In this document: positions 1-64,000 of the stretch, piece by piece
How the letters are laid out: each line of letters begins with the position of its first letter
Position numbering within the stretch: the stretch's first letter is position 1
Notes under the pieces: model-generated
What the model saw: the letters and a program-made list of their open reading frames with translations, nothing else
What the model was told of the DNA's origin: nothing
Databases searched by the model: none
Source of the DNA: a virus
Virus record (IMG/VR): IMGVR_UViG_3300035670_000022
Span: 64,001-128,000 of that record
Strand: one strand, 5' to 3'
DNA: 64,000 bases
Translations under genes and position numbers: made by a program

Positions 1-369
1 CTCTTGGTGTAGCTCGTTGCTCTTGTTGTGGCAGTAAAGGTGGGCGTCTTCTGTACAGAAAACAACCAGAATACCACTATCAGTAAGCGCAGCATGTTTA
101 AGTTGCTTTGCCAGGGGCGGGTGGTTCTTTGAAAGAGTCTCCATAAATGACTTAAGTGTTATAGATAGCAACTCAGTCTTAGAACTACTCTTACTGTCTT
201 TCTTTGACTCATACTTGCCTTTGCCCTCTATGAAGTCTTCTTCGTCGGCTGTTAGCCCTTCTTCAGGTGCGGCGCTGTTAATAAGAGCAGAAGACTCCGG
301 AGGCTTAAAGGATATGTTTACATTGACGGTCTCTAACAGCGTACAGATCCCTTTAAATAGGTCATCCAT
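1..369 (-). CDS. Hypothetical protein, runs off the window edge (MDDLFKGICTLLETV...)
   Basis: ATG at 369 preceded by AGGAG; the frame stays open to position 1. Not in the ORF track. Confidence 0.7.
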   Translation of the reverse strand, partial: MDDLFKGICTLLETVNVNISFKPPESSALINSAAPEEGLTADEEDFIEGKGKYESKKDSKSSSKTELLSITLKSFMETLSKNHPPLAKQLKHAALTDSGILVVFCTEDAHLYCHNKSNELHQE

Positions 370-410
370 TGATTCTGCTCCTAGATGCTTTTAAGACCAG
401 CTTACCTAGT

Positions 411-427
411 TTCTGAACGGTTCAGAA
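411..427. repeat. 17-bp palindrome TTCTGAACSGTTCAGAA, copy 1
   Basis: Exact sequence; extends to 408-430. Confidence 0.85.
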
Positions 428-1786
428 ACTGAAGCGGCTTTCTGCCTCCATAGATAGGGTAGACCGCACATTCTTCTGAAGGCTGATATGCCCATAGACT
501 TCACTCCCTTTCCACCTGTCTATCGTTACACTCAGCCCGTTTGAATGCTCGTCTAAAAAACGCGGCGATACACAGTCTATCTGCTTCACATCTCCCTCTA
601 GCACAACCTTGGCATGTGTCCCCGCTCGCGTGACTAATGTCTTGATGATAGATGGATGGCAGTTCTGCGCCTCTGTCATCACAATATATGAGTCGTAAGT
701 CGTCCCCCGTACATAGGCTAAGGTCTCCGGAACTACAATCCCTGTCGATAAATAATACTCGTAGGGCTTGTTAATACTCCCGTCTAAGTTCGGTTGGTGA
801 CTCTTCGCTATCTTATTTAAACAGTGATAGATCCCCTTTAACCACGGATCCTGTTTCTCTTGTAACGGCCCGGGTAACCAAGGCTGCTTCTCTCCCCCAA
901 CAGCTACCTCCTGTCTCGTTACAATAACACTCTCGTAAACTGAATCCGTTGTCTGCTGTATCCCCGCCGCTAAACTCATCATCGTCTTGCCTGACCCCGT
1001 AGACCCATTAATCGTTACTAACTTGATGTCCGGGTCCAATAGCAAATGCATCGCATACCGCTGCTCACTATTCAACGGCTTCACTCCACACAATCTTGCT
1101 CCCTTAAATGACTTGATTAGAGAAAAGTACTTCGCGTCTCTGCTGATGATACACAACGCCGACTGCTTCGGGTCTGAATCGGAAATTAACGTTAAACATT
1201 GATTCGGATACAACCCCTGCGTATTGTCAAATATCTCTAGCAACGAGTAAATACCCCTCTCCCCCGTCTTATGCCCAGAGTAGATGTCGTCGATTAAATC
1301 CGCCGGGGCTAACGTCTCTATATGCCCGCTGTAATCATTCTTAACTAAGTCATGCTCATACGTCGCATTGTCTATCCCTAACGTCTCCGCTTTGATTCGT
1401 AAATAATTATCCTTACTCACTACTACACCACTATACTGCTCCGCTAACTTCAATAGATAGTCATCTACCTCCACCCCACAGTCCTCTACACTCCCCGGTC
1501 TCTCGATTACTAAAATCCCCCCATACGCGTTAAGCGGTATCCCCTCCCCTAAATCTCCCCCTAAATCTCCCCCTAAATCTCCCCCTCTTCTATGCTGCAC
1601 ACATAAATTTAAAATCGTTCTCGCAACTTGCCTCGAATGCTTACCTATTAGCCCCGGCTCCGTCTTCTTCCTGTCTAACTCCTTAATCACCCCTAAACAA
1701 AGAACGATCCGGTTATCCCCAAAGGCAAAGATAGAATCCGGATCGTGTAACAAGACGTTCGTGTCGAGAATAAACGTTTTAGACAT
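422..1786 (-). CDS. phoH: PIN-PhoH (PhoH2-type) ATPase
   Basis: N-terminal PIN (ILDTNVLLHDP...SKDNYLRIKA), Walker A GSTGSGKT, PhoH motifs RGTT, EAQN, GDVKQID; probable start MSKTF. Confidence 0.92.
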   Translation of the reverse strand: MSKTFILDTNVLLHDPDSIFAFGDNRIVLCLGVIKELDRKKTEPGLIGKHSRQVARTILNLCVQHRRGGDLGGDLGGDLGEGIPLNAYGGILVIERPGSVEDCGVEVDDYLLKLAEQYSGVVVSKDNYLRIKAETLGIDNATYEHDLVKNDYSGHIETLAPADLIDDIYSGHKTGERGIYSLLEIFDNTQGLYPNQCLTLISDSDPKQSALCIISRDAKYFSLIKSFKGARLCGVKPLNSEQRYAMHLLLDPDIKLVTINGSTGSGKTMMSLAAGIQQTTDSVYESVIVTRQEVAVGGEKQPWLPGPLQEKQDPWLKGIYHCLNKIAKSHQPNLDGSINKPYEYYLSTGIVVPETLAYVRGTTYDSYIVMTEAQNCHPSIIKTLVTRAGTHAKVVLEGDVKQIDCVSPRFLDEHSNGLSVTIDRWKGSEVYGHISLQKNVRSTLSMEAESRFSF

Positions 1787-1898
1787 GCTGCACACAACAC
1801 TCTGTTGCTGTTTTAATGTTTTACAAAACGCGCGGCTCTAACCTATAGACAAGATAACCCGCCGCGCTAAAGCTATCTCACTTCTTCACACTACTACT

Positions 1899-2186
1899 CT
1901 ACTCCCCCACACTACTCCCCCACTCTAATGTCTTAGATGGACAAAACTTTAATACCTTCTTCGCCGGAATTACTATCTCTTCCCCCGTATTCGGGTTCCG
2001 CCCCCTCCGCTCCTTTCTGTCCATAACCGTAAATCGACCAAACCCAAGCAGCGTTACTTCCTCCCCCTTCTCTATACAGTTGATGATCTCCTGCAACACT
2101 GCATTCACAGATTCCGCAGCTTTCTTGTTACTCGTGTCCATAGACACCGCTACTCGCTCAGATAATTCCTTCTTTGTGACTTTCAT
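1899..2186 (-). CDS. hup: HU/IHF-family DNA-binding protein
   Basis: GFGRF...RRGRNPNTGEEIVIPAKKVLKF signature. Confidence 0.95.
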   Translation of the reverse strand: MKVTKKELSERVAVSMDTSNKKAAESVNAVLQEIINCIEKGEEVTLLGFGRFTVMDRKERRGRNPNTGEEIVIPAKKVLKFCPSKTLEWGSSVGE

Positions 2187-2261
2187 AAATTAATAACCTA
2201 GTTAGATTCGATTCCAGACTTCACAGCCTACAAATAGCTTAACTCACTATCCACACTATCT

Positions 2262-2313
2262 TCTCTCTACTCCACTCTCTACTCTCTACTCCACTCTCTA
2301 CTCCACTCTCTAC
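2262..2313. repeat. Tandem CTCTCTACT(CCA) repeats upstream of HU
   Basis: About 5 imperfect copies visible directly. Confidence 0.75.
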
Positions 2314-2901
2314 CTCAATACAATATTCATATCACTGTCTTGTGACATCTCTCTTTTTTATGTATATTGGACTGTATAAGCTGATTGTTAAGTTGTAGTT
2401 TACGGAGCAGTACATTGTGTATGGATATGAAAAAATGACCTAGAAATACAGCATAGGCTCGTCAATGAGTTCGTGTATTGATATTGTAGTTTCTTGACTA
2501 TATACCTTACTGAGAAGTGCCTACAGGACGTGGATTACGCTATTGCTGTTTTATTGAACGGTTTTGTTTAACTGAACTCCCGATGGATCGTGTGGGAGGA
2601 TATGGTTTAAGCACAAACTGAACTAGAAAATAGTGAAGATAAAAGGTAGGACAGATGACTTGGTTTTGGAAAGATACGGATTTTCCAGCCTAACATAGCT
2701 TTTAGCTTTTCTAATGATGAGTTTACACAAGAATTTGGAAAATGGCAAGGGGTCTGGGAATATTTTTTTTCTGAGTGTGTTGGGGGGTGACGTAAGAGCC
2801 TATTGGTCCGGCTGTCAGGGGAGATACTTAAGAGAGTTAGGGTTCGGCTGTGGCGTCTTAAAAAAGAAAAAAAGGGGAGTCAGAGACTCCCGGACAGAAA
2901 A

Positions 2902-4023
2902 CTAGAAAGAAACTGGGACAAGAATAGAGAGAGAGTTAATGGAGTTACCCGCAGGGAGGGTAGCTCGGTTTAGGGAGTAAGTGATAACCCCGACTATTAG
3001 GAGAGGTATGCAGTAGAGCTTTAAGCAGACAACCGCTTGAGTTATAAGAGAGAACAGTAAGAGGTTGCGATAGACCTTGGTAGACACGATAACACGACCG
3101 CGCCAGAAGGCGAATAGCTTAAAACAGAGAAGTAGGACTAGACCGAACAGTAGGAGTAGGTAGAGAGAGAGAGCTACAGGGAACTCTGAAGTACCTGCGA
3201 GAATTGGTTTAGCTGCGAGTAAGTCACCTAAGGGAGTCTTAGCAGCGATGGTATTGCGGGAGAGTTGGTGAAGAACCCAGCCTTCTGTACAGCCTTCTAT
3301 CAGAGAGTGATAGAGAGACCTACCCTGGTTATTAGGGAAGAAAGCGCTACAGATAGCGCCTACTGAGTAACCGGGCGTGCATAGACAGATAGCAATAGCT
3401 AATAGAAGGGAAAGGATTCTAGGGGGACAATAGCGACTCATCTTTGGGTATACGACTCTATCTTCCATAAGAAGAGCGGGTATAGCTAAACAGGAGATGA
3501 GACCTAATGATTGGTTAGGGAGGTCTTGTGGGAGAATAGCCATAACTGCCAGAAGGCAGACAGACTGAATAATAGTGACGATAATAGCTGCTTTAGCGCT
3601 ACCGCGTTCTGGCATAAATGAGACAGAGAGAGCTGCCAGTCCGGCGGCGAGCACAAAGATAATGGGACCAGTGAAGATAACGGGTTTAGGTATAGGAAGT
3701 ATCCATATAGCTAGGATGCCGAGTATCTTAAGAATCAGAGCCTTCTTCTGGATCTTACTAGAGAAGTCTTGTTGGGGACAGACTGCGGCTAGTTGGGAGT
3801 TGGATAACTCTTCTTTAGAGCCTAGAGTCTGAAGAATCAAACAGCACATATATGTGCAGAATACGAGCACAACGAGGCTCATAGCGGAGAGTTTGAATAG
3901 GTAACCCAGTAGGATTACAAAGGCGCAGGCTACGTAGGGAGAGACCAGCCCATAAAGGGCTAGACTTCCCAAAGTTACGCAGCTACCGAATGCGAGCAGA
4001 GTGGCGAGGAGTAGGGGTAGCAT
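2902..4023 (-). CDS. Multi-pass membrane protein, unknown function
   Basis: 373 aa with about 9-10 hydrophobic segments. Confidence 0.7.
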   Translation of the reverse strand: MLPLLLATLLAFGSCVTLGSLALYGLVSPYVACAFVILLGYLFKLSAMSLVVLVFCTYMCCLILQTLGSKEELSNSQLAAVCPQQDFSSKIQKKALILKILGILAIWILPIPKPVIFTGPIIFVLAAGLAALSVSFMPERGSAKAAIIVTIIQSVCLLAVMAILPQDLPNQSLGLISCLAIPALLMEDRVVYPKMSRYCPPRILSLLLAIAICLCTPGYSVGAICSAFFPNNQGRSLYHSLIEGCTEGWVLHQLSRNTIAAKTPLGDLLAAKPILAGTSEFPVALSLYLLLLFGLVLLLCFKLFAFWRGRVIVSTKVYRNLLLFSLITQAVVCLKLYCIPLLIVGVITYSLNRATLPAGNSINSLSILVPVSF

Positions 4024-4321
4024 CTTTTTCTGTTCCGTATAGTAAAGTGTTGTCTTTAACTGAGAATGGACCTAGACGAAGAACACCCGCTGGCGGGTCT
4101 CCTTTGACAGTAATGTTGTGTTCTTTGCCTTCATAGTCAGTAGCTTCAATCGTATATGTATAGGGTCCAGGGTCCCGAATGATATTGCCTTCTTTGAAGG
4201 TCCCCCGGGTGCTTGTGTTTTCGAACCCTGTTCGCTTGGCTGCTTCATACCTTGGATTCAGCAAGTTAGCTACGAACAGTAAGGCTAAGGCAGTCACAAT
4301 GAATTGAATGGGTTTATACAT
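3983..4321 (-). CDS. Hypothetical protein with N-terminal membrane anchor or signal
   Basis: ORF with hydrophobic N-terminus and GGAG RBS. Confidence 0.65.
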   Translation of the reverse strand: MYKPIQFIVTALALLFVANLLNPRYEAAKRTGFENTSTRGTFKEGNIIRDPGPYTYTIEATDYEGKEHNITVKGDPPAGVLRLGPFSVKDNTLLYGTEKDATPTPRHSARIR

Positions 4322-4431
4322 GGTTTAGTAGTACTCCAAAATTCAGGATTTTTTCTTTAGAGAGGTACCTATTTGTTAAAACAAGTCTCTCAAACTCTTT
4401 TTAGCTTCCATTTCCTCAAGTACTATTCTGT

Positions 4432-4692
4432 CTATTTACAGATAGTATCTGGACCGGAGATGAGTAGTTTATTAAACAGACCGGGTTTGGTGCATTCCAT
4501 TTTGAGACCGTCGACGTTGGTTGACGTAGTGCGTGGAGTAAGGTCTAGGGAGACATTACGTAGCGAAGCACCTCCGCGTTGATAACGCAGAGACTCTTCT
4601 AAGGAGTCTGGAGTAGCAAAAGACATCAGGGTATGTAACCCTGCGATGAGGTTGATAGCAATAACGACGGGAGTCAGAGAAGAGCCTTTCAT
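4432..4692 (-). CDS. Hypothetical protein with N-terminal hydrophobic segment
   Basis: ORF starts 25 nt downstream of the phage promoter motif at 4717-4730. Confidence 0.6.
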   Translation of the reverse strand: MKGSSLTPVVIAINLIAGLHTLMSFATPDSLEESLRYQRGGASLRNVSLDLTPRTTSTNVDGLKMECTKPGLFNKLLISGPDTICK

Positions 4693-4737
4693 AGGTAGAT
4701 ACCTGTTGATTGCTTTTACTCTTCTCTGTTTAAGTCG

Positions 4738-5226
4738 TTACCTGGTCAAATAGTCGGGGAGTTTATAGGGAGTCTTTCTAGGTTTACTGTATGCTGTGCG
4801 ACACAGCATATCAGCAAGCAGATTGCACTTTCTGGGTATCCAATACATCTCTGGGTTAATCTTTTGAGCTGTAAGGATACTGAGTCCAGTTTTTGCAATT
4901 GACGATAGGAAAGCGGTACGCTGACATTTCGTCACGGAGCTGCCCCGTATGTGTCTAAATAGCACTTGGGAGTCTCCGTAAAATCGGATGATAGACAACT
5001 CGGGGAGTTGTTTTAGTTGGGAGATGACTGTATCTAGGGCTAAGATAAATGCCATCTGTTCTGCCTCGCCAGAGCGCTGGACGGAGAGGTGCTCCCTTCT
5101 TAATAAGAAGGGAGACTTATCTTTCAGGTACAGAACACAGGATGCTGTTGCTCTTTTGTAATCTGGAAGTGATGATCCGTCGAACTTGACGTACAGAACG
5201 GGCGTCTCGACGTCGTTTAACTGCAC
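4738..5226 (-). CDS. rnhA: Ribonuclease HI-like protein
   Basis: FDGS, EAE, GDSQ and WIPRxxNxxAD catalytic pattern. Confidence 0.8.
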   Translation of the reverse strand: MQLNDVETPVLYVKFDGSSLPDYKRATASCVLYLKDKSPFLLRREHLSVQRSGEAEQMAFILALDTVISQLKQLPELSIIRFYGDSQVLFRHIRGSSVTKCQRTAFLSSIAKTGLSILTAQKINPEMYWIPRKCNLLADMLCRTAYSKPRKTPYKLPDYLTR

Positions 5227-5795
5227 GGGGATTCACTAGGGGTAGGTGGTTTCTGAGTAAGGGGAGTAGATGCTACAGGAACAGAGTCCTGCACAGCGAT
5301 AGGTACATAATTTAGACGACATAGCGTCGCATTAGACAATCGCCAGATCTTACGACTATTCTCCCAGTTAGGCGGCGCAGAGCGCATATGTAAACCATCT
5401 ACCTTCCGGTATTTAGGCGTTAACTCCAGGTTATTTACAAGAAACTCGAGTTCCACCTGACTATCGAAATTCACTACTAAACTACCTATTTGGGTAATTA
5501 ATTGTAGAACCTTGCTGTCCGGCAGCTTTGGATAACTCATTGTCGAACCATCTTCAAGACGGCACCCACAGATATACTCCGCTAGAAGAGAGTTATATGT
5601 AGTCCCGTCATCGTCTACCTCAATGCAGTCAAGCACCCGCTCCGGCGTTTCTAGGTCAGTAAAGTGTGTTAACAACACCCGTAACTGAAGGGGTTGTACA
5701 TCTTGACCTAAACTGTGACAGAGCCCGGCTTTAAGTCGAGCTGATTTCACAACAGAGATTTCTGTTACGGTGCCTGTATAGATAAACAGAGACAT
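5217..5795 (-). CDS. Hypothetical protein
   Basis: 192-aa ORF downstream of two promoter motifs, overlapping the RNase H start. Confidence 0.7.
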   Translation of the reverse strand: MSLFIYTGTVTEISVVKSARLKAGLCHSLGQDVQPLQLRVLLTHFTDLETPERVLDCIEVDDDGTTYNSLLAEYICGCRLEDGSTMSYPKLPDSKVLQLITQIGSLVVNFDSQVELEFLVNNLELTPKYRKVDGLHMRSAPPNWENSRKIWRLSNATLCRLNYVPIAVQDSVPVASTPLTQKPPTPSESPCS

Positions 5796-6153
5796 AGTAT
5801 CTCAAGGCGGTGTCGCCCTGTATAGTTTTTCTTTTGTCTTTTACTCTTCTCTGTTTGACTAGACACCCTAGATATCCCCTAACCACCCGTTCAGCGTACT
5901 TTTCTCTGTTTTTAAAAAAGGCTAATAAAAAGCCCTCTTATTTTGAGGGCTAACTTGAACGGGTCTTTATCTGCGTGTTAAAATTAACATACACTTCTAG
6001 AAATCTAATATGTGAAAAGTTGTCTATTGACAGTAGACAACTTCTGTACAGAATTATAGCATCGAGTAAAGAGACAAAGCAGTGAAGCTCCTCAGTAATA
6101 GGGGAGCTTCTTGTTTGGGAAAGGAAGAGTCTCTATTACGTAACTCAAAAGAT

Positions 6154-6170
6154 TTCTGAACCGTTCAGAA
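6154..6170. repeat. 17-bp palindrome, copy 2
   Basis: Exact sequence, intergenic. Confidence 0.85.
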
Positions 6171-6378
6171 TTTTACTTGCTTTGTTGGTTTTGTGTATAC
6201 TCTATTTAGACGTAGCAACTGCTTTGTCGAAGTCTCCCAAATGTCAAGGTTATGACCTACGGGCCCGCTGTCGAATTCATCGGAGACTGGAACAAAGAGT
6301 AGGCGCTGAGTCTAGCCTAGATTCTGTAACACTAAAGATTTCCGTCGCACTGGTTGAGAAAGCGATTAGAGCTAAGTG

Positions 6379-6561
6379 TTAAAGAAAGTAAGCAACCCAG
6401 TCGATACCCTCTAAATACAGCAAATGCTGAAGACCGTTTAAGAAACGGTCTAAGAAAGCGACCAACCAATTAGGGTTGAGTCGGTTTTGTTGTATCTCAT
6501 CCTCTATATCTTTTAAGAGGACGAGGTAATCTATCGTGTTTCCATTGTTGTTTGGTTTCAT
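6379..6561 (-). CDS. Small hypothetical protein
   Basis: ORF coupled to the upstream small genes. Confidence 0.4.
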   Translation of the reverse strand: MKPNNNGNTIDYLVLLKDIEDEIQQNRLNPNWLVAFLDRFLNGLQHLLYLEGIDWVAYFL

Positions 6562-6757
6562 ATAGAGCGGCGATACAAATATCGTCGTAGGGTTCAGGAA
6601 CGTCTCCGAAGAGAGCCCGGTTCCCTAAATTGATTTTGAAGTCAAAGACATCGTCACTGACGATGTCTTTTAGCATAGCTTTTTGCACTTTATGCGGATG
6701 GTTTGCTTGAGTACGCAAACACATCCCGCTGTGGTATTTGCGGATAGTTCTAGCCAT
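6497..6757 (-). CDS. Small basic hypothetical protein
   Basis: Probable start MARTIRKY with GAGG RBS. Confidence 0.6.
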   Translation of the reverse strand: MARTIRKYHSGMCLRTQANHPHKVQKAMLKDIVSDDVFDFKINLGNRALFGDVPEPYDDICIAALYETKQQWKHDRLPRPLKRYRG

Positions 6758-6968
6758 GTTGTAATACCTCGTTGATTTCGTCTTGATGTTGAAGCAGGAG
6801 GGCATGCTCCTTATTACCTTTACCAGTATCCATGCCTGTCTGCCGTGGGTTACGGCAAGACCAGCAGTGACACTTCTTCCTGTTTTTGCGGAAGAATTTT
6901 TGTTGTTCGGGGGTTAACCACCAAATCTGTTTAACTTTACGGTCATCAACTACTTTACGGTGCCACAT
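6750..6968 (-). CDS. Small basic protein with CxCxxC-xNPR motif
   Basis: AAGGAGG RBS; promoter motif at 6994-7007. Confidence 0.7.
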   Translation of the reverse strand: MWHRKVVDDRKVKQIWWLTPEQQKFFRKNRKKCHCWSCRNPRQTGMDTGKGNKEHALLLQHQDEINEVLQHG

Positions 6969-7049
6969 AAGACCTCCTTAGCTTGATGTCTTGTATTCTT
7001 CTCTGTTGTAGCAAAAAACAGCTTGGGGCAATCCAAGCTGTTTGGTTTC

Positions 7050-7283
7050 TTAACGGTAAATAAGATCTTCCCGTTTAGGGAGTTGATCAAGGAGCGTCGC
7101 AGCTCCTATGTAGGCGTCTAGGGCGCCGAATGTGTAAGATAACTCATGTTCACTTACATTTGGGAGACCCATTACAAAAGTGTAGGCTTGGAAGTAACTC
7201 AAGCCGTAGGTGTCTCGTAAGAACTCTTCTGCCGCATCTTCTGATGTGGCTAGCAGCGTTTTGAAAGTAGTGTAGTTATCCAT
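7050..7283 (-). CDS. Hypothetical protein
   Basis: AAGGAGG RBS; followed by a terminator hairpin. Confidence 0.75.
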   Translation of the reverse strand: MDNYTTFKTLLATSEDAAEEFLRDTYGLSYFQAYTFVMGLPNVSEHELSYTFGALDAYIGAATLLDQLPKREDLIYR

Positions 7284-7284
7284 G

Positions 7285-7407
7285 TTAGACCTCCTTTAGT
7301 CTTTTGATTAACTGCTTGGTTTTAGCCTTAACGGCTTTGAACTTGGCAGGAGCAAGGCGCTCCCGCTTCTTCTTGGCACCATCACGGTGCCAGTGTTTAA
7401 CAATCAT
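7285..7407 (-). CDS. 40-aa highly basic peptide (MIVKHWHRDGAKKKRERLAPAKFKAVKAKTKQLIKRLKEV)
   Basis: ATGA-coupled to the upstream ORF, GAGG RBS, ends 1 nt before the next start. Confidence 0.6.
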   Translation of the reverse strand: MIVKHWHRDGAKKKRERLAPAKFKAVKAKTKQLIKRLKEV

Positions 7408-7523
7408 AAGACCTCGTCGGTGTAGCCATTTTTCATGGCGTGGATTAGCACCGTTAAAGTAGCGATGCCGCTACCGAAAATGAATCCAAGTGTCATTCCA
7501 AGTGTGAGTAGAAAAATAGTCAT
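7404..7523 (-). CDS. 39-aa single-TM peptide (MTIFLLTLGMTLGFIFGSGIATLTVLIHAMKNGYTDEVL)
   Basis: AGGAG RBS; hydrophobic helix. Confidence 0.6.
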   Translation of the reverse strand: MTIFLLTLGMTLGFIFGSGIATLTVLIHAMKNGYTDEVL

Positions 7524-7559
7524 TATGATACTCCTAGTTAGAGTTAGCTAAACAGTTTT

Positions 7560-8737
7560 CGAGATGCTCCCACACAGCTAGGAGCTGTGCTTTTTGTTGG
7601 GCAATTTCGAATGCATCCTCGTACGATGTACGAGGCGCCGCAGCTAGAAGCTGCAAATATTCGAATAGTGTTATGTTCTCCGGCAGTGTATGCATGGAGA
7701 CCTCCTATATAATGATGGACAATACCCCCAGGTGGACACGATCCACAATTCCAGCCTACCTATGCGGCACTGGGGATCAACTTCGACTTCCTCACGGGTC
7801 TAGCCTTGTACAGTCGTCTAGATATACATTCGGGAGATATCAGCCTATCTACTGCTACCAGTAGCCAACACACAACGTTTTCCCTAATCCCCCGTAGAGG
7901 ATTGTGGGTATCGATCCCACGCCGTTGTGTGGATATATAACTTCTATCCGAAGATATGGCGGCTGGATACCCAGCTTGTGACCAGTCTTTACACGTAGGA
8001 AGGGCGACGGCCCTATAAAGTAGTTGTGGAAATGCGCCGTACAGGTACTGCCCCTGTCTACGCCACCTTATGAGGGTGGAGCCTCCCTTCTCGGCCAACG
8101 GCGCGGGTGTCCGGCTTAGTGTGTACAGCACTTGCCGGGCGTGTGTGACCTATAGAGCCTGTAATCCAACCAGTCACGTTCTCGTTGGCAGACCGCTATT
8201 CCCTTCCTCTACAAACTACTCAGAATAGCCAGTGTAGTTTGCCCCTTAACCCCAGGGCGGGTATACCTCTTAGATGACGAGTCTAAGAGGGATTCTAGCA
8301 GTTCGCTCAATTGAACGTTCACTATCGAGACTCCTTAGTGTGTTAGTGCCTCGATAGCTAGCTAGGAACTACTTATATTTCTGCCCGAAGGGCACGGATC
8401 AACACACTACCGATCTTTCAGTCACGAGGGCGACGGCCCCATTATAAAGATGTGGAGGGGTTTGATACCCCCAAGGATTCTGCAGTTGGTCAGACTACAT
8501 ATCCAACCACAGCTTTGTCTGTTCAAAGTGTCTTGCTCGCCATATCAGGTCCGCACACTCTTTTAGGTGTATATAGCCTTGCGAGCATCACCTAAACTAC
8601 AATCTTGACTGACCAAGCCCTAAGATTCTGACAGATTTGACTGTATCGCGTTACTTCCGCGCACACATCAACGTATCCATTTTAGAAGGCATTATCCCCC
8701 GAATACTAGAGGGGCCCATATGAGAGTTATCTCTCAT
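7560..8737 (-). ncRNA. Candidate large (~1.2 kb) structured non-coding RNA
   Basis: No credible ORF with an RBS; more than 20 hairpins and multibranch stems; cUUCGg loop on the minus strand; duplicated GGGCCGTCGCCCT hairpin; phage promoter motif immediately upstream (8739-8752). Confidence 0.6.
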
Positions 8738-8800
8738 GTACTCTTCTCTGTTGTAGAAAAAGAAAGAGTATCGGTTAAGACGACACTCTTCTTTGACTAA

Positions 8801-9187
8801 TTAAGCGAAAGATTCAGTTACAACTTTGACTTCAATAAGCCGTTCCCAGCCTGCGAATTCAAAGTAGAACTCACCTTCTCGGTTGACCCGATTGTTTTTA
8901 GCAAAGATAACCGGGCGGTCTCCCGCAATGCCTAAGACTTGTTGTTGTAAGTTGATAGGGCAGACAACTGCCAAGATATCAAACTCAGCTGCTATAGCTT
9001 TGAATGATTCGATTTGTACAGTATTAGGTGCCTCACCATGAGGCGTAATTTCAGCCTCAAACTGAACGTGTACATTAGGCATGGTGCCGTTGACTTGTAC
9101 AACTTCGATAGCGCCTAGTTTGGCTTTTAAAGCAGTAAACTGCTCATAGCTCATTTCATGGCGACTGAACCACATTACTTTGGTCAT
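8801..9187 (-). CDS. Small Rossmann-like protein, possibly Csx16-like
   Basis: WFSRH N-terminus and DILAVVCPINL segment; AAGGAG RBS; own promoter motif. Confidence 0.55.
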   Translation of the reverse strand: MTKVMWFSRHEMSYEQFTALKAKLGAIEVVQVNGTMPNVHVQFEAEITPHGEAPNTVQIESFKAIAAEFDILAVVCPINLQQQVLGIAGDRPVIFAKNNRVNREGEFYFEFAGWERLIEVKVVTESFA

Positions 9188-9268
9188 AAGATATCTCCTT
9201 AATTTCGTGTACTCTTCTCTGTTGCTTTAAAAAACACTAGCAGGTTATTAACCTGCTAGCGTTTAACA

Positions 9269-9439
9269 CTATCGGAACTTCTTGGTGGCTGCTATATAAG
9301 CAGCCACGTTCCGGCGATGCTCTTCACGAGCCTCCGCCATTTGGCGGATAAACTCCTCCGTCTCCCGACGGACAGCTTCTTTATGTGCTTCAATAGATGC
9401 GGCAAATTCTTCCGGATGATAGACCACAGATGTAGACAT
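9269..9439 (-). CDS. 56-aa helical hypothetical protein (MSTSVVYHPEEFAASIEAHKK...)
   Basis: AGGAG RBS; flanked by terminators. Confidence 0.6.
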   Translation of the reverse strand: MSTSVVYHPEEFAASIEAHKEAVRRETEEFIRQMAEAREEHRRNVAAYIAATKKFR

Positions 9440-9500
9440 AGTTTAGACTCCTAATTTGAATATGAATACGAAAAGCCCCCGAAGGCGGGGGCAGTAGCAA

Positions 9501-10271
9501 TTAGCGGCGACGACGACCGCTGGTGACAACTTTAGTCGCGCCACGGTTTACCGCAGGTAAGTCTACTTGAGACTTCCGTGCGGTCGGTGCGCCAGCTTTA
9601 ACGGCGGCTTGTTTGGCAACACCTACGGTACTGCCAATCAATTTACAGTCAGCCCATGCGACATTGGATAAGCCGACGGCGGGTTTTTTGGTCTGCGGAT
9701 TTAACCGCAATACCATGTCAAAGGTGACAATCCCGTCCGGGTTGGCTGCTACCACCCATAACCGCTTCGAAGAATGTTCGGTTGTGTACATGCACCCACG
9801 ACCGAAGTCTTCTTCATACTCTTCCCATAGTTCCGCATAGCGGATCAGGGATTCGAAGTCAGATTGGCTGATAACACCATTGTCAACAGACTCTTGACTG
9901 AATTCGATGGGCAAAGACCGCAGTCCTTTAATCCACTGTTGCCCTTTCGTCAGGGTTTTGCCTGTGGTGGCAGGCTGCATAGACCCATCAGGGTTCATAA
10001 CCCCTGACAGTCGTACTTTGACGGACACTTTTTCGGTGTTTTCGTCGTAGAAGGGGTCTTCTAAGACGATGCGAATCAAGTCGCATGATCCGTCTTCTGG
10101 TGCAAACTGCGAACGAGACATCAGACTTGTGTCAACAAAGAACTGATCGTACGCATCGCGCGCCTGCTCGATAAAACACTCGGGAATCCCCGCCAGTACT
10201 GTTTGCAGATCAGGATCTGCATATAGACCAGCGATGAACATTTCGGTGTTGGCGGCTTTGGCTTCTAACAT
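9501..10271 (-). CDS. Hypothetical protein with basic C-terminal tail
   Basis: AGGAG RBS; three promoter motifs upstream. Confidence 0.8.
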   Translation of the reverse strand: MLEAKAANTEMFIAGLYADPDLQTVLAGIPECFIEQARDAYDQFFVDTSLMSRSQFAPEDGSCDLIRIVLEDPFYDENTEKVSVKVRLSGVMNPDGSMQPATTGKTLTKGQQWIKGLRSLPIEFSQESVDNGVISQSDFESLIRYAELWEEYEEDFGRGCMYTTEHSSKRLWVVAANPDGIVTFDMVLRLNPQTKKPAVGLSNVAWADCKLIGSTVGVAKQAAVKAGAPTARKSQVDLPAVNRGATKVVTSGRRRR

Positions 10272-10535
10272 AGGTATAATCTCCTAATTGTTTATTCATG
10301 CACTCTTCTCTGTTGTTAGACAGGGTAGAGCAGGGCTATTTAGAACCCTAAAGGTTCTTTTTTATTCCCGTTTACTTCTCTCTGTTGTTCGTCTAGGTTG
10401 TTCTAGGTTGTTCTAGGCTTAAGCAGACACGCTCAGGTTGTCTGTCTTTGGGTTTTTAAGGAACGTGGCAACGTACTCCTCTCTGTAAAAAAAGGGGCAT
10501 GCGCCGCTGCATATGCAGGGGCGCATGCCAGCGTC

Positions 10536-11240
10536 CTATTTAGGACGCCGTCCGCTTCCGACCACTTTCGTGGTGGGAGCGGACTTTGCCCCTTTAGGGG
10601 CACCGCCCCCGAAGAGGGCGGAAACGTCCTCTACTGCAACGCAGTCGAGGGCGGCGTGCTCGGAGGGCTCTGCCCCTCCCGAGCCGCAAAAGACTGCATC
10701 ACTGCAGTCGAGGGCTGAGATATACAGCCCGTACTTGCCGCCGGCGGCAAGTTGGAACCGTACGGTTCCTTGCACCCACACAGGGTGCTCCTTTTGCCGA
10801 ACGGCAAAAGACTTCGAGTCTGCTTTAGCCTCGAAGTGATATTTGACCAGTTGGTCAAATATCTCCTCTGCCCCTTCTGGGGCAGAGTCGAACGCCACCT
10901 TGGCGTTCAACGTGAACCATTGGGGTTTACCCCCAAGGTTCGCGTCCTTCTGCGGAAGGACGGATTTTGGGTCGACAGACCCATAATCCACAGCCTTTCC
11001 GTGAAGGCTGATGCACGTAAGTGCAAACGACAGCACGTAAGTGCCGTCGTCGTACAGCGACGCGTCGGTAACGGTAAGCCCGAAGGGCTTCCGTTGACCG
11101 AAGAGATCGGGACCGATCTCTATGCAACTGTGTCCCGTTAGGAGACACAGTTGCATAGGCAGTCCGGAGGACTGCAGGTAGGCAGCGGCTGCTGCTTTGT
11201 CTTCGCCGAAGGTGGAGATAACGGAAGTGACGGTAGTCAT
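10536..11240 (-). CDS. Hypothetical protein with basic C-terminal tail
   Basis: Two promoter motifs upstream; terminator downstream. Confidence 0.8.
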   Translation of the reverse strand: MTTVTSVISTFGEDKAAAAAYLQSSGLPMQLCLLTGHSCIEIGPDLFGQRKPFGLTVTDASLYDDGTYVLSFALTCISLHGKAVDYGSVDPKSVLPQKDANLGGKPQWFTLNAKVAFDSAPEGAEEIFDQLVKYHFEAKADSKSFAVRQKEHPVWVQGTVRFQLAAGGKYGLYISALDCSDAVFCGSGGAEPSEHAALDCVAVEDVSALFGGGAPKGAKSAPTTKVVGSGRRPK

Positions 11241-11452
11241 GACGTTGACGGCTCGTAGAGCCGTAAGAAAGTGCTTGCACTTCTCTCTGTTTCTCCGGAC
11301 CCGAAGGGTCTGGAGACTCTCTCGAAGAGAGAGTTAAGAGTGCTTGCACTCTTCTCTGTTCCGCTCGTTAGAGCGGCATAGAAGACTTAGGGACCCGCGC
11401 GGAATAGGTAATGAGTTAGCTAGTTAGCGGGGCTAACTAGCAGAGGGTGATA

Positions 11453-14400
11453 TTACGAGAATTGGGTCTCCATCCAATCCAAAGCGATATCTGAAGTGTG
11501 GTAGGAGTCGACTAGCATGCTCCACATTTGCTCTGATGTAAGTTCGGAGTTAAATTCACAGTCTGTTGCAAAGTAGACTAAATCAGCTTTAGGAAAGCGA
11601 CTAGGTCCGACATACAAAGCAGCTTTATGCTGAGCCGGAATAGCTGTTACTTTACCTTTGCTGACGTAATACATATGCAGAACTCCCGGGCGGTTTATAG
11701 TCAAACCCTGGCTTTTCATTAGAGTCATAGCAAAACAAGGGTGCGCCGGGATTTGTCGGAAGGTTCCTATGGGACGACCCGACTTATCTTTAGGCCCTTC
11801 AAAGTCTGCATAGTCTAGAGTGATGACTTGCTTAGTAGTGTCTAGACGCACGTTGATAGAGTTTTTACCTAGTTTGGTAACTACTCCTGTGCTTCCATTA
11901 GCTGCAATAAGTGCACCGCCTCCGTTCTGTATGTTCTTACGAATCATTACAGGCATATCGACGCAGAAAGTCATCTCTTCTTCAATTGGATTAAAGATAG
12001 TGACAAACTCTTGCTTCTCGCCGTCGTAGGCTTTCTTCAGATACCAGTCTCCGAATTTACCTGTGACGTGGGCGCGATACGACTTGTTGTCTGCACCGTT
12101 AGCGATCATCTCAGCGGTCTTGCGGCTATTGTGCCGTTTTACTCCGATATTGTTGAAGTAGATGTGGATAGCATCTTCCGGAGCTTTGGTGGTAACACTA
12201 GCATCAAAGCGGTCTTTGATTAAGTTACCTTTCACGCCGGTTAATTGCAGCCGGTCCATACGTAACAGGTTAAGACAATCTACCCAGGCTTTATCTCCGT
12301 CGGCACGGATATTGTGCTTCAGGTTTATCATGACGAAGTCTCGGCGCTTAACAAAACTGCCGTAGCTGACATTGTTCTTTGCCCCTTTGATGAACACAGG
12401 TTCAAAGAAGAGGGAGCCTTTAACAGGTAAGAACTGCATTGGATCCCCTACTAACAGCCATTGAATGTTGATACCTTCTTCTATCGCAGCATCTTCGATG
12501 ATGTTTAAGAAGCGGTTGTCTACCATGCTGACTTCATCAACGATGACCATGAGTGGGCGTTTACCCAGGTAGTTCTTGGCGCTCTTGAAGAAGCGACTGT
12601 CTTTAACGTCTGACTTGAGTAGGTGGTACTCTTCGTACTCGCTACACTTTTTGCTCTCTGTTTTTTCGAATCCCAATTTGAGACCGAACATTGAGTTAAT
12701 TGTGCCGTCCCCACCGACGTTCATCACTGAAGTACCTGTAGAGCCAACAATGACGTAGGGGAGTTTGAGTAAGTCAAAGATGTGACGCGCTACTTCGACA
12801 CTGTAAGACTTGCCGCCTCCGCCTACACCGGTCAGCATAATATTGCTGCCATTAATAGCTTCAGCTACGACGTCTAACTGTCGAGCAGTCATGGTTTCTA
12901 GAGCGGGTAGGTAAGACTCCTCGTCTATAGTCGCATTGACGTTGGTGATTGCGTCGATAGCGGCTTGTAGAGCCTCGGGCTTACGTTTACGGTCTGCTTC
13001 TATCTCCATTTGGACTTTGGTCTCCTCTTGCTTAGCTTTTTTCTGTGCGTGTTTGCGTACCTTTTTAAGTGAGGGTACGATCTTTTTGCCTTTGCTGTTG
13101 ACAACAGGCTTAACAGATCCTACCTCTACTGTTTTAGGTTCTACAGATTTCTGTTTTTCCGCAACAGGGGTGGGAGTCTCTACTTTAAGAGACACTGCTT
13201 TAGAAAGAGGGATGTCTTCTGGTTCATCCTCGGGGGCATACATCTCAAAATCAGAAGATGTATCTTCGTCCTCGATTTGATCTTCAGACTCTTCAGGCGC
13301 TGTTAATACGTCAGACGCGTCTTCTGTGGTCATAGGTTTATCTTCGACCACTTTTACCGATGACAAAGAGACAAAATTAGAGATAGGGATCTCGTCATCC
13401 ATCTCGTAGTCATCATCAAAGTATACGCCTGTAGACTGATCTTCTTCTGTTTCGGGAACAGCAGCGTCAAAGCTGTCGTCTTGAGTACTTGTACTTTTCT
13501 CTGTTTCTACTAGAACCACAGGAATAGACTTGTATAAGTCGGTGATCTTTGTATGTAGAGTCTCAGGCATATCAGGCACTGTCTCAAGAATCATTAGCAA
13601 CATAGCAGCAACTTGGTTACCAGGATCAGGAGTCGACATAGGCTCTGCTTTGATAGCGGCAGAAGTGGGTTCAATCACTTCCGGCTGGTTGGGAGTAGTT
13701 GTTACCTCAACAGCAGGTTGCTCGTCAGCTGCTTCATCAAGTTCTATTAGAGCAGCTAACAAGTCTTCCTTCTTGCCGTTTAACTTAGGAACGGTATGCC
13801 CCGCGTCACGGTACTCTTTTAGCGCCTCTTTGATATCAGAGTAAGACAGAGAGGAGTACACGTCAGAAACAGAAGAGTCAACATCAGCTTCGACTTCAGC
13901 TTCGACTTCAGCTTCGACTTCAGCTTCATCTACTGGTTTAAGAGCAGGGTGATTAGTGTCGACCATCCAGTTGAGCATCTCAATGATGAGATCGCCGTGG
14001 CAAGGCAAAGGTGCGCAGAAGCAGACTAAGTCTTTTTGCTCTGCGTAGAGGCGGGCTAACTCATTCAGCACAACGCTGTCATTAGCATCTACCTTCTCTT
14101 GTAGCCAAACACGGTACAGTTCATAACACTCTTTCCGTGTGCCGTGTTTTCCAACGACAGCCTTGTTTGCTAGAACGCTACCTTTCTTGCCTTTACCAGG
14201 ACGTCCTATATACTCACCAAATACGCTGTCACCGTTTTTGATGTTTAAGACTTTCATAGTGCAGTGTCCTTCAGAAGATGTAGGAGGCTCAGAGTCTGAT
14301 TTAGGTTTAACCATACGTACAGTGACGTTATAGCGGACACCTTCACCACCTTCGTTGCCTTCATAGCCGTGGCGGGCGTAGCGTTTGTTGCCATAGAAGA

Positions 14401-17400
14401 CAATCAAATCACCATCGCCTACCTCGTATTTCTCTCCGTCTATTTGGAAGATACCGCTCTGGCCGAAGCTGAAAGACACAATAGGAGCATCTACTTCTTC
14501 GTCTTTATCGACGTGAAGGTTCAGCTTCTGTGCGCCTGCATATCGATTAATTAGACAGGTTTGAGCCTCGTACCCATCAAAGATGTCCAGTTGGGCGACT
14601 ATCTTTTCAGCAGTCTCTTTTAGAATGTTAGGCATCTCAACCACAGGCGAACCAGACGGCTGAGTGTTAAGGTATCGACCTTTACCTTTATTCCATACCC
14701 AGAATTGCTGACCAGCACAGGTATAACTGTAGCTCTTGGCTGTAAAGCGCGTCTTCTCACCATCTTCAAAGGTCTCTTCAATGGCTGCTCGTAGCTCATC
14801 ATAGATTCCCTCGTCTTGGCAATAGGATTGCTGAATGTACAGCCCGTCTTCGGTGTATACCGTCAACTCTTCTTTGTCGGACTCGGTGCGAAGCGCGTCT
14901 CGAACTTTCATAAGAAGGACGCCTTGCATGTTCTTACCTTGACGTTTCTTATTCACGCCCCAGAACGTGTCCCAGGGAGAGAGGTGTACAAGGTCGATAT
15001 CTTCTGTTTCTAACAGTTGAGTACGAGCAGGCTCATGGCTGAATTTGCCAAGCAGGACCTCGTACATTACATCGACTTTTACTTGTTCCCAGTCTTTTCG
15101 TAGCCTTACTTTTGCACCTTTAGCCTTTGCCTGTTTACCGTTCATAGCCGCGAACTCTTTAATAAGAGCGTGGCTCGGGTTGAGCACTTTGGCACACTGA
15201 TAGGCTCCCTCTGCTGTTGCATACTCTACGCCTTTGTATGTACAGGGTGCCCCCAGGAAGTTACTAAACTCTTTATACGTAGGCGTATAGGAGTTAAATA
15301 AGATGCAGTCGCCTTCCCAAGTGTCTTTATCTGCCGGATGCTCTTGTTGGGCTTCTACTTCCTGTTGTGCTTTAAGCATAGCCACGTTGATCACAGTGGT
15401 GTTCTTAACACGTTTGATGTTCTTCTTGCTACCAGGAGAAACGCCGTCCCAGATGACGAGACTCTCATCACAGTTACGATGCATCTTTTCATCCCGAGCA
15501 GTGAAGTCACCGTAGACAGCATAGGTTTCAAAGTCACCTACATTGTTGCGGCATCCTTTGCGGGAAGAGTACCAAACGCGCACGTTGGTGACACCTTGCT
15601 CAAAGAGATAGCTTTGTACAAGCATGTCTACACCAGCAGCATCACCAACGTTGAAGTTAAAGCCCTGATCGATATAGCTGTCGATCACATCTAAGGCTTC
15701 TTCAGGTAGACGTTTGATAGAACGGCTGCCAGAGATCACCACTTGGGTGTGATTTACCTCTAACTCTTCCGTAGACGTATCCTCTTCAGTGTCAGAAGAG
15801 TCAACAGATTCACCGCCGTCTCCATCGTCGTTAGGCTCATCGTCGGTCGGCTCTACACCGCCGTCAGAGTCATCTTCATCAGAGTCGTCTTCTTCTTCTT
15901 CGGTAATACCATCGTTAAAGTTATGGATCACAGAGAAGAAGTTGTCTTTACTCTCTTCGACAGAGTGGATCTCTTTCAAGAAGAAGTTTAGGTCGGCATC
16001 AGACCACTCGAGAGTGCTGATTTGAGTGTAGTCGTACATCTCTTTACCGAGAACTTCGTCTAGCTGAGAGAGAGACATTAGCGGAACGTTGGTTTGAAGC
16101 ACTTTAGCCCCTGTGGGGTGAGACTTAAGTGCGTTTAGCCACGCTATACTTTCTTGATAGATGACAGTATCCCCAAAGTAGAAGTTACCGCGGCCACCTT
16201 GGAAGATCGTATAAAGCAAGTAGGAAATCCCGTAGGTGGGGGTCTCTTTACCTCGCTTAACTACGTAATAGTCTTGCAGGAGGTGCATAGCAATTGTTAC
16301 CTCTTCCGCTAATTCGCAGTTAGCGCCGAGTTCAGCCAACGTTTCTTCTACTTTGTCCTCTAGGGCACGCTCTAAACGCATTTCTCCCAGCAGGGTTTCT
16401 AGAACTGTGCAGTTAGCAACAGCAACCTCATCGGTAACATTGCATTCTCGCAGGTTCAGAACCATGAGGTCGATCGTCTTGGTGCGAGGCATATCCAGAC
16501 GGGTGCTACGTAGACGATCATAGGCTTCTGCTACATCAAAGCGAATAAACTCGTCATCCCAGTTGGATAGGATTCCATGTAGCTCTTGAGTAACTTCAGC
16601 ATTGGCAAAGTCTTTAATCTTAACGGACTGTTTGCTGCAGCCGTCGTAGATAGATTTACCAAACATGATCGGCTTTAAGAATCGTTCCCAGAGAGATACA
16701 CCGCCGGGGCTGAATCCGCCGAGCATAATCTCGTACACTTCTGCCAAGACCAGCATGAGTTTGTTGATCTGAGTTTGACGATACTTGTCTAGCTCTAAAG
16801 GCACGAATGCACTTAGACCTTCAACACCGTCTTCACCAAACAAGTCCAACTTATCTAACTCGCCGATGATGCTAACCGCAAGCATACCGAGCATGTATGC
16901 AGCGTACATAACACCAACACCGACGTGCTGAATGCTGTATGCCAGGAAGTTGTATTTGACTAGATCTGAGCTGTTGATCATAGCCTTCTCTGGCAGTGCT
17001 TCTGCTAACTTGTTGATAACTACAGATGCATCTTTGTAAGACTTGATGGTGTAGTGGTCAGCAGCGTAATCCCCGCATGTGGGAGAGAACATGTCCATAC
17101 CTATAGCAGCGGAGCGCAGTTCACGAACCTTTTCATAGGTGGTGATGTGCTTAAGGCTCAGGTGCTTACAGTGAGTGATAAAGTGGTTATCACCATCATC
17201 GTCACCACCGTCTAGGTTGACAGACATAGCACTGACGCCGAATTGTACGGGGCTAATCTCGTACGCAAGAAGAGTATTGTCTTGAACCTCATCAGCAAAA
17301 GGTACACGTCGTTGTCCAAGATAGACCTCGACAGTTTCTTTACCGGTTTCGGTCTCGACTTCAACTTTCTCCCATACCTCTTCGATTAAACGAACCCGTT

Positions 17401-20400
17401 CAATCGGACCCATAGGCATAGGCGCACGGTTACCGCACGTAATTACACCTTCGGCTACAGACTGGCGGTCTAGAGGAATACCGCTACGTAGACACTCTTG
17501 ATATGGAGAGGAGACGACGTTGGTTTCTAGAATCCAGACTTCTCCTACAGGAATAGCAGGGTGACCGATACGCTTCGCACCGACTGCTTTATCGCCAGAG
17601 AAATACTTGCGGGAGTTCTTAGATGTAGCTAGAGAGTTAAGCACACCGCCGACCTGGTTAAGGGCGATCTGTTGCTTTTCGCTACCACCATTGATACACG
17701 GGATAAGTATTTCGAAGAAGAACATGGAGACGAAGTCCAAGTTATCATCGCTCTTGCGAGTCAGCTTAGAAAAAGCCAGCATGGCAGGGAGCCACATGGA
17801 CACTTTACCTTCTCCGGTTTCAAAGACGAAGACCATATCCTGAGTTGCTTCGGCAACCAGGCGGAAGAGGTTGTCTTGATGCGGATCAATCTGTCCAGGC
17901 TCAATACCGACTTTGCGTAGACGCTCATCCATAAGATCCTGACACTCGTTGCTGGTGTCATCTCCACCAAAGCAGATGCCTTCTTCATCAACGATGATGG
18001 ACACTACTTTGAGATTAGGATTAATGGTATTCCCAGCATTGAACGCGGCTAGCGCTTTAGCACGGTACAGCGCTTCTTTACCGCAGGACACCATACGACG
18101 CTGCTCAGCCAATACATCTTCGTCGTCCCCAGCTACAATGCTCAAGGACATGATATAAGGCAACAACTGAACGGAGGTCGTTACGGCTTCTGCTACCGTA
18201 GAAGACTCGAATAGCTCTACGTTGTAGAGTTGAGCTTCAGGTACGGAGAGGTACATTACGCCACGTTGTGCGACTTCTACCACTTTTCCGTCTTTAAGAA
18301 CAAAGGCGAGAATGTTGCTTTCCCACTCAATTTCTTTCTGCTCAGAGACTACGTAGAGGTTATCTCCTAAGTTGGCTAATTCAGGTAGGTACTCTAAATA
18401 GTTCTCTACGTGATACCACGCTGCCTTCCGTGCTTTTTCGTTCTCTTCGGTGTCAGGAAGTAATCCGGCGGCTACTTTCTCTTGGTAGAGGTCATACATA
18501 ACACGACCCATACCTTCAGCCTGTATCCAGTGAAGCCAGCGGGCTTGACCGAAGATGCTGTCGAAGTACTTATACATCTCATCATAGATACCAGCAGCAA
18601 CAGCAGCGGGCTCGATGATAAGCACGGGTTTGCCGTCGACCAGATTCTCGTGTCCTACCAACTGACGGTTGATGTCAGAGATATATTCACGAAGGGTCTT
18701 AACCACGTCTGTTTCTACTTCGTTGTAGAACGCAGTGTTGGCAATTATGAAGCACATCGCATAGCCCAAGTCGAGCTTAAGGCTATCTTGCAGGTGTAGT
18801 CCGTGTACAGTGATCTCGTCCGAGTTAAGGTCAGAGTTTAGATCATTGAACAAGATAGCAGGCGTAGCCGTAAAGAACTGCGACTTGTTAACACTACGAG
18901 ACTTCATATCAAACTCGCGGCGTTTGATGAAGTACTCGATGCTGAGATACTCAGTGCTGTTATCCATACCGACAACAACGCGCCAGCGGAAGTAGGTTAA
19001 CTGACCCTCTACACGGTGTTGATGGTAGATGGGAATCGTTCCGTGTACGCCGAAGAGGATCTCTTTACCTGTTCCGTTAACGAGCACCTCATCTTGCGGA
19101 GTGACATACATCCAGCCGTCTTCGCTCTCTACACTGTCCCAGGTGTTTTCGATCACACCGGTAACATTAGTTTGAGTAAAGTCGAACGGAGAACCGTCTA
19201 CTATATCAAACGTGTTACGGACAATTAGAATGCGTTGATCCGGGTTTGCTTCCGGTTTGTCTTTCTGTTCACCCAAGAACGCGGACATACCAGGCAGGTT
19301 AACGTGGCTCGGCGCATAGGCAGTCTTATCTAACCAGCCGTAGGTGGCATACTTCTGGTCGATAAGTTTAGCCGCAGAAGGCTGCTCGTCTTTGACGCTC
19401 TCAGCTTGAGCCATCCACAAAGACACCCGCTTCAGGAGTTTCTTCGCCTTCAACGAGTTGACGATTACTTTTCCTGCTTCGATTTCGCAGCCAAAGTTGC
19501 TGACGATCTTAGCGAACAGGTTCGGTGCATGCTTGCTGACCAAGTCTAGATTGACGTGACCCAAGGCACCAGCAACAAACTGTCCTTTGGTGTGGTGGAA
19601 GTCTAACCCATACTGCTCATGGGCCATTTCCATCACAATGTCCATCACTTCAGCAATTTCGATAGAGTCATCAAAGACAGCTGCAGTTTCGATCATTTGA
19701 AACTCTTCGTCTATGTCTGCCTCTACACCGCTGTAGCGTTCAGGTAGGACTTTAGCAGCCTTACCCTCTAGAGCAACCCACTTCCCATTACTGTTCAGCG
19801 GTGTGCGCTCTTTGAACATCACGGTGGAGAAGGTGTTGATGAGCAAGTGGTGTGCAGCACCGTTTTGGTCTAACACTCGGTCCGTAGTCATCTTAAAGAT
19901 GTTGCCCATCTTTTGCAGACATGACTTCACATTCTCTAATGTGGTAGAGAAAATGCCGGCGCTGCCAGACCAGTTAGAGAGGATAGGCAAGTACACGAGC
20001 CAGATGAAGTACATAAACATACTCAGGCTGGTGACTAACTTGATTTCTACCTCGTAGGGGCTGCCCTTAGGATCGGCTTTCTTCTCTTCTTTTGTCTTTT
20101 TACGTCCGTTGACAACAAGACAGCTATTGAAAGCACGACCACGCCAGTCATAGACAGTACCGTCGTCATCGAAGTAGAAAGCAGCAGCGCCGTCTATCTT
20201 AAGCGCTTTCATGCCATCTATCTCTACGAAGTCCAAGACTCCTTTGATATCGACAGCCTTACGGTTACGGCTCCGCTTTGTCTTCTTACCAGCGACTTCC
20301 ATCATGTCTTGAATGATGGTGATAACACCTTCAATCTCAGACAGTTGCCAGTCGTAGTCTAAGATTGGCATGTCGATGGTTGAGCAGGCATACTTGTCCC

Positions 20401-23400
20401 GCTCAGAGCAGAACCCACGTAAGTAGTAGGCTACTGCGTAAGCAGCTTTTTGAGCAGCACTACATTTCGTAGGGGGCTCTTGTCCCCGGAACAGCTCTTC
20501 AAAGACTGCCGTTTCGTTCAGCATCATGTCGTTTACGACTTCTTCTACTGTATAGAAGTCCTCGCTACGATTTCCGCTGGTCGGGTGATTTAACGCCTCG
20601 TACAGACTTTGTAGCTCTTCAGCGTAACCAGCTAGAACTTTGGGTTCTGCTTTAGCCGCAGGAGGTGTCGGAGGAGTAGAAGTGACAGGAGGAGTAGCGG
20701 GCGGAGCAGCTATTTTAGAAGGAGTAGAAGTAGCTACTTTAGAAGGAGTAGACTTTGTCACTTCCGCTTTAGACTTCACGCGACGACGACCACTCTTAGG
20801 TAGAGAAGTAGTAGTCTTAGCAGAGCGCTCTAAGAACGTGAAGTAGTTGTTATCGCTCCGGGGAGTTTCGAAGTCGATTAACTCTTCTACTACATCGCAC
20901 GGAACGAAGTAGGCTTCAATCCGGTCGCAGTACGGACGGTATTGTCCTTGACTGAGAACACCGTTCTCGTCTGGACGACGATTATCCGTCAGAATATCTA
21001 CTCGTCCGACGAGAAGCAAATAGTATTGCTCCACTTCTAACCCAGGGATGCCTCCATGTTCGCTCTGCAGGTTATCTAACGAGTTGTGGACAACGATCGT
21101 TTGCCCATGTTTTTCTAGAGCGGAAACAAACCGTGTATTTCCTGTGTACACGGCTTTACGGATGATGTTCCGAACGGAAGAAGCGGTAGCGCCTGCTTCC
21201 GCACGACCTGCGACTTTGTCTTTAAGGTCGTGCTCGTTATTAACCAACGACTCGAAGTTCATATGGTGCGACACCTTGTCGTTAAACACCACATTTTCGA
21301 TGTTGGTGTAGGCAGCATCGCGGAACTGCCAACTTGCCTTCTTGGCGTTGGCGATCGGAGCATACAAACGAGCCGGGGTCGCTCCGATAGTAGAAGCAGT
21401 CCAACCTTCTTTAGCTTCTTGTTTGTAGTCGAAGCCTAAGAAGTTGCTGATGGGCAGCACCCGATGTTTGCTGTCGTCCGCCGCAGCATATAACTCGGCA
21501 TAGTGCGGTTTTGCTTTCGGCACAGGGTTAAAGTGTGCGTTAGCGTTACACCGCTGCTCTCCGTAGCGACAGAGGACTACATAGAGAGGATCGCTCTCTT
21601 GAATGGGAGCTGCGTCTACGTGCATTAATGTGAACGCAGGGATGCAACCCATCTCTTCAGGAGACTTAGTAAAGTGCATAGGAGCACCTACTTTTATCTC
21701 CATGTTTTTGTTTGCGCTATTACTGGTGCGACGCTTCATTGTTTGCTCCTTATTAATGGTAGCCAGTCCTATTTCTAGGGGTGTTACGCCTAGTTCGCTG
21801 ACAATGTCAGACCATTTAGATCCGTTTGTCAGCAAGGACCGAATGTTGCTTGCTGTCTCAGCGTCTACCAAGTCAGCTGGGTCAAAATGACCAGCACGGT
21901 AGACCTCCAGCAAATAGCTGGCGACAGTATCATCCTTGGTCTCACTCTTCGCCTCCTTACGGTAGGTAGATGCCAAGTCTGCTAGCATGTCCTCTAGCTT
22001 TTCTTCTGTTTTCAAGACACGTGTCCAGATGTCAATCACGATCTTGTGACGATGACTTAGCTGATTTTGTTCAGCTTTTGGTTTTTCTGTCTTTTTACTC
22101 TTCTCTGTTTTTGCTACAGGCTGTTTGTTAGGCACCCCGTAGTTGAGAGCCACTTCTAGGGAAGTAACTCCCAATTCCGTCTCTAGGTCTTTATAGGCCA
22201 CTCCTTCTGCCTTCAGATCTTGAATCTGCTCGTGTATCTCTGTAGATACATAGGCAGAGCAGTCTACCAACCCAGCGTCGTATGCTTTCTTTAGATACCC
22301 GACGATGGTTGAGTATGCCGCCTCACTTTTGTTAATTGCTCGGTAGCGTCGGACTAAGGAGTCCAACTTCTGCTGCAGATCGACGTTTTTAGCGTCTATC
22401 TTCTCCCACAGTTCAGCTATCTGCTGAATTGATGATGGAGTTTTCTGTGCGGACGTGGTCGGAGTTCCTCGTTTTTTGGCATACTTACTCATTGGACGCG
22501 GAGTTTTGCTCCGCTTGAAGACCATAGTTGCCTCCGGTACACCCTCTGCCGATGCAGCACATCGTGCCTCGGCGAGAGCCATAAACTCGGCCGGTACGGC
22601 CACGGGTTCAGATTCTGAACCGTTCAGAATCTCAGCCATGATGGCTGTCCCTGCGGCGTAGGCGGCTTCTGCCTTTTGTTCTTCCGTCTTATTGGCTAGG
22701 TAGACGGTTTTGTCTACCTTTTTGATGTTGCCAATCATCTTCCGACCTTCCGCCGCCCGGCGACGGTTTTGGATAGCGAGAGGCAACTCCGCCTCCTCTT
22801 GGGCGCGAAGGGCCCGTTGGCGACGGACTACAGAAGCCGGGATGGGGGCCTCGGTGCCGTTCGCCAACCAAATGGCGTTGTTACCTGCACGGAGGGCAGC
22901 GGACTTAGCGGCTTTGGTGATGACCGCATACTTAGCCGCCCGCTCGGATGCAATGTAAGCAGCCAGGAGTTTAGCCTCCGCCCGACGTTGGGCTTTGGCT
23001 AGTTGCTTCTCATACCCGGACTTAGTCTGGGGTTTGAGGTTACGGCGTTGTACCGCTTTGTTGCGACGTTGACGTTTAACCCGCTGGGTGCGGGCAATTG
23101 ATTGATTCACAGTCATTGATTTACGGACACGACGACGTGCCCGGGTAGAGGTGGTACCAACAGTGGTAGCGATGTCGGCAATGACATCAGCTACGGCGAC
23201 CATTACGGTCACGTTGGCATAGGCAAAAGTGCCCACACCGCCTGCACGTTTTTGTGCAGTGCCTTTGCGGGGGGCAGTGAGACGGAGAACCGCGTCCAAG
23301 GTGAATGCGGCACGGTTAGCCGTGCGGCGCTCAGTGTAGTGAGCAGAGATGACATCAGAGATGTCATTGGCTACGGCACCAGCGAATGCCATAGTAGCAG

Positions 23401-24001
23401 CGGTAGTGAGGGTAGCAGGGGCAAAGCGTACAACTTTGTGCGCAGTGTAGACACGGGGAGCACCCGTGGGGGTGCTGACGGTGTGGGTAGGGGCAACCCA
23501 GGAGGGTGCCGGAGTGGTGAATACACCTTTGAATCCGGGGGCAGCTTGCTTAGGAGCAGCTTTGGGAGCCCACACTACACGAGTGTTCCAAGCTGCTGCT
23601 TGGGCTGCCATAGGGTCAGCAACACCCCATCCTTTGATCTCCGCCATGCGGAGGTCAATATCACCAGCAGCGGTGATAGCGTCAGCGGTAGCTACAGCGG
23701 CAGCTACAGAAGAGGAAGCAGGAGCCTTGTAGCCAGTCCAGGTGCGGACTACATCCACCTTCTTGCCTTTCTTCTGCACGTGTACGTGCACTTTCCCGTA
23801 GTAGGAAAGGAACTCTTGGCGGGGTAGGCGGGCACCTACCGCAGAGTTCTTAATTACAGCGCCGGCGTTCCAGCGTTGGCTGGAACGGCTCCAGCTGTTA
23901 GTGTGTACGGTGCGCGGGGAGACCTCACGGACAGCTTGCTGAATCGAGCGAGCGAAGAAAGAGATAACGGAAACGGAAACGGACATTTTGAAGTTAGACA
24001 T
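11453..24001 (-). CDS. 4182-aa polyprotein: putative single-chain double-psi-barrel RNA polymerase fused to SLOG, NADAR, AlkB-type 2OG-Fe(II) dioxygenase, DUF4326 and Pif1-like helicase domains
   Basis: KSRSVNK (aa ~1700), NRAP (aa 2191), GGDDDGD (aa 2265); SGSRSI/GDAAGVD (SLOG); FSNF/WEQVKVDVM/DTFWG/GKNMQG (NADAR); LHVD...HG...RYNVTVR (AlkB); YIGRP/CFCAPLPCHGD (DUF4326); GVGGGGKS/DEVSM/GDPMQ/KSQG (SF1B helicase). Confidence 0.75.
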   Translation of the reverse strand: MSNFKMSVSVSVISFFARSIQQAVREVSPRTVHTNSWSRSSQRWNAGAVIKNSAVGARLPRQEFLSYYGKVHVHVQKKGKKVDVVRTWTGYKAPASSSVAAAVATADAITAAGDIDLRMAEIKGWGVADPMAAQAAAWNTRVVWAPKAAPKQAAPGFKGVFTTPAPSWVAPTHTVSTPTGAPRVYTAHKVVRFAPATLTTAATMAFAGAVANDISDVISAHYTERRTANRAAFTLDAVLRLTAPRKGTAQKRAGGVGTFAYANVTVMVAVADVIADIATTVGTTSTRARRRVRKSMTVNQSIARTQRVKRQRRNKAVQRRNLKPQTKSGYEKQLAKAQRRAEAKLLAAYIASERAAKYAVITKAAKSAALRAGNNAIWLANGTEAPIPASVVRRQRALRAQEEAELPLAIQNRRRAAEGRKMIGNIKKVDKTVYLANKTEEQKAEAAYAAGTAIMAEILNGSESEPVAVPAEFMALAEARCAASAEGVPEATMVFKRSKTPRPMSKYAKKRGTPTTSAQKTPSSIQQIAELWEKIDAKNVDLQQKLDSLVRRYRAINKSEAAYSTIVGYLKKAYDAGLVDCSAYVSTEIHEQIQDLKAEGVAYKDLETELGVTSLEVALNYGVPNKQPVAKTEKSKKTEKPKAEQNQLSHRHKIVIDIWTRVLKTEEKLEDMLADLASTYRKEAKSETKDDTVASYLLEVYRAGHFDPADLVDAETASNIRSLLTNGSKWSDIVSELGVTPLEIGLATINKEQTMKRRTSNSANKNMEIKVGAPMHFTKSPEEMGCIPAFTLMHVDAAPIQESDPLYVVLCRYGEQRCNANAHFNPVPKAKPHYAELYAAADDSKHRVLPISNFLGFDYKQEAKEGWTASTIGATPARLYAPIANAKKASWQFRDAAYTNIENVVFNDKVSHHMNFESLVNNEHDLKDKVAGRAEAGATASSVRNIIRKAVYTGNTRFVSALEKHGQTIVVHNSLDNLQSEHGGIPGLEVEQYYLLLVGRVDILTDNRRPDENGVLSQGQYRPYCDRIEAYFVPCDVVEELIDFETPRSDNNYFTFLERSAKTTTSLPKSGRRRVKSKAEVTKSTPSKVATSTPSKIAAPPATPPVTSTPPTPPAAKAEPKVLAGYAEELQSLYEALNHPTSGNRSEDFYTVEEVVNDMMLNETAVFEELFRGQEPPTKCSAAQKAAYAVAYYLRGFCSERDKYACSTIDMPILDYDWQLSEIEGVITIIQDMMEVAGKKTKRSRNRKAVDIKGVLDFVEIDGMKALKIDGAAAFYFDDDGTVYDWRGRAFNSCLVVNGRKKTKEEKKADPKGSPYEVEIKLVTSLSMFMYFIWLVYLPILSNWSGSAGIFSTTLENVKSCLQKMGNIFKMTTDRVLDQNGAAHHLLINTFSTVMFKERTPLNSNGKWVALEGKAAKVLPERYSGVEADIDEEFQMIETAAVFDDSIEIAEVMDIVMEMAHEQYGLDFHHTKGQFVAGALGHVNLDLVSKHAPNLFAKIVSNFGCEIEAGKVIVNSLKAKKLLKRVSLWMAQAESVKDEQPSAAKLIDQKYATYGWLDKTAYAPSHVNLPGMSAFLGEQKDKPEANPDQRILIVRNTFDIVDGSPFDFTQTNVTGVIENTWDSVESEDGWMYVTPQDEVLVNGTGKEILFGVHGTIPIYHQHRVEGQLTYFRWRVVVGMDNSTEYLSIEYFIKRREFDMKSRSVNKSQFFTATPAILFNDLNSDLNSDEITVHGLHLQDSLKLDLGYAMCFIIANTAFYNEVETDVVKTLREYISDINRQLVGHENLVDGKPVLIIEPAAVAAGIYDEMYKYFDSIFGQARWLHWIQAEGMGRVMYDLYQEKVAAGLLPDTEENEKARKAAWYHVENYLEYLPELANLGDNLYVVSEQKEIEWESNILAFVLKDGKVVEVAQRGVMYLSVPEAQLYNVELFESSTVAEAVTTSVQLLPYIMSLSIVAGDDEDVLAEQRRMVSCGKEALYRAKALAAFNAGNTINPNLKVVSIIVDEEGICFGGDDTSNECQDLMDERLRKVGIEPGQIDPHQDNLFRLVAEATQDMVFVFETGEGKVSMWLPAMLAFSKLTRKSDDNLDFVSMFFFEILIPCINGGSEKQQIALNQVGGVLNSLATSKNSRKYFSGDKAVGAKRIGHPAIPVGEVWILETNVVSSPYQECLRSGIPLDRQSVAEGVITCGNRAPMPMGPIERVRLIEEVWEKVEVETETGKETVEVYLGQRRVPFADEVQDNTLLAYEISPVQFGVSAMSVNLDGGDDDGDNHFITHCKHLSLKHITTYEKVRELRSAAIGMDMFSPTCGDYAADHYTIKSYKDASVVINKLAEALPEKAMINSSDLVKYNFLAYSIQHVGVGVMYAAYMLGMLAVSIIGELDKLDLFGEDGVEGLSAFVPLELDKYRQTQINKLMLVLAEVYEIMLGGFSPGGVSLWERFLKPIMFGKSIYDGCSKQSVKIKDFANAEVTQELHGILSNWDDEFIRFDVAEAYDRLRSTRLDMPRTKTIDLMVLNLRECNVTDEVAVANCTVLETLLGEMRLERALEDKVEETLAELGANCELAEEVTIAMHLLQDYYVVKRGKETPTYGISYLLYTIFQGGRGNFYFGDTVIYQESIAWLNALKSHPTGAKVLQTNVPLMSLSQLDEVLGKEMYDYTQISTLEWSDADLNFFLKEIHSVEESKDNFFSVIHNFNDGITEEEEDDSDEDDSDGGVEPTDDEPNDDGDGGESVDSSDTEEDTSTEELEVNHTQVVISGSRSIKRLPEEALDVIDSYIDQGFNFNVGDAAGVDMLVQSYLFEQGVTNVRVWYSSRKGCRNNVGDFETYAVYGDFTARDEKMHRNCDESLVIWDGVSPGSKKNIKRVKNTTVINVAMLKAQQEVEAQQEHPADKDTWEGDCILFNSYTPTYKEFSNFLGAPCTYKGVEYATAEGAYQCAKVLNPSHALIKEFAAMNGKQAKAKGAKVRLRKDWEQVKVDVMYEVLLGKFSHEPARTQLLETEDIDLVHLSPWDTFWGVNKKRQGKNMQGVLLMKVRDALRTESDKEELTVYTEDGLYIQQSYCQDEGIYDELRAAIEETFEDGEKTRFTAKSYSYTCAGQQFWVWNKGKGRYLNTQPSGSPVVEMPNILKETAEKIVAQLDIFDGYEAQTCLINRYAGAQKLNLHVDKDEEVDAPIVSFSFGQSGIFQIDGEKYEVGDGDLIVFYGNKRYARHGYEGNEGGEGVRYNVTVRMVKPKSDSEPPTSSEGHCTMKVLNIKNGDSVFGEYIGRPGKGKKGSVLANKAVVGKHGTRKECYELYRVWLQEKVDANDSVVLNELARLYAEQKDLVCFCAPLPCHGDLIIEMLNWMVDTNHPALKPVDEAEVEAEVEAEVEADVDSSVSDVYSSLSYSDIKEALKEYRDAGHTVPKLNGKKEDLLAALIELDEAADEQPAVEVTTTPNQPEVIEPTSAAIKAEPMSTPDPGNQVAAMLLMILETVPDMPETLHTKITDLYKSIPVVLVETEKSTSTQDDSFDAAVPETEEDQSTGVYFDDDYEMDDEIPISNFVSLSSVKVVEDKPMTTEDASDVLTAPEESEDQIEDEDTSSDFEMYAPEDEPEDIPLSKAVSLKVETPTPVAEKQKSVEPKTVEVGSVKPVVNSKGKKIVPSLKKVRKHAQKKAKQEETKVQMEIEADRKRKPEALQAAIDAITNVNATIDEESYLPALETMTARQLDVVAEAINGSNIMLTGVGGGGKSYSVEVARHIFDLLKLPYVIVGSTGTSVMNVGGDGTINSMFGLKLGFEKTESKKCSEYEEYHLLKSDVKDSRFFKSAKNYLGKRPLMVIVDEVSMVDNRFLNIIEDAAIEEGINIQWLLVGDPMQFLPVKGSLFFEPVFIKGAKNNVSYGSFVKRRDFVMINLKHNIRADGDKAWVDCLNLLRMDRLQLTGVKGNLIKDRFDASVTTKAPEDAIHIYFNNIGVKRHNSRKTAEMIANGADNKSYRAHVTGKFGDWYLKKAYDGEKQEFVTIFNPIEEEMTFCVDMPVMIRKNIQNGGGALIAANGSTGVVTKLGKNSINVRLDTTKQVITLDYADFEGPKDKSGRPIGTFRQIPAHPCFAMTLMKSQGLTINRPGVLHMYYVSKGKVTAIPAQHKAALYVGPSRFPKADLVYFATDCEFNSELTSEQMWSMLVDSYHTSDIALDWMETQFS
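22613..22629. repeat. 17-bp palindrome, copy 3
   Basis: Exact sequence inside the 4182-aa gene; extends to 22610-22632. Confidence 0.85.
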
Positions 24002-24113
24002 AATAAATGCGCCCCTAATATGGCGCTTTAAGGTTTTTATTTAGACACTTCACTTTTGAGAGGCTGTGAGAACCTACAACGACTAATACGCCTCGTTGCT
24101 GGCAAGACAGCTT

Positions 24114-24347
24114 CTAGCCAAAGTACCGGGGGCTAGCCGTAGCTTTGCCCTCGGTGATGTTGGCAATGACGCTAAAAACAAAGTTGGGGGCCAGTTTAGC
24201 GGCCAAGGAGACCTCGGCCAAGATCGAGGCATAGGTATGCCCCGTAACTTGAGCGATTGCTCGCTCTACTGAGATGGCTACGCCGTAGGCGACGTAGAGT
24301 ACCGCCAAGACGGCGGTGTAGATGAACAGAATGTTGAGAATGTCCAT
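24114..24347 (-). CDS. Small membrane protein (paralog of 25256-25561)
   Basis: GGAG RBS before MDILNIL; TM helix; C-terminal RYF. Confidence 0.65.
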   Translation of the reverse strand: MDILNILFIYTAVLAVLYVAYGVAISVERAIAQVTGHTYASILAEVSLAAKLAPNFVFSVIANITEGKATASPRYFG

Positions 24348-24515
24348 AGTTGTTTCTCCAACTAGAGGTTTACATGTAGTTTTGAGTGGTTCTACAAACC
24401 AATCGGGACTAATAGCCCACCCGACTGGGCACAACAAAAGGGGACCCGCCTAAGCGAGACCCCTAGATAGACATAGCAAGCTATAATCTACTTATTCAAT
24501 TTAGAGGTAATAAGT

Positions 24516-25136
24516 ATGACTGATATAGCCCGCTTTGAGCAACCCCTTGACTTTGAAGTGCTTCAGCAAAGACTCCAAACAGAGGTTAAAGAGAAGAACG
24601 GAACATACTCTTGCACAATCCGTGGTGTTGCCCGTCTTCTCGGTATCAGTGCAGGCAGTCTTACAGATAACCGCGTGCTTGCTAATGGCTCTCCGCACGG
24701 ACTTCTGCAGAAGGTTAAACACTGTACGCTTGAAGAGTTGCCTTCTTCCTTGAAACCCATACAGGGCTTTGATTTCGCCGATCAGAAAGACGGCGCAAAG
24801 CGTACAGGGAGTCACTGCACTGACATGATGCTGCCTGAAATCGTAGTAAGTTGTATCATCAAATACTATGCCTATGATGCTCGTCTTAAAAGACCTCAGG
24901 CAGTGGTGTTGGATAATCTCTTTTCTGCTATGGGTATCCGTTCCTTCTTTGCTTCTTTGTTGAAGCAGGAGGAGTCGAAAGACGAACAGGTCGTGCATCC
25001 AGTAGCTGTAAAGACTACGCAACCCTGTGACTCCGATAACCGTGTAGCTGTGGTTAAAGAGGTCTTGGACGTACTCTCCAACTGCACCCCAGACTATAAA
25101 GAGAAAGCTCTCCTGACTCTGCTGGGTGTGATTTAA
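24516..25136 (+). CDS. Putative DNA-binding regulator (paralog of the N-terminal domain of 29460-30251)
   Basis: CTIRGVARLLG HTH-like segment; LPExVVSxxIKxYAYDAR; GAGG RBS; TATAAT upstream. Confidence 0.7.
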   Translation: MTDIARFEQPLDFEVLQQRLQTEVKEKNGTYSCTIRGVARLLGISAGSLTDNRVLANGSPHGLLQKVKHCTLEELPSSLKPIQGFDFADQKDGAKRTGSHCTDMMLPEIVVSCIIKYYAYDARLKRPQAVVLDNLFSAMGIRSFFASLLKQEESKDEQVVHPVAVKTTQPCDSDNRVAVVKEVLDVLSNCTPDYKEKALLTLLGVI

Positions 25137-25255
25137 AGAGTATTTGTTGCGGCTGTTACCTGGTTGGGTATCCAAGTCGGTCCAGAAGAACCCAGCCAAT
25201 ATGTTTAGCAGCTTCACCCACTGCATTGTGAGTACCTCGCGGTACAGGGGCAACA

Positions 25256-25561
25256 TTATTGAAAGTACCGCATGCTGCGTGCGGTAGGAGAAGGATTCAC
25301 CTTCTCCATCACATCCCACGCCCAGGTGGGGTTGCATACCCCCCAGACCCAGACGTGATTGATTCCGCCAGTGATGGCGGTGTATGCGCCTTTTAGGAGG
25401 GCAAGGGCCACTTCGTCTATGTGGTGCCCGGTGGACTCCCGCACGGAGCGGGCGACGCCGTAGCAAATAGCGTCGATGAAGTACAAAGCGATCAGCCCGA
25501 GGCAGACGCCCCAGGCTGTTAACAGAATCGTATCGAGAACAAACATCGTGAAATCAGACAT
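25256..25561 (-). CDS. Small membrane protein
   Basis: TM N-terminus; TGH and RYF motifs shared with 24114-24347; preceded by a hairpin cassette. Confidence 0.65.
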   Translation of the reverse strand: MSDFTMFVLDTILLTAWGVCLGLIALYFIDAICYGVARSVRESTGHHIDEVALALLKGAYTAITGGINHVWVWGVCNPTWAWDVMEKVNPSPTARSMRYFQ

Positions 25562-25809
25562 TTAATTAGAGGCCGGGGTAAAGAAGAGTCCGGATGTTCC
25601 TCGTAAAAAGGTGCCCCCTCTATATAGAGGGGGCACGGCTGTTATACCTAGGACTGAAGCAAGTCAGTCCTAGGGAACTCAGCCTACCTTTAAGAAGTGT
25701 TTGACCTGTTTCGAGAAACATTAAAGTTGATCACAGCCGTAGGTAAAGAATTGGTGGCTGTCCTCCTGTAAAAGGTGCCCCTATGCTTGTTAGGCACAGG
25801 GGCAATACT

Positions 25810-27183
25810 CTATATACGATTAAGCTCTACCATCGGTGGAGGTCCTGCGCGTCGGGACATCTCTGCGAGGACAACCTCGTGGCGGATTTGACGCTGCCAT
25901 GAGTATGAGTCGCAGAAGCGTTGGAAGTACACTAAACGATTGATGAGTGCACGGTCATCTAGTGTTGCGTACTGTTCCTCAACCTCGAGGCGGAACATCT
26001 CTTCCACCGTAAGGGCCTGTACTATCTCCTGAGGAGCTCGAGACTCGAAACCGCCTAGGGGAGCTTCATATGCCTCCTCGTCGAAGACCTCCCAGCCCCG
26101 GTGGGCGAGGGAGTTTGCTGTGGTGACAGGTGGTGTCTGCCATCCTTCTTTCCACTCTTCCAGCCGACCCATATCGGGAGTGTATTCTGGACAGACCTTT
26201 AGCCACTCATCCATGTGGTCTACCCACGTTTTGATGAGTTTGAGATTGTCCAGTACCCCTTGTGCAGAGGAAGGGGAGAGGAAGGCACGGATCTCCACCG
26301 TGTTTTTGTTCCCCTCATTCAAGGCCACATATCGTGACTCTGAATATTGGCGATACTCGCACCACTTATTGGGATACCGCCCACACAGGAGGCTGATATA
26401 GGGAGTTACAGACCCATCAAACAACCCTCGTAGAAACTCGAGTTGTTCTTGAGTCAAGCCCTTACGGCTCAAATGCACGTGCATCCCAACCCCGGAGTGG
26501 GCGTCGAGAGTGGTATTAGCCGAGAGCAGCTTATCGAAGCTGCTTGCCACCTCGGTAATACGACGAACCATATCGTCATAGGTATAGGGGAGAGTGACAT
26601 ACTCCCCGTCTACCGACGAATCAGCTTTAAAGATGCCCATCCCGAGCAAAGGATAGAGGTCCTGCAAAGAGTAGTTGGAGTGATTAAACTCCAGCTCCAC
26701 ACCGTACAACAACTCTTTCGAGTTGATTACCTCCTCCCGTTTGTGGGAGTGAGCAAGAGACAAGACGTCCTTGCTGTAATTCCACACTTTCTGCTCGGGC
26801 TGAGCAATGTCTCCATACCGTACAGCGGGGACATACTGCTGAGCGGAGGGAAGCAAAGATGCCACCTCCTCTATACAGACCTCGATGAGATCTGACAGAA
26901 TATGGTAGGCCTCCCCGTTTACGCCCATCTCAGGTAGACGTTGCGTGTCATACCCTCCGCATTCGACTCCATTCTCATTCACCTCCATATAGAAGGAGTT
27001 GGAGAATTCGTTATCCCCGAGGGAGATAACGATGGTTTGGGCAGCAGCGTTGGAGGTAGATACGAAAGACATAATTGATCCTGGCACTATTGCAGTTCCC
27101 GCATAGGTTAATAACCTGTCTTCTTTTCCACCGTGTATGGACAGGTAAACACGACAGACTTTGTTTGGAATCGCGTCTGCCAC
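25810..27183 (-). CDS. Putative amidoligase (COOH-NH2 ligase, Amidoligase_2-like)
   Basis: GVELEF, DSSV, GEYVT, GMHVHLS, RYVALN and TVEIRAF motifs. Confidence 0.8.
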   Translation of the reverse strand: MADAIPNKVCRVYLSIHGGKEDRLLTYAGTAIVPGSIMSFVSTSNAAAQTIVISLGDNEFSNSFYMEVNENGVECGGYDTQRLPEMGVNGEAYHILSDLIEVCIEEVASLLPSAQQYVPAVRYGDIAQPEQKVWNYSKDVLSLAHSHKREEVINSKELLYGVELEFNHSNYSLQDLYPLLGMGIFKADSSVDGEYVTLPYTYDDMVRRITEVASSFDKLLSANTTLDAHSGVGMHVHLSRKGLTQEQLEFLRGLFDGSVTPYISLLCGRYPNKWCEYRQYSESRYVALNEGNKNTVEIRAFLSPSSAQGVLDNLKLIKTWVDHMDEWLKVCPEYTPDMGRLEEWKEGWQTPPVTTANSLAHRGWEVFDEEAYEAPLGGFESRAPQEIVQALTVEEMFRLEVEEQYATLDDRALINRLVYFQRFCDSYSWQRQIRHEVVLAEMSRRAGPPPMVELNRI

Positions 27184-27414
27184 GATTACTTACGCCGGTT
27201 CAGATACAGCACCGGGAACTCTCCACTGATTTGACGTGTGTGTCGACACGACCTACTTAGATTTAGGTAGCTGAGCCATCTACCACCCTTTTACTCAGCC
27301 GGGCCTGGCCTATCCTCATACCCGTTGTTGGGTCGTAAAAAAAGCCCCTCTATATAGAGGGGCAGTCATATAGGTGCAGCTTATTTACCCTCCCCTGCAC
27401 TGGGAGACCAAGCA

Positions 27415-27537
27415 TTACTGCTTGGGTTGGAAGGCCTCTTTGGCCTTCTCTTCGAGTTGAGCTTCCTCCATAGCGGAGGGTGCGCGCCCCCCGCAGAAGA
27501 AGAAACCGAATAAAGCCAGAAGAATGAGCATTTCCAT
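27415..27537 (-). CDS. 40-aa membrane-anchored peptide (MEMLILLALFGFFFCGGRAPSAMEEAQLEEKAKEAFQPKQ)
   Basis: Located about 55 nt downstream of a hairpin cassette, like its neighbours. Confidence 0.5.
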   Translation of the reverse strand: MEMLILLALFGFFFCGGRAPSAMEEAQLEEKAKEAFQPKQ

Positions 27538-27640
27538 TTTCTAAAGCCGGTTGGTATAAAGAAGCAGCCTATGGCTGTGACCGGCATAAAAAAAGCCCCT
27601 ACACCTAGTGGTGTAGGGGCAAAGAGTGTACGAGTAGCTT

Positions 27641-27862
27641 CTATTCAGCTACCCGTACGAGGACTGCCAAGCAGTCCTCACGCTTGGGCCACCCGAAGGT
27701 GTGGGGGGTTGTGCATACCCACCCTTCTCCCAGACCGGGGAAAGAGGGGTCGCAGGTACCCCCCGTTTGCCCCCCGCAGGGGGCGTAGGCCCGGCCGATC
27801 GCCCGCCGGGCGATGGTGGTTGCGGGGGTGGTGGAAGCGGAGGTGTTGTTAGCGGTAGACAT
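27641..27862 (-). CDS. 73-aa Cys/Gly-rich small protein
   Basis: Follows a leader nearly identical to that of 25256-25561. Confidence 0.55.
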   Translation of the reverse strand: MSTANNTSASTTPATTIARRAIGRAYAPCGGQTGGTCDPSFPGLGEGWVCTTPHTFGWPKREDCLAVLVRVAE

Positions 27863-27958
27863 GGTAATAGAGGCCGGGGTAAAGAAGTATCCGGTTGTTC
27901 CTCATAAAAGGGGGCCCCTATACAGGGGGTTCCTGTATAGGGGGACGTGTTAGGTGGG

Positions 27959-28537
27959 CTACATTAGTAGCTTCTTAGCTATAGCCCACTTCTGGGCAGA
28001 TACCTGCCCTTCGAATGAGCGCAGTAGGAGCGCCCAATCGTGTTTTACCCGCTTTTCCCACATGTTAGGTGGGAGGTGGTGCCCCTCCTCCGCAAAGGAG
28101 AGGTCTATCAGTCGTGCCCCTTCGGGCCAGACCAATATGTTGTTCGCATGGCTATCGCCATGCGTCCAACCGTGGGCATGTAGCCCACTTAGGGCTGCAC
28201 AGGCGTGCAGTAAGAGCACGCCAAAGGTATACGGGGAGGTTCCCGTAGAGGTAGCAACCTCTAGCAAGGTGCGCCCCCGCACCTTCTCGAGCACCAGCCG
28301 TGTGCGGCTGGAGTCTGGGTGCATCTTTGGGATGATGCTTCCCTGAAGAGGGTGGAGTACTCCATATATGAGATACTCCTCTTGGAGTTCATCCTCTGCC
28401 CAGCTATCCCCGGGCTTAGCGTTTTTAACCACCCATCCCCGGGTGGTAGATTCGGTCACGAGACCGAATCGCCCCGACCCAATGAGGGGGGTAGTAGCGG
28501 TAGTAGCGGTAGTAGCGGTAGTAGCGGTAGTAGTCAT
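27959..28537 (-). CDS. Minimal Ser/Thr protein kinase (RIO/Bud32-like)
   Basis: IGSGRFGLV loop, VVK, HGDSHANN catalytic loop, IDLSFA; probable start MTTTATT. Confidence 0.85.
   Translation of the reverse strand: MTTTATTATTATTATTPLIGSGRFGLVTESTTRGWVVKNAKPGDSWAEDELQEEYLIYGVLHPLQGSIIPKMHPDSSRTRLVLEKVRGRTLLEVATSTGTSPYTFGVLLLHACAALSGLHAHGWTHGDSHANNILVWPEGARLIDLSFAEEGHHLPPNMWEKRVKHDWALLLRSFEGQVSAQKWAIAKKLLM
28490..28533. repeat. 9-bp tandem repeat GGTAGTAGC (encodes TTA repeats in the kinase N-terminus)
   Basis: About 5 copies visible. Confidence 0.9.
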
Positions 28538-28616
28538 TTGATATGCACTGTCACAGGGCATGGATTAGCTCGGCTGTGATGGCATAAAAAAGGCCCCCTA
28601 GAAGGGGGCTATATTT

Positions 28617-29018
28617 TTATTCAGAATAGGGTTTGATACTTGGCTTACTCTGTTCTTCGTAATAGAGCTCAGCCATTGCCTCGGCGAGGCGCTTGTTATA
28701 TGCGTCCTCGAGCCAAGTAGACATCTCTACGTAGAGGTAGTAGATGTCAGAATCCTTCCGGATTCTGTCTTCAGAAGGAAAGGTTCCTTCAATGTAGCGA
28801 TGAGCGAAATACGCCATAGCTTCTTTGGTCCGAAGCGTGTTATAGTCGTCGGCGTTTAAGTCCACAAGGGACTTCTTGCCCCAGACTATATAGGCGAGGC
28901 CATGGTCACCGCCATCATGGCGGTCATATCCGGTGCCTTTGTTGGCACCTATTTGTTGGGAGAAGTGTCCCAACATTTCGGACCAAACTAAACGGGCGAT
29001 GGATTTGAAGTTAAACAT
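28617..29018 (-). CDS. Hypothetical protein, first gene of the leftward cluster
   Basis: ORF with probable start MFNFKS; hairpin cassette upstream. Confidence 0.7.
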   Translation of the reverse strand: MFNFKSIARLVWSEMLGHFSQQIGANKGTGYDRHDGGDHGLAYIVWGKKSLVDLNADDYNTLRTKEAMAYFAHRYIEGTFPSEDRIRKDSDIYYLYVEMSTWLEDAYNKRLAEAMAELYYEEQSKPSIKPYSE

Positions 29019-29224
29019 TAGGAACTCCGGGGTGTGAAAGGTAATTAGCCCCATAAAAGGGGGCCCCTACACTGATTAGGTGTAGGGGCCAAAGAGAAGA
29101 TGAAGTCTTGCGGATTTATTGCAAAAACGGGTTCTGCATATGGGCAAGACTGTTATATGACCCTCTTAAAAATCGCGGCATATTTTCATTTCCTATACGC
29201 CCATTAGTACAAAATGTAGTAATT

Positions 29225-29347
29225 GACCAACCAATCGACCAGTGACCAACCAATCGACCAGTGACCAACCAACCAATCGACCAGTGACCAACCAACCAAC
29301 CAACCAATCGACCAACCAATCGACCAACCAATCGACCAGTAACCAAC
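29225..29347. repeat. Modular microsatellite-like array (GACC/AACC/AATC/AGT units)
   Basis: Repeated GACCAACCAATC and GACCAGT units at the divergence point. Confidence 0.9.
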
Positions 29348-29459
29348 TTAGCCAATTAACCAATACGTATACAGTCAAACAAAAAGCTCTTTCTAGGCGC
29401 CTAGAAAGAGCAGTAATCACCAAGCTATAATGACCGTGTAATTTATTCACCTTTGAAGT

Positions 29460-30251
29460 ATGACACAGTTGACTGTCCCGCAAACTTCTTTGTCTTATGA
29501 AGAGTTAAACGCTTTACTCCGCTTAGAGTTGAAAAAATCAGACAGTGGCTATCTATGTACGGTTAGGGGTCTAGCTCGATTATTAGGGCTTAGTGTTTCT
29601 ACTATCGTAGATTCTAGGAAACAGCAGAATGGTATACCAAGGGGTGTGCTCCGCCGTTTGTTTGAGTGTTCGCCTAGCATTTTGCCAGAATCGCTACAAC
29701 CTATATCAGGCTTTGATTACAGGAGTTCTGCGTTGTTAGGTAAGGCGAACACTCACACATATCTGTTACCTGAAGTTGTTGTTTCAGGTGTAATCAAGTT
29801 TTATGCGTATGATGCGCGTAAGCCAATTCAGCGAGCTAAGCAACTTGATTATATGCTGAGCGCTATAGGTATAAGAGCGTTGTTTGATAGAGTTATGTCT
29901 TCTGAGTCGTCTTCTTTTGCTGTAGCGGCATTAGAGGTGACTTCTCCTGCTACTGAGGATACGCCGTGTGACAAGTTACTTTATCTCATACAGAAGCTAG
30001 AGTCTTTAAGATTTAGGCGAGAAGAGATTGTTTCCATATTTCGTACGAATGGAGTCGTTCAGCAGGAGTCTGGAGGTAATAGTTCCTATCGTGGTGTAGT
30101 GCCACATAAGAAGAAGTGGCGGGCGCAAATTAATGTTAATGGTGCTACTAGAGTCATTGGTGGCTATGATACCGAAGAAGAGGCAGCTAGGGCATATGAT
30201 GCATATGCTAAGGTTTTGTACGGTTCTGCTGCAAAGTTGAATTTTTGTTGA
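29460..30251 (+). CDS. DNA-binding protein with C-terminal AP2 domain
   Basis: SYRGV...KWRAQI...GYDTEEEAARAYD...AKLNF is an AP2 signature; N-terminal domain paralogous to 24516-25136. Confidence 0.85.
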   Translation: MTQLTVPQTSLSYEELNALLRLELKKSDSGYLCTVRGLARLLGLSVSTIVDSRKQQNGIPRGVLRRLFECSPSILPESLQPISGFDYRSSALLGKANTHTYLLPEVVVSGVIKFYAYDARKPIQRAKQLDYMLSAIGIRALFDRVMSSESSSFAVAALEVTSPATEDTPCDKLLYLIQKLESLRFRREEIVSIFRTNGVVQQESGGNSSYRGVVPHKKKWRAQINVNGATRVIGGYDTEEEAARAYDAYAKVLYGSAAKLNFC

Positions 30252-30275
30252 TATCTGTTTATTGATTGTTGGTTA

Positions 30276-30310
30276 GACTTTTACACATCTATGTGTAGAA
30301 GTCTTTTTTT
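30276..30310 (+). terminator. Intrinsic terminator after the AP2 gene
   Basis: AGACTTTTACACAT/ATGTGTAGAAGTCT stem followed by a T-run. Confidence 0.7.
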
Positions 30311-30392
30311 CTTTGTTTTGCGGCTGTACTCTTCTCTGTTTTTGTTCTGTGCCGTTGTAAGCTAGGTGTAGTATTCTTTCTTTTTTCCGACT

Positions 30393-30827
30393 ATGGACGA
30401 ACAGTTATATAAGGGTTTATCGACTGTGCTTTGTTCTTTGCAGGTATATCGGATTAAGTTGTTAGGGTTTCACTGGAATTGTAGGGGGGACTCATTTTAC
30501 GCCACGCATTTGTTAATGGAGAGGGCGTATGAAGCGGTGGATGGATTCATTGACCGTTTAGCGGAGTGTCTTCGTAAGTTTGGAGTAGTTCCTGCGGCGT
30601 TATCTGTGTATGCGTCATGTAGTGTTATCAAGGATGAGTTGAGTGTGCCGTCTATTCCTAGCATGTTAGTTATGGCTTCGGAGGATGGGGCAGTTTTATT
30701 TGAGTTAGCGCAGAGTATTATCAGTGTTGCTTCGCAGTCTAAACAGGAGGGTGTTGTTAACTTATTAGGAGACTTATGTGAGACGTTAGATACAGTGGTA
30801 TATCTATTGAAGAGTGGGACGCTTTAG
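30393..30827 (+). CDS. dps: Dps/ferritin-like protein
   Basis: FHWNxRGxxFxxxH...D.LAE ferroxidase signature. Confidence 0.85.
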   Translation: MDEQLYKGLSTVLCSLQVYRIKLLGFHWNCRGDSFYATHLLMERAYEAVDGFIDRLAECLRKFGVVPAALSVYASCSVIKDELSVPSIPSMLVMASEDGAVLFELAQSIISVASQSKQEGVVNLLGDLCETLDTVVYLLKSGTL

Positions 30828-30830
30828 GTT

Positions 30831-31976
30831 ATGGCGGAGTATGACTTTATAGATCCGAAGCACCCTAAGCTTGAGGATACGATGATCTGGGCGGAGATCT
30901 TGCCGTTTGATGTTATTCCGCAGATTGGTTATCTTAACGCCAAGTTTTATTCGGATCAGCAGTCTGCTGTTTATTACGATAGGAATAATGTTAATAGTTC
31001 TGTGGGGGGTGGGGTGTTGCGCACCCACAACAACTATTACATGACTTTAGCGGATTTACCGCTTAAGCTCCGAGCACGGGAGACGTTGGCGGATATGGAG
31101 ATCTATATAGATACACACACGTATGTTACAGGTACGCCGAGCATAACGAAATTTAGCACTGGTAAGGCTAGTCCTCCAATGGGGAACGGTTCGAGGTTAG
31201 AGCGATCTACATCTGTGCATGTATTTAAGGACATTCCGATACCCAAACCCAGCAATATGATTTGGGATGGCAGATTGCCATTTGCCATTAATACAGGAAG
31301 TATAGGAACGTCTTTAGCGTCTTCTATAGGTTCAGTGATTTTAGGGGGAGTTGGGGGTGCGTTAGGATCTGTTGCTGGGTCTTTATTTTCTGGGAGTATG
31401 GTGGAGGCTATTCGAAAGAAAGCGCGGGATGCGTTGGAGTCACCAAATCAAACGCCGTTTATCATATCTCACATAGGCGGGCTAGGGCATACAACTAAAG
31501 CGCCGGCTTTGAACAGGAATTATGACGAGTATGACAGAATCATGCGGAAGTGGTTAGAAGAGACTTACAACGGCTCTGGGATTCCTGCGTTGCCAGGTTT
31601 AGGGAGTATTTTACCAAGTGCTATTATGCAGATCCCTTTTTTAGACACTGATATTTTGTCTGGCACAGGATTTGTGGAGAAAGTGTTTTCCGGTGTTGCT
31701 GCAATTACGGACGGTCCGTATTTTACGGGGTGGAGTAATTTGAGTGTCTTTAAGGAGCTAGGCGAAGAGGTTCTTGACGGAGGATTAGATGCTATTACAA
31801 ATCCTATTTATGAAGTATTAAAGACAGGGTTAGAGGATTATACGTATAATCTGATTTCAGAGGTAGTGCCTCCTGTTGTTGGCGACCAGATACAGAAAGT
31901 TATTTCTCCTGGTATTGACACGGTGCTCGATTATGCACAAACCGGCACAGACATTATAGAGGGTCTATTTAAATGA
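30831..31976 (+). CDS. Hypothetical, probable baseplate/spike-associated protein
   Basis: Gly/Ser-rich segment; immediately precedes PAAR. Confidence 0.5.
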   Translation: MAEYDFIDPKHPKLEDTMIWAEILPFDVIPQIGYLNAKFYSDQQSAVYYDRNNVNSSVGGGVLRTHNNYYMTLADLPLKLRARETLADMEIYIDTHTYVTGTPSITKFSTGKASPPMGNGSRLERSTSVHVFKDIPIPKPSNMIWDGRLPFAINTGSIGTSLASSIGSVILGGVGGALGSVAGSLFSGSMVEAIRKKARDALESPNQTPFIISHIGGLGHTTKAPALNRNYDEYDRIMRKWLEETYNGSGIPALPGLGSILPSAIMQIPFLDTDILSGTGFVEKVFSGVAAITDGPYFTGWSNLSVFKELGEEVLDGGLDAITNPIYEVLKTGLEDYTYNLISEVVPPVVGDQIQKVISPGIDTVLDYAQTGTDIIEGLFK

Positions 31977-32446
31977 GTTTACCTGTTGCTCAATTACACG
32001 ATCGAATTACTAATTGGAGACATTCAAGTCTTAACGCGTCAGGCTACTCACTTCCCGGATCTTTTGGCAGTGCTATTGCTGGTAGTTTAGGGGGTTTAGG
32101 GGGTGTTGTCAGTGCTGCTTCTGGTTTATTAGGTTCTGTTGCTCCTATTGCTTCTAGTGCTTTAGGGGCAGCCGGTAGTTTATTAGGATCTGGGTCTTCT
32201 AATAAAGACAAGCCGATTACGGGTTTAGGCATTATTATCTCTTGTCAGGCTGCTAACTTTTTGGTTAATGGTCGTCCTGTTGCGACGGTAGGAGATATAG
32301 GAGTTTCTACAGGGCAAGTCTTTTTAGTTACAGGTAGTCATTCTTTCTTTGTTAACGGTAAACCGCTGCATCGGGTTTTGGATGCGAATAGTAGCGGGGG
32401 TATAACTTTAGGACCTGGGGCTGCAAACTTTTTAGTAGGTAATTAG
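31973..32446 (+). CDS. PAAR-like spike tip protein
   Basis: PVAQLHD, NGRPVATVGD, TGSHSFFVNGKPLHRVLD repeats. Confidence 0.75.
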   Translation: MSLPVAQLHDRITNWRHSSLNASGYSLPGSFGSAIAGSLGGLGGVVSAASGLLGSVAPIASSALGAAGSLLGSGSSNKDKPITGLGIIISCQAANFLVNGRPVATVGDIGVSTGQVFLVTGSHSFFVNGKPLHRVLDANSSGGITLGPGAANFLVGN

Positions 32447-32449
32447 GAA

Positions 32450-32905
32450 ATGTCTTTTTTCAAAACTCTGTTCTTTCTATTTCGTATTTTGTCACGCATA
32501 CGTTTCAATGAAACAGCCTGTATAGTTCCTTTATCTGCTGAGATGACTCTAATATTTGACTCGAGTGGTTCTATTCGGTTAGATATGACAGGAGACTTGA
32601 GGGTCAATGCTAATTGCTTTTATTTTAATTGTGAAGATAGGGAGGTAGATTCTTCTAATGGCGAAGAAACAACTACGAATCAGTCAAGAGGTACACTCGC
32701 AACTTTGTCAGGCGGCAGAGAAGAATCAAATGCCGGTCGAGACCTTCTTGGAGTATCTTATCGAGTTCCACGACTTGAAGCATCTGGACAGTTTTATCCG
32801 ACAGATACGCAACAAGCAAGCGAACTACGAGTTATCTCCAGCAATGATGTCGCAACTTACGATTCTCAACACGTTCCTCACCACCAGACTGCGCCTTTAA
32901 GCTAA
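32450..32905 (+). CDS. Hypothetical protein
   Basis: Starts 3 nt after the PAAR stop; C-terminal half overlaps the next ORF. Confidence 0.45.
   Translation: MSFFKTLFFLFRILSRIRFNETACIVPLSAEMTLIFDSSGSIRLDMTGDLRVNANCFYFNCEDREVDSSNGEETTTNQSRGTLATLSGGREESNAGRDLLGVSYRVPRLEASGQFYPTDTQQASELRVISSNDVATYDSQHVPHHQTAPLS
32658..32900 (+). CDS. Ribbon-helix-helix-like small regulator
   Basis: KQLRISQEVHSQL strand-helix pattern; GGAGG upstream. Confidence 0.5.
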   Translation: MAKKQLRISQEVHSQLCQAAEKNQMPVETFLEYLIEFHDLKHLDSFIRQIRNKQANYELSPAMMSQLTILNTFLTTRLRL

Positions 32906-34114
32906 ACTCATTTCGATGGTTAGCTTGTGCTGTGCAGGTTGTTTGTTTCGAGTGAGTTTTACTTGTCCTAATTTATGGCTTGAGTGGATAGACGGGTGTC
33001 TGGAACTTTCTTTAGCGGATATGCAGATCTTGTCTTCGTTTAGTCCCCAAACGTACTCTGTTCCGAATCCTTCTATCTTGTGAGTTATTAGTGGATGGTA
33101 GCAGCAACTTTTTAGCCCTTCGACTATTCCGTCTCGCCCGACGTCTAATACCATCTCTGCGATGTTGCCGTCTTCTATGTGTTTGTAAAAGATAAGCGTA
33201 TCGCTTTTTGTTGTCTCAAGGTCGAAGATATCTTCCTCGTCGATGTGTATATACCCGTCAGCGTTGAGTGCTTCTAAGGCTGTGCTTATTCTACGGTTTT
33301 CCACAGTAGGGAACGTTACTAAATTTGGAAGTAATTCTCTAGCAGCTACCCAGATATCCTCTGTTATCTTCAAATAGATTTCGTGGTTGCTTTGTGCCTG
33401 ATACGTGTAGCTGTTTGGGTCATTGAAAATGTGTTGTGTTTTAGGGTTACTCTGTAACGACTTGGGTAAGATATATACCTCTGGGTTTTTTGTTGTTAAG
33501 GGTAATCTAAGAATCGACTCTTTGTCTCTGATGACCTTTTTGTTGTTGATCTCTTTTGATAGGCTGATCAGGTACTCTGTATACTTTTGCGGGTTCGGTT
33601 TCTTATTGATGATGACTTTTATTAGAACCGGACTCTTCTCTCCGACAAACTGTATATAGATAATGCTGCCATGAGGAGAGTTTTCTAAGAAGGTTACGTC
33701 TTGTTCGTTAAACCCGAAGTAGTGACTTTTCACTCCGTTGATACGAATCGGACGGCAGATGTCTTTGTAAACCTCATGCATATCTACATCTAAGATGCTG
33801 TAATAGGTGTTTGGACGATATCCGAAGTATGCTAGGTCGTACAGCTCTCTATTAAAGTTTTCGATTGATCCGACGGAGCCTATCCCCCGGAGCACGTCAA
33901 AGTCATAATTATAATCAGGGTTAAAAGAACCTGCGGTTATATTCTTGTCTAGAAGCAAGCTGCTAATAGTGTACGGTTTAAGAATAAAGACGGGACCGCC
34001 GAACATACACGTTTCGATAACGTCTCTTTCTCGAATGTATGACGCGACAATTTCTGTGCCTCCCATCTCCTGTAATACAAAATCGCACTTTGTCTGTAGT
34101 TGTGTTGGGATCAT
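32897..34114 (-). CDS. Hypothetical protein
   Basis: 405-aa ORF in the operon downstream of the 3989-aa gene. Confidence 0.7.
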   Translation of the reverse strand: MIPTQLQTKCDFVLQEMGGTEIVASYIRERDVIETCMFGGPVFILKPYTISSLLLDKNITAGSFNPDYNYDFDVLRGIGSVGSIENFNRELYDLAYFGYRPNTYYSILDVDMHEVYKDICRPIRINGVKSHYFGFNEQDVTFLENSPHGSIIYIQFVGEKSPVLIKVIINKKPNPQKYTEYLISLSKEINNKKVIRDKESILRLPLTTKNPEVYILPKSLQSNPKTQHIFNDPNSYTYQAQSNHEIYLKITEDIWVAARELLPNLVTFPTVENRRISTALEALNADGYIHIDEEDIFDLETTKSDTLIFYKHIEDGNIAEMVLDVGRDGIVEGLKSCCYHPLITHKIEGFGTEYVWGLNEDKICISAKESSRHPSIHSSHKLGQVKLTRNKQPAQHKLTIEMSLA

Positions 34115-34219
34115 GGCACACCCTTCTGGTTGAATGAACTTTGTCTTATTGTTAGGGCACTATTGGATCTGTAGGAGACGTAGGTAAAGCACCTCCGCTT
34201 TGAGGAAGAATAGAACCCG

Positions 34220-35092
34220 CTATCGATTTTTTGGTAGAGTAACTGGAGGCGGTAGGGAAGTAGGAGGTGTAGGTGGTTCTTCTTTTTTCCCAACTGGCGG
34301 TGCTGGTAGAGATGGCGTTGTAGTCGGCTCTTCTTTTTTTCCTACTGGAGGTGCAGGAATGTTATCTACTCTATCTTGAACTGTAGTCGGGATATCTGTG
34401 CTTGGCGATTCTCCTCTTTTGGCTCCGTCAGATCTGAATTGAGTGCTGTCTACCGGCGGTTTTTGATGTGGGTACACTGTTGTTAAAACGTCAAGGGTGT
34501 AATAGGCTCTATCTGCTCGTACGGTATAAAATTTAAAGCCAACTACTACCCCTTCATAGGTATAACTTACGTCGGATGTTAAGGTCATTGTGATTGGTCT
34601 TCCCGATTGCACCACTTTTCTATCGAAGAGTTTTGCTTTCATGAACGCGTTGTCTGTATCGTTGTAGGGTGGGTTAGCCATCCCGTCTAGCCTGTATACA
34701 TGATTTAGAGAAGCGCGCTTAGCTAAGACAGCAATATTTTCGCTTCCGATAAATGCACCGACAAACTGGTGCATCGTGCTTTGAACACCAATTGTTTGAA
34801 TAACAGGTGTAGAACCGGGCACCAGGAAGTTTTTATACTTCATGTTTGTCATCGTTACGACCCCAGGCTTAACTTCAGGTACCCCGTTTTGGCCACGATT
34901 TGATGTCGCTTCTATGGCCGGTAAGAGTGCAAAGTTGAAATAGTTATCTTTTTCTGTCTCGTTATCTATATATTTAATGACAAAGACGTTTTCCCTAGAC
35001 TGGTTTAAAGTCTTGTCATCTAGCGGCGTCATCTGCTCCTTATTCAATATGGTCACTACTTGGCTGCGTCCCAAGTCTTCGAATATAGACAT
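34220..35092 (-). CDS. Hypothetical, probable tail/baseplate hub-associated protein
   Basis: Operon context; Pro-rich tail with duplicated PAPPVGKKEEP. Confidence 0.55.
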   Translation of the reverse strand: MSIFEDLGRSQVVTILNKEQMTPLDDKTLNQSRENVFVIKYIDNETEKDNYFNFALLPAIEATSNRGQNGVPEVKPGVVTMTNMKYKNFLVPGSTPVIQTIGVQSTMHQFVGAFIGSENIAVLAKRASLNHVYRLDGMANPPYNDTDNAFMKAKLFDRKVVQSGRPITMTLTSDVSYTYEGVVVGFKFYTVRADRAYYTLDVLTTVYPHQKPPVDSTQFRSDGAKRGESPSTDIPTTVQDRVDNIPAPPVGKKEEPTTTPSLPAPPVGKKEEPPTPPTSLPPPVTLPKNR

Positions 35093-35093
35093 C

Positions 35094-35630
35094 TTAAGCC
35101 TCGATGATTAGCTTGAAAGTTTGTTCAACGTCTTCTTGCACTTCTATAGGAGAGAAGTTCTCGTAATAGAGTGGAATCGCATTTATGTCTGATGGTAGAT
35201 AAGAAGCGTAACAACGACTCTTTATGCTTTCTATATCAACTACCGAGTGAATGATAAACACTCCTAACGAGCGAAATGCCGGTTCTGGTATCTGGTTGTG
35301 AGGCAGTTTTACTTCTAAGTAAAGTTTGCTTATTTGCTCTCGTCTTATATCAAGTATGGTCGGGTCATCCATCAAAAGAATATGTTTGCCGTCAATAACA
35401 ACAGTGTCTTGGGTAGCACTTGACTTTTGAATTGCTGCTTTTCTGATCGGTATAGGAAAATAGATAAATATCTCGTTTAAGTTAAAGGTAAAAAGATCCG
35501 GCGCGGGGGGAACTGCTTCTATGCTCCAGGGGCTGGTCTGTCCTAGTCCTAAGAGTAGCGGAAAGCAAGGGTCCAAAAATCTCTGGAGCCGTCTGTAATT
35601 AATTTCCTTAGGATAGCCTTTGGTTGTCAT
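35094..35630 (-). CDS. Putative baseplate wedge-like protein
   Basis: GLGQTSPW...PP, LYLEV, FRSLGVF pattern typical of phage baseplate proteins. Confidence 0.5.
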   Translation of the reverse strand: MTTKGYPKEINYRRLQRFLDPCFPLLLGLGQTSPWSIEAVPPAPDLFTFNLNEIFIYFPIPIRKAAIQKSSATQDTVVIDGKHILLMDDPTILDIRREQISKLYLEVKLPHNQIPEPAFRSLGVFIIHSVVDIESIKSRCYASYLPSDINAIPLYYENFSPIEVQEDVEQTFKLIIEA

Positions 35631-38600
35631 TAATCCTCGCCCTGCTCTATAGGTAGACTCTCTTCTTCTTCCAGCATACCTTCGGTAATCATGACGCGTT
35701 CAACTGCTGACAGGCTAGTATTATCGTCGTCGAACATAAAGTCACCTTCTGCTAGGATCGCCTCGAGAGATTCACCGGTATAGCCATCTGTGATGTCTAT
35801 ATCTTCTCCGTTGATTGCTTCTGCAAGTGCTCTTCTTGATGCGGCAATGACATTATCTTTGACATTACTTACTGCCTGCACTGTCAGATCAAAAGCGGCG
35901 TCGTAGGTAAAGTCTGTTCCGGTAATTGGACGCTTGGTAACTACATTGGCTAGCGCCATACCTACAACCCCTCCCATTACTTCTAGTGCTCCCCTACCTA
36001 GGACACTGTCATCTCTTAGCAGTCTAGTGTTTTGCGCGAATTGGGATGAGGCATAGGCACCAGCTGTGTTCAATGCTTCAAACGCGACGGACTGAGCCAA
36101 CCCGGCTGGTTTACCTTCGGCACTAAACATGAACTCTCTAGCTCTAGCGACCCTTAACAGGTAGTTGGCTCTTCCTGTATTTCTCTCTGCGTCTTCCTGC
36201 TCTTTTTCTAAGTAGGAAGTTTGAGTCGGCTTTTCATCAACATCTGGTTCTATCGTTTGGGCTGTTCTAGCTGCAGTGCGGCGCTGCCGTTCAGTCCTTA
36301 CTGTATCTCGTGTTAACGGCTCGTCAGGAGATATCGTGACTGGATTCTCTACTTGTCTGTTAGGGGGTCTTAAAGTTTCTGCTAACACTGTGCCGCTACC
36401 CTCGCCGCTTAAGATTCTTTGAGTAACGCTTCCCTGTTGTTGACTTAAAGTTAAAGCGGATTCAATCATATTTCGAGCCAGCTCAGCTACTCGATCAGTT
36501 ATAGGTACGTCGCCGCTCATGACACTAAAAAGAAGTGGAACGGCTAGTAGGGACAATGTGTTGCTACGCACCTGTTTCTGGTAAGCCTCTTCTTGAACCT
36601 TTGTTATATTCTGAGACTTCTTCTGCATATGCTGCGCTTTGATACTTTCTGCTACATTCTTCCCAATCTGCTCTTGAACGTCGTTCAGTGCTTGCGCTAC
36701 TGGGTCGAAGTCTTCGTTAAGTCGGTTGACTGCCTCTTGCGGGTTGGACTGTACACTCTCTAGACGTTTTTGTCTTTCTTCCCTATATCGTTTGATTACA
36801 TCAAGGGTCTCAGATGCCTCTTCGTCTGAGGCGCCTTCCTGGATGCGCTGCCGCGCTTCAAGTTCTAGGTCATTTAAGGCAGCTAGTTCCTGTTGTATTT
36901 TGCTAGAACTGGCACTGACCACACTTTTCTCTGCAATTATTTCTGCTACAGACTGTCTCTGAGTCGCTCCTGTTTCAACTTGTGTTGTTAAAATTTCTCC
37001 CAGAGTAACCAAAGACTGTCTTACTAACTCGTCTGCTCTTGATGTGTCCCCACCGGCTCTTTCTTGAGCCTGTTGTTGGATGAACTCCATTAAACCAGGC
37101 AGAGATGTACCGCCTCCAACTGCTAGTAAAGCACCTACTGCTTCTGCAGACCCACCTACGCTTTGAACTTCTGTCGCTAATCGGAAGATACTTTCGTTAA
37201 ACGTCGTACCTTCTAGTTTGCCCCTAGAGATGTTGTATAAAATTGCTGTTTGAGCAATTTCATATTGTTGGGCTGTTCCCGGTGTCGCATATTGTCCGCT
37301 CTGTAGTCCTTGTACCGCTCTATTTAAGGAGATTAGCTGGTCAAATAATCCAGCCTCTGTATCTGTCCCCACGTATATCTGAGCCTCGCGTTGAGTTTGA
37401 TACTCAATCAGAGATCTAAAGACCTCTTCGCCTAGTGTTGTGTTCGCATTACTGTCTGCTCTTGTTGCTGCGGCAGCAATAACGTCTCTTACTCGTTCTT
37501 GTTCTGCTCTCCAACTTTGAGTCCTACTGTTTATGTCTGCTTCAACGTCTTTGGTAAGTTGACTAGCACCATCTGGCATTTGCTGCTCATATATTCCTCT
37601 TAGCGTCTCTTCATAAGCAAGCGTTCTTGTTCGTAGATTTTCCTCTGAGTATCCGTCTTGTAGACGTTCAGCAAATTTCTGCAGCATTGGTTTGTAGTCT
37701 GCTGCTTCCAGCACGGCGTTATAAATGAACTCGCTTCTGAATTTTGCCAGACTATCAGCCAGGGTGGTTTGAACAATAAACTCGTCAGTCGGAATCGGTC
37801 TATCTGGATCTTGCTCTATCATCTGTTCCTTTCTCTGTCTAAAGAAACCAGCAAAGGTGCTTTCTTTTAGCATCTCTGTCGCTGTTTTCTTGCCGCTCAG
37901 ATACTCGTTGACCATTTCTAGTGCTGCAAAGACTCGCAACTCTGAAGTGTCTAACTTGTTGTCGCTCACAACGACCTTTCCGTCTTCTTTAAATTCAAAC
38001 CCGTAGTCTTGTGCTAAGACAGCCCCGGCTCTCGTACCTATGAAGCGTTCCATTACTTTAGACCGCTCTACTTCGTCTACGGTATTCATAATTGTGTCTA
38101 GTCCAACTAACGTCTTTCTTTCTCCTGATTGGGTCTCATAGGTATACTCAAATTCTGCAGCCTCCAAGGCAACAGACCCACCTTTCTTCGGTTTTAAGGC
38201 GGCGTCCCGCAGGAATTGTTGAACATCTAACAGTAAACCAAAAGTGGCATTAAGGCGCTTCTGTGTTTCTGCTTCGGCAATTTTATAGGGGACGGTTTGC
38301 TTGTCTTGATATTTTTGGAGCAGGTCATTAAAGATATCTAGCTGTGTTTGCGCCGCTGTTTGTTCTTTTGCTGTTTCTGCATTTTGCAGTCTTTGTCTTA
38401 GCACTAGCTGTTGTCGTTGCAGCGCTTCTACAAATGCTGTACCCATCTTGTCGTCTGTCCCATCGGCCGCCTCTTTCATTGCTCGCATAGAGGCTAGGTC
38501 TGACACTGCCATGCCTAATAGAGGCACCACTGTGTTGTATGTTTTACCAAGTAGTCCTGTACCTGTAGACCCAACGATGGCTTGGATGTTAGCAAAGGCG

Positions 38601-41600
38601 GAGGTGTTTAGTAAAGAACCAGCGACTTTGCTACTTACCTTACCTAAGTCTCCTAACGCTGCCAGTCTTTGACTCATTAAGGCGCTAAACTCAATTAACT
38701 TTTGGCTTTTCTCTTTGATTGATGCTTGGTTAAAAGACCGTAGCTCTGCGTCTGTTGAGTATTCGATAAAGTCTTTACCTACTTTATTGAGTGTCTCTGT
38801 ATATGCCTGCTGCAGTTTATCATCGGCGGCACCTTCTCTAAACGTGATTCCTATATCTTGATTTAAAGTGATATCGCTGACTGTTGCTAAAGCTCGTCCC
38901 AAAGATGATTGGACTTTATTTTGATTTCCATAGAAGTTAGCCTGCGTGTCTCTAGACTGTTTAATTAGAGACGGAATATCTTCATCAGTGATTGCGCCCA
39001 CTCCGTAGGAAAGTCCTTCCATAAACTCAGCAGGTAACGCCATAAAGTCAGTAATGTAGTTACGGACTTTTTCGACACCTCTGTTTTCTACTTCTTGTCG
39101 GAGTTCAGCTAAGACTTCTAACTTCTCTACATAGTCGTTGATTGTTTGTGTCAGTTTATTCAAAGATCGGGTTTGAGCGCCTACCGCAGACATTCTGATA
39201 ATGCTGTGTGGCGCATCTTGGTTTTCTTCTGAGGCATAGAATTCTGCCTCTGCTTTTTTGACTTTGTCGAAGGCGTCAACAACTTCTCTTGTTGAGTCAG
39301 CCATTTTTGTAAAGGCTGCTTGGAAACTATCCCCGTCATAGTCCCCTAACTGGGTGAACTGGAATCCTAAGGACGAGATGAACATTCCAGTGTTTGATGT
39401 TGCTAGATCAGGACTTTGTAAACTGCCGAACAGCTTGGCACGTTTAGCCATCTCTTCAGGAGATATCTGTTGATGAGCGTTCCCAAAAGTATGGAAGGTA
39501 CCGCTAGGAGCCCCCTGTCTGTTAGCAGTTACCATGCTGCGGAATACCACCGATTCAAGTTGTTTATATCCGTCGTCTGTTGGCTCCCCTCCTATATCAG
39601 AGATCAGCGCTTCTTTTAGATCCTGCCCACGTACATAGCGACTTCTAGGCTCTTCTCTTGGTTTTGCTGCATTCTCACTTTCGACAGCTCCTGCTGCCTT
39701 TTTAGCGTTTGCTGCTTCTTCTGCTGCTTGAGCCGCCTGTTGCTCTTTTTGGAAAACAGGTTCTTTAACTCGTTCTAGTAAATCTTCATAGCTAAACGTT
39801 TTAGCATCTGGACCCTGAATCACATCCGACAGGTTTTGCAGAATATTTGCGGTTAGCTGCGCATATTTAATGGTGCTCTGTACAATTCGGTTTTGGCTGT
39901 TTGGGTCAAGTATCAAGTCGTTGACTAGTCGCTGACGATCTTCTCGAAGTCGGCTTATTTCTGCGGATGACTCTGGGTCTGTAGCTGCGCTCAACTCTGC
40001 TATGCGATTATCTATTCTGACTGTTTCAGAAGACACTGCTTTTTGATGACTGTCTATTAAACGATCAACAATCGTGTCCATCAGCGTTCTAAGCCCAGAG
40101 CCGCTATTCTCTTTGAGAAGTGTATCTATTCTTGAGCCTAACGCTACCTCTGACTGACCGACTAAGAAACTGTTCATCGCAATAAACGAAGATCCTGTCA
40201 GACTTAGACGATCTGCCATAGTTTGTCTAAAGGTGTCTTTGTTTTTGGACAGATGTAATGTTTGCTCTTTTGCTATCTCAGCGCTATTAACTAAGGTGTT
40301 ATACACGTCGAGCTGCTCAGCGGATAAGTTAACTTCACGTCTTTCCATAACAGCTTGAGCCATTTCTTCAAACAGACCCGTGTCGTTTGCTCTAGCTAAA
40401 CTGTCCGCTAAACCATATTGGGCTCTTAAAGCCTCATGGGTGTGTCCTGGAAATACTAAAGACATTCTCTCTAGAACGTCTAGTCCTAGCATCCAGCCTT
40501 CAATCTCAGTTTCAGGCATGATTTGCGCTTTGTATGTTCCTTCATCTGTTGGACTAGGCTGTATTTGCAGCACAGGAATCGTGACACTGTAGGTTTTGTC
40601 CACGGAGTCGATAATGGAACGTGCTCTAGACTGTTCCTCTGTTGTGCCTAGTCCTGCTTCTAAGAACTGTCTGGCATACTCTCTTAACTTTTGCTTTCCT
40701 TGAATATATTCTTTACCTGGGTCTATATCCGCAGACTGCTTAAGTTTGGTATCGACTTCATTTTTAATTAGGTTATACAGAAGTCTCTCTTGGATCTCCG
40801 GCGCATCTTTAATATATGCAGATACTCGCTCTTCGATGCTCGTTAGATTGTTGATAAGAGTAGAGGTTTCGGAAAGTGTTTGAGACGCGGTTAGTCCTGT
40901 TTGTGTCTTGAGGACTTCTTTGAATTTCTCTCTCAAAAGAAGCTGTACGAAAGCCGTACGCTTTGTATCTGCTGAGAGTCTTGTCAACTCTACTTCTGAC
41001 AAGGAGCCCGTTCCGTCTCCTAACACTAGAGCCATCTCAGTAAATCCTAAACTGGCTAGCTCTAATTGATCTTCAACCGGTAGGGAGCGGATGGTTCCTT
41101 TTTGCTCTTTAACAATTTTAGCTATATCCTCTTTTGTAGCGTTATCTGGAACGGCTATTTTTCTGGATTTAAGAATGGCGATCGCCCGCTTAGTTGTGTC
41201 AGGACTTAATTTGTCTGCCCAGTTTTCAATAGTTGCATCTGCTTCAGTAACCCCGGGGTCATTTTCAATGAGGGAGCTACTAAACATAGCTGCTTCCACC
41301 TCTTGTAGAGAACTCAGCTGACTTAGGGCTCTGTCTGTTATACCGCTTAGTAAATCCTCTACTTGCCCACCGACTATAGTCTCGGAGTTTTTGAGACGAC
41401 GTAAATAGTCTTTTGTAATAGCTCTGGCTCTTTCTGTTCGATCTAAGTTAGTTCTATCGCTAGAGACTCGTCTAGACCACTCCATTTGTTGAAGAGCAGA
41501 TTCATATCCTTCTGCATCGCTGCGGATAAACTGAAAGAAAACTTCTTCTGCCGGAGCGATATCTTTAGCTCGGCTGCTTACATATCTAGGAAAGACGTTG

Positions 41601-44600
41601 TCTCTAGATCGAGCAGTAAAGTCTCCGTAAGACTGGCTAAAGGACAGGCTGAAGACGTTTGTCTCTACCTCTTGCTTGATTGCACGCCGCATTCTGTTAC
41701 GTCTAGCTCTATCTCCGGCGGTTTGTGCATCGATTCCTGACTCAGATTCGTTTTCTAAGTCGGTGTAGTTTTTGTACCCCATTAAGATAGCGTTGGTTCT
41801 TCTGATGCTGTACATCTCGCTGACGTCTGATTGGTCTAGAGTTGTGCCTAGTCCTTCTTGCAGCATGCTGCCCAGAATAACCATGGTCTGTTGTAAAGAC
41901 CTCGCTTTTTCTTTATCATCTCCGCTGTATGTATATAGCTGAAGCTGCTTATCAGTTAGAGCATTTGCGTAATGTCCTTCTAGAGCAGTGGTATCTTCCA
42001 TACCTGTCGGCACGGTGATTTTGTTGATGGTCATGTCAAAAGGCAGAGCCATTCTTAATCCGAACTGCCCCAGACCTCGCATCATTGTCAGAGTATTTTG
42101 CAGCTCGTTTTGTAGTGTTTCTAGCTCTGACGCTTCGGTATCTGTTCTAGAAGACTTGTCTTGCAGCTTCCAGATTCTTTCTATAGAAGGCATTTCTATC
42201 CCTAAAGCTAGGGTTTGCTGACGCACAGCTTTTCTGTATACGTTTGCCTCTTTGCCGTACTCTTGGTCTCTATAGAGTAAAAGACTCTCTGCGTCTAGTC
42301 CTCCATAATTCATAAAGATCTCAGTCAAATTCTTTCTAATTCCAGGAGTATAGGCTTTACTCATAAACAGATCATTCTCAACGCCTGCGGCATTCATGAG
42401 CCCCTCTATCGACTTATCCTTAAAGTCAATCGCCGTGTCGCTCATGTAGGCGATCGACTGCTTTTTCATTTCTTCTAGGCTTGATATCTTTCTTTCATGG
42501 ACGGCTTTTTGCATGGGATTTAACTGTCCTTTTTCGTTTTCTATGCCGAGTATGATTTTGTTAAAGACCGTGCTTATCTCTCTGTCGACTTTTCTAGCCA
42601 CTTCTTCGTTCTTTAGATAGACCCCAAAGAAACCGTCTGTGTTGTACGCAATTTCTGTCACTGCTTTTCCTAACAAGCGGCGTTCCGGATTGATATCAGT
42701 TAATACGTCTTTTGCTGCATTTAGGAAGAAGGCCATTACGCTGGCTGATCGAGACTTGGTCTCGTCGTAGTAGTAACCTCCATCAGGCATCTGTTTCCCA
42801 TACTGGTCTCTAGTCGTTTTAAAGAGATTTTCTGTTTTTTGTGCCAACTTAGCTCTGGCTGCATCACCTTCTTTTCCTGCTTTTAAAGCGGCGCCTATGG
42901 TATCTATAAGTGCTTGCTCTGGTGTCTTGCCACTTTCAACTTCTCCTTCATCTACAAGACTCATTATCCCTTCGTATACAGCTATAGTAGGCGCGAAGTC
43001 TCTTTGCAGTTTATCGCTTTGGTTTTTCTGCGCCAGGTTTTTAGCTGATGCTGTTCCTTCTACTATCAGTTTTAGTGCTGATTGGGCTTGTCTTCTGTTG
43101 CTAATAGCGCCGCGCTCATAGGCCCCTTTAAGCAAAGCAGATATCTTATTCGTTTCTGTAGCACCACTTGTTGTGTCTCCTAGCATCATCAAGGATAATG
43201 CCTCTGCAATTTTGTATCCTGCTGTCTGTTGATCCGTATCTGTTATCATCTTCCAGGTGTTTGACTTTTCGCCTTCACGTAGAAAGCCTAATCCAGCCTT
43301 AAACACAAAGCCTTTCATCTGCCCCATAGTTATGGCTGCAAAAATCTCTTTGCCGGTAATCTCAGTTGGCAGATTTTCATAGCCGACTTCTGAGCCGTAT
43401 ACGGCTCCTATTTCAAGAAAGTAGTCTCTATTCGTTCCTTTAAACGGACCTTTAGCCTCTGCCGTCCGCTGGCCTGTTTTGAGATCCGCAATATTTACCA
43501 TCTCTAAGTTATAGGTCACCATGTTTGACCTTAAATCCTGCTCACTAGACGTTGGCGTCTTATACAGGTAACTGATGGCATTCATCTCTCTTCCGCTATA
43601 AGCCGGGGCTTTAACCCTAAAGGGTTGGATTCTAGACTTCTCTCCTAGACTTGTATAAGTATTAATACCATCTATGTAAAAGGCGTTCTCGCCGTCATTC
43701 AGGCTGCCTATTTTTTTAAGCCATCCATCTGTAGATGACTTCATTTGATAAACGCCTTTCTTGAGAACGAAGCCTCCTTCTCTAAAATCTACAGCTTCTG
43801 CAAAGGAAACGGATTTATGCCCCTCTTGACTAAGTCGACGCATCTCTTTAAGCGCCTTCTTGATATCTGCCGATTTGAGATTCTCCATTGAGAAGTCTTT
43901 ATCGATGCTGTATTGCATCTCACCTATATCACTCGTGAGTTTTATGAAAGTCAGCACCTTATTTTCTAGTTGTCTATTTGTCTCGCTAAGGTGAGGCGCG
44001 TCTTGTAGTTTTACGTCTCTAGCTACAAAGATAGTTCCCACTTGTAATTTTTCCCGTATGAGCGCATTAAACTGCGCCGGGGTCATATTCATCTCTTTAG
44101 TAGATAAAGCTGTTTGAGACCGGTAGGTTTTTAAATAGGCATTTTCATTCGAGTTTGCATACTCGGTGTTGAGATAGCTGTAATCAGACATCTCGTTGAT
44201 GCCCATATTGACCATTACAAGTTTGGGAGCCTCTATGAAACCCTGAGTCACTTCATCTGTATCTATGGCGATACTACGGGCATACTTGACTATGTCCGCG
44301 TCTGGATTCTCCATTTGGTATTTTTTCAACAGCTCAAATTGAGCCGAAGGCAGACCGAAGGGTATTACCCCTCCTACAAGATCCGAGCCTTCTATATCTA
44401 TACCCGCCTTAGCCGCTTCTTGGGTCTTCTGCATAAATCCACTTTCATCTTCAGCCCCAAAAGAGCGTAAGAAAGAGGCAAAGTCTAGGTTTGCAGGTAG
44501 AAACGGTCTGACTGACTTTAAGTTTTTAAGTCGTTGTATGTTTTGCTCAGTTTTGTCATAGGGGGTGTAAAGCATAACTGCCTTTTGTTTAACCCGATCC

Positions 44601-47599
44601 CAAGAGCCTTCTTCGATTTCTTCTTGTTTACGCTTTTCTAGAGCAAACACAGTGTCGAGAAGTTGTTGCCCATAGTCACTACTTGAGTCTATTCCCATTG
44701 CATCTAGGCGGCGCGAGTAGTCTGCGTAGGTAAACATAGATAATCCCTGAATGGAGTTAAACAGCTGCATGGAATACGGAGTAGACACGCCGCCTTTGAC
44801 TTGAACTAAGCCACCTAGCATTTCGTCTGGGTTTAGAGTTGTCGGGCGGGCACTCTCCGAGGCACCGCGCAGTAAAGGTAATCCATCTTTGTCCGTTAGA
44901 TACTCTGTGTGTTCTACGGGCATCTCGCTTAGCAAGAAGCCTCTTGTGTAAATAAAGTCATCCTTCTCGCTGAAGTGAATATCTTCTACTTCTGGGGTTA
45001 ACCCGTATAACGGGCGCTTCCATGCAAGTTGTCCTTGGCTGTAACTTAACTCATGGGATTGCGGATAGATCTCAATCAATCTGGTATACAGCTCACTCTT
45101 GCGCTGCTGCATTGTTCTCTTGAAGAAGCTACTTGCTACTGCATTAAACGAGATGACGTTTCCTACTTCTTGACTGCGTTTTGTTATGGCTCCTACGTTT
45201 TTACTTAGCACTAGCTCTTTGTATGTGCTTAACTTTTGTTGGGACTCAGCTTCGGTAAATCCAGCGGATCTTAGTGCTAACAATGTTGCGCTGTCGCCTT
45301 GCTCTAATAACTTCTTCAGAGAATGCAGCATTATTCTCGTATTTTCTTCATACGCCATGCCCTGATTCATTGTGTAGACAATGCCGCCAAGTACCTGCAG
45401 AGCGTCTAGAGATACACTTTCTCCTGACTGTATGACTTTAGGGCCGCTGCTGCGATTATACGTATCGAACATGGCTGATTCGACTGCAACTGTCCTTGTG
45501 GATTTGTTCAACCACTCCATACCAGTAATGACGCGGTTACCTTTGTTGATATAAACTACGGGCACTTCATTAACGACTTGCTGTCCCGTCATCGGGTCAT
45601 ATCTCGACTCTTGCGTGCTGCCTATGGTCACACTAAACCGGAATACGTTTTTCAGGACGATGTCTAACCCGGTTGCTTCTCCTTGCATGTTGTATCGTTT
45701 GGAGAATCTAAATGGGTGTGATCTATCTTGTTGTCTACTTTCTTTACCCCCCAAAGCGGTGAGCATCTCTACGGCTGCTGAGACCTGTTTACTGTCTCCT
45801 TTACTTTCTACATAGAGTCCCCTGTTTGACATCTTTGACATCAAACCACTTCGGTAGTAACTCAGCGTCTCTTCGTTGTTGAGATTTAGGTCTTGGATAT
45901 CTCGTTCACCTAGGAAGATACCTGCTTCAATGTTTCTTGCATAGGAAGTAAACGATAGGTTAGCAGACGAGACTTCTAGCATCTCCAGTTTGTCTAACTC
46001 TTTACTCAGGACCGCAAAGCCTTTAGAGTGTCTGAGTTGTGTTGGAGCAATGGAGGCAGAGCTGCTTATAATTTCTTTGATTCTTGCTTTTGTCTTACTT
46101 GAGTCTTCCTCTCCAAACAGATCAAATACTTGTTTGTCGTCGTTCAGTCGGTCGAAGATGGAATATATACCCTCCCCTTCGTTGCGGCTGTTCTGTGTTG
46201 TGACTAACGTTAAACGTCCTTGTTGACTCAGACTTTCTATAACCTTGAAGAAACTTTTTTTATAGGCTAGAAAAGCAGACGACCCTTCTTGGTCTGTTAC
46301 TCCGTGTTTAGCCCCGAATAGAGTCGACTCTAAATATTGTACGGATAGAATTACTTGAGACTCTGACGGTGACTTACTGAGTCTTCTCAGATGTCTTAAA
46401 CGTGTTTCGTGAACGTCTCTATTTAGTTTGACGAATTGACTTGTCTCTTCTAGAGTGCTTTCAATCAACGACTTTCTAAATGCCTGTTGAGTTAAGCGTC
46501 TAGCCCCAAGAGACGTTAAGTCTTTACCCGCAGTGCTAAACATTGCATCTGTGGCGGCGCCTATTTCTCTTAACACAGACAGCATCTTGTCTTTGGCTTC
46601 TTTATTGCTATCGGCAACCATGTCCATACTCAAGAAGAGAGCCTCTTCAAGAGAGTCTCGGTTACGCAGCGTATCCGTTCTGTTTTGGCTTCCTATGGTA
46701 CCGGCAACGATATTCTTATTATCGTCATAGTAGTAACCTAACTTGGCGTGGAAGGCAGGGGTTATTAATTGACCTTCATTTCTCAGAGTCACTTTATTGG
46801 CGTTAACATTGGTGCCTTCAAAAGCCGAGAGGCTAACTTCGTTACCTCCTAACACGCTTAGCATTCTTTTTGTAGCGTTTTGACTCTGTTCTTCTCTATC
46901 CTTAACGACTATCGGACGAACACCTTGGGTCAATATGTCTGTTTTGACCTCTGGCCCTCGACTCATTAATCCACCAATATAGGAAGATTCTTGAAGTTGA
47001 TAGACAGACTCTCTTAGGTTTAGTCCCTTGTGCTCTTCTTGAAAGGCGTTCCAGTCTCTGTCGATAGGTCTTTGAACCAGACCGCGTGGTGGTTTATAGA
47101 GAGTGATATCCGACTGTTCTTGATTTGATCCGATAATCGAACCTGTTTTACCTATGGTTCTGTTGTAGATACCTGTTCCAGTGACTCTTACTGAATTTCC
47201 ATACCGGCTATAAATACTCTGATTGATGACGGATAGTTGACTTTGCCTGGCAGACAGACTAGAACCACCCTGAGCGCCGTATACAGCGTCTGCTGCTTCT
47301 CCTATATATTGCTTAGCAGAATTGTAGGGTTGCAGCCCTCCTGATTCGAAAGAGTTGAACTGATCTCGGATTGGACTGTTATGGTCCATGTTCCAAGCGA
47401 TGTGACTTTGCATAGAGGCCTGCACGCCTCTTGCCCTACCCGGGTCTCCACCCTCATCGTCTTGGGTGATGTATTGATTTGCTTCTTCGTTTAAGTTCTC
47501 TAGGTCTTCACCGGCACTACTATCCTCGTCCTCTGCATTACCAGCAGAAGCCTCCAACTCTTGTTCTGGGTCGTTATAATTTGTGTCCTCTTCTCCCAC
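35630..47599 (-). CDS. 3989-aa putative virion protein: tandem PLD domains, double-psi-barrel RNA polymerase core and helical tape-measure-like C-terminus
   Basis: HAK...D...GSQN (aa 284) and HSK...SSAN (aa 524); NRQGAP (aa 2693); LGDYDGD (D at aa 2753); Ala/Gln/Glu-rich helical C-terminus with hydrophobic stretches; structural gene context. Confidence 0.65.
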   Translation of the reverse strand: MGEEDTNYNDPEQELEASAGNAEDEDSSAGEDLENLNEEANQYITQDDEGGDPGRARGVQASMQSHIAWNMDHNSPIRDQFNSFESGGLQPYNSAKQYIGEAADAVYGAQGGSSLSARQSQLSVINQSIYSRYGNSVRVTGTGIYNRTIGKTGSIIGSNQEQSDITLYKPPRGLVQRPIDRDWNAFQEEHKGLNLRESVYQLQESSYIGGLMSRGPEVKTDILTQGVRPIVVKDREEQSQNATKRMLSVLGGNEVSLSAFEGTNVNANKVTLRNEGQLITPAFHAKLGYYYDDNKNIVAGTIGSQNRTDTLRNRDSLEEALFLSMDMVADSNKEAKDKMLSVLREIGAATDAMFSTAGKDLTSLGARRLTQQAFRKSLIESTLEETSQFVKLNRDVHETRLRHLRRLSKSPSESQVILSVQYLESTLFGAKHGVTDQEGSSAFLAYKKSFFKVIESLSQQGRLTLVTTQNSRNEGEGIYSIFDRLNDDKQVFDLFGEEDSSKTKARIKEIISSSASIAPTQLRHSKGFAVLSKELDKLEMLEVSSANLSFTSYARNIEAGIFLGERDIQDLNLNNEETLSYYRSGLMSKMSNRGLYVESKGDSKQVSAAVEMLTALGGKESRQQDRSHPFRFSKRYNMQGEATGLDIVLKNVFRFSVTIGSTQESRYDPMTGQQVVNEVPVVYINKGNRVITGMEWLNKSTRTVAVESAMFDTYNRSSGPKVIQSGESVSLDALQVLGGIVYTMNQGMAYEENTRIMLHSLKKLLEQGDSATLLALRSAGFTEAESQQKLSTYKELVLSKNVGAITKRSQEVGNVISFNAVASSFFKRTMQQRKSELYTRLIEIYPQSHELSYSQGQLAWKRPLYGLTPEVEDIHFSEKDDFIYTRGFLLSEMPVEHTEYLTDKDGLPLLRGASESARPTTLNPDEMLGGLVQVKGGVSTPYSMQLFNSIQGLSMFTYADYSRRLDAMGIDSSSDYGQQLLDTVFALEKRKQEEIEEGSWDRVKQKAVMLYTPYDKTEQNIQRLKNLKSVRPFLPANLDFASFLRSFGAEDESGFMQKTQEAAKAGIDIEGSDLVGGVIPFGLPSAQFELLKKYQMENPDADIVKYARSIAIDTDEVTQGFIEAPKLVMVNMGINEMSDYSYLNTEYANSNENAYLKTYRSQTALSTKEMNMTPAQFNALIREKLQVGTIFVARDVKLQDAPHLSETNRQLENKVLTFIKLTSDIGEMQYSIDKDFSMENLKSADIKKALKEMRRLSQEGHKSVSFAEAVDFREGGFVLKKGVYQMKSSTDGWLKKIGSLNDGENAFYIDGINTYTSLGEKSRIQPFRVKAPAYSGREMNAISYLYKTPTSSEQDLRSNMVTYNLEMVNIADLKTGQRTAEAKGPFKGTNRDYFLEIGAVYGSEVGYENLPTEITGKEIFAAITMGQMKGFVFKAGLGFLREGEKSNTWKMITDTDQQTAGYKIAEALSLMMLGDTTSGATETNKISALLKGAYERGAISNRRQAQSALKLIVEGTASAKNLAQKNQSDKLQRDFAPTIAVYEGIMSLVDEGEVESGKTPEQALIDTIGAALKAGKEGDAARAKLAQKTENLFKTTRDQYGKQMPDGGYYYDETKSRSASVMAFFLNAAKDVLTDINPERRLLGKAVTEIAYNTDGFFGVYLKNEEVARKVDREISTVFNKIILGIENEKGQLNPMQKAVHERKISSLEEMKKQSIAYMSDTAIDFKDKSIEGLMNAAGVENDLFMSKAYTPGIRKNLTEIFMNYGGLDAESLLLYRDQEYGKEANVYRKAVRQQTLALGIEMPSIERIWKLQDKSSRTDTEASELETLQNELQNTLTMMRGLGQFGLRMALPFDMTINKITVPTGMEDTTALEGHYANALTDKQLQLYTYSGDDKEKARSLQQTMVILGSMLQEGLGTTLDQSDVSEMYSIRRTNAILMGYKNYTDLENESESGIDAQTAGDRARRNRMRRAIKQEVETNVFSLSFSQSYGDFTARSRDNVFPRYVSSRAKDIAPAEEVFFQFIRSDAEGYESALQQMEWSRRVSSDRTNLDRTERARAITKDYLRRLKNSETIVGGQVEDLLSGITDRALSQLSSLQEVEAAMFSSSLIENDPGVTEADATIENWADKLSPDTTKRAIAILKSRKIAVPDNATKEDIAKIVKEQKGTIRSLPVEDQLELASLGFTEMALVLGDGTGSLSEVELTRLSADTKRTAFVQLLLREKFKEVLKTQTGLTASQTLSETSTLINNLTSIEERVSAYIKDAPEIQERLLYNLIKNEVDTKLKQSADIDPGKEYIQGKQKLREYARQFLEAGLGTTEEQSRARSIIDSVDKTYSVTIPVLQIQPSPTDEGTYKAQIMPETEIEGWMLGLDVLERMSLVFPGHTHEALRAQYGLADSLARANDTGLFEEMAQAVMERREVNLSAEQLDVYNTLVNSAEIAKEQTLHLSKNKDTFRQTMADRLSLTGSSFIAMNSFLVGQSEVALGSRIDTLLKENSGSGLRTLMDTIVDRLIDSHQKAVSSETVRIDNRIAELSAATDPESSAEISRLREDRQRLVNDLILDPNSQNRIVQSTIKYAQLTANILQNLSDVIQGPDAKTFSYEDLLERVKEPVFQKEQQAAQAAEEAANAKKAAGAVESENAAKPREEPRSRYVRGQDLKEALISDIGGEPTDDGYKQLESVVFRSMVTANRQGAPSGTFHTFGNAHQQISPEEMAKRAKLFGSLQSPDLATSNTGMFISSLGFQFTQLGDYDGDSFQAAFTKMADSTREVVDAFDKVKKAEAEFYASEENQDAPHSIIRMSAVGAQTRSLNKLTQTINDYVEKLEVLAELRQEVENRGVEKVRNYITDFMALPAEFMEGLSYGVGAITDEDIPSLIKQSRDTQANFYGNQNKVQSSLGRALATVSDITLNQDIGITFREGAADDKLQQAYTETLNKVGKDFIEYSTDAELRSFNQASIKEKSQKLIEFSALMSQRLAALGDLGKVSSKVAGSLLNTSAFANIQAIVGSTGTGLLGKTYNTVVPLLGMAVSDLASMRAMKEAADGTDDKMGTAFVEALQRQQLVLRQRLQNAETAKEQTAAQTQLDIFNDLLQKYQDKQTVPYKIAEAETQKRLNATFGLLLDVQQFLRDAALKPKKGGSVALEAAEFEYTYETQSGERKTLVGLDTIMNTVDEVERSKVMERFIGTRAGAVLAQDYGFEFKEDGKVVVSDNKLDTSELRVFAALEMVNEYLSGKKTATEMLKESTFAGFFRQRKEQMIEQDPDRPIPTDEFIVQTTLADSLAKFRSEFIYNAVLEAADYKPMLQKFAERLQDGYSEENLRTRTLAYEETLRGIYEQQMPDGASQLTKDVEADINSRTQSWRAEQERVRDVIAAAATRADSNANTTLGEEVFRSLIEYQTQREAQIYVGTDTEAGLFDQLISLNRAVQGLQSGQYATPGTAQQYEIAQTAILYNISRGKLEGTTFNESIFRLATEVQSVGGSAEAVGALLAVGGGTSLPGLMEFIQQQAQERAGGDTSRADELVRQSLVTLGEILTTQVETGATQRQSVAEIIAEKSVVSASSSKIQQELAALNDLELEARQRIQEGASDEEASETLDVIKRYREERQKRLESVQSNPQEAVNRLNEDFDPVAQALNDVQEQIGKNVAESIKAQHMQKKSQNITKVQEEAYQKQVRSNTLSLLAVPLLFSVMSGDVPITDRVAELARNMIESALTLSQQQGSVTQRILSGEGSGTVLAETLRPPNRQVENPVTISPDEPLTRDTVRTERQRRTAARTAQTIEPDVDEKPTQTSYLEKEQEDAERNTGRANYLLRVARAREFMFSAEGKPAGLAQSVAFEALNTAGAYASSQFAQNTRLLRDDSVLGRGALEVMGGVVGMALANVVTKRPITGTDFTYDAAFDLTVQAVSNVKDNVIAASRRALAEAINGEDIDITDGYTGESLEAILAEGDFMFDDDNTSLSAVERVMITEGMLEEEESLPIEQGED

Positions 47600-47747
47600 T
47601 TCAACCCTCTATTACGATTAGTTTTGTTTTTATCTCTAGTGCCCCGTGTAAGCTAGGGTGTAGATAGTACCTTATAAACCCAGACTAGCCGAGTTCTTTA
47701 TTGCTGTCCTTAAGGTCTGTCTCTACTTTAATTCTGACCTATCTAAT

Positions 47748-48518
47748 ATGAAAAACGCTCGCGTTCAAACCATCCCTAAAGAGAAACTTAGCGGCGGATA
47801 TGCTGTTAACATCTATCGCCCTTTGTATAAGGACTATAGCCAAGCAATGAAGCTATACCCGGCTGAGTCTCGGGAGAATCCTAACGGACCCGGCTACACC
47901 TTTGAGGAATTTCTCTGTGCTTTATGCATCAGAGATGCTAATGGTGCTGAAGTTGACAATGCACCTAAAGACGCGATCGAGCGCTTTGCTCAAGTTCAGC
48001 TCAAAGATAAACAGTATATTAGCCGTACTTTTATTACTGCTTTCTTGATGACTCAAGACTTACAGGATGAAGCTGAAGCGCTGGCTGATACGCTAATGGA
48101 TATCGATCCCTATTCGTTAACCTATACGATTACCAAAGACCAGCTACCCTGGGGGAGTGCAGATTTCACTTTTCACCGACCCAGCTCTTCTGTACAAATC
48201 TCTGTAACCAAGAACTACACTTCGCCTCGCGTCAACGGCTGTGCATGGGAAGAGATGTTTCTTGTCTCTTGTATGCAGCAAATTAACGGCGAGGCCCTTC
48301 CGGAGACAGCTAATCCTATTAGCCACTTCTATGACCTGGAGGTGCTGGATGTGCAGTTTGTTGCCGCTACGTTTATTAAGATGTTCAGCATGGGCATGAA
48401 CGAGCGTAAAGACGCAATGGATTTGGGAAAGTCTTGGCGAACCAAAATTTCGCAGCCGTCTCCCGACTCCAAACCCAAAAGTGCTTCACTAAAGGCACCG
48501 ACTCCTTCTACAACCTAG
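47748..48518 (+). CDS. Putative tail assembly chaperone (gpG-like)
   Basis: In-frame G GGA AAG slippery site at 48425-48431; two internally repeated halves (FEEFLCALCI / WEEMFLVSCM). Confidence 0.6.
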   Translation: MKNARVQTIPKEKLSGGYAVNIYRPLYKDYSQAMKLYPAESRENPNGPGYTFEEFLCALCIRDANGAEVDNAPKDAIERFAQVQLKDKQYISRTFITAFLMTQDLQDEAEALADTLMDIDPYSLTYTITKDQLPWGSADFTFHRPSSSVQISVTKNYTSPRVNGCAWEEMFLVSCMQQINGEALPETANPISHFYDLEVLDVQFVAATFIKMFSMGMNERKDAMDLGKSWRTKISQPSPDSKPKSASLKAPTPSTT

Positions 48519-48973
48519 GCACCACTAGGACACCTAGTCCGGAGTGTCTTGAATGTACCTACTTCGATCTGTGGGGGGCTTTTTCTCCGTTACCGCAGTC
48601 TTACCCTCCCCTCCGTCTTAAAAATTTTGATATTTCTAAGTTGGAGTCTATACGGGTTGAACGGGAGTTTACTAAGATGTCTGCTTGTAAAGAGTGGAGT
48701 CAGAAGTTAGACCTTCCTGGGTACGTTCAAGTCTGTGCAGTGACCTACGTGACTTTGTTTGAGTGGCTTGGCTGCGACTCTTGGTTTTACCGAAAGTATG
48801 GCTTACCTGACATAATTCAGGAAGCACTCAAATATGAGTGTCGTCGCGTTGTTGACGACATTAATAAAAAGAGGGAAGAGGAAGTCACTAAGCTGAAGTT
48901 AGACGGTCAAACCGCTAATCGGCACTCTACCATGCGCACCGGGGCGAATCCTCTAGACAAAGTCTTTAAGTAG
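48434..48973 (+). CDS. -1 frameshift extension (gpT-like) of the tail chaperone
   Basis: Lies exactly in the -1 frame after GGGAAAG; only a TTG start without an RBS. Confidence 0.55.
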   Translation: MANQNFAAVSRLQTQKCFTKGTDSFYNLGTTRTPSPECLECTYFDLWGAFSPLPQSYPPLRLKNFDISKLESIRVEREFTKMSACKEWSQKLDLPGYVQVCAVTYVTLFEWLGCDSWFYRKYGLPDIIQEALKYECRRVVDDINKKREEEVTKLKLDGQTANRHSTMRTGANPLDKVFK

Positions 48974-48982
48974 GAAATCTAA

Positions 48983-50446
48983 ATGTTAAACGGCGACATT
49001 ATTTTTAGTGATAAGCGGCAAGCTAGGGGCAAGTTTTCACAGCAAGGCAGTTTTACCTTTCAAAACACCCTGCGCCGTCCCTTGCTTGCACAGCTTCGCC
49101 TATACGAAAGAATGTGGCGCCAAGATTTAACGATTAAGTCTGCGGTACAAGCCCGTACTCAATGGCTGTTAGGCACCATTGGTGAGGTCGAGCATCCAGA
49201 CAAAGAGATTGCTGCTTTTCTGAATAACAACATCAAAGAGTTACAACAGGAGAATGGGCGCTCTTGGACAGATATCTTAGAGGTTATTGAGCAGACTACT
49301 TACTGGAGTGGGTTTTCTGCTTCAGAGATCATGTTTGACCTTAAGTTTGGCGCTCTATACCTAAAAGATATTTTGACGTATCACCCAACCTCCATTGTTA
49401 TCCATGCGGATAAGAAGGGGCAGTTGGTTCATGGAAAAGAAACCATAGACGGTGTTCGAAGATCCGGCATCTGGCAGCTGTCTACGGGACCTCTATCTAA
49501 AGAGGTGCACTTAGATTTGTGGAAAGTCATTTATTTAGCTAATGAGTCAGACTATGGTAACTACTATGGTCGCTCTTTAATCGGTGCTTCTTATAAGTGG
49601 CATCGTCTTAAAGAGGCTCTTATAGACATGATGGCAGCCAACTTAGACAAATCTGGCAATAAGATGCTGTGGGTAAGAATGCCTAGTTACCCAACAGATG
49701 AGGTTCGTGTCAGTCCTACTACAGGAGAAGAAGCCTTTATTAACTCTATCGAGTTAGTTAAAGAGCAGTTTGAAGCAGCGGAGGGGATACCTGAAGTTGT
49801 TTTCTTACCTTATCAGCAGTCGGATATTAAACCAGAGATAGGGAGTGAGACTCTACAGGATCAAGTGGGAGACACCTTCATTAAGGCGATTGAGTACGCA
49901 GATCATCAATCTATCAAACACATCATTCCGTCTTTCCTGCTGGGCAGCAACATGACTGGCAGCGACTCTCAAAACTCTATAAAAGTCGAGCGTCAAGTAG
50001 AGCTATTCACAAACTCGATTGAGATGGATCGTAGTCGTCTCTGTAACGCGTTGGTGCGGAAGGTGTTTCAGCCTTTGATGGAGTGGAACTTTAGTCGGGC
50101 TTCGACTAAGGTACCTCCTACTTTTGCTCGGGTTTATTCAGATAGATCTGAAGACCGTGTTGCCACAATGCAGATGATTAAAGGTCTTGTTGAGTCTGCC
50201 GTCTTGAACCCGCGTAGCGATGAGGATTATCGCAAGATTATGCAGATGCTGCGTCTGGGTACCCGCGAGCGCACTAAGGACGATAAGTTATTTATTCAAC
50301 AAATGCTTATCACACCTAGAGAGAAGAATCCTCGACCTGACGATGTGGGTCCTAGTGGGTCGGGTTCTCCAGGTCGGACAACTGGAAGTCGTCCTAAACA
50401 AATTGATAAGAAAGAGACGCCGGCTCCTGCCAAGAAGGATAGCTAG
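48983..50446 (+). CDS. Portal protein (Mu gp29/DUF935-like)
   Basis: D.TIKSAVQAR, WSGFSASEIMF, GNYYGRSLI; size and context. Confidence 0.75.
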   Translation: MLNGDIIFSDKRQARGKFSQQGSFTFQNTLRRPLLAQLRLYERMWRQDLTIKSAVQARTQWLLGTIGEVEHPDKEIAAFLNNNIKELQQENGRSWTDILEVIEQTTYWSGFSASEIMFDLKFGALYLKDILTYHPTSIVIHADKKGQLVHGKETIDGVRRSGIWQLSTGPLSKEVHLDLWKVIYLANESDYGNYYGRSLIGASYKWHRLKEALIDMMAANLDKSGNKMLWVRMPSYPTDEVRVSPTTGEEAFINSIELVKEQFEAAEGIPEVVFLPYQQSDIKPEIGSETLQDQVGDTFIKAIEYADHQSIKHIIPSFLLGSNMTGSDSQNSIKVERQVELFTNSIEMDRSRLCNALVRKVFQPLMEWNFSRASTKVPPTFARVYSDRSEDRVATMQMIKGLVESAVLNPRSDEDYRKIMQMLRLGTRERTKDDKLFIQQMLITPREKNPRPDDVGPSGSGSPGRTTGSRPKQIDKKETPAPAKKDS

Positions 50447-50841
50447 GGCAATTCGATTCCTAGCATCTTTTCTATTCTTTCTAGGCGGACGGCAAGTCCT
50501 TTAATTGTCTCAGTGTATGGAGCCGGGTTGTCTAACAGCCAGGCTTCTATTAGTTTTATCTGGTTTATTTTCATCTTTTGTGCTCTAACGGCTTTCTGCC
50601 GCCAGAACTGGTATTCTTCGTCTTCTTTCTGCGTAAAGTTTCCATAGGCTGCTCTCTCAATATCTTTCTCGATAAACTGGGAGTCGATGTTCTGGATATC
50701 TAGCTCTAAACTCTTTATGGCTAAATAGGCCTGTTCATGGGTCTCAGGAAAGTCTATAGAGTCAAAATAGTAAGTAGGCAGCGTATGGAAAGTCTCTCTG
50801 TACGGTGACCAACGATGATCGCGGGGAGGCTGGTTAGACAT
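50443..50841 (-). CDS. Hypothetical coiled-coil protein
   Basis: ORF in an operon with dut. Confidence 0.65.
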   Translation of the reverse strand: MSNQPPRDHRWSPYRETFHTLPTYYFDSIDFPETHEQAYLAIKSLELDIQNIDSQFIEKDIERAAYGNFTQKEDEEYQFWRQKAVRAQKMKINQIKLIEAWLLDNPAPYTETIKGLAVRLERIEKMLGIELP

Positions 50842-50860
50842 TTAAAATCTAAATGTGATT

Positions 50861-51514
50861 CTAAACACCAGTATGCCCAAAGCCCCCCTTTCGGATAGTC
50901 TCATCCAGACACTCTTCTAGGACCTCTTCTGGTGTCCAGGAGCTTTGGGCAATTAAGATTTCGTAGGCACCTTGGGCAATGCGAGCACCGTGTCCAAAGA
51001 AGTGTGTAGATTTCCCCTGATTTTCTAAAATCACTCCTACATCATCTCGGTAGTAGCAATCGATTAACCCAGGCGAATTGGTTACAAAGATACCGTGCTT
51101 AGCCGCTAATCCACTACGAGAACTAATTCTGTAGCAGGCAGTAAATGGATCTGGCAGTTCTGGAAGTGCAATCTTAAATCCCGCTTTGATTACCCGTCGC
51201 TCTCCAGGAGGAAGTAAAACAAAAGCGTAGCCATCTTCTACTTTCAATGCAGATAGTAACGAGTTGTCTTTTAATGGCTTGCCGTTGACGTATATCTCCT
51301 CTTTGGGAGTGAACAGCTGCAGCTTCTTGAGTTCGTCTTTAAGTTCTGCTTCTGTTTTGTGCTGGGGAATCCAGGCCTTAATGTCTGCAGCGGCATCTTT
51401 TGCATGGGCACACTGGGGTAGCCACTCCGCACTCTCCGCTGTAAATCTTGGCATCAACAAGTCTTTAAGCTCTTGTAGAATACCTTGTTTCTGTATATTC
51501 GTGAAACTTAGCAC
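50861..51514 (-). CDS. dut: Trimeric dUTPase with an insertion after motif 1
   Basis: SRSGLAAKHG, PGLIDCYYR, RIAQ, RKGGFGHTG. Confidence 0.92.
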   Translation of the reverse strand: MLSFTNIQKQGILQELKDLLMPRFTAESAEWLPQCAHAKDAAADIKAWIPQHKTEAELKDELKKLQLFTPKEEIYVNGKPLKDNSLLSALKVEDGYAFVLLPPGERRVIKAGFKIALPELPDPFTACYRISSRSGLAAKHGIFVTNSPGLIDCYYRDDVGVILENQGKSTHFFGHGARIAQGAYEILIAQSSWTPEEVLEECLDETIRKGGFGHTGV

Positions 51515-52114
51515 TTAGTATCTCCGATGTTTTTGATTTAGAATAGCTTTCACTGTGTGTAGGTGTAGACACACACCATTTCTTTCATACTCTGTACAGG
51601 TACAGGTAAAAGCGCTGGTGGCGACGGGTATACCTTTATAGGGATAAACCTCAAAGTGACTGCCTTTAATCTCTCGAAAAGTATAACCCTGTTTTAAACT
51701 CTCTATAGCAATAAGGTTTTGATAGTCTCTCTCCTGGGTACTCTTGTCGACTGGAATTGACAAAGAGGTAGTCCCTAGTTGATAAGTTACTACCCCGCCT
51801 TTGAATTGGCAGCCGCTTATTTTCTTATCGGCTATTTCATCTAGGACATACTCCCACACCCACTGCTCTAAAGTTAGAGACTCCTTTTTCCCTCTAATAC
51901 TCTGCACGGTTTTGTGATTGTCGTATGTGTGTAGAGCTTTGCATATTAAAGCATCTGGCATTTGTTTAATAGAGAGTCGAACCACTTTATCAGTCTTGTC
52001 TTTAGGCTCTACGTATAGACAATCTTCTTTGTTGCTATATTCTGGGGTTAGGTACTTTGTAAGTAATCTGGACAGAGTGTCTGCCTTTGCTAGAAGGTAA
52101 GGGTAGCTGAGCAT
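51515..52114 (-). CDS. SWIM zinc-finger protein
   Basis: CTCx8CxH near the C-terminus; promoter motif at 52140-52153. Confidence 0.7.
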   Translation of the reverse strand: MLSYPYLLAKADTLSRLLTKYLTPEYSNKEDCLYVEPKDKTDKVVRLSIKQMPDALICKALHTYDNHKTVQSIRGKKESLTLEQWVWEYVLDEIADKKISGCQFKGGVVTYQLGTTSLSIPVDKSTQERDYQNLIAIESLKQGYTFREIKGSHFEVYPYKGIPVATSAFTCTCTEYERNGVCLHLHTVKAILNQKHRRY

Positions 52115-52191
52115 ATATTTAAAGTTTTACTTTTCTTTGTACTCTTCTCTGTTTTAGTTGACGCACTTAATTGAATTAAAAAGAAGGGCTA

Positions 52192-53331
52192 ATGAGCGAC
52201 CTTGACTTTTACAAGATGTTTAATCAGCAGACCATCTCTGCTTACGGAGATATTGCAGGGGATTACCCTACAGCTCCGATTCCAGATAGCCATACTTCAC
52301 AGACAAATACTACCGCGCCTGCAGCACCGAGTGGTATCATTTCGCCACAACTAAACACAACCCCTGCGCCTATTGCTTCTCCGCAACAGCAGCAGCCTCA
52401 TACTCAGACTTACTCTTATGCTGTTCCTATGGGGGCTGCTCCTCCTGGGTATCGAGCTTCTATGTCTTGCTATACCTGTGAGTATTTTGAGCATTTTGCT
52501 CCTTCGCCTCATTGCTCCAAGTTTGATTTTCCCTGTCACTCTACTTATGTGTGTGACGGGTATGAGTCGCTTAATGATGAAGACGAGTTAGAAATGCACT
52601 CTGGGGTAGGAACCGATTTACATTTAGAAGTTGCAGAGTTAACCCAAGAAGAGATTGAGATTTTAGCTCAGGGTTGGACAGATGGAGGTAACGTTACTGC
52701 TTCCACTCGTAAGAAGAAAGCAGTTTTATCTGAAGGGCGTTTCCCTATCTTTGACGAAAAGTCTGCCAAGTCAGCAATTAAGCTGCGTGGACGAGCCAAA
52801 ACACCTAAAGAGCGCAAGAAGATTTTACGCGCCGCTGCTACTTATGCACCAGAAGATGCGAAGCGGGCTATGGAAGAGGATAAACAGAGTCTTTCTATTT
52901 CTCATGCTTTTGCAGATGGAAGAGTCCCAACTAATCAGGCTCTTTTTGCTCTAGCCTATAATTCTGCTGATGTCACTGAAGGAGATACTGAGTCTATTCA
53001 CGGAGTCTATTCTGAGTTGTATCAGAACTTGTATGGAACCAAAGAAGGACTTTATACTCAACCTCAGACTGCTACTGAGCGGCTATCTACCCCTGAGGTT
53101 AAACCTGAAGTTGAAGTCTCTGACAACCAACAGAACTTATCTGAGTTTGAGGCAGCGGTGTCTGTTGCTAGTTATAGCGGCGTTCAGCAGAGCCTAGAGA
53201 CAGATCCTCTTTATCAAATTGCTGAGAACAGAATTTTGCTCAAGGCAAGACAGGAGGGGCGGGAAGTCGGGGCGAGTGAGATCTCTACCGAGTACGCTCG
53301 GTTAAAGTCTATTCGTCAATCTACTAACTAA
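52192..53331 (+). CDS. Hypothetical head-cluster protein with a Cys4 module
   Basis: CxxC...C...C cluster and GRFPIFD..SAKSAIKL segment; precedes the protease. Confidence 0.6.
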   Translation: MSDLDFYKMFNQQTISAYGDIAGDYPTAPIPDSHTSQTNTTAPAAPSGIISPQLNTTPAPIASPQQQQPHTQTYSYAVPMGAAPPGYRASMSCYTCEYFEHFAPSPHCSKFDFPCHSTYVCDGYESLNDEDELEMHSGVGTDLHLEVAELTQEEIEILAQGWTDGGNVTASTRKKKAVLSEGRFPIFDEKSAKSAIKLRGRAKTPKERKKILRAAATYAPEDAKRAMEEDKQSLSISHAFADGRVPTNQALFALAYNSADVTEGDTESIHGVYSELYQNLYGTKEGLYTQPQTATERLSTPEVKPEVEVSDNQQNLSEFEAAVSVASYSGVQQSLETDPLYQIAENRILLKARQEGREVGASEISTEYARLKSIRQSTN

Positions 53332-53338
53332 TAAGGAG

Positions 53339-54391
53339 TTGATAATGGAACTCGTTACGATTCAAGATGAAACGCAGCAGTGGGACCTTCGAGAGACCGA
53401 AGATTCTGCTGGTCGGTATCTTAAAGTCCCTATTGCTATCAAAGGCAAATGGCAACATTCATTATATGGAGAGGTTGCTTTTACAGATCAGGATTTTGAC
53501 GAGGTGATCAATAACTGGTCTAGTGCTAAAGCTGGGTTTGACCCCCCTCTTTTTTTAGGACACCCTACTAACGATACTGGCTCAATGGAAGGCACTCCCG
53601 CTGCGGGCTGGCCTGACAAGATCTTTCGAGAGGACGATGTTCTCTACGGTCTTTTCTCCGCGACAGACGAGTCTTTATACGACGATGTTAAAAGCAAAAA
53701 GTTTAAATATGCCAGTGCAGAAATCGTTCGTGACGCCAAAGATAAAGAAACTGGTGAAAGAATTGGTACTCTGTTAGTAGGGACTGCTCTTACGAATCGA
53801 CCATTTATTCCCCTGAAGGATCATACGGTAGAGGTAGTAGAGCAGAAGTTTAGCGAGTTTACTACTCCTACTGTATTCACTTTTAGTCTAATTAACTCTA
53901 CAGAGAGCGATCCGATGCCTGAAACTTTATCTACTCCTTTAACGGAGCAAGTAGTTGCTCCAGCAGAGCCTGCGGTTGTTCCTAAAGAACAATATGATGC
54001 TCTAGTTACTGAATTTAGCAACCTTGCTAAAGAGTTCTCCACCATGAAGCAGCAGTTTTCTGATTTGCTGGCTAAGGAGAAGGAACGTGATGTTGAACTT
54101 AAACTCTCCAAACTAGAGTCTTTGGCTCTTCCTGCTTCTACAAAAGAGAGTTTTAGCGAAATGATTCGTTCTGGCACTCTATCCCAAGAAGCCGAAGACA
54201 AGCTGTTTTCTGACTATCAACTCTTGTCTGAAAACTACAAAGAAGTCTTCTCTGCCCAGCAGGGTGCTCAAGAAGACAAAGAGACAAAAGGCTTAGTTAT
54301 GCCAGAGTTTTACTCTCAGGTTATGGCTCAGCATAAGGAGATGTTTAGTAACTCCAATTTTGCTCGCACGATGCCTAAGGTTTTGGGCTAG
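53339..54391 (+). CDS. Prohead protease/scaffold (Mu I-like)
   Basis: GKWQH, PAAGW, FKYASAE, ALTNRPFI; coiled-coil C-terminus. Confidence 0.85.
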   Translation: MIMELVTIQDETQQWDLRETEDSAGRYLKVPIAIKGKWQHSLYGEVAFTDQDFDEVINNWSSAKAGFDPPLFLGHPTNDTGSMEGTPAAGWPDKIFREDDVLYGLFSATDESLYDDVKSKKFKYASAEIVRDAKDKETGERIGTLLVGTALTNRPFIPLKDHTVEVVEQKFSEFTTPTVFTFSLINSTESDPMPETLSTPLTEQVVAPAEPAVVPKEQYDALVTEFSNLAKEFSTMKQQFSDLLAKEKERDVELKLSKLESLALPASTKESFSEMIRSGTLSQEAEDKLFSDYQLLSENYKEVFSAQQGAQEDKETKGLVMPEFYSQVMAQHKEMFSNSNFARTMPKVLG

Positions 54392-54434
54392 GTCATACTA
54401 ATTCACAATTTTTTACTGACGAGGTCTAGTTGTA

Positions 54435-55769
54435 ATGCCCCCTGTAGATTTAGAGTTTCAGGCAAATGTAACGCCGTATGAGTATATCGGTGACGATCCT
54501 ACTTTTGGTTCGTTGCAATTAACGATGTTGGCTCGCTCTTTTGAGCTCACCGAGTTATCTGATTTGGACTTTCTGTTTCCGTCCAAAATGAGTCCCGAAC
54601 GCTCTCTTGTTATTGAGCAGCGTGTAGAAGGTCACGGTATCATGCCTCCTGTGGCTGCCGGTATCCCTAACGGTCAGTTTGTCGAACCTGATCGTATGCG
54701 TCGGTTTACGGTTGTTCCGCAGCCCTTCCGCGAAGATGACACTATTGACCGTTTAACTGCAAACCAGTTACGTCGTCCTGGTACCATCAACGAACAACTT
54801 CCTTTACAGGAGATGATGGCTAGTCGCGTACAAAAACTGGTTAACCGCCATGCCCGCACACGTAAGCTATTTCAATCAAAAATGCTTCAAGGCGGTTGGC
54901 GATATTATGATCCCCGCACCCGGGTGTCTATTGATGTCAGCTCTAACATTCCTCAACACAACTTATTCTCCTACAAAGGCTGGGTTGATACTGTAACTGC
55001 TGGCAGTACCGTCGATGTTATGGGTCGCTCCTATCAAGCCTTAGAGGCTATGGCTCCCGATAAGCCTCGCCCTGAAGGCTCTTTCTTTATCTCTTCTGAT
55101 GGTTATTTGGGTGTGCCTTGGACGTATCCGCAGGCAGATATCGTTCGTTGTGTTAAGCAGATCTCTACCTACTTACACTTAACGAACAAGAATAAGCCCA
55201 CCCACATCATCATGAACAGTCAACTTATGGCTGTTATCAGTTCTATCAACGAACTGTTTAAGTCCTTCCAAGGGCTACCTGGGATGCTTGTTAACAACTA
55301 TCCGACTAGCACGGTTGCAGGCAACACTGCTGTTGGTGCGTCCAATGTCGGTGCCGGTCCTTTACCGATTAGTTTCGGTCCTGGTGGCGAAATCACGGCT
55401 ATCGGTGGTCTTCAGGTTGTTCTTTTAGACGGTATCTGGCGTAATCCAGCTAACGATAATCAGCTCGAAGTGTTCTGGCCTTCTCACAAAGTGGCTATCG
55501 TTTCTGCTCAGTCTATGAGTGATCCTAGTGCCAAGTTGGGTTACACCTACCATTGCTCTGGTGAGTCTTGGGATGGTAAACCCGGTTTGTGGGTCGAAAC
55601 TGATATGGGTCTACGTCTTCCTTCTCAGGGGATTCACGTTAGCGCCGGCGACTGCTTTATCCCCTTTCCCGTGTATCCTCACTGGATTTCTTTACTGGAC
55701 GTCTGCGATCCTTCTGCCCTCTATACTTCTCTGCCCATGCTTCCCGATCTTGCCTACGGTACGTTCTAA
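54435..55769 (+). CDS. Major capsid protein (HK97 fold, lambda E-like)
   Basis: Follows the protease; 444 aa; LFP...MPPV...FRE pattern. Confidence 0.8.
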   Translation: MPPVDLEFQANVTPYEYIGDDPTFGSLQLTMLARSFELTELSDLDFLFPSKMSPERSLVIEQRVEGHGIMPPVAAGIPNGQFVEPDRMRRFTVVPQPFREDDTIDRLTANQLRRPGTINEQLPLQEMMASRVQKLVNRHARTRKLFQSKMLQGGWRYYDPRTRVSIDVSSNIPQHNLFSYKGWVDTVTAGSTVDVMGRSYQALEAMAPDKPRPEGSFFISSDGYLGVPWTYPQADIVRCVKQISTYLHLTNKNKPTHIIMNSQLMAVISSINELFKSFQGLPGMLVNNYPTSTVAGNTAVGASNVGAGPLPISFGPGGEITAIGGLQVVLLDGIWRNPANDNQLEVFWPSHKVAIVSAQSMSDPSAKLGYTYHCSGESWDGKPGLWVETDMGLRLPSQGIHVSAGDCFIPFPVYPHWISLLDVCDPSALYTSLPMLPDLAYGTF

Positions 55770-55814
55770 AAGTGCGGCTACGCTCGTTTATCTTCGCTAT
55801 AGGACTCAAAATAC

Positions 55815-56849
55815 ATGGTTTCCGCTTTATCACAGGTACAAACTGGATTGCGCTCTTACAACGGCGCACCTGGTTTTCGGTTCATCAAAGATATCTTTCC
55901 TGGCTACCGCCAGGGTGGTATCTCTTACTACCCTTTCTCTTCTATTAAGAGTGGGTTCACTCCTAGCTGGAGTCTTGCTGCTGCTGACCCTCTTGCAGCC
56001 GCAGCAGACGTTACGGTAGCGATCGCCCCCGGTTCTGCTTTGCTAGACGGACAGAATGCTAACCTTGCTTCTTCTCTTAATGTCACTTTTACCCCCGAAG
56101 ACTTGGTAACTGGAGATAACTACTTTCGTATCTTCTTAAACCCTACTCGGACTCTTCAGCCGGTGGTTTCTAACGGTGGTGTATACACTCCCCCTACCAC
56201 TCGTTTAAATGGTGATCCCATTGAAGATGGTGATTTGTATGCTGAAGCTGTAGACTTCCCCCGGGAGTTAGAAGCCTTTGCTTTTTACAAGCGCATTCAA
56301 GGAGCGTGGACTCCTTTTGATCCTACCTTTAGTGCTCCTGCTATGCCGGTTCAGTCCGGACAAAAACGGACTTTTGGTGGTGAGTGTCACTCTAAAGTTG
56401 CTTTAGGAAATATCAGCATTAACGCTGTTGAGATTCCTATCTATATTGCTGCTGGTTATCCTTCTTTTGGTTATCGTCCTGCACGTGCCAAACTGCGGGA
56501 GCCCGCCAGTTTAGAGTTGGTTACTGCTAAACTCCACTATCATGTTTTACCCATGGCCTTGAGCGTCACGTTTACCAACGGCTCTGCCACCGCCGAAGTT
56601 TCTTATGAACATCGCAGTGACTTTGCGGACGTGATTAACTCCATCGTAGACTTAGCGACTCTTGAGGTCGACGGTCTGGCCTTCACCGCTTACAACGCAG
56701 CCACGGGTGCTATCACTCTGTCTGCTGCGTATGCTGGGACCTCTGGAACCAATCAAGTTCTTTTGACTCCTGCTACTCCTGGTGAAGACTTTATCCTTTC
56801 GGTTAACCGTAGCGAGCTGTCTGCTTCTACCAACTTGACCAACCCGTAG
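55815..56849 (+). CDS. Virion structural protein (decoration-like)
   Basis: Beta-rich; directly after the capsid gene and before a terminator. Confidence 0.55.
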   Translation: MVSALSQVQTGLRSYNGAPGFRFIKDIFPGYRQGGISYYPFSSIKSGFTPSWSLAAADPLAAAADVTVAIAPGSALLDGQNANLASSLNVTFTPEDLVTGDNYFRIFLNPTRTLQPVVSNGGVYTPPTTRLNGDPIEDGDLYAEAVDFPRELEAFAFYKRIQGAWTPFDPTFSAPAMPVQSGQKRTFGGECHSKVALGNISINAVEIPIYIAAGYPSFGYRPARAKLREPASLELVTAKLHYHVLPMALSVTFTNGSATAEVSYEHRSDFADVINSIVDLATLEVDGLAFTAYNAATGAITLSAAYAGTSGTNQVLLTPATPGEDFILSVNRSELSASTNLTNP

Positions 56850-56863
56850 TCTCCTATTTGCGC

Positions 56864-56910
56864 TGCTTTGGGGTGAAGGGTTCTCTCTTTACCCTAGAGC
56901 AGTTTCTTTT
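56864..56910 (+). terminator. Intrinsic terminator
   Basis: CTGCTTTGGGGTGAAG/CTTTACCCTAGAGCAG stem followed by TTTCTTTT. Confidence 0.7.
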
Positions 56911-57022
56911 GATATCTAAGGGAGACAAACCCGAATAACAGATAAGTTTTAAGTGTTCAAGAACACTCGGAAAGTTCTTCTCCGAAGGATGTCAGTTTAA
57001 GTAATTTACCAACGATACCGAA

Positions 57023-57559
57023 ATGGCTAACTTCTACTACGTTACAGCTGTTGCTCCAGCCTCTGTCACTGTGTCTGGGCGGCGGTTTAATCTAGCTTCT
57101 GGAGATACTCGCGGACCCTTCTCCGAGATAGAAATTAATCAAATTATGGCTGGACCGGATCGCAGTCGTCTTGTCAGCACAAAGACGGTTACCAGCGACG
57201 ATCAGGCTCCTCCCACTGTTAAGACTACGCCTGTTAATGGCATGGGTATTGTTGTTGACTCTGACGAAACGGAAGTCGCCACTGCTATTCCAGCTGAAGG
57301 TAAGAGCTACGAAGAATCTCAATCTGCTCCCAGTATCGATACGCCTGAAAAGACTAATTACAGCACCACGTTTAGTGTTGAAGAACCTATTGCCCCTCCT
57401 GCACAACCGGAAGTAGTGGCAGAGATTCCAAATCAAGAAGACGCATTAATCACTACTCAGGCATTACCTCTTGATCCTGAAGTGCTTGACCCTACCGAAG
57501 ATATTAAATCTAAGACGAGAACTACTCGCACTCGCCGCGCTAGAACTAGTGAAAAATAA
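57023..57559 (+). CDS. Hypothetical protein
   Basis: ORF with low-complexity C-terminus. Confidence 0.65.
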   Translation: MANFYYVTAVAPASVTVSGRRFNLASGDTRGPFSEIEINQIMAGPDRSRLVSTKTVTSDDQAPPTVKTTPVNGMGIVVDSDETEVATAIPAEGKSYEESQSAPSIDTPEKTNYSTTFSVEEPIAPPAQPEVVAEIPNQEDALITTQALPLDPEVLDPTEDIKSKTRTTRTRRARTSEK

Positions 57560-59268
57560 TGTCTACGACATTTAACTTCTCTGACCGCTTTAGTTATCCT
57601 GCTGACAACGGGGTCACTTCTGATATCGACTTTAATACTGCGCAGACTTTAGTCGATGCCGATTTAGAAGCGGTATCTCCAGAGTTGGCAGAAATGGGAG
57701 TAATGGTGCGTCGCTATTCTGTGCTGCTGCAGCGTACCTCTCTCAAAGATATATTTAACATTATTGTTCAAGACTCCGATCCTAGGATTGCTCTGGTATT
57801 GGCGGCTGCTAAGTCTAAGGTTGACAACACACCTTTATTCGGTGGCTTAGACGCGGTTAAAGAGTTAATGTATGCAGATCCCGATCGGCCGGGGTTAACT
57901 CTCTTTACAAATAGGAATCTTTTTTCTGATGGCATCCGACGGGTCTCAGCGGCCTTAACTGCTTCTCGACTAATTGGACAACTGGCTCAGGTTAAAGAGC
58001 AGGCTGCCCATGCAGACATTATAGAGAAACAAGCGATTGAAGATTTAGATCGGATTGTTCTTACTTGGGAGACCAGCCGACTTTCCCAGCTGAGCGATAC
58101 AGAAAAAGAAGAGTTACCTCCTACTGCTTTCTATTTTGAGCCTGGGACTTGGGAACTTCCACCAGAGAAAGAGTTATACGTTGAGTGGCAGTCACCTTCT
58201 ATTCAGCGCGATTGGACGCTTGTTGGCGTCTACTCAAATACCTTTGAGACTTGGCAAGTAGTATCTGCCATTGTTGATGATATTAATGCCAAGACTGTTT
58301 TTAGCACTGATAGTCCTCTTCTTGCTACAGCAGAACTGTCTGGAGACTATGTTGCTTCAACAGCTATTCCAAATCCTTCTCTATATCACTTAATCAACTT
58401 TTACCCACGTCGTCCTATCCCTGGGGTGGTTGCCTACTCGATTAATCTTAAAATCGAGATTCGACTGAAAGAGGGGCAAACAGATACTTCTTCTGATACT
58501 TTTCCCGTAAATCGCACTCCGTTTATATGGGGTCGTCGAGCAGCAGCTCTCAATCGATATAACTGCAACGGGTCTATTATTGTTATTCGCAACAATAAAC
58601 TTAGTGGAAGCTCTAACCGGAGTGAGCAGGAAGATTATGAACCTTTCGTCTTGTACTTTAAGAATGGCGTTGACTACTCTGGCGTAGATGTGCCCCCACC
58701 CCAAGATGGAAAGTTGGTCTTCCGTGTGGAACCTTGGCAGCCTAATTTATCTCCTATTGATCCTGACACTGGAGAGCATATTGAAACCATTGAGGTCGAT
58801 ATACCTAGGCTAATAGCAGAGGATCCGGACGAGCAGGTGGATCTTGATAACTCTAGGTTTTCCCAAGTGGCGTTAGCGATGTTGAATGCTTTAGCCTCGT
58901 TAAACCTGGATACACGGGTCACCGGCGCCTTAATTCGTAATGATCCCTATAGCGCGTCTGATGCTGCGGCTGCTATGGAGTTGGTTCCGTGGTCAAAGCA
59001 GCGGGTTATTATTGCAGTCGTTTTAGACGTCTTAGAAGTACCTCCGGATATCTTGCTTGCCACAGGCGACAGAATGAGAGTTTTGACTCTGTACAGTAAT
59101 AAACCTAGGAGTATTCTCGTGAAGAATCCACAAAGTGATCAGGCTAACGGTGTTGTTGATGCTGTTATGAAAAAAGAGCAGACTCATGTTATCAAGAGAC
59201 GCCGCCCCAATTTATGGACGAGCATCCTAGATGAAGCAACGGTAGCAGAACAGCGCGGTTGGTCCTAA
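57559..59268 (+). CDS. Probable head-tail adaptor/neck protein
   Basis: Position between capsid and sheath; helical N-terminal domain. Confidence 0.5.
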   Translation: MSTTFNFSDRFSYPADNGVTSDIDFNTAQTLVDADLEAVSPELAEMGVMVRRYSVLLQRTSLKDIFNIIVQDSDPRIALVLAAAKSKVDNTPLFGGLDAVKELMYADPDRPGLTLFTNRNLFSDGIRRVSAALTASRLIGQLAQVKEQAAHADIIEKQAIEDLDRIVLTWETSRLSQLSDTEKEELPPTAFYFEPGTWELPPEKELYVEWQSPSIQRDWTLVGVYSNTFETWQVVSAIVDDINAKTVFSTDSPLLATAELSGDYVASTAIPNPSLYHLINFYPRRPIPGVVAYSINLKIEIRLKEGQTDTSSDTFPVNRTPFIWGRRAAALNRYNCNGSIIVIRNNKLSGSSNRSEQEDYEPFVLYFKNGVDYSGVDVPPPQDGKLVFRVEPWQPNLSPIDPDTGEHIETIEVDIPRLIAEDPDEQVDLDNSRFSQVALAMLNALASLNLDTRVTGALIRNDPYSASDAAAAMELVPWSKQRVIIAVVLDVLEVPPDILLATGDRMRVLTLYSNKPRSILVKNPQSDQANGVVDAVMKKEQTHVIKRRRPNLWTSILDEATVAEQRGWS

Positions 59269-59269
59269 T

Positions 59270-59286
59270 TTCTGAACCGTTCAGAA
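59270..59286. repeat. 17-bp palindrome, copy 4
   Basis: Exact sequence between the stop at 59268 and the ATG at 59304. Confidence 0.85.
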
Positions 59287-59303
59287 TCTATTCTGGAGAG
59301 CGT

Positions 59304-60110
59304 ATGCCTAAGTTAAGACCGACGATCAACTGGCTGCGTAAAGCACTGCTGGTTTCGATCATGACTCACCCATCTGTTAGAGAGCCGGACATTCTGTATC
59401 CCGGCACAGATGAGGTCGTCTCTCTAGACAGAGGACGGCTGTTTGGCGGCGTTGAGCTAATTGAGCCAGGACTAACTGTTTCTGTTCACCCTTATCACTC
59501 TTCTTTTAACGTTCTCTCTGGTAAGCCTACATCTTTGGGAAGCGATATGACGGCTGTGTATGACGATCTAAGGATACACAGAGAGACAATATCGGAAGGA
59601 CTTGAGCAAGAGAGAGGATACTCAGCTAAGATTCGTCTGATGGTGCAGCTCTTTTATCGAGATCCTGGGCTTAACGTCCCTATCTCTTTAACTGCTGACG
59701 TGATGGAGGCCCGCAGCACTCGACCTCGTCAGTGGCATGGTGTTGATGTGCGGTTTTATGATGACCCAGCTGTACAGTCTCATTTCCCTGATCTTCAGGA
59801 AATGCCAGAGTCTTTTACGTTTGAGGTACAGACCTTACCCGGAGAGGAAGTTTTAACGTTGTGGTTAGACCTACTTAAAGATGTTATTCGAGACGTAAAA
59901 GTTCTCTACCCGTTTAGTCAATATCGCTTTCCTACTATTATTGCTTCTGACTATCCTACGACAACATGGTTGGCTAATAGCGGTAATCTTATATTCCACA
60001 CTGCATATCATATTGTTGAATTTGAAGTTGCTGAGCCTCCACGAGTATATGATCCAGACATCCCTGCAGTGCAGCGTTTATACATCGTAGACAATCTTCA
60101 ACCGATGTAG
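59304..60110 (+). CDS. Probable tail completion/terminator protein
   Basis: Immediately upstream of the sheath; ATG at 59304 with GGAG. Confidence 0.5.
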   Translation: MPKLRPTINWLRKALLVSIMTHPSVREPDILYPGTDEVVSLDRGRLFGGVELIEPGLTVSVHPYHSSFNVLSGKPTSLGSDMTAVYDDLRIHRETISEGLEQERGYSAKIRLMVQLFYRDPGLNVPISLTADVMEARSTRPRQWHGVDVRFYDDPAVQSHFPDLQEMPESFTFEVQTLPGEEVLTLWLDLLKDVIRDVKVLYPFSQYRFPTIIASDYPTTTWLANSGNLIFHTAYHIVEFEVAEPPRVYDPDIPAVQRLYIVDNLQPM

Positions 60111-60220
60111 GACTGTGTATGCTGGAGGTAGAGGGCAGGTATATCTATAGAGAAATGAGATTAACCTTGCCATCACCTAAATTGAGTTGAAACTACATAT
60201 ACTCTTTTTGAGGTTTAGAG

Positions 60221-63133
60221 ATGGTTAATTTCTACCCTTCTGTGTCTTTTAGCACGAAGGTCATCGCGCCTCAACCACGTGCTTTACCTTGGCGCAGCAC
60301 TATCGGCGTGGTTGGTGAGTTTTCCCGAGGACCTGTGGGTGCTCGTCGTATTAATGCTGATGATATTCGTACTGTCTACGGCTACGATGCTAGTTCCGGC
60401 GCTGTTGCTGCTATCCAAGCAATGACCATGGGTGCTGGTGAGTTTGTTATTAGTCGCGCTGTTGCTGGTAATACTCCGGCACGGACTTCGATCTTGTTAG
60501 GTTCTAAGAATCCTACTAACGTTCCTGGTGCTGTCGGCTTAAAGTTGTCTTCGCCTGTCGACTTAAATCCCATCACTGATAATGAGAATTACACCATTGG
60601 CTTGACCCTTGATGTTAACTATGTTGGTGAACCGTTAGTAAGTCGTACTCTGTATGAAACGGTTTCGACTAAAGCGACTCGCATCAATCATACTAACTTT
60701 GTCAACGAACAGGCTAATCTGTACATTTTTGCCACCAACTTTAAACAAGGTGGCACTACGGTTCGACAACAGGATGCGGCTCATTCTTTGACCCTCAACG
60801 TGTCTGCGGGCGCGGTTGGAGATCACCAGATTATCACTATTCCAGTAACAGATAGTGTCACTAATGAGATTGACGAAGAAGCGCCGAATATTAAACCTGG
60901 CTATATCTTTGAGCGGGCTGAAGATGTCGGCAACTCTCTAAGTCTTGTTCGGCTTCTTATTCTTTCTACTCCCTACAAAGTCAATGACAATGAGTGGGGT
61001 GTGTTGGTTGAGAACCTTACTGAGACTCTTAGTGAAGACGCAGTTCTTGACTTTAAGATTAAAGACCCTCCGGAAAGTTACTACATTTTTGGGTATAATC
61101 TCCAAACCACTAGCGGTCGCGGACTTGTCCCTGAAACTGTTGGTGCTTACTACTTCTTAAAACCCAACGAAATCTACGATGACGGTTACAACGAGAACAC
61201 TGTTCACTCCTACTTTGCTGTTAAAGCAATGAGTTCTGGAGTTGACATTCCGTTTAAGTATGATGTTTCTTTGCTTAGCACTATTTCTGCTAAGACTGCT
61301 CTGTTGCGTGAAGATTTTGGTAGTACTGCTGACGAAGGCATCCATATGGTTTTTGGTGAACCCATCAGTGATGGATCTCCTGGTCATATCCGAGTGGCAC
61401 TTAAAGGGGCCTTTGTTATTCCTTTTGCTGTTGGTAGTGCCACAGCGGGTAGCACCAGTGCCAGCAGCTCTCTGGCTTTTAAAGTCGGCACAAGTTTTGC
61501 TGACTGTCTTAAAGAGTTACGGACGGCAATCTACTCTGAGATTGTTCTTAGTTCCTTAATCTCGGAAGCTGAAGTCACCTCTTCTGTTTATCCTTACTCT
61601 TTAACCCTAGAGACGGCAGTAGAGGGATCCTCTGCTAATCGCATTCAGTATCGTGTTGTTCGGCACTTTGCTGGGGTAGAGGGTAGTGTAGAAGACGCAT
61701 TCGTGCGTATTGAAGCCACCACTTTTGACACAACTGAGTTTAATACCTATAAGAACTTTAAGGGTGCGTACAGTGGACCTGTCGGCGGCTATCGTGAGTT
61801 TTATAGCTTAGATGGAACGCCTATCATTCGTGTAACGGCGGTTAGCCCTGGGGTTCAAAACCTGCGGGTTAGTCTTCAAACGAGTCCGATGTCCTCTGAC
61901 GAGAATCCTTTGATGATTCTAAATGTGTCTGCCACTCAAGATGGCAACGTGCTTTTAGAATCAGGTCAAATCCGCATGGATGCTATTGACGCAACAAGTG
62001 GTCTATTCATCAATACTGGGTTGACCGCTGTCAATGTCTTCTTCATGCCTTTGATTGAGCCTGCCGGTGGTACTATCAACCCCTCTCTTTACTCTTTCTT
62101 ACCTTTACGTACAGCTCCTCCGTTAGGCGCTATCTCGTCTGACTTAAATACTGGTGCTACTGCTGTTTCTTCTGCCGGCACTTCCGTTCTTCAGAATCTA
62201 CCTCTAATTGAGGCTCGGGACTCTGTTGCTTCTGATGAAGAGTCGCTACTAGAAATCCGCAAGCATGCCTATTTACAGGCTGTTAAGGCACTGGCAAGTG
62301 AAGACATTGCGTTCTTAATCATCGCTGGTTTACCTTACGGTAACTCCGTCTATAAGGAAGTGTTTGATGAAGCCTTTGATCAGGCTAAACGGGCAACTAC
62401 TGAAGTTGGACTGCGTCAGGTATTTGTTGAGGCTCCCTACAATATGTCGCCCCGACAAGCTAACTTCTTGAGTGCTTCTGTCCGTAGTGAGTTGGTCACG
62501 ATTGTAAACGGGCATATCACTATGGGTTTAGGCAACGGAACCTATGCCTCTCGGGTCGGATTAACGGGTTACTACGCTGGTATTCTTTCCAGTCGTCCTC
62601 CCCATATTGCTCCCCATGCTAATTATGGTGGTCAATACTTGCGTGAGGTTCTTAACTCTACTGCTAAGTCGGATCCGGATAGCAAAAACTTCTACTCTTT
62701 GGGTCGCGTCGAGTCTTTGCACTTTGATCGGGGTCTTAATCGCTGGAAGTTTCTTAACGGGTTGACTACTTCTAATGATCCGACTCAACGCTACGTGTCT
62801 GTTGTTCGTTTACGACTACAGATCATGAGTGATCTTCAAAACTATCTACAGTGGGTTCTCTCCCAGCCAAACACGAGAGCACTCCAAAGAAAAGTAGAAA
62901 CAGCAGCGGCTACCTATATGGATACTCGTCTGCAAGAAGGCTGGCTTTTACGGTTGGGACCCGTTGTTTGTAACGAGACCAACAACTCAGAACGTGATAT
63001 GGCCCAAGGCAAACTCTTCCTTGAGATTAGTTATGTACCTATTGTTCCCGCAGACTTTATCTTCGTGAACATCACCGAGGACTACACTCTTCTCGACAAC
63101 TTAGAGTTCAACACCTTACCCGCCCGTTCTTAG
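60221..63133 (+). CDS. Tail sheath protein
   Basis: N-terminal GVVGEFSRGP; C-terminal RYVSVVRL, CNETNNS, ISYVPIVPADFI. Confidence 0.9.
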   Translation: MVNFYPSVSFSTKVIAPQPRALPWRSTIGVVGEFSRGPVGARRINADDIRTVYGYDASSGAVAAIQAMTMGAGEFVISRAVAGNTPARTSILLGSKNPTNVPGAVGLKLSSPVDLNPITDNENYTIGLTLDVNYVGEPLVSRTLYETVSTKATRINHTNFVNEQANLYIFATNFKQGGTTVRQQDAAHSLTLNVSAGAVGDHQIITIPVTDSVTNEIDEEAPNIKPGYIFERAEDVGNSLSLVRLLILSTPYKVNDNEWGVLVENLTETLSEDAVLDFKIKDPPESYYIFGYNLQTTSGRGLVPETVGAYYFLKPNEIYDDGYNENTVHSYFAVKAMSSGVDIPFKYDVSLLSTISAKTALLREDFGSTADEGIHMVFGEPISDGSPGHIRVALKGAFVIPFAVGSATAGSTSASSSLAFKVGTSFADCLKELRTAIYSEIVLSSLISEAEVTSSVYPYSLTLETAVEGSSANRIQYRVVRHFAGVEGSVEDAFVRIEATTFDTTEFNTYKNFKGAYSGPVGGYREFYSLDGTPIIRVTAVSPGVQNLRVSLQTSPMSSDENPLMILNVSATQDGNVLLESGQIRMDAIDATSGLFINTGLTAVNVFFMPLIEPAGGTINPSLYSFLPLRTAPPLGAISSDLNTGATAVSSAGTSVLQNLPLIEARDSVASDEESLLEIRKHAYLQAVKALASEDIAFLIIAGLPYGNSVYKEVFDEAFDQAKRATTEVGLRQVFVEAPYNMSPRQANFLSASVRSELVTIVNGHITMGLGNGTYASRVGLTGYYAGILSSRPPHIAPHANYGGQYLREVLNSTAKSDPDSKNFYSLGRVESLHFDRGLNRWKFLNGLTTSNDPTQRYVSVVRLRLQIMSDLQNYLQWVLSQPNTRALQRKVETAAATYMDTRLQEGWLLRLGPVVCNETNNSERDMAQGKLFLEISYVPIVPADFIFVNITEDYTLLDNLEFNTLPARS

Positions 63134-63190
63134 GTTGAAAGCAAGGGTGCCGCAGCACCCTTAGCATCTATATTACTTTGGTGATCTCTT

Positions 63191-63991
63191 ATGGCTATTG
63201 CATCTAATTTGACAGGTAACTCTGTTAATAACGGACGTCGTACTCCGTTTCAGGGTTTTGATGTATCTATCTATGTACAAGACCAAGCCACTGGCACTTT
63301 AATTCCGTTTGGCGAATTTACCGGGTTTCAACACGTTGTTCGTAACGCGTCTGAACCCTATCTTCCTTTGGGCAACCGCACCATGAACATTCTTGATGGG
63401 GAGTTTCAGATTGGTTGGGTTGCTGAGCAAGGCAAGATTAATCTGGAAGCTATGCGCCACGTTTTTGGTTTTTCTGTTATTGGTCCTGTGGTTCGCTTAG
63501 GGCGCTCGCCTCGGTTCCAGATCGTTGTTGAGTATAACGCTCCTGACTTAGAAGAAAAGCCTAACCAGAACAACCAGTTCTTGTATAACGATCTTTATGC
63601 TAACTCTTTGAATCCGACTCGTAACACTTATGGAGATGATGAAACGGAACCTACTGCAGAACAACTTACGAGTGTGCTAGAGTTAACTACTCAGGTATCC
63701 AATCGTGTAACGGCTGGTCGATACGTTTTTGGTTACTGCAAGATTGATGCGTTTACCACCGGTATTATGGCTGGACGGACGGCGGTTGCAGACCGAATTG
63801 AAGGGTTAGCCGAGACTTGGTATTGGCGTCCGTTTACTGGCGGTGAGACCCCTGTTTCCAAGAAAATTGTTTTGGATAATGAGGCGAACCAAAAATCTTA
63901 CTTTAAAGGTTCGGCGGGATTCACGCCGCTTCAAATTCCGGCTTGGGCATACGAGTCTTCAGGGACAGTTTATAAAGCTTCTGGCACATAA
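63191..63991 (+). CDS. Tail tube protein
   Basis: Directly follows the sheath; GEFTG...YLPLG pattern. Confidence 0.65.
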   Translation: MAIASNLTGNSVNNGRRTPFQGFDVSIYVQDQATGTLIPFGEFTGFQHVVRNASEPYLPLGNRTMNILDGEFQIGWVAEQGKINLEAMRHVFGFSVIGPVVRLGRSPRFQIVVEYNAPDLEEKPNQNNQFLYNDLYANSLNPTRNTYGDDETEPTAEQLTSVLELTTQVSNRVTAGRYVFGYCKIDAFTTGIMAGRTAVADRIEGLAETWYWRPFTGGETPVSKKIVLDNEANQKSYFKGSAGFTPLQIPAWAYESSGTVYKASGT

Positions 63992-64000
63992 TTCTGTTCT

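Follow-up and report, generated by a model that had tools for sequence, protein, structure and literature searches.

Genes and Motif Copies at the Locus

The DNA analysed here is a stretch of 64,000 nucleotides (positions 64,001 to 128,000) of IMG/VR virus record IMGVR_UViG_3300035670_000022, in the following called the window; positions refer to the window unless the 155.9-kb virus contig is named. Its minus strand carries the gene of a 4182-aa protein (11453–24001), which contains a predicted single-chain two-barrel RNA polymerase module (16562–19444, minus strand, about residues 1520–2480) and C-terminal NADAR, AlkB-like 2OG-Fe(II) oxygenase, DUF4326 and Dda/Pif1-like helicase modules. A short motif recurs around and within this gene, and all copies named in this section lie on the minus strand.

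The exact copy at 4717–4730 is found 24 nt upstream of the ATG at 4692, which opens an 86-aa gene. The ATG at 5795 is preceded by a tandem pair, a proximal exact copy 46 nt upstream (5842–5855) and a distal one with one mismatch (5897–5910), the latter with a hairpin and T-run terminator about 20 nt upstream (5931–5951) and a second T-run 3 nt before it. Another copy with one mismatch (6994–7007) directly follows a terminator (7016–7043) and stands 25 nt upstream of the ATG at 6968, which has an AGGAGG ribosome-binding site. Likewise, the exact copy at 9210–9223 directly follows a terminator with a 15-bp stem and a T-run (about 9232–9264) and stands 22 nt upstream of the ATG at 9187, here with an AAGGAG ribosome-binding site.

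Between these two lies an exact copy (8739–8752) directly after a terminator (8763–8791). It is followed by a perfect hairpin at +2 and then by about 1.4 kb of short ORFs only, with the exception of a 123-aa ORF with a GTG start (7760–8131). Since this copy heads a region with almost only short ORFs, it argues against a translation signal. As a side observation, marine and oyster metagenome contigs contain stretches that match parts of it with 80–95% identity.

A stack of three copies precedes the ATG at 10271: an exact copy in the G variant 29 nt upstream (10301–10314), a middle copy with two mismatches (10373–10386) and a distal one, also with two mismatches (10474–10487), directly after a strong GC-rich terminator (about 10494–10537, -28.9 kcal/mol) with a T6 run. 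About 90 nt past the stop of the 4182-aa gene, a further exact copy in the G variant (11347–11360) is followed by two UUCG-type hairpins and then by a copy with two mismatches (11278–11291), which lies 37 nt upstream of the ATG at 11240.

Two copies are found inside the 4182-aa ORF, both on its sense strand. The copy with one mismatch at 13492–13505, a candidate internal promoter, lies in an acidic linker; 89 nt further on, an in-frame ATG starts the final 649 codons, i.e., the Dda/Pif1-like helicase module. The exact copy at 22096–22109 is found where conservation is poor and is followed after 56 nt by an in-frame GTG opening 3528 codons.

The exact copy at 30327–30340 is located between two plus-strand genes and lacks a gene that it could serve; in antisense direction, it points into the gene of an HNH endonuclease (29460–30251) and towards an iteron array (29226–29340). 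Finally, the exact copy at 52140–52153 lies 25 nt upstream of the ATG at 52114 and heads an isolated three-gene minus-strand operon amid structural genes, consisting of a 199-aa gene, a dUTPase gene and a 132-aa gene. The original prediction had named this a SWIM-dut operon; the dUTPase gene was confirmed, whereas the SWIM label of the 199-aa gene is unsupported by Pfam or PHROGs. A match with two mismatches inside the 199-aa ORF (52020–52033) is doubtful and may have arisen by chance.

Sequence, Abundance and Strand of the Motif

The motif word AACAGAGAAGAGTR is the most over-represented word of the whole contig and the top k-mer at k = 9, 10 and 12. The contig holds 19 exact copies (18 minus, 1 plus), compared to 0.003 expected from base composition. 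Non-coding DNA makes up only 5.7% of the contig, yet holds 14 of these 19 copies (p = 4e-14). In the window, nine exact copies and three with one mismatch were found, all on the minus strand, together with four minus-strand matches with two mismatches; on the plus strand the only matches at this level are two with two mismatches (3046 and 13845). Matches with three mismatches occur on both strands, and at 0–3 mismatches the window total is 35 against 16.4 +/- 4.1 expected. The 15 copies in one orientation at 0–3 mismatches that had been claimed thus correspond in number to the good copies, but matches with three mismatches, lying on both strands, are not countable. The strict strand bias claimed at the same time holds within the window, but the contig as a whole has a single exact copy on the plus strand (contig 7954), which stands back to back with a minus-strand copy (contig 7913), so that the two form an inverted pair. 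The bias reflects how one class of genes is oriented rather than the strand itself.

The conserved block forms a single uninterrupted element of about 20 bp, AAAACAGAGAAGAGTAMAAG, the motif information being confined to -2 to +17; it can be spelled AAAACAGAGAAGAGTA, then A or C, then AAG. It is purine-rich, all 14 positions of the motif are fixed, and in the outline AACA-(8N)-TA the intervening bases are invariant. No inverted repeat is present within the motif, and neither a second conserved element nor a TANNNT at fixed distance was found within 45 nt upstream or 40 nt downstream. As a single contiguous block without a second element and without a two-hexamer layout, the motif is not a sigma-70-type promoter, in agreement with the original prediction that it does not resemble -35/-10 elements.

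Evidence for a Promoter

Intergenic copies typically lie 22–50 nt before a same-strand minus start codon. The seven start codons quoted earlier and the stacking of copies before three of them (5795, 10271 and 11240) were recounted and found to be right, the distances being 24, 46, 25, 22, 29, 37 and 25 nt for the starts at 4692, 5795, 6968, 9187, 10271, 11240 and 52114. Ribosome-binding sites begin only 10 nt past the motif. Five copies in the window are directly preceded by a hairpin and T-run terminator. Terminator-like sites as such are enriched in the region (23 compared to 7.3 expected), and sigma-70-like promoters are not (9 compared to 8.9 expected). The genes that carry the motif are DNA replication and nucleotide-metabolism genes as well as small ORFs; the motif stands shortly before the majority of the non-structural genes, whereas structural genes never carry it. 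Four exact copies, counted here against a promoter, serve no gene or are antisense (contig 7954, contig 39924, window 30327 and contig 139812).

The enrichment in non-coding DNA, the gene-wise orientation and the leader-length distances to start codons all argue for promoter function, as do the copies after terminators, the one before a non-coding region and the lack of a -35/-10 architecture. A further argument is provided by diverged counterparts at orthologous positions in three related phages. Leaving its reader aside, the motif very probably works as a promoter, and that it represents a promoter class specific to the phage is well-supported.

Diverged Motifs in Related Phages

Three distant relatives of the virus under study (G000), i.e., G001, G002 and G007 (25–65% protein identity), have the same architecture and diverged motifs, which are partly present at orthologous genes. 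For G002 the motif is AACAAAGNAMA, with 14 copies on the plus and 1 on the minus strand compared to 3.0 expected. G001 has the motif AAACAAAGGGTAAA, and a count for AAACAAAGGNTAA gave 4 plus and 0 minus copies with 0 expected. G007 has AAGAAAAAAGAATA, found 41 times on the plus and 4 times on the minus strand at up to two mismatches; since this motif and that of G000 are both purine-rich, the register between them is not unique. In all three relatives, the copies are located 20–80 nt upstream of ORFs, and the motif is a plus-strand one, following the same genes, which there lie on plus.

Orthologous sites are found at the dUTPase operon (G000, G001 and G002), at a 496-aa gene (G000, G002 and G007) and at a 373-aa gene (G000 and G002). 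Near the 5' end of the giant gene, G007 and G002 have copies analogous to that at 22096. Furthermore, in G002 a motif copy also stands before the gene of the giant polymerase. If the giant enzyme were the only reader in G002, a first supply of it would have to be made by read-through transcription or brought in with the virus particle. All motif-bearing relatives also encode a 3989-aa protein, a third giant protein and a sigma factor; because they share one set of candidate readers, presence, absence and co-occurrence cannot single out the reader.

The Predicted Polymerase Module of the 4182-aa Protein

By its core, the 4182-aa protein is a member of a family of giant proteins, about 50 in number (representative clusters), with invariant GDxDGD, RAP..G and K.R...K. 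In the virus under study, the metal-binding GDxDGD of the beta'-type barrel corresponds to the DDDGD codons at 17189–17203 (minus strand, residues 2267–2271); the family consensus is GDFDGD, with the G, D, D, G and D unchanged across 19 members of the family. A confident AF2 model of the polymerase module reached a pLDDT of 74 and a pTM of 0.73. Its N-terminal half resembles a beta-type double-psi beta-barrel (DPBB) region and its C-terminal half a beta'-type one: model residues 19–443 match beta/Rpb2-type chains (Z 9–10) and residues 615–988 beta'/Rpb1-type chains (Z 7.8–8.8). Over the whole length, the model matches QDE-1 (Z 11.4), P23-45 gp96 (9.1) and P74 gp62 (9.0), with further matches to vaccinia Rpo132 (Z 10.0) and Pol I A135 (9.6), and the Foldseek matches listed for it, at least 50, are all RNA polymerase chains. 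Together with the invariant GDxDGD, this model predicts that the 4182-aa protein contains a single-chain two-barrel RNA polymerase.

Elsewhere in the contig, a search for a T7-type RNA polymerase (PF00940), run without a positive control, gave no match, and neither a Pfam beta' domain nor, by Pfam, homologues of AR9-type RNA polymerase subunits were detected. The polymerase core has no tblastn match in 50,697 GenBank phage records.

Comparison with Known Phage Transcription Systems

A close parallel in design is offered by Thermus phage P23-45. Its two RNA polymerases are single-chain two-barrel enzymes that each have a motif of their own: gp96, the virion RNA polymerase, fused to the tape measure, and gp64, the non-virion one (Chaban et al., 2024; PMC10770324). 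As in P23-45, a two-barrel polymerase is hidden in a giant phage protein, with a model resembling gp96 and the gp64 homologue P74 gp62. Private over-represented motifs stand before early and non-structural genes in both cases, similar motifs occur in related phages, and the promoters were found through over-representation. In contrast to P23-45 with one AT-rich and one GC-rich motif, the motif here is unrelated and purine-rich, and the polymerase is fused to NADAR, AlkB and helicase modules instead of a tape measure. The virus here is also a contractile-tailed, cyanophage-like one of 156 kb or more. Moreover, the motif-enzyme pairs of P23-45 rest on ChIP-seq and cappable-seq, whereas the pairing here is a proposed one.

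For the phiKZ-like jumbo phage AR9, the early promoter, used by the virion RNA polymerase, is AAATATATATTAT-(6N)-G and the late one, used by the non-virion enzyme, AACA-(6N)-TA/G, the last base being the start site, and late promoters are also found internally and antisense (PMC5312081). The motif is a short contiguous block as these are, probably sigma-independent and ending at or near the start, it likewise has internal and antisense copies, and its outline AACA...TA bears a superficial likeness to the AR9 promoter. The spacing of 8N with invariant intervening bases does not fit an AR9-type non-virion late promoter. A further difference is that AR9 relies on multisubunit enzymes, the late one of which recognises its promoter on the template strand of DNA that contains uracil.

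T7-type promoters are similar in being a contiguous block of about 20 bp directly upstream of and overlapping the start, in their many near-identical copies and in their terminator-promoter cassettes; T7-type single-subunit (Pol I-like) enzymes, however, are unrelated to the two-barrel class. Coliphage N4 uses a cascade of a virion RNA polymerase with hairpin promoters, RNAPII for replication genes and the host sigma-70 RNA polymerase for late genes. Here, the giant protein of about 4000 aa with a central polymerase module, the replication genes with their own promoter class and a possible third stage on the host enzyme are all reminiscent of N4, although the N4 enzymes are T7-like and not two-barrel. 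Another shared feature is a second class of units, each of a terminator and a hairpin, upstream of the giant gene (window 24–29 kb; 123–129 kb in G002), those in the window being an element different from the motif. With no inverted repeat, the motif does not fit an N4-type virion promoter (hairpin with a 5–7-bp stem and a 3-nt loop upstream of the start).

By major capsid protein (28% identity), the closest cultured phages are the Microcystis phage Ma-LMM01 group and Microcoleus phage My-WqHQDG, contractile-tailed cyanophages of 160–180 kb with a related capsid. For Ma-LMM01, host SigA promoters only, without a phage-specific motif, have been published (PMC5780444).

Candidate Readers of the Motif

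The original prediction took the motif as the recognition sequence of a phage RNA polymerase, probably of the 4182-aa enzyme. Promoter placement and polymerase fold support this in part; the proposed link between enzyme and motif comes from elimination and from analogy with P23-45, N4 and AR9. The motif would thus be a single core promoter of about 20 bp for one phage transcription class, driving non-structural genes (small early-type genes, DNA replication, nucleotide metabolism and the dUTPase operon), one non-coding region and a few internal and antisense transcripts. Transcription would most likely start within or a few bases past the 3' end of the block, as inferred from the ribosome-binding sites that begin so closely after it. 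The reader would be a sigma-independent phage-encoded polymerase, most likely the two-barrel module of the 4182-aa protein, and the copies inside its own gene could make its expression self-reinforcing. For this reading as a whole, we estimate a probability of about 45%.

Instead, the motif could be read by a virion-delivered polymerase, with the 3989-aa protein as the candidate. The motif would then mark the genes transcribed first, and the 4182-aa enzyme, itself expressed from the motif, would serve late genes, whose promoters would be short and weakly conserved like those of phiKZ and AR9. This is unlikely, but several observations fit. In P23-45, phiKZ and AR9 it is the virion polymerase that owns the long, highly conserved motif (PMC10770324, PMC5312081), which counts against the 4182-aa reader. 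The 3989-aa family has invariant FTQLGDYDGDxFQ and R.GAP in eight homologues (25–47% identity), and the gene adjoins a baseplate-wedge-type gene, near baseplate and tail genes. The giant polymerase gene has the motif in front in G002 and internal copies in G000 and G007, and k-mer enrichment found no strong late-gene motif. However, the 3989-aa protein is a candidate polymerase only, without a Pfam, PHROG or PDB sequence match; its residues 2450–3350 gave a poor, mostly helical model (pLDDT 50, pTM 0.24) with no barrel, and hhalign against the 4182-aa family aligned only 23 columns around the protein motif with a probability of 0.6%. The third giant protein lacks a conserved DxDxD. A role of the host RNA polymerase is similarly improbable, be it via the phage sigma-70-family factor (contig 47153–48154) or via a DNA-binding activator of the phage, along the lines of T4 MotA or the phiEco32 sigma factor. 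The phage factor is complete (regions 1.2, 2, 3 and 4) and kept in G002 and G007, a motif copy in G002 precedes the ORF immediately upstream of the sigma gene, and the Ma-LMM01 group is published as using host SigA for all gene classes (PMC5780444). Against this, the factor is of the group-2, cyanobacterial RpoD-like type (TIGR02997, 258 bits). Such factors read bipartite -35/-10 promoters, whereas the motif is one contiguous block with neither a second element nor a TANNNT at fixed distance, and the region shows no enrichment of sigma-70-like sites. With the motif as an activator box at -30, the ribosome-binding sites 10 nt past it would leave no room for a downstream -10.

Still slimmer are the chances that the motif is no promoter at all, and acts as an RNA-level 5' element (processing, stability or translation) or as a strand-specific DNA signal (replication, recombination or packaging). 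The four geneless or antisense exact copies, the location of nearly all copies on one strand whatever the local gene direction, the copy at 30327 that faces the iteron array and the inverted pair at contig 7913/7954, a potential 14-bp RNA hairpin, would be in line with this. Yet 14 of the 19 exact copies are intergenic, most of them at leader-length distance from same-strand starts, one copy precedes a non-coding region, and the motif strand follows gene orientation in G001, G002 and G007. Several copies stand directly after terminators, so that upstream transcripts would rarely contain the motif, and a Chi-like or packaging signal is not expected to concentrate in the small non-coding fraction.

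Significance

Going beyond a core promoter read by the 4182-aa enzyme, a more speculative proposal would make the motif the cognate promoter of an undescribed giant two-barrel RNA polymerase family with NADAR/AlkB/Dda-like helicase fusions. Through the copies inside its gene, the enzyme would boost its own expression and also give rise to a helicase isoform separate from it, and promoter and polymerase would have co-diverged (AACAGAGAAGAGTA, AACAAAGNAMA and AAGAAAAAAGAATA) across an uncultured cyanophage-like contractile-tailed clade.

If true, the exact template sequence for in vitro study of an unstudied giant fused RNA polymerase family would be at hand, together with three naturally diverged promoter-polymerase pairs for sigma-free DNA recognition by two-barrel single-chain enzymes. 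The genome of an uncultured virus would be split into transcription classes without culture. Regulation is also hinted at by the internal and antisense copies: the polymerase gene may reinforce its own expression, the helicase may be expressed on its own, and late genes may be under antisense control. In contrast to the Ma-LMM01 group, which has been described as wholly dependent on host SigA, this cyanophage-like branch would have a private transcription system.

The Virus and Its Giant Genes

The virus contig (G000), of which the window covers bases 64001-128000, comprises 155,913 bp, is estimated to be 88% complete (IMG/VR), and near-identical DNA is contained in three subsurface metagenome runs. 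Structural genes for a tail sheath, a portal and a major head protein as well as long tail fibres are present, and a large minus-strand block encodes replication and nucleotide metabolism, including helicases, DNA polymerase, ribonucleotide reductase and thymidylate synthase. Non-structural blocks also encode a PIN-PhoH fusion protein (window 422-1795, minus) and a small protein-kinase-like protein (window 27959-28561, minus). In the major capsid protein, the virus is closest among cultured phages to the Microcystis Ma-LMM01 group and to a Microcoleus phage, with an identity of only 28%, and a megablast search of GenBank phages with window 4000-12000 gave zero matches.

Giant ORFs of 4182 aa (window 11453-24001) and 3989 aa (window 35630-47599) lie on the minus strand. 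A third of at least 3525 aa lies on the plus strand outside the window and is open at the right end of the contig (contig 145337-155913; L014:37-10611). Its homologues have 6999 aa in the relative G001 and 4148 aa in the relative G002; it has no Pfam or PHROG matches and no conserved DxDxD.

An Over-Represented and Oriented Motif

On the minus strand of the window, the 14-bp motif AACAGAGAAGAGTR is found in nine exact copies, three copies with one mismatch and four with two mismatches. The whole contig contains 19 exact copies (18 minus, one plus) in comparison to 0.003 expected from base composition, thus the motif described in the original prediction is real. K-mer tables at k = 9, 10 and 12 are topped by sub-words of the motif. 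The single orientation that had been proposed holds for window copies with 0-1 mismatch, which are all on the minus strand. The plus strand carries two 2-mismatch matches in the window and the one exact plus copy of the genome, and 3-mismatch matches are found on either strand.

The conserved block is longer than 14 bp. It reaches from two upstream A's to position +17 (AAAACAGAGAAGAGTA, A/C, A, A, G), with a weak A-richness further 3'. No other conservation was seen within the 45 nt upstream and 40 nt downstream that were checked. Two further candidates were set aside, a second motif CTTTACCTACG with too few copies to interpret and a late-gene element GTAAGCTAGG with two copies only.

Placement of the Copies

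Of the exact copies, 14 of 19 lie in non-coding DNA, defined here as DNA outside ORFs of at least 60 aa, which makes up 5.7% of the contig (binomial p = 4e-14). The seven distances to start codons quoted originally (24, 46, 25, 22, 29, 37 and 25 nt) are correct, and the tandem stacks were likewise recovered. Within the small-gene region that follows the 4182-aa gene (window 4.4-11.4 kb), five copies (5897, 6994, 8739, 9210 and 10474) are located 2-8 nt past a hairpin and T-run terminator. Terminator-like sites are three times as frequent in this region as in shuffled sequence, and sigma-70-like promoter matches occur at chance level.

The visible ribosome-binding sites before the genes starting at 6968, 9187 and 10271 begin about 10 nt after the motif. 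For a transcript to include such a site, its start has to lie inside the block or directly behind it, which excludes the motif as an upstream activator box at -30. Downstream of copy 8739, a perfect hairpin is followed by about 1.4 kb with short ORFs only, except for one GTG-start ORF of 123 aa. This argues against the motif as a translation signal.

Across the genome, motif copies stand before the head of the replication block (contig 37656) and before several internal operons of this block, before small genes, and before the dUTPase operon (window 52140) that lies isolated between structural genes. No structural gene of the genome is preceded by the motif. Since it heads non-structural genes only, the strand bias reflects the gene class and not the strand itself. 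The exact plus-strand copy (contig 7954-7967, outside the window) lies back to back with a minus copy (7913-7926), 27 nt apart and before an operon; the pair represents either divergent promoters or a 14-bp hairpin in an RNA read from upstream.

Some copies are placed differently. The 4182-aa ORF itself contains two copies in sense orientation. An in-frame start follows each of them, which would give a 3528-codon form (copy 22096) and a 649-codon form with the helicase module (copy 13492). Two plus-strand genes contain an exact antisense copy each; one is a tail-fibre gene (copy at contig 39924), the other belongs to the structural block (copy at contig 139812). In G002, where antisense copies are located at 81923 and 88194, the counterpart of the 881-aa gene (contig 138914-141559) likewise has an antisense copy, at another codon position. 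These antisense copies may drive antisense transcripts against late genes; for the AR9 phage polymerase, internal and antisense promoters are a known precedent (PMC5312081). The copy at window 30327 has no gene to serve and is directed into the gene of an HNH endonuclease and an array of iterons.

Diverged Motifs in Distant Relatives

Three distant relatives are syntenic with the contig: G001 (97.6 kb, incomplete), G002 (189.8 kb) and G007 (196.9 kb), with portal identities of 65, 53 and 49%, respectively. IMG/VR has no close relative that shares the motif, and the exact 18-mer is absent from all its other contigs. AACAGAGAAGAGTA is absent from these three relatives, and the more distant G006-G008 show no enrichment of the pattern AAACARAGNNNNTA. 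Each of the three relatives has its own oriented, purine-rich motif within the same architecture. In G001, AAACAAAGGNTAA is present four times, always along the gene direction, vs. 0 expected. G002 carries AACAAAGNAMA in 14 gene-strand copies and one opposite copy vs. 3.0 expected, 21-77 nt before ORFs. For G007, 41 gene-strand and four opposite copies of AAGAAAAAAGAATA were counted at up to two mismatches; the core words of this motif are the most enriched words in upstream regions (p = 9e-21), and here, too, they cluster behind T-runs, in the small-gene region that lies downstream of its giant polymerase gene.

The 5' core AAACARAG is common to G000, G001 and G002. At the dUTPase operon, where the motif position is orthologous in all three, the elements of G000 and G001 are gap-free with 13 of 17 bases identical. 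Comparison of the G000 and G002 profiles scores 0.64 at zero offset and 0.47 for the next best, which places the two in one register, while the register between G000 and G007 is not unique. Further orthologous positions precede the 496-aa gene (contig 25070, G002 43332, G007 155235) and the 373-aa gene (contig 27345, G002 41314), and in three of three complete relatives the giant polymerase gene has, close to its 5' end, an in-frame start with a motif copy a short distance before it. The other intergenic DNA is unalignable between G000 and its relatives. Therefore, the kept element, orientation and placement are the strongest available evidence of function.

A Predicted Two-Barrel Polymerase

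In the 4182-aa protein, Pfam and PHROGs detect only NADAR, AlkB-like, DUF4326 and Dda/Pif1-like helicase modules, which are confined to the last quarter. With residues 1500-2650 as the query, an exhaustive HMMER search yielded 50 representative clusters, mostly of proteins of 2000-4500 aa. Invariant in the family alignment are G, D, D, G, D (consensus GDFDGD), R.P (consensus RAP...GP) and K.R...K. The AlphaFold2 model built from this alignment is confident and has a pLDDT of 74 overall and about 90 at residues 30-830, with a pTM of 0.73. All 50 of the 50 Foldseek matches listed are RNA polymerase chains, nearly all of the second-largest (beta-type) subunit and two of beta'. An unfiltered structural search places QDE-1 at the top (Z 11.4, 394 residues aligned across the model), followed by vaccinia Rpo132, Pol I A135, bacterial and plastid beta, P23-45 gp96 (Z 9.1) and P74 gp62 (Z 9.0); the second half of the model matches beta'/Rpb1-type chains. 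These structural matches and the invariant residues indicate, at the level of the model, that the protein harbours an RNA polymerase of the single-chain two-barrel kind known from QDE-1, gp96 and gp64.

A tblastn search of 50,697 GenBank phage records with the core of the polymerase gave no match, and a PDB sequence search with both the 4182-aa and the 3989-aa protein gave no polymerase hit. P0004 and P0005 are closer homologues of the giant protein (45-47% identical); an IMG/VR scan with P0004 and a JGI metagenome scan with the family alignment found nothing.

Which Enzyme Reads the Motif

Several known promoter types do not fit. The motif does not resemble a sigma-70 promoter, as had been stated originally; it is a single contiguous block. 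It has no inverted repeat, which removes an N4-like hairpin promoter, and its spacing differs from the AACA-N6-TA of AR9. Among the phage proteins is a complete sigma factor of the sigma-70 family, comprising regions 1.2, 2, 3 and 4 (contig 47153-48154, plus; L011:8853-9854, outside the window), which is closest to cyanobacterial RpoD and group-2 sigma factors and is conserved in G002 and G007. RpoD-like and group-2 sigma factors read bipartite promoters, and the motif is not bipartite.

The 3989-aa protein keeps FTQLGDYDGDxFQ in eight of the eight homologues found, and from its sequence is a putative second polymerase of unproven nature. The model of its residues 2450-3350 is too poor to use, hhalign between the two giant families is insignificant, and BLASTP between the two proteins gave no match. 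A Pfam search of the contig for a T7-type RNA polymerase, run without a positive control, and one for beta' domains found none. G002 and G007 carry every candidate reader component as well, so co-occurrence has no discriminating power. In known two-polymerase phages, the long invariant motif is that of the particle-borne enzyme; this is the main caution against the 4182-aa module as the reader.

Taken together, the motif is most likely the core promoter of the non-structural gene class, read sigma-free by a phage-encoded polymerase. By elimination, the reader would most likely be the two-barrel module of the 4182-aa protein. P23-45, in which each two-barrel enzyme has its own motif (PMC10770324), offers the closest analogy.

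Other Repeats and Elements

The region after copy 8739 (window about 6300-8900, mainly 7244-8760) is covered by 80-95% identical contigs with many break points from unrelated marine, oyster and other metagenomes. It is a conserved non-coding element of wide occurrence, which may correspond to a large structured RNA with the motif as its promoter. Neither the Rfam and tRNA scans of the window nor a permissive Rfam scan of 7000-9000 produced a match.

A 17-bp palindrome, TTCTGAACCGTTCAGAA, occurs 8-9 times with 0-2 mismatches in intergenic and coding DNA (window 411-427, 6154-6170, 22613-22629 and 59270-59286; contig 2267, 16587, 25124 and 47127). The sigma-factor gene is directly preceded by one copy, and two others are found 40-55 nt upstream of motif copies. 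The palindrome may serve as the operator of a dimeric regulator or as the target of a homing or restriction enzyme. An iteron array of 6-8 direct repeats of ACCAACCAATCGACCAGTG (window 29226-29340) adjoins the HNH endonuclease gene and heads the small-gene block upstream of the giant gene; the syntenic place in G002 has a different triple repeat, GGAAAAAATGGTGCGCGGGAAAA. This array is a candidate replication origin or control region. Tandem repeats are CTCCACTCTCTA (four units, window 2270-2313, in a 527-nt non-coding gap), GGTAGTAGC (five units, window 28490-28533) and CTGAAGGCACTGAGT (five units, contig 136658-136730).

Repeated units of a second class are found upstream of the giant polymerase gene (window 24000-29100, minus; G002 123130-129100). 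Here, a GC-rich terminator with a T-run is followed at once by a short hairpin-like element and then by a small gene. In G002 the hairpin-like element is GTGGGC, 9-10 nt, ACCCAC, and the leader GAGCTAATC(C)ATG is common to G000 and G002. These units are candidates for the earliest promoter class.

A Proposed Transcription Cascade

From this arrangement we infer a cascade, in which expression of the first genes and of the polymerase gene would be driven by the terminator and hairpin units that lie upstream of the latter (window 24-29 kb; G002 123-129 kb). The resulting polymerase would then fire the motif promoters, including the copies inside its own gene, and late genes would depend on another system, perhaps the host RNA polymerase with the phage sigma factor.

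As a kind, private promoters of phage polymerases are already known. New here are the sequence of the motif, its proposed tie to an undescribed polymerase family and an outline which is conserved across an uncultured clade.

Follow-up and report, generated by a model that had tools for sequence, protein, structure and literature searches.

Known single-chain two-barrel polymerases and the phage locus

Single-chain two-barrel RNA polymerases (RNAPs) are few in number and hold a central place in thinking about how transcription enzymes originated; to our knowledge only a handful have been studied, namely QDE-1, YonO, phi14:2 gp66, and gp64 and gp96 of P23-45. YonO of SPbeta is a DNA-dependent enzyme of ~800 aa that uses promoters of its own to transcribe phage genes, and gp66 of phi14:2, a crAss-like phage, is a giant protein of the virion module hiding a two-barrel polymerase, which is ejected so that early genes can be transcribed. 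The multisubunit enzymes of AR9 and phiKZ follow the same logic, with a packaged polymerase for early genes and a second one for later genes. Thermus phage P23-45 encodes two single-chain two-barrel RNAPs, the non-virion gp64 and the virion gp96, which is fused to the tape measure, each with its own DNA motif (PMC10770324); the catalytic motif there stands in the context [TG]-G-x-D-[FY]-DGD.

The stretch of DNA analysed here (the window, 64 kb) comes from a ~156-kb contractile-tailed phage that is a distant relative of Microcystis phage Ma-LMM01. Papers on the Ma-LMM01 group state that a phage RNAP is absent (PMC5780444, PMC9927357), and the Ma-LMM01 transcriptome has been explained by host sigma-70 alone (PMC5780444). 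A sequence-only reading of the window had pointed to two ORFs of ~4000 aa with four polymerase-like motifs, and all of these are located where it placed them (Table 1). The 4182-aa protein, P0001, carries NRAP (aa 2191-2194) and GGDDDGD (aa 2265-2271) with a spacing of 74 aa; the 3989-aa protein of the morphogenesis module, P0002, carries NRQGAP (aa 2693-2698) and DYDGD (aa 2753-2757) with a spacing of 60 aa. From residue frequencies we estimate that a D-x-D-G-D pentapeptide occurs by chance ~0.05 times per 4000-aa protein, but conservation of DxDGD within the families matters more as evidence than this expectation. Loss of the aspartates in homologs had been named as an argument against polymerase function; they are kept in the families of both proteins. 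The explanation that we favour, and regard as probable rather than firm, is that this Ma-LMM01-related phage uses P0001 as a non-virion transcriptase together with a probable packaged polymerase, P0002.

The phage resembles P23-45 in having two single-chain polymerases (P0002 being only a probable one), one of them in a giant virion protein. However, P23-45 is a siphovirus and the present phage a myovirus, gp64 is a 616-aa protein without fusions, and gp96 has its polymerase at the N terminus, joined to the tape measure, whereas in P0002 the motif is at aa 2753 of 3989 and the gene is next to the portal. P0002 is also like phi14:2 gp66 in being a giant virion-module protein, although gp66 has the motif DFDID instead of DxDGD, shows no profile similarity and belongs to a podovirus lineage. 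YonO likewise lacks fusions and profile similarity and has the motif DNDGD, and the AR9 and phiKZ enzymes are split into beta and beta-prime homologs, unlike the one chain each proposed here. A virion plus non-virion pair of two-barrel RNAPs is already known from P23-45, but the P0001 and P0002 families were previously unrecognised; neither Ma-LMM01 nor the motifs of either family appear in the supplements to the P23-45 paper (PMC10770324).

Table 1. Positions in the window of the two giant ORFs, their motifs and domains, and the associated DNA signals
Feature	Position	Strand	Basis or remark
P0001, 4182-aa multidomain ORF	11453..24001	-	no internal stops; full-length homologs P0010, P0011
Dda/Pif1-like SF1B helicase, P0001 aa 3496-4138	11588..13516	-	phrog_325 E 5.5e-39; PIF1 structures
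DUF4326, P0001 aa 3261-3341	13979..14221	-	Pfam
AlkB-type 2OG-Fe(II) dioxygenase, P0001 aa 3089-3229	14315..14737	-	Pfam, PDB
NADAR, P0001 aa 2906-3038	14888..15286	-	Pfam E 3e-24; PDB 2b3w
Modelled two-barrel RNAP core, P0001 aa 1560-2450	16652..19324	-	AlphaFold model (pLDDT 90.3, pTM 0.88)
GGDDDGD (family consensus GD-[FY]-DGD), candidate metal-binding loop in double-psi barrel	17189..17209	-	alignment and model
NRAP (R2192 and P2194 invariant), strand end in Asp-carrying barrel	17420..17431	-	alignment and model
K1700-x-R1702-xxx-K1706, N-terminal beta-rich half, candidate beta-like barrel	18884..18904	-	alignment 56/56; model strands E141-143, E146-153
GC-rich hairpins with T-runs between small genes upstream of P0001	25611..29411	-	hairpin scan
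Individual hairpins	29386-29411, 29062-29090, 28593-28609, 27595-27620, 27344-27363, 25611-25636	-	intrinsic-terminator-like
P0002, 3989-aa ORF of the morphogenesis module	35630..47599	-	no internal stops
GDYDGD, P0002 aa 2752-2757, candidate catalytic loop	39329..39346	-	alignment, invariant; DYDGD at 39329-39343
NRQGAP, P0002 (R2694, Q, G, P2698 invariant)	39506..39523	-	alignment
G1376-x-R1378-xxxx-K1383-G-P, conserved basic motif of P0002, candidate beta-like barrel element	43445..43474	-	alignment
Two HKD-type half sites, PLD nuclease-like (H284-x-K286...N306; H524-S-K526...N547, E558)	45926..46750	-	invariant columns
Portal gene, divergent neighbour of P0002	48983..50446	+	phrog_113 E 5.8e-25
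AACAGAGAAGAGTR sites, candidate phage-specific promoter	11347-11360, 4717-4730, 5842-5855, 8739-8752, 9210-9223, 10301-10314, 22096-22109, 30327-30340, 52140-52153	-	

The predicted core of the 4182-aa protein

P0001 combines in one chain a conserved N-terminal region, the modelled two-barrel RNAP core, a SLOG-like domain, NADAR, AlkB, DUF4326 and an SF1B helicase. The core is matched by 61 distant relatives from metagenomes (representatives after 50% clustering), in which K-x-R-xxx-K, R-x-P and GDxDGD follow one another in this order, and a word-index search found no shorter stand-alone homologs of it. The family-wide invariants are K1700, R1702, K1706, D1739, K1742, D1744, R2192, P2194 and GDxDGD. 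K1700, R1702 and K1706, in a beta-rich segment of the model, are kept in 56/56 aligned sequences and R2192 and P2194 in 57/57, and the columns of the Asp loop read G 57/57, D 57/57, D 56/57, G 57/57 and D 54/55.

Sequence methods tie neither the P0001 nor the P0002 family to a known RNAP beyond the motif. Searches of Pfam and PHROGs with both proteins, of PHROGs with 27 members of the P0001 family, and of PDB sequences with single sequences and profiles returned nothing for the polymerase regions, and blastn and tblastn against cultured phages gave only a weak match to Ma-LMM01 gp080. In hhalign comparisons both families reached at most 1.2% probability against P23-45 gp64 and gp96, phi14:2 gp66 and YonO, the P23-45 alignments being confined to the Asp loop; against each other they scored 53% and 16% over 22-26 columns that cover the Asp loop only. 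Among Pfam families, PF05183 (RdRP) alone matches more than one of 27 P0001 relatives (2/27, weakly, E 0.013). P0001 itself gives no match to it, neither PF05183 nor PF00623 matched the phage's own genome, and PF05183 also missed YonO in SPbeta at E <= 1.

The sequence-only reading took P0001 for a single-chain two-barrel RNAP, and the fold analysis of aa 1560-2450 bears this out: the AlphaFold model of this region is confident, its best matches are RNAPs, and the DxDGD loop lies in a double-psi barrel. Nearly all of the top 50 PDB matches in Foldseek are RNAP beta/beta-prime subunits or QDE-1, and VIA-align places the model closest to QDE-1 (Z 12.5, 336 aligned, rmsd 6.3), followed by maize RDR2 (Z 11.6), P32 gp64 (Z 9.7), P74 gp62 (Z 9.4) and Pol II Rpb1 (Z 9.2). 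In an unbiased scan of 48,161 PDB representative chains QDE-1 again ranks first (Z 12.1) and only 11 chains reach Z >= 8; P23-45 gp96 scores Z 8.3, and the non-virion subunits of AR9 and phiKZ Z 7.3 and Z 6.2. Z values of 8-12 are moderate for a model of 891 residues.

The Asp-bearing barrel can be located on the model. A designed double-psi barrel matches model residues 579-719 in the same scan (Z 8.1), and for residues 579-734 the superpositions on designed and Cdc48 double-psi barrels score Z 8.1-9.3. The GDxDGD loop occupies residues 707-712 between strands E694-698 and E713-718, and R2192 and P2194 are found where strand E628-633 ends. Behind the Asp barrel, where a bridge helix and trigger loop would be sought, comes a helix of 43 residues (H785-827), and alignments to beta-prime and Rpb1 reach model residues 878-891; alignments of the whole model to QDE-1 689-1136, gp62 101-427 and gp96 497-1077 cover residues 1-890. 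Judged from this model, P0001 aa ~1560-2450 very probably contains a single-chain two-barrel RNAP core, with the basic K/R/K motif in its N-terminal half, a candidate for the beta-like barrel that comes first in single-chain enzymes, and with R-x-P and the Asp triad in the double-psi barrel. A feature search of the ESM Atlas had given a DUF3638/helicase-like match to this region (0.90); this candidate was rejected, there being no helicase among the 50 best unbiased fold matches and no Walker motif.

Like QDE-1 and plant RDR2 (PF05183), the modelled core is a single chain with two barrels and a D-x-D-G-D loop, and ~330 residues align over both halves of the model. It differs from them in that significant sequence similarity is absent and P0001 is a 4182-aa phage protein fused to repair and helicase domains, with a presumed double-stranded DNA template; P0001 is a structural neighbour of the PF05183 family, not a sequence member. 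Among predicted viral structures in BFVD, the model matches a MaMV-DC gp064-like protein (E 1.1e-13, TM 0.40) and a fragment of the Ma-LMM01 PLD-domain protein gp080 (E 2.8e-6, prob 0.95), the latter, with a TM of only 0.16, being no more than suggestive of a link to the P0002 family; weaker matches are crAss-like phage protein fragments annotated as DNA helicase or uncharacterised.

The same company of domains invites a reading in which the core is a replication or repair enzyme (primer-making, PolD-like or RNA-dependent) acting together with the helicase, AlkB and NADAR domains joined to it. In its favour, the core is fused to modules for DNA repair and to a helicase, RNA or single-stranded DNA is the template of its closest structures, QDE-1 and RDR2, and PolD likewise has two barrels (PMC10770324). 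We consider this improbable. The phage encodes its own primase, two helicases and a family-A-like DNA polymerase with exonuclease, and the P0001 core is therefore dispensable for replication; the structural matches listed for the core include no PolD chain but do include the phage transcriptases gp64/gp62 and gp96; and the highly repeated, strand-specific exact 14-mer before genes, described below, calls for a dedicated sequence-specific polymerase. With P0001 as a transcriptase, NADAR, AlkB and DUF4326 would be repair and counter-defence modules, and the union of polymerase, NADAR, AlkB and helicase in one chain would be an unusual architecture that hints at transcription coupled to the removal of host-defence damage to DNA or RNA.

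The 3989-aa protein of the morphogenesis module

P0002 begins with tandem PLD (HKD) motifs, followed by a long, mostly helical body bearing R-Q-G-x-P and GDYDGD. PF13091 matches 4/6 family members (best E 4.9e-6), and a match to BfiI is weak. R-Q-G-x-P and L-G-D-Y-D-G-D-S-x-Q-A-A are invariant in 8 family proteins of 24-49% identity, and LGD-x-DGD is also kept in 10 further IMG/VR loci and in Ma-LMM01 gp080, where R-x-PPP...H is followed 60 aa on by LGDFDGD; G-x-R-x4-K-G-P (aa 1376-1385) and K1429 are conserved in the family as well. The adjoining portal gene anchors P0002 in the virion module, and the neighbours on its side include phrog_1394, a virion protein, and a PAAR protein. Throughout the family the gene is found next to the portal gene. 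The order portal - two small genes - giant gene - BW3TFN ... PAAR is kept in the contigs of P0003 and P0008, and the synteny of the giant gene is the same in Ma-LMM01. A P0001-family protein is co-encoded in 5/5 related IMG/VR genomes that are >= 90% complete and in 6/10 overall.

The claim that P0002, too, is a two-barrel RNAP fared less well than that for P0001: the motifs, a location among structural genes and co-occurrence with the P0001 family speak for it, whereas modelling failed and the profiles align at the motif only. Overall the model has a pLDDT of 53; around the motif it drops below 50, the prediction there being helix or coil, and the only folds matched in a search with it were coiled-coil hairpins. 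The model of aa 2250-3400 consists almost entirely of helix, and a long helical hairpin comes directly after the motif.

These helical features would also fit a reading in which P0001 is the only polymerase and P0002 a giant protein of the virion, ejected or internal, such as a helical scaffold or an envelope-spanning conduit with a PLD nuclease/lipase head, its GDYDGD being a metal site of other function, for example in calcium binding or a hydrolase. The conservation of the PLD motifs and the narrow profile link to the P0001 family also favour it, as does an ESM Atlas feature match to tape measures (0.84). A tape-measure role as such was rejected on position and length, and a separate ORF of 961 aa, which comes after the sheath and tube genes, is the better candidate. 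Against the non-polymerase reading stands the single-copy motif itself, invariant in 19 proteins down to 21% identity and preceded at a fixed distance by an invariant R-x-x-x-P, which mirrors the RNAP Asp barrel; the families moreover co-occur, and giant virion proteins hiding two-barrel RNAPs have precedents in phi14:2 gp66 and P23-45 gp96. We hold this alternative to be rather unlikely, and, going by its conserved motifs, P0002 is on balance probably also a two-barrel RNAP, albeit a very divergent one. As such a polymerase it would be packaged, ejected with the DNA and start transcription.

Repeated DNA signals and the proposed transcription scheme

The element AACAGAGAAGAGTR has 18 matches in the window at <= 2 mismatches against 1.6 expected, a number reached in 0/100 shuffles. 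Genome-wide, 24 sites occur at <= 1 mismatch; of these 24, 22 are on the minus strand and 10 stand 22-50 nt ahead of a start codon, and the motif is the most repeated 11-mer in the genome. Its exact 14-mer, AACAGAGAAGAGTA, precedes the start codons of minus-strand non-structural genes by 22-50 nt, and it extends to AAAACAGAGAAGAGTAAAAG, giving an exact repeat of 14-20 nt. Two copies of AACAGAGAAGAGTA lie inside coding sequence (at 22096 in P0001, and at 39924 of the genome) and some are far from any start.

The earlier idea of a promoter-class motif stood in so far as AACAGAGAAGAGTA is a real strand-specific element before genes and a good promoter candidate; the assignment of each enzyme to a promoter class is an inference. 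AACAGAGAAGAGTA is probably the promoter of either the P0001 or the P0002 enzyme, and P0001 would be its likeliest reader. The element might instead serve host RNAP acting with a factor that the phage encodes, or work as a leader, in processing or in translation, which we think doubtful. AACAGAGAAGAGTA is purine-rich and only 22-50 nt from start codons, so it could fall in the 5' untranslated region, and for Ma-LMM01, promoters of every class were proposed to be of the host sigma-70 type (PMC5780444). However, an exact repeat of 14-20 nt is typical of the promoters of single-chain phage polymerases and unlike sigma-70 sites, and the copies in coding sequence and far from starts argue against a ribosome-binding role.

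A scheme can be drawn in which P0001 and P0002 might form a cascade, virion enzyme first and non-virion enzyme second; we put this forward tentatively, and catalysis, the packaging of P0002, the pairing of enzymes with signals and the temporal order are all inferred. It is conceivable, with similar reserve, that Ma-LMM01-like cyanomyoviruses and wider 150-220-kb myoviruses are transcriptionally autonomous through paired divergent RNAP families, a PLD-fused virion one and a repair/helicase-fused one reading a 14-20-nt promoter. The analysis adds one RNAP family with a confident model (P0001, at least 61 clusters at 50% identity) and one probable family (P0002). Both reach a cultured system, Ma-LMM01 and MaMV-DC, which infect the toxic bloom former Microcystis. 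Papers on these cultured phages deny a phage RNAP; the claim can be tested directly in the laboratory, and paired RNAPs, if real, would overturn the published view of total dependence on host sigma-70. That the Ma-LMM01 group still requires mass spectrometry is stated in PMC9927357, and we found no proteome for it in the literature.

The hairpin cassettes at 24-29 kb had been read as a second class of promoters, which we do not uphold, as nothing indicates a promoter role. Sigma-70-like sites show no enrichment at 24-30 kb (2 against 6.5 expected), and a crude hairpin scan of the Ma-LMM01 early region turned up nothing resembling the window's hairpin-plus-T-run cassettes. The structures resemble intrinsic terminators because their GC-rich stems are followed by T-runs, an arrangement found 23 times against 5.9 expected.

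Modelled fold of P0001

Residues 1560-2450 of P0001, the 4182-aa protein, were modelled with AlphaFold2 from a 42-row alignment; in the resulting 891-residue model (mean pLDDT 90.3, pTM 0.88) the Asp loop (model residues 707-712) is flanked by two strands of a double-psi barrel, and N-R-A-P lies at the end of another strand of the barrel. The condition under which the sequence-only reading would have been refuted, lack of this fold at the motif, therefore does not hold for P0001. That reading had taken both giant proteins of the window for RNA polymerases; all four motifs of the two proteins were found where that reading had placed them, with 74 aa between NRAP and GGDDDGD in P0001 and 60 aa between NRQGAP and DYDGD in the 3989-aa P0002.

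Foldseek against the PDB gave weak E-values (best 2.3e-3), and nearly all of the best 50 matches are RNA polymerase beta/beta-prime chains, QDE-1, AR9 and vaccinia RNA polymerase. Re-alignment with VIA-align yielded Z 12.5 for QDE-1, 11.6 for maize RDR2, 9.7 for phage P32 gp64, 9.4 for P74 gp62 and 9.2 for Pol II Rpb1, values that are moderate for 891 residues. A Foldseek-independent scan of 48,161 representatives again ranked QDE-1 first (Z 12.1, 331 residues aligned across model residues 1-890) and gp62 next (Z 9.4), with cellular RNA polymerases and P23-45 gp96 (Z 8.3) also listed; only 11 chains reached Z 8, model residues 579-734 matched Cdc48 N-domains and a designed double-psi barrel, and no helicase was found among the best 50 matches. 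The modelled fold is closest to QDE-1 and gp64/gp62.

A word-index search found two full-length homologs of P0001 and no shorter ones, and a profile search run exhaustively over 1.84 billion representatives defined a family of 61 proteins (216-4532 aa), 27 of them below E 1e-30. GD-x-DGD is kept throughout, except in a few short or incomplete members, and the near-invariant positions are K1700, R1702, K1706, D1739, K1742, D1744, R2192, P2194, G2266, D2267, D2269, G2270, D2271, Y2312, D2315, H2316, Y2423, E2424, L2427 and G2428. A beta-like barrel ahead of a beta-prime-like barrel is the usual order in single-chain two-barrel polymerases. In P0001 the basic motif is followed about 500 aa later by R-x-P and the Asp triad, which matches the order described for such enzymes, beta-like barrel and then beta-prime-like barrel (PMC10770324).

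The C-terminal third of P0001 is a string of known domains (Table); domain searches found none N-terminal of aa 2800. Between the polymerase core and NADAR, phrog_11222 matches aa 2836-2883 (window 15353-15496), a segment that by eye resembles a SLOG/YpsA-like nucleotide-binding domain. Other BFVD hits of the core model are to Acinetobacter jumbo phage vB_AbaM_ME3, in proteins that are uncharacterised (E 1.1e-5 and 8.5e-3), and to an uncultured siphovirus, in a protein annotated as 'minor tail protein' (E 1.1e-5); these may be further unrecognised two-barrel polymerases, one of them possibly tail-fused as in P23-45.

P0002 and its pairing with P0001

Gene content that includes tail sheath, portal and head genes, tail fibres and large terminase identifies the source virus as a contractile-tailed phage. 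The IMG/VR record is 155,913 bases long (estimated completeness 88%), of which the window covers bases 64001-128000; beyond the window it codes for tail fibres, large terminase, primase, helicases, DNA polymerase and ribonucleotide reductase; no nucleotide-level relative was found among cultured phages.

Neither giant protein belongs by sequence to a curated family. P0002 has seven homologs (24-49% identity) conserved along the entire length, and its only protein-level link among cultured phages is gp080 of Microcystis phage Ma-LMM01 (21% identity, E 3e-4). Invariant in the family are G1376-x-R-x4-K-G-P, K1429, R2694-Q-G-x-P and L-G-D-Y-D-G-D-S-x-Q-A-A; LGD-x-DGD is kept in 10 more IMG/VR loci and in gp080. 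The N-terminal tandem HKD-type (PLD-superfamily) half sites, H284/K286/N306 and H524/K526/N547, are invariant in 8 homologs, PF13091 (PLD-like) is detected in four of six members, and the region weakly matches the PLD-type nuclease BfiI by profile; in gp080 the HKD motifs are degenerate.

A model of P0002 aa 2250-3400 from 8 sequences failed, with pLDDT 53 (below 50 around the motif), and its structural matches are coiled coils only. Profiles of the two families align only over a strand-plus-Asp-loop segment (53% and 16% probability). The P0001 model matches in BFVD a PLD-domain protein fragment of Ma-LMM01 (E 2.8e-6, prob 0.95, TM only 0.16), the second of three fragments of 1187 residues whose summed size agrees with the 3562 aa of gp080, suggesting an indirect structural link between the P0001 fold and the putative polymerase family of P0002.

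The gene order portal, two small genes, giant gene, BW3TFN-like gene and, further on, PAAR gene recurs at the loci of two P0002 homologs, P0003 (50% identity, full length) and P0008 (24-26%), and gp080 lies between tail and head genes. Six of the ten IMG/VR contigs with a P0002-family gene also carry a P0001-family gene, namely each of the five with a completeness of 90% or more and one that is 68% complete; the other four are fragments (21-66% complete). P0003 and the full-length P0001 homolog P0011 come from the same sample. In Ma-LMM01, gp064 (1673 aa) is located beside a repeat array and the early cluster gp054-063; its weak alignment to the P0001-family model runs through R-x-P-M, GDADGD, Y-x-A-D and V-G-x-x-Y, and the top BFVD match of the P0001 model is a size-matching protein of MaMV-DC (E 1.1e-13, TM 0.40, 830 columns). 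From the synteny, the co-occurrence and these Ma-LMM01 and MaMV-DC matches, the pair is therefore conserved in a phage lineage to which cultured Microcystis phages belong. Ma-LMM01-type phages have been stated to lack an RNA polymerase and to depend on host sigma-70 (PMC5780444, PMC9927357).

Candidate promoters and the early-type block

Among all 11-mers of the genome the AACAGAGAAGAGTR element (extended consensus AAAACAGAGAAGAGTAAAAG) is repeated most often, and the window has 18 sites with two or fewer mismatches against 1.6 expected. Genome-wide, 24 sites have at most one mismatch: 22 belong to the minus strand, and 10 precede a start codon by 22-50 nt, a placement that fits a candidate promoter of a sequence-specific single-chain polymerase. 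One copy comes after the stop codon of P0001, and the intragenic AACAGAGAAGAGTA copies could be internal promoters giving shorter products or supplying downstream genes.

Alongside the observed motif conservation, synteny, co-occurrence and DNA-motif statistics, and the modelled fold of one enzyme of the pair, we propose that P0002 would be packaged in the virion, enter with the DNA and, as a putative polymerase, transcribe the first genes; the PLD module may serve to cleave nucleic acid of the host or aid passage of the cell envelope. P0001, produced early, would then use AACAGAGAAGAGTA to transcribe the replication and metabolism genes of the minus strand, and the NADAR, AlkB and helicase domains fused to it would handle modified or damaged template. 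The same logic is seen in the gp96 plus gp64 pair of P23-45, and likewise in phiKZ and AR9.

The hairpins at 24-29 kb, previously read as one of two promoter classes, proved to have the shape of classic intrinsic terminators, with G+C-rich stems of 7-11 base pairs followed by T-runs (23 observed against 5.9 +/- 2.5 expected); sigma-70-like sites are rare in the block (2 against 6.5 expected). From their shape they are better read as putative terminators or attenuators that separate small early-type genes than as N4-like hairpin promoters. One of the small genes (27959-28561) has a weak PHROGs match to a kinase-annotated family and the Ma-LMM01 early cluster includes an annotated kinase, gp062, which hints that the block is the counterpart of those early genes.

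In Ma-LMM01 a 42-bp repeat array adjoins the early cluster. In the window, an array of ACCAACCAATCGACCA-like units lies immediately ahead of the small genes that run into P0001, as read on the minus strand; iterons, an origin and a binding array are possible roles for it. The AACAGAGAAGAGTA copy and hairpin at 30275-30340 point antisense across the HNH gene toward this array and the early-type block, and read-through from this copy could also feed P0001. The palindrome TTCTGAACGGTTCAGAA, with about six copies genome-wide, could be an operator or terminator.

Table. Features of the phage (window positions unless marked genome)
Feature	Position	Protein residues	Strand or detail
PhoH-like ATPase gene	422-1795		
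P0001 ORF	11453-24001	4182 aa	minus
NADAR		P0001 2906-3038	
AlkB-type dioxygenase		P0001 3089-3229	
DUF4326		P0001 3261-3341	
Dda/Pif1-like helicase		P0001 3496-4138	
AACAGAGAAGAGTA, exact and single-mismatch copies	22096-22109 and 13492-13505		sense, within P0001 coding sequence
ACCAACCAATCGACCA-like array	29207-29357		about 8 copies, spacing 12-23 nt
HNH endonuclease gene	29460-30251		
AACAGAGAAGAGTA copy, then 13-bp hairpin	30275-30340		minus
PAAR-motif protein gene	31973-32446		
P0002 ORF	35630-47599	3989 aa	minus
Tandem HKD half sites	45926-46750	P0002 284-558	
Portal gene	48983-50446		
dUTPase gene	50861-51514		
Head protease gene	within window		
Major head protein gene	54435-55769		
Tail sheath gene	60221-63133		
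Integrase-like gene	genome 9295-10422		
TTCTGAACGGTTCAGAA palindromes	genome about 2264-2289, 16591-16609		
TTCTGAACGGTTCAGAA palindromes	genome about 64411-64433, 70154-70176		window ~411-433, ~6154-6176
TTCTGAACGGTTCAGAA palindromes	genome about 86610-86635, 123270-123292		window ~22610-22635, ~59270-59292

Follow-up and report, generated by a model that had tools for sequence, protein, structure and literature searches.

A giant phage protein with a polymerase-like core, a helicase and a variable slot for putative lesion-reversal and counter-defence enzymes

A single open reading frame in the window (the whole 64,000-nt stretch of viral DNA analysed here) encodes a protein of 4182 aa, P0001, in which a polymerase-like core is followed by an acidic linker, SLOG, NADAR, AlkB and DUF4326 domains, a 340-aa spacer and an SF1B helicase. 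Comparison with its relatives indicates that polymerase and helicase form a scaffold conserved in a rare family of phage proteins, with the enzymatic “toolkit” between them a variable, shuffled insert. This arrangement is the most informative fact of the analysis and was absent from the earlier note on this DNA. We judge the odds slightly in favour of P0001 being a polyvalent polymerase–helicase scaffold, bearing lesion-reversal and counter-defence enzymes that would be active on the single-stranded nucleic acid it creates. P0001 comes from a subsurface metagenome, in a genome of 155.9 kb that is 88% complete. The features are as follows (window coordinates).

11453..24001, minus strand: whole ORF of P0001 (4182 aa), a single frame without internal stops, stop codon included
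18881..18910, minus strand: Lys/Arg-rich motif in the first barrel, aa 1698–1707; K, R and K near-invariant family-wide
16562..19204, minus strand: two-barrel RNA-polymerase-like core, aa 1600–2480 (AF2 pLDDT 86, pTM 0.84)
17189..17206, minus strand: GDxDGD metal-binding motif, aa 2266–2271; near-invariant in two family alignments (45 and 34 sequences)
15752..15916, minus strand: acidic linker, aa 2696–2750; 51% Asp/Glu, 0% Lys/Arg
15386..15748, minus strand: SLOG domain (YpsA/DprA-like), aa 2752–2872 (AF2 model pLDDT 85.7)
14867..15319, minus strand: NADAR domain, His-type, aa 2895–3045 (PF08719, 86.6 bits)
14297..14860, minus strand: AlkB-like Fe(II)/2OG dioxygenase, aa 3048–3235 (PF13532, 77.8 bits)
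13979..14221, minus strand: DUF4326, aa 3261–3341 (PF14216, 53.6 bits, E 3.6e-14)
12932..13951, minus strand: low-complexity spacer, aa 3351–3690; acidic, then a basic tail
13884..13927, no strand: perfect 12-nt × 3.7 tandem repeat at the spacer start, encoding (EAEV)n
13739..13849, minus strand: possible, weak SAP-like DNA-binding motif, aa 3385–3421 (Pfam SAP E 0.061, sub-threshold)
13492..13505, minus strand: copy, with 1 mismatch, of the genome's putative 14-nt promoter-like motif, inside the spacer
11582..12904, minus strand: SF1B helicase (Dda/RecD/Pif1-like), aa 3700–4140 (PHROG 325, AAA_19)
10536..11240, minus strand: conserved 234-aa gene adjoining P0001 downstream, with syntenic homologs

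A profile search of 1.84 billion representatives returned 62 proteins, and local phmmer comparison found the core in 61 of these and both core and helicase in 27, with the helicase ending within about 135 aa of the C-terminus in nearly all of the latter. The arrangement of core and C-terminal helicase in one ORF is shared with two relatives at 46–49% identity and about 25 more distant ones, all from other samples. The gap between core and helicase, flanked by linkers, ranges from 213 to 1576 aa and is filled differently in different members: NADAR-AlkB-SLOG in P0002, AlkB and a SLOG remnant in P0003, AlkB-NADAR in P0011, NADAR in P0014, NADAR followed further on by DUF4326 in P0025 and SLOG in P0030, while in P0012 AlkB precedes the core on its N-terminal side. 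Surveying 13 distant members with Pfam added DUF7831, Amidoligase_2 and RNase_H to the slot domains. As relatives carry different enzymes in this slot, the protein resembles a polymerase fitted with an exchangeable set of anti-defence enzymes. The inserts are also selected or exchanged, their identity with those of distant members exceeding that of the cores: the P0001 NADAR is 51–52% identical to the NADARs of P0011 and P0014 (cores just 24–27%), its SLOG 59% identical to that of P0030 (core 25%) and its DUF4326 54% identical to that of P0025 (core 25%). Against the closest relative, P0002, the NADAR is 44% identical and the core 48%. The comparison of domain sets among homologs, proposed as a check in the earlier note, thus yielded sets and orders that differ around a constant scaffold.

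The predicted core model has a fold resembling single-chain two-barrel RNA polymerases, including cellular beta-prime. VIA-align matches were moderate (Z 7.6–8.9), with QDE-1 at Z 8.9 over 260 aa, Pol I at 8.8, P74 gp62 at 8.3, archaeal A' at 8.2 and P23-45 gp96 at 7.6. Foldseek likewise had QDE-1 as best match (E about 0.02), with zero matches at E<=1e-3, and sequence comparison of the core with PDB and Pfam gave no supporting match. The GDxDGD motif is invariant across three close homologs, and a core profile searched against the 155.9-kb genome matched the P0001 ORF only. An RNA polymerase fused to the toolkit had been claimed; the one-ORF fusion holds, and the core is polymerase-like by its fold and DxDGD motif.

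The domains of the cassette lie close to where they had been placed from the letters, and domain HMM searches, also suggested at that stage, matched NADAR, AlkB, DUF4326 and the helicase, with SLOG sub-threshold. The acidic linker (placed at 15770–15900) differs in length between homologs. SLOG (placed at about 15400–15745) is assigned by fold alone, as Pfam returned only YAcAr, sub-threshold at E 0.18. Its model matches YpsA (2nx2) with Z 12.8 and 131/133 residues, followed by DprA (11.7), ShosA (11.3) and LOG (10.8). Among the top 21 VIA rows, we take DprA, ShosA, LOG, TRPM and ThsA to be SLOG members, and three structural-genomics entries have no SLOG placement. The NADAR (placed at 14885–15300) is matched by PF08719 at E 3e-24 (aa 2906–3038, nt 15286–14888) and by YbiA (2b3w) at E 1.4e-15, scoring 19.6 bits against Pfam Phage_30_3 (cut-off 36 bits). 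It retains the catalytic Glu and Asp-x2-Trp, and in the YbiA alignment has the phage-type His where the YbiA family has Glu, as do 5/6 family NADARs.

The AlkB-like domain (placed at 14310–14870) is matched by PF13532 at E 1.7e-21 (aa 3089–3229). In the alignment with its best match, E. coli AlkB (E 7e-12), HxD, H and RxNxTxR line up; the full set of iron and 2-oxoglutarate ligands is kept, these motifs being invariant across three close homologs. DUF4326 (placed at 13960–14260; PF14216 at nt 14221–13979) has a Cys-x-Cys...Cys-His motif common to P0001, P0025 and P0010. The long acidic spacer also proved real, its first 270 aa being 26% acidic and its last 70 aa basic; in homologs it is variable in length and poorly conserved, and the SAP-like segment is kept in P0002.

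The helicase matches PHROG 325 “Dda-like helicase” (E 5.5e-39, aa 3496–4138), AAA_19 (E 2.3e-7, over its cut-off) and Bacteroides Pif1 5ftb (4e-7). An SF1B helicase had been claimed at 11500–12900 and is there, but the label “Pif1-like” is loose, with the Pfam PIF1 model at 17.7 bits, under its cut-off of 25.9. Walker A (12829–12806), Walker B (12541–12524), GDxxQ and the motif VI Arg are retained. The motifs described as deviant, TLMKSQG (motif V, nt 11725–11705) and YVGPSR (motif VI, nt 11614–11597), occur as reported, yet all family-invariant motif residues are present: the deviations sit where relatives vary too, and T, Q, G and T of motif V and V, S and R of motif VI, invariant in 13 distant relatives, are kept. 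Hence, of the two outcomes named in advance as refuting the fusion, catalytically dead domains are contradicted, at the level of sequence, by intact AlkB, NADAR and helicase residues.

The other outcome, separate genes in validated assemblies, would make the long ORF an artefactual join. Contigs from all four Logan runs do end at the tandem repeat 13884–13927, none crossing it between DUF4326 and the helicase part, and continuity at this point is supported by overlapping unitigs, by the source assembly and by homologs. However, one 9138-nt contig runs from the core to DUF4326, another, from a third sample, reaches from AlkB to the core end, and the 12-nt repeat period is a multiple of three, therefore the reading frame is kept. 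Complete single-ORF homologs of the same core-to-helicase form, from unrelated runs, lie inside independent contigs with flanking genes on both sides, so that the fusion stands and a chimera is extremely improbable, being already largely refuted. What the domains are, the intactness of their catalytic residues, their union in one ORF and the constancy of the scaffold around a changing slot are direct observations. The earlier reading of a polymerase carrying enzymes against base modifications of its template, or of a processed polyprotein, is supported in part.

Homologs of the 234-aa gene follow the giant gene in L001 and L005 as well, at 39% and 22% identity, and genes of 238–241 aa come after it in two further contigs. 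In the genome, the 14-nt motif occurs in 16 copies where 0.8 would be expected, and most of them lie upstream of minus-strand genes, a distribution befitting a phage-specific promoter. After the copy inside the spacer, the next in-frame ATG with an upstream GGAG is Met3665 (nt 13009). A sigma-70-family factor is encoded, therefore the host polymerase is in use too, a point against our favoured reading.

We infer, as set out below, the enzymatic activities, an effect on the template in cis, and when and by which route the protein is delivered. A two-barrel core of the QDE-1, crAss gp66 and P23-45 class would be permanently joined to a C-terminal 5'-3' SF1B helicase, which may open duplex phage DNA for a polymerase class preferring single-stranded templates. 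Indeed, crAss gp66 fails to transcribe duplex DNA but accepts it when denatured or single-stranded, and QDE-1 requires the helicase QDE-3 and RPA (10.1101/2020.03.07.982082). The tethered enzymes would thus sit at single-stranded phage nucleic acid, the site of DarT-type and alkylation lesions, where they could clear transcription blocks and neutralise ADP-ribose-based defence. For SLOG, the prediction is binding or cleavage of ADP-ribose or nucleotide derivatives, and for DUF4326 processing of ADP-ribose phosphates. AlkB would act by oxidation on single-stranded DNA or RNA, removing lesions of the 1-methyladenine and 3-methylcytosine type; that AlkB reverses alkylation, as previously stated, is correct. 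The phage-type NADAR may take ADP-ribose off guanine in single-stranded DNA, countering DarT1-type toxins. The literature agrees with the earlier statement that NADARs remove ADP-ribose from DNA, as NADAR/DarG1 undoes the ADP-ribosylation of guanine by DarT1, and NADARs of phages counteract DarTG1 (PMC11543638, PMC11257639). Every NADAR assayed was able to hydrolyse guanine-ADP-ribose, and those of phages are recognisable by a His at the distinguishing position (PMC11125620, PMC11543638). In one study, T4 gp30.3 and E. coli YbiA hydrolysed it in vitro with no rescue from DarT1 toxicity (PMC11125620), therefore NADAR specificity is unreadable from sequence.

We consider as an alternative that the cassette acts on RNA or soluble signals instead of the DNA template, AlkB and NADAR cleaning nascent transcripts, by likeness to viral AlkB, and SLOG, NADAR and DUF4326 degrading ADP-ribose-derived immune messengers. 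AlkB in viral replicase polyproteins repairs RNA (PMC2553587), NADARs have been linked to the reversal of ADP-ribosylation of RNA and of cytidine (PMC11833690, PMC12945103), and the closest solved SLOG folds (Foldseek, VIA) include the cADPR-binding ThsA domain. SLOG, NADAR and DUF4326 fusions are recurrent in phages (PMC9503650, PMC7824862), and Iyer et al. predict that such sets process soluble ADP-ribose derivatives, degrading these signals (PMC9503650); tethering to a polymerase would then be unneeded, which counts against our favoured explanation. Conversely, were a soluble signal the target, there would be no evident need for a conserved insertion between polymerase and helicase, phage NADARs have been demonstrated only to strip ADP-ribose from DNA (PMC11257639), and E. 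coli AlkB, the best AlkB match, repairs DNA as well as RNA. We regard this alternative as possible but on balance unlikely.

It is also quite unlikely, in our estimation, that the fusion solely co-expresses or co-packages its domains and is cut at the acidic linkers (e.g. by a prohead protease), the domains then being independent, much as in polyvalent proteins or in the internal proteins that T4 injects together with its DNA. Polyvalent proteins are virion-embedded multi-domain effectors (PMC5512222, PMC9503650), the linkers here are long, non-conserved and acidic or low-complexity, and the domain order is freely permuted among homologs, therefore arguing against a fixed inter-domain geometry. 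Expression of Ma-LMM01 gp064 in subclass B5 with middle-class genes, not early B1, is compatible with packaging. Nevertheless, neither a protease domain nor a known cleavage motif was found in P0001, whose gene lies outside the head-morphogenesis module among small ORFs of no assigned function, some 24 kb away from the genes for portal and capsid, therefore the context gives no sign of packaging. The strictly C-terminal helicase in 27 members suggests functional coupling with the core, beyond mere co-delivery. Polymerase–helicase fusions are typical of primase-helicases, and P0001 could instead be a replication and repair machine, its core making primers or origin transcripts, its helicase working Dda-like at forks and AlkB and NADAR cleaning the replication template. 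DarT blocks replication (PMC11257639), the 88%-complete genome yielded no DnaB-type helicase, and P0001 holds its only SF1B helicase. We consider this improbable, as a DnaG-type primase and a family-A DNA polymerase are encoded elsewhere in the genome, every single-chain two-barrel phage enzyme characterised is a transcriptase and a phage-specific promoter-like motif precedes many genes.

The polymerase–helicase reading likens P0001 to the single-chain two-barrel phage RNA polymerases (crAss-like phi14:2 gp66, the virion enzyme P23-45 gp96 and the non-virion gp64/P74 gp62) and fungal QDE-1. P0001 shares with them two double-psi beta-barrels per chain, a DxDGD-type metal site and a giant or fused form, and the class prefers single-stranded templates, although sequence similarity to P0001 was not detectable. 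Unlike P0001, the enzymes compared have no fused helicase or lesion-reversal enzymes; P23-45 instead has its polymerase joined to the tape measure protein. Like P0001, polyvalent proteins of phages and conjugative elements combine many conflict-related enzymatic domains per polypeptide with rampant shuffling (Iyer et al. 2017, PMC5512222), but the P0001 scaffold is polymerase–helicase and its gene is outside the head module; the text of that paper has no NADAR, AlkB, SLOG or Dda, and RNA polymerase only as host target or N4. AdfN / T4 gp30.3 and other phage NADARs which neutralise DarTG1 (PMC11257639, PMC11125620) have the NADAR fold, Glu, Asp-x2-Trp and His in common with P0001, but are free-standing proteins of about 150–170 aa, whereas this NADAR lies inside 4182 aa. 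In jumbo phages and giant viruses, SLOG-Macro/NADAR-DUF4326 fusions (PMC7824862, PMC9503650) carry the same trio in one polypeptide. These are described as short and standalone, occasionally with a helicase or HTH, whereas P0001 has the trio plus AlkB, set within a polymerase.

AlkB-containing replicases of the Flexiviridae, plant RNA viruses, also have an SF1 helicase. They join polymerase and AlkB in one translation product, the AlkB repairing viral nucleic acid (PMC2553587), but have a palm RdRp fold, RNA genomes and eukaryotic hosts, and the resemblance is one of convergent architecture, not homology. The best viral structural match to the core is a protein annotated as hypothetical in Microcystis phages, MaMV-DC ORF65L/Ma-LMM01 gp064 (BFVD E 7e-14, 853 columns; hhalign E 3.5e-5). 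The transcriptome paper on Ma-LMM01 recognised no phage polymerase. The protein has the GDxDGD motif, and the MaMV-DC/Ma-LMM01 major capsid protein is 28% identical to that of our genome. At about 1675 aa it differs from P0001 in having neither cassette nor fused helicase, a related SF1B helicase being a separate gene. Ma-LMM01 is a cultured distant relative with a standalone core homolog in gp064.

The slot enzymes and the helicase lie in the C-terminal third of an uninterrupted ORF of 4182 aa (P0001; 11453..24001, minus strand), downstream of a core that resembles RNA polymerases. Every domain that the earlier note had placed here (SLOG, NADAR, AlkB-like, DUF4326 and an SF1B helicase) was found at its expected place by Pfam, PHROGs or a fold model. 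Three of these assignments were borne out by Pfam scores well above the family cut-offs: NADAR (PF08719, aa 2906–3038) with 86.6 bits against a curated cut-off of 35.1 (E = 3e-24), an AlkB-type dioxygenase (PF13532) with 77.8 bits against 31.2 (E = 1.7e-21), and DUF4326 (PF14216) with 53.6 bits against 25 (E = 3.6e-14). The same note had allowed that the domains might be catalytically dead, which is not what the retained motif residues of the AlkB, NADAR, helicase and DUF4326 parts suggest.

The closest solved structure to the dioxygenase is E. coli AlkB, and the HxD...H iron triad and RxNxTxR 2-oxoglutarate motif are intact in the alignment, opposite residues which we take to be H131, D133, H187, R204 and R210 of the E. 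coli enzyme; all iron and 2-oxoglutarate ligands are kept, and they are invariant across three close homologs. DUF4326 carries near its C-terminus a Cys-x-Cys-x-Pro-x2-Cys-His motif common to P0001 and the related proteins P0025 and P0010, and its Gly-Asn-Pro motif is changed to Ala-Asn-Lys in P0001. For the NADAR domain the closest solved structure by sequence is E. coli YbiA (2b3w, E = 1.4e-15). The catalytic set of NADARs comprises an N-terminal Glu, followed by a distinguishing residue and Asp-x2-Trp in or after the last strand (PMC11543638). The distinguishing residue is Glu for the YbiA family, whereas DarT1-linked NADARs have Asp and those of the phage gp30.3 type have His (PMC11125620, PMC11543638). 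In the alignment with YbiA, the catalytic Glu and Asp-x2-Trp are retained and the distinguishing position holds His where YbiA has Glu, a His common to five of the six NADAR domains of the polymerase-helicase family. The domain thus shares its His signature with gp30.3, yet falls outside the T4 gp30.3 family itself (PF08010, Phage_30_3), as it scores below the Pfam cut-off (19.6 bits versus 36), with only the first ~55 residues aligning.

The SLOG domain stood by its fold and not by a sequence profile, since the nearest Pfam family, YAcAr (PF10686), was reached at only 12.1 bits against a cut-off of 28.2 (E = 0.18), leaving YAcAr membership unsupported. Modelled from four sequences (pLDDT 85.7), the domain has a Rossmannoid fold in which strand 1 is followed by a Gly-rich loop and a helix is capped by a GxGxD-type motif, and the sequence G-D-A-x-G-V-D is conserved in all four homologs. 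Using VIA-align, it superposed on B. subtilis YpsA with Z 12.8 (131 of 133 residues, rmsd 3.1), followed by DprA (Z 11.7), ShosA (11.3), LOG (10.8) and ThsA (7.8), with TRPM also listed. As DprA, ShosA, LOG, TRPM and ThsA are all, we presume, SLOG members, these matches together with the YpsA score confirm a SLOG domain at the level of the modelled fold. Foldseek gave no PDB match for the model at E ≤ 1e-3, so the support comes from VIA-align and the make-up of the match lists; sequence searching recovered only two standalone homologs, both unannotated. The acidic linker and long acidic spacer described earlier are also present: the linker before the SLOG domain is 51% Asp/Glu, and the spacer before the helicase, 340 aa long, is acidic and then basic, opening with a perfect 12-nt tandem repeat of 3.7 copies, encoding (EAEV)n, at 13884–13927.

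At the C-terminus, the P-loop domain of the helicase was detected as AAA_19 (31.5 bits versus a cut-off of 25.1, E = 2.3e-7, Pfam) and aa 3496–4138 as a Dda-like helicase by PHROG 325 (5.5e-39), while the solved structure closest by sequence is Bacteroides Pif1. All motifs are there, namely Walker A, Walker B (DE), III (GDxxQ), V (T...QG) and VI (...SR). The earlier note was right about SF1B and about the location of two deviant motifs, although these depart only at positions where relatives vary too, and residues invariant in 13 distant relatives are all retained. Its term “Pif1-like” proved loose: P0001 reaches 17.7 bits for the Pif1 family proper (PF05970) against a cut-off of 25.9, which the related P0002 barely passes at 27.2 bits, and judging from these profiles the helicase is best called Dda/RecD/Pif1-like.

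The polymerase-like core was modelled over aa 1600–2480 from a 34-sequence alignment (pLDDT 86, pTM 0.84). VIA-align matched it to QDE-1 with Z 8.9 over 260 residues, spanning both barrels (model residues 95–849), and to Pol I (Z 8.8), Pol II (8.5), P74 gp62 (8.3), archaeal A' (8.2) and P23-45 gp96 (7.6); isolated double-psi beta-barrels scored Z 8–9. Foldseek found no PDB match at E ≤ 1e-3, with two-barrel polymerases dominating the list and QDE-1 first. Furthermore, two motifs are near-invariant across the core family, GDxDGD in one barrel and Lys/Arg/Lys in the other. We accept the core as an RNA-polymerase-like two-barrel fold, an assignment which the moderate Z values limit to the fold level, with polymerase activity as a prediction.

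A profile of aa 1600–2700, searched against 1.84 billion representative proteins, recovered 62 relatives, many of them 2000–4500 aa long, and within the phage genome it matched only this ORF. No relatives of the core came from scans of IMG/VR with the single protein or the alignment, or from GenBank phages by megablast and tblastn; a word-indexed search for shorter proteins and a sequence search of the PDB were likewise empty, and the profile had no match in the MaMV-DC genome. The first 1249 aa of P0001 contain no domain recognised by Pfam. A deep contig present in all four runs (63–343× versus 3–26× for the P0001 phage) matches the core gene in two 32-nt stretches with 3 mismatches, at 17403–17434 and 18198–18229, spaced 784 nt compared with 763 nt in the P0001 gene, and probably comes from a relative of this phage that is more abundant in these samples.

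Domain sets among homologs, a comparison proposed in the earlier note, revealed a constant scaffold around a variable slot. Each P0001 domain was used as a local phmmer query against the 62 relatives, which are representative proteins and in some cases fragments; the core was present in 61 and the core together with the helicase in 27. In nearly all of these 27 proteins the helicase ends within ~135 residues of the C-terminus. The core and the helicase stand 213 to 1576 aa apart, and what fills this interval varies from protein to protein.

Content of the slot between core and helicase in P0001 and related proteins
P0001: SLOG-NADAR-AlkB-DUF4326
P0002: NADAR-AlkB-SLOG
P0003: AlkB and a 25-residue SLOG remnant
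P0011: AlkB-NADAR
P0014: NADAR
P0025: NADAR...DUF4326
P0030: SLOG
P0012: AlkB, N-terminal of the core

Divergent inserts are undercounted here, as domains of the relatives were detected with those of P0001 as queries. Pfam on 13 distant members added DUF4326 in four, and DUF7831, Amidoligase_2 and RNase_H in one each. In the window, a free-standing ORF at 25810–27183 (minus strand) has a weak PHROG amidoligase match (5.5e-6) and no Pfam match; the one distant member with Amidoligase_2 carries it within its variable slot. The P0001 NADAR shares 51–52% identity with its counterparts in P0011 and P0014, where the cores share 24–27%, but only 44% with the NADAR of the closest relative; its SLOG is 59% identical to that of P0030 and its DUF4326 54% to that of P0025, both with cores at 25%. 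By these identities the slot inserts are conserved more strongly than the scaffold and do not follow its pattern of relatedness, which suggests that the inserts are under selection, pass between phages, or both.

An ORF of this length could also arise as an assembly chimera, in which case its domains would be separate genes in validated assemblies, the outcome that the earlier note had named as counting against a fusion. The repeat at 13884–13927 is where such a join could be suspected, given that every Logan contig (assembled from the sequencing runs) breaks there and none bridges it, and the Logan contigs of runs X2 and X4 leave uncovered bins. Another contig in three runs shares ~43 nt of this repeat with 3 mismatches. 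One 9.1-kb Logan contig runs from the core through DUF4326 and a contig from a third sample from AlkB to the end of the core. Two relatives from different runs, 46–49% identical over their full length, encode the giant ORF too, flanked by ordinary genes, and distant members on 24–32-kb contigs also carry a giant ORF between ordinary genes. Since the repeat period, as a multiple of three, preserves the codon frame and every fused homolog has its helicase at the C-terminus, a chimera is very unlikely.

The viral contig (G000:C1) is linear, 155.9 kb long and 88% complete as estimated by CheckV. It derives from subsurface metagenomes, with at least 86% of the window's sampled words present in three runs of one study; no RNA run was among those listed as containing the window. 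The phage belongs to the myoviruses, with tail sheath, major capsid protein and portal at 48–63 kb of the window, and its nearest cultured relatives, judged by the capsid protein, are Microcystis and Microcoleus phages of the Ma-LMM01 group, at only ~28% identity. Outside the window, the contig encodes the following.

G000:C1 20.9–21.7 kb: DnaG-type primase
G000:C1 31.9–33.2 kb: family-A DNA polymerase
G000:C1 47.46–47.66 kb: sigma-70-family factor
G000:C1 38.4–45.3 kb: 2305-aa Ig/PKD-repeat protein
G000:C1 145.3–155.9 kb: 3533-aa ORF without a Pfam match, running to the contig end

No DnaB, family-B polymerase or Prim-Pol was found in the 88%-complete genome. As the phage encodes its own primase and family-A DNA polymerase as well as a sigma factor, its gene content argues for transcription by the giant protein over priming, with the host polymerase shared in addition. 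A packaging role is not favoured by gene context: the giant gene is ~24 kb from the portal, in a region of small unknown ORFs, a setting also seen in a relative's contig (L005), and Pfam detected no MuF or other packaging domain in P0001.

For transcription, the crAss phage polymerase gp66 transcribes single-stranded or denatured DNA and not duplex, and QDE-1 requires the helicase QDE-3 and RPA. The fused helicase would thus supply a single-stranded template to the core, and by our reasoning an SF1B helicase and a polymerase would run the same way, the former 5'–3' along the non-template strand and the latter reading 3'–5'. The slot enzymes, with functions predicted from homology, would be held close to phage nucleic acid in its vulnerable single-stranded state; their targets may be template DNA, nascent RNA or soluble signals, and the protein may stay whole or be cut at its linkers. 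Lesions of the 1mA and 3mC type arise in single strands. These are removed by AlkB (PMC2553587), while DarT1 ADP-ribosylates guanine in single-stranded DNA, a modification which NADARs reverse, and phage NADARs defeat DarTG1. In phages, SLOG, NADAR and DUF4326 are repeatedly found in combination and are predicted to process ADP-ribose. Our tentative reading, which we hold with considerable doubt, is that P0001 may be a sigma-independent two-barrel polymerase with a built-in helicase and a plug-in slot whose enzymes would remove host-imposed ADP-ribosyl or alkyl marks, or ADP-ribose signals, during transcription, a “self-cleaning” transcription that would act as counter-defence. If true, counter-defence enzymes would be physically coupled to the machine reading phage DNA instead of acting as free proteins, providing a new way past DarT-type DNA ADP-ribosylation and alkylation, and the protein's own helicase would explain how a polymerase class preferring single-stranded templates uses a duplex genome. 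The variable slot would then be a natural catalogue, in which the unannotated inserts of relatives (up to ~1500 aa) would be promising regions to search for new anti-defence enzymes.

The surroundings of the gene contain a recurrent 14-nt motif, AACAGAGAAGAGTA, with 16 copies at ≤2 mismatches versus 0.8 expected. Fourteen are on the minus strand, mostly 23–107 nt upstream of minus-strand ORFs, a promoter-like placement as would suit a phage-specific promoter. These elements, and the gene that follows the giant gene, are located as follows.

4717–11360, 13492, 22096, 30327 and 52140 (minus strand): copies of the 14-nt motif
10536–11240 (minus strand): gene of ~235 aa after the giant gene, with counterparts in two contigs of relatives (L001 13225–13899, 39% identity; L005 17382–18107, 22%)

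Two motif copies lie inside the giant gene, both encoding Thr-Glu-Lys-Ser; because the copy at 13492 precedes the helicase part, a helicase-only isoform starting at Met3665 is conceivable. There is no copy directly upstream of the giant gene. A hairpin at ~24440–24470 (minus strand) was considered as an N4-like hairpin promoter, and being GC-rich with a T-run after it looks instead like the intrinsic terminator of the preceding gene; a small hydrophobic ORF of ~76 aa (24117–24346) lies between it and the giant gene. Similar-sized genes follow the giant gene in two more contigs, and Pfam gave no match for the ~235-aa gene or the neighbours of the giant gene.

The best viral structural match to the core is a “hypothetical protein” of cultured Microcystis phages, MaMV-DC ORF65L (NC_029002.1 49224–54257) or Ma-LMM01 gp064 (BFVD E = 7e-14, hhalign E = 3.5e-5), in which the GDxDGD motif is also found. 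The Ma-LMM01 gene, a standalone homolog of the core, belongs to subclass B5 with other middle-class genes and not to the early B1 group; the ten early genes follow immediately downstream. This class membership is the sole, indirect hint on virion delivery of the kind seen with N4 vRNAP, crAss gp66 and P23-45 gp96, polymerases that are injected and transcribe the earliest genes. The transcriptome study of Ma-LMM01 recognised no phage polymerase, phage-specific promoter motifs or phage sigma factor, and the phage was described as dependent on the host polymerase (PMC5780444); our result for the core points to polymerase-like genes in Microcystis phages. The P0001 phage has a second giant ORF.

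35630–47599 (minus strand): 3989-aa ORF, divergent from the portal and capsid module, with GDxDGD at ~aa 2753

Its positional equivalent in MaMV-DC is ORF82L (3560 aa), which adjoins structural genes and has a near-identical motif at aa 2540. The second giant ORF had no Pfam, PHROG or PDB match, nor did hhalign against the core profile return one. It may encode a second, perhaps virion, two-barrel polymerase, which we regard as putative, and Fukuivirus-like phages may carry two giant polymerases, one in the virion and one outside it.

The components of P0001 are all of known kinds, and the protein as a whole falls in with phage two-barrel polymerases and polyvalent proteins. In the literature searched we found no description of a polymerase-helicase combined with NADAR, AlkB, SLOG and DUF4326, and the sole paper found in which NADAR, AlkB, helicase, RNA polymerase and phage occur together, a survey of jumbo phages, has them as separate proteins. 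Like the polyvalent proteins of Iyer et al. (2017), P0001 combines several conflict-related enzymatic domains in architectures that vary among homologs; that paper names none of NADAR, AlkB and SLOG, however, whereas P0001 has all three. The closest architectural analogy is provided by the plant RNA-virus replicases that contain AlkB, a likeness which is convergent. These replicases also carry an SF1 helicase.
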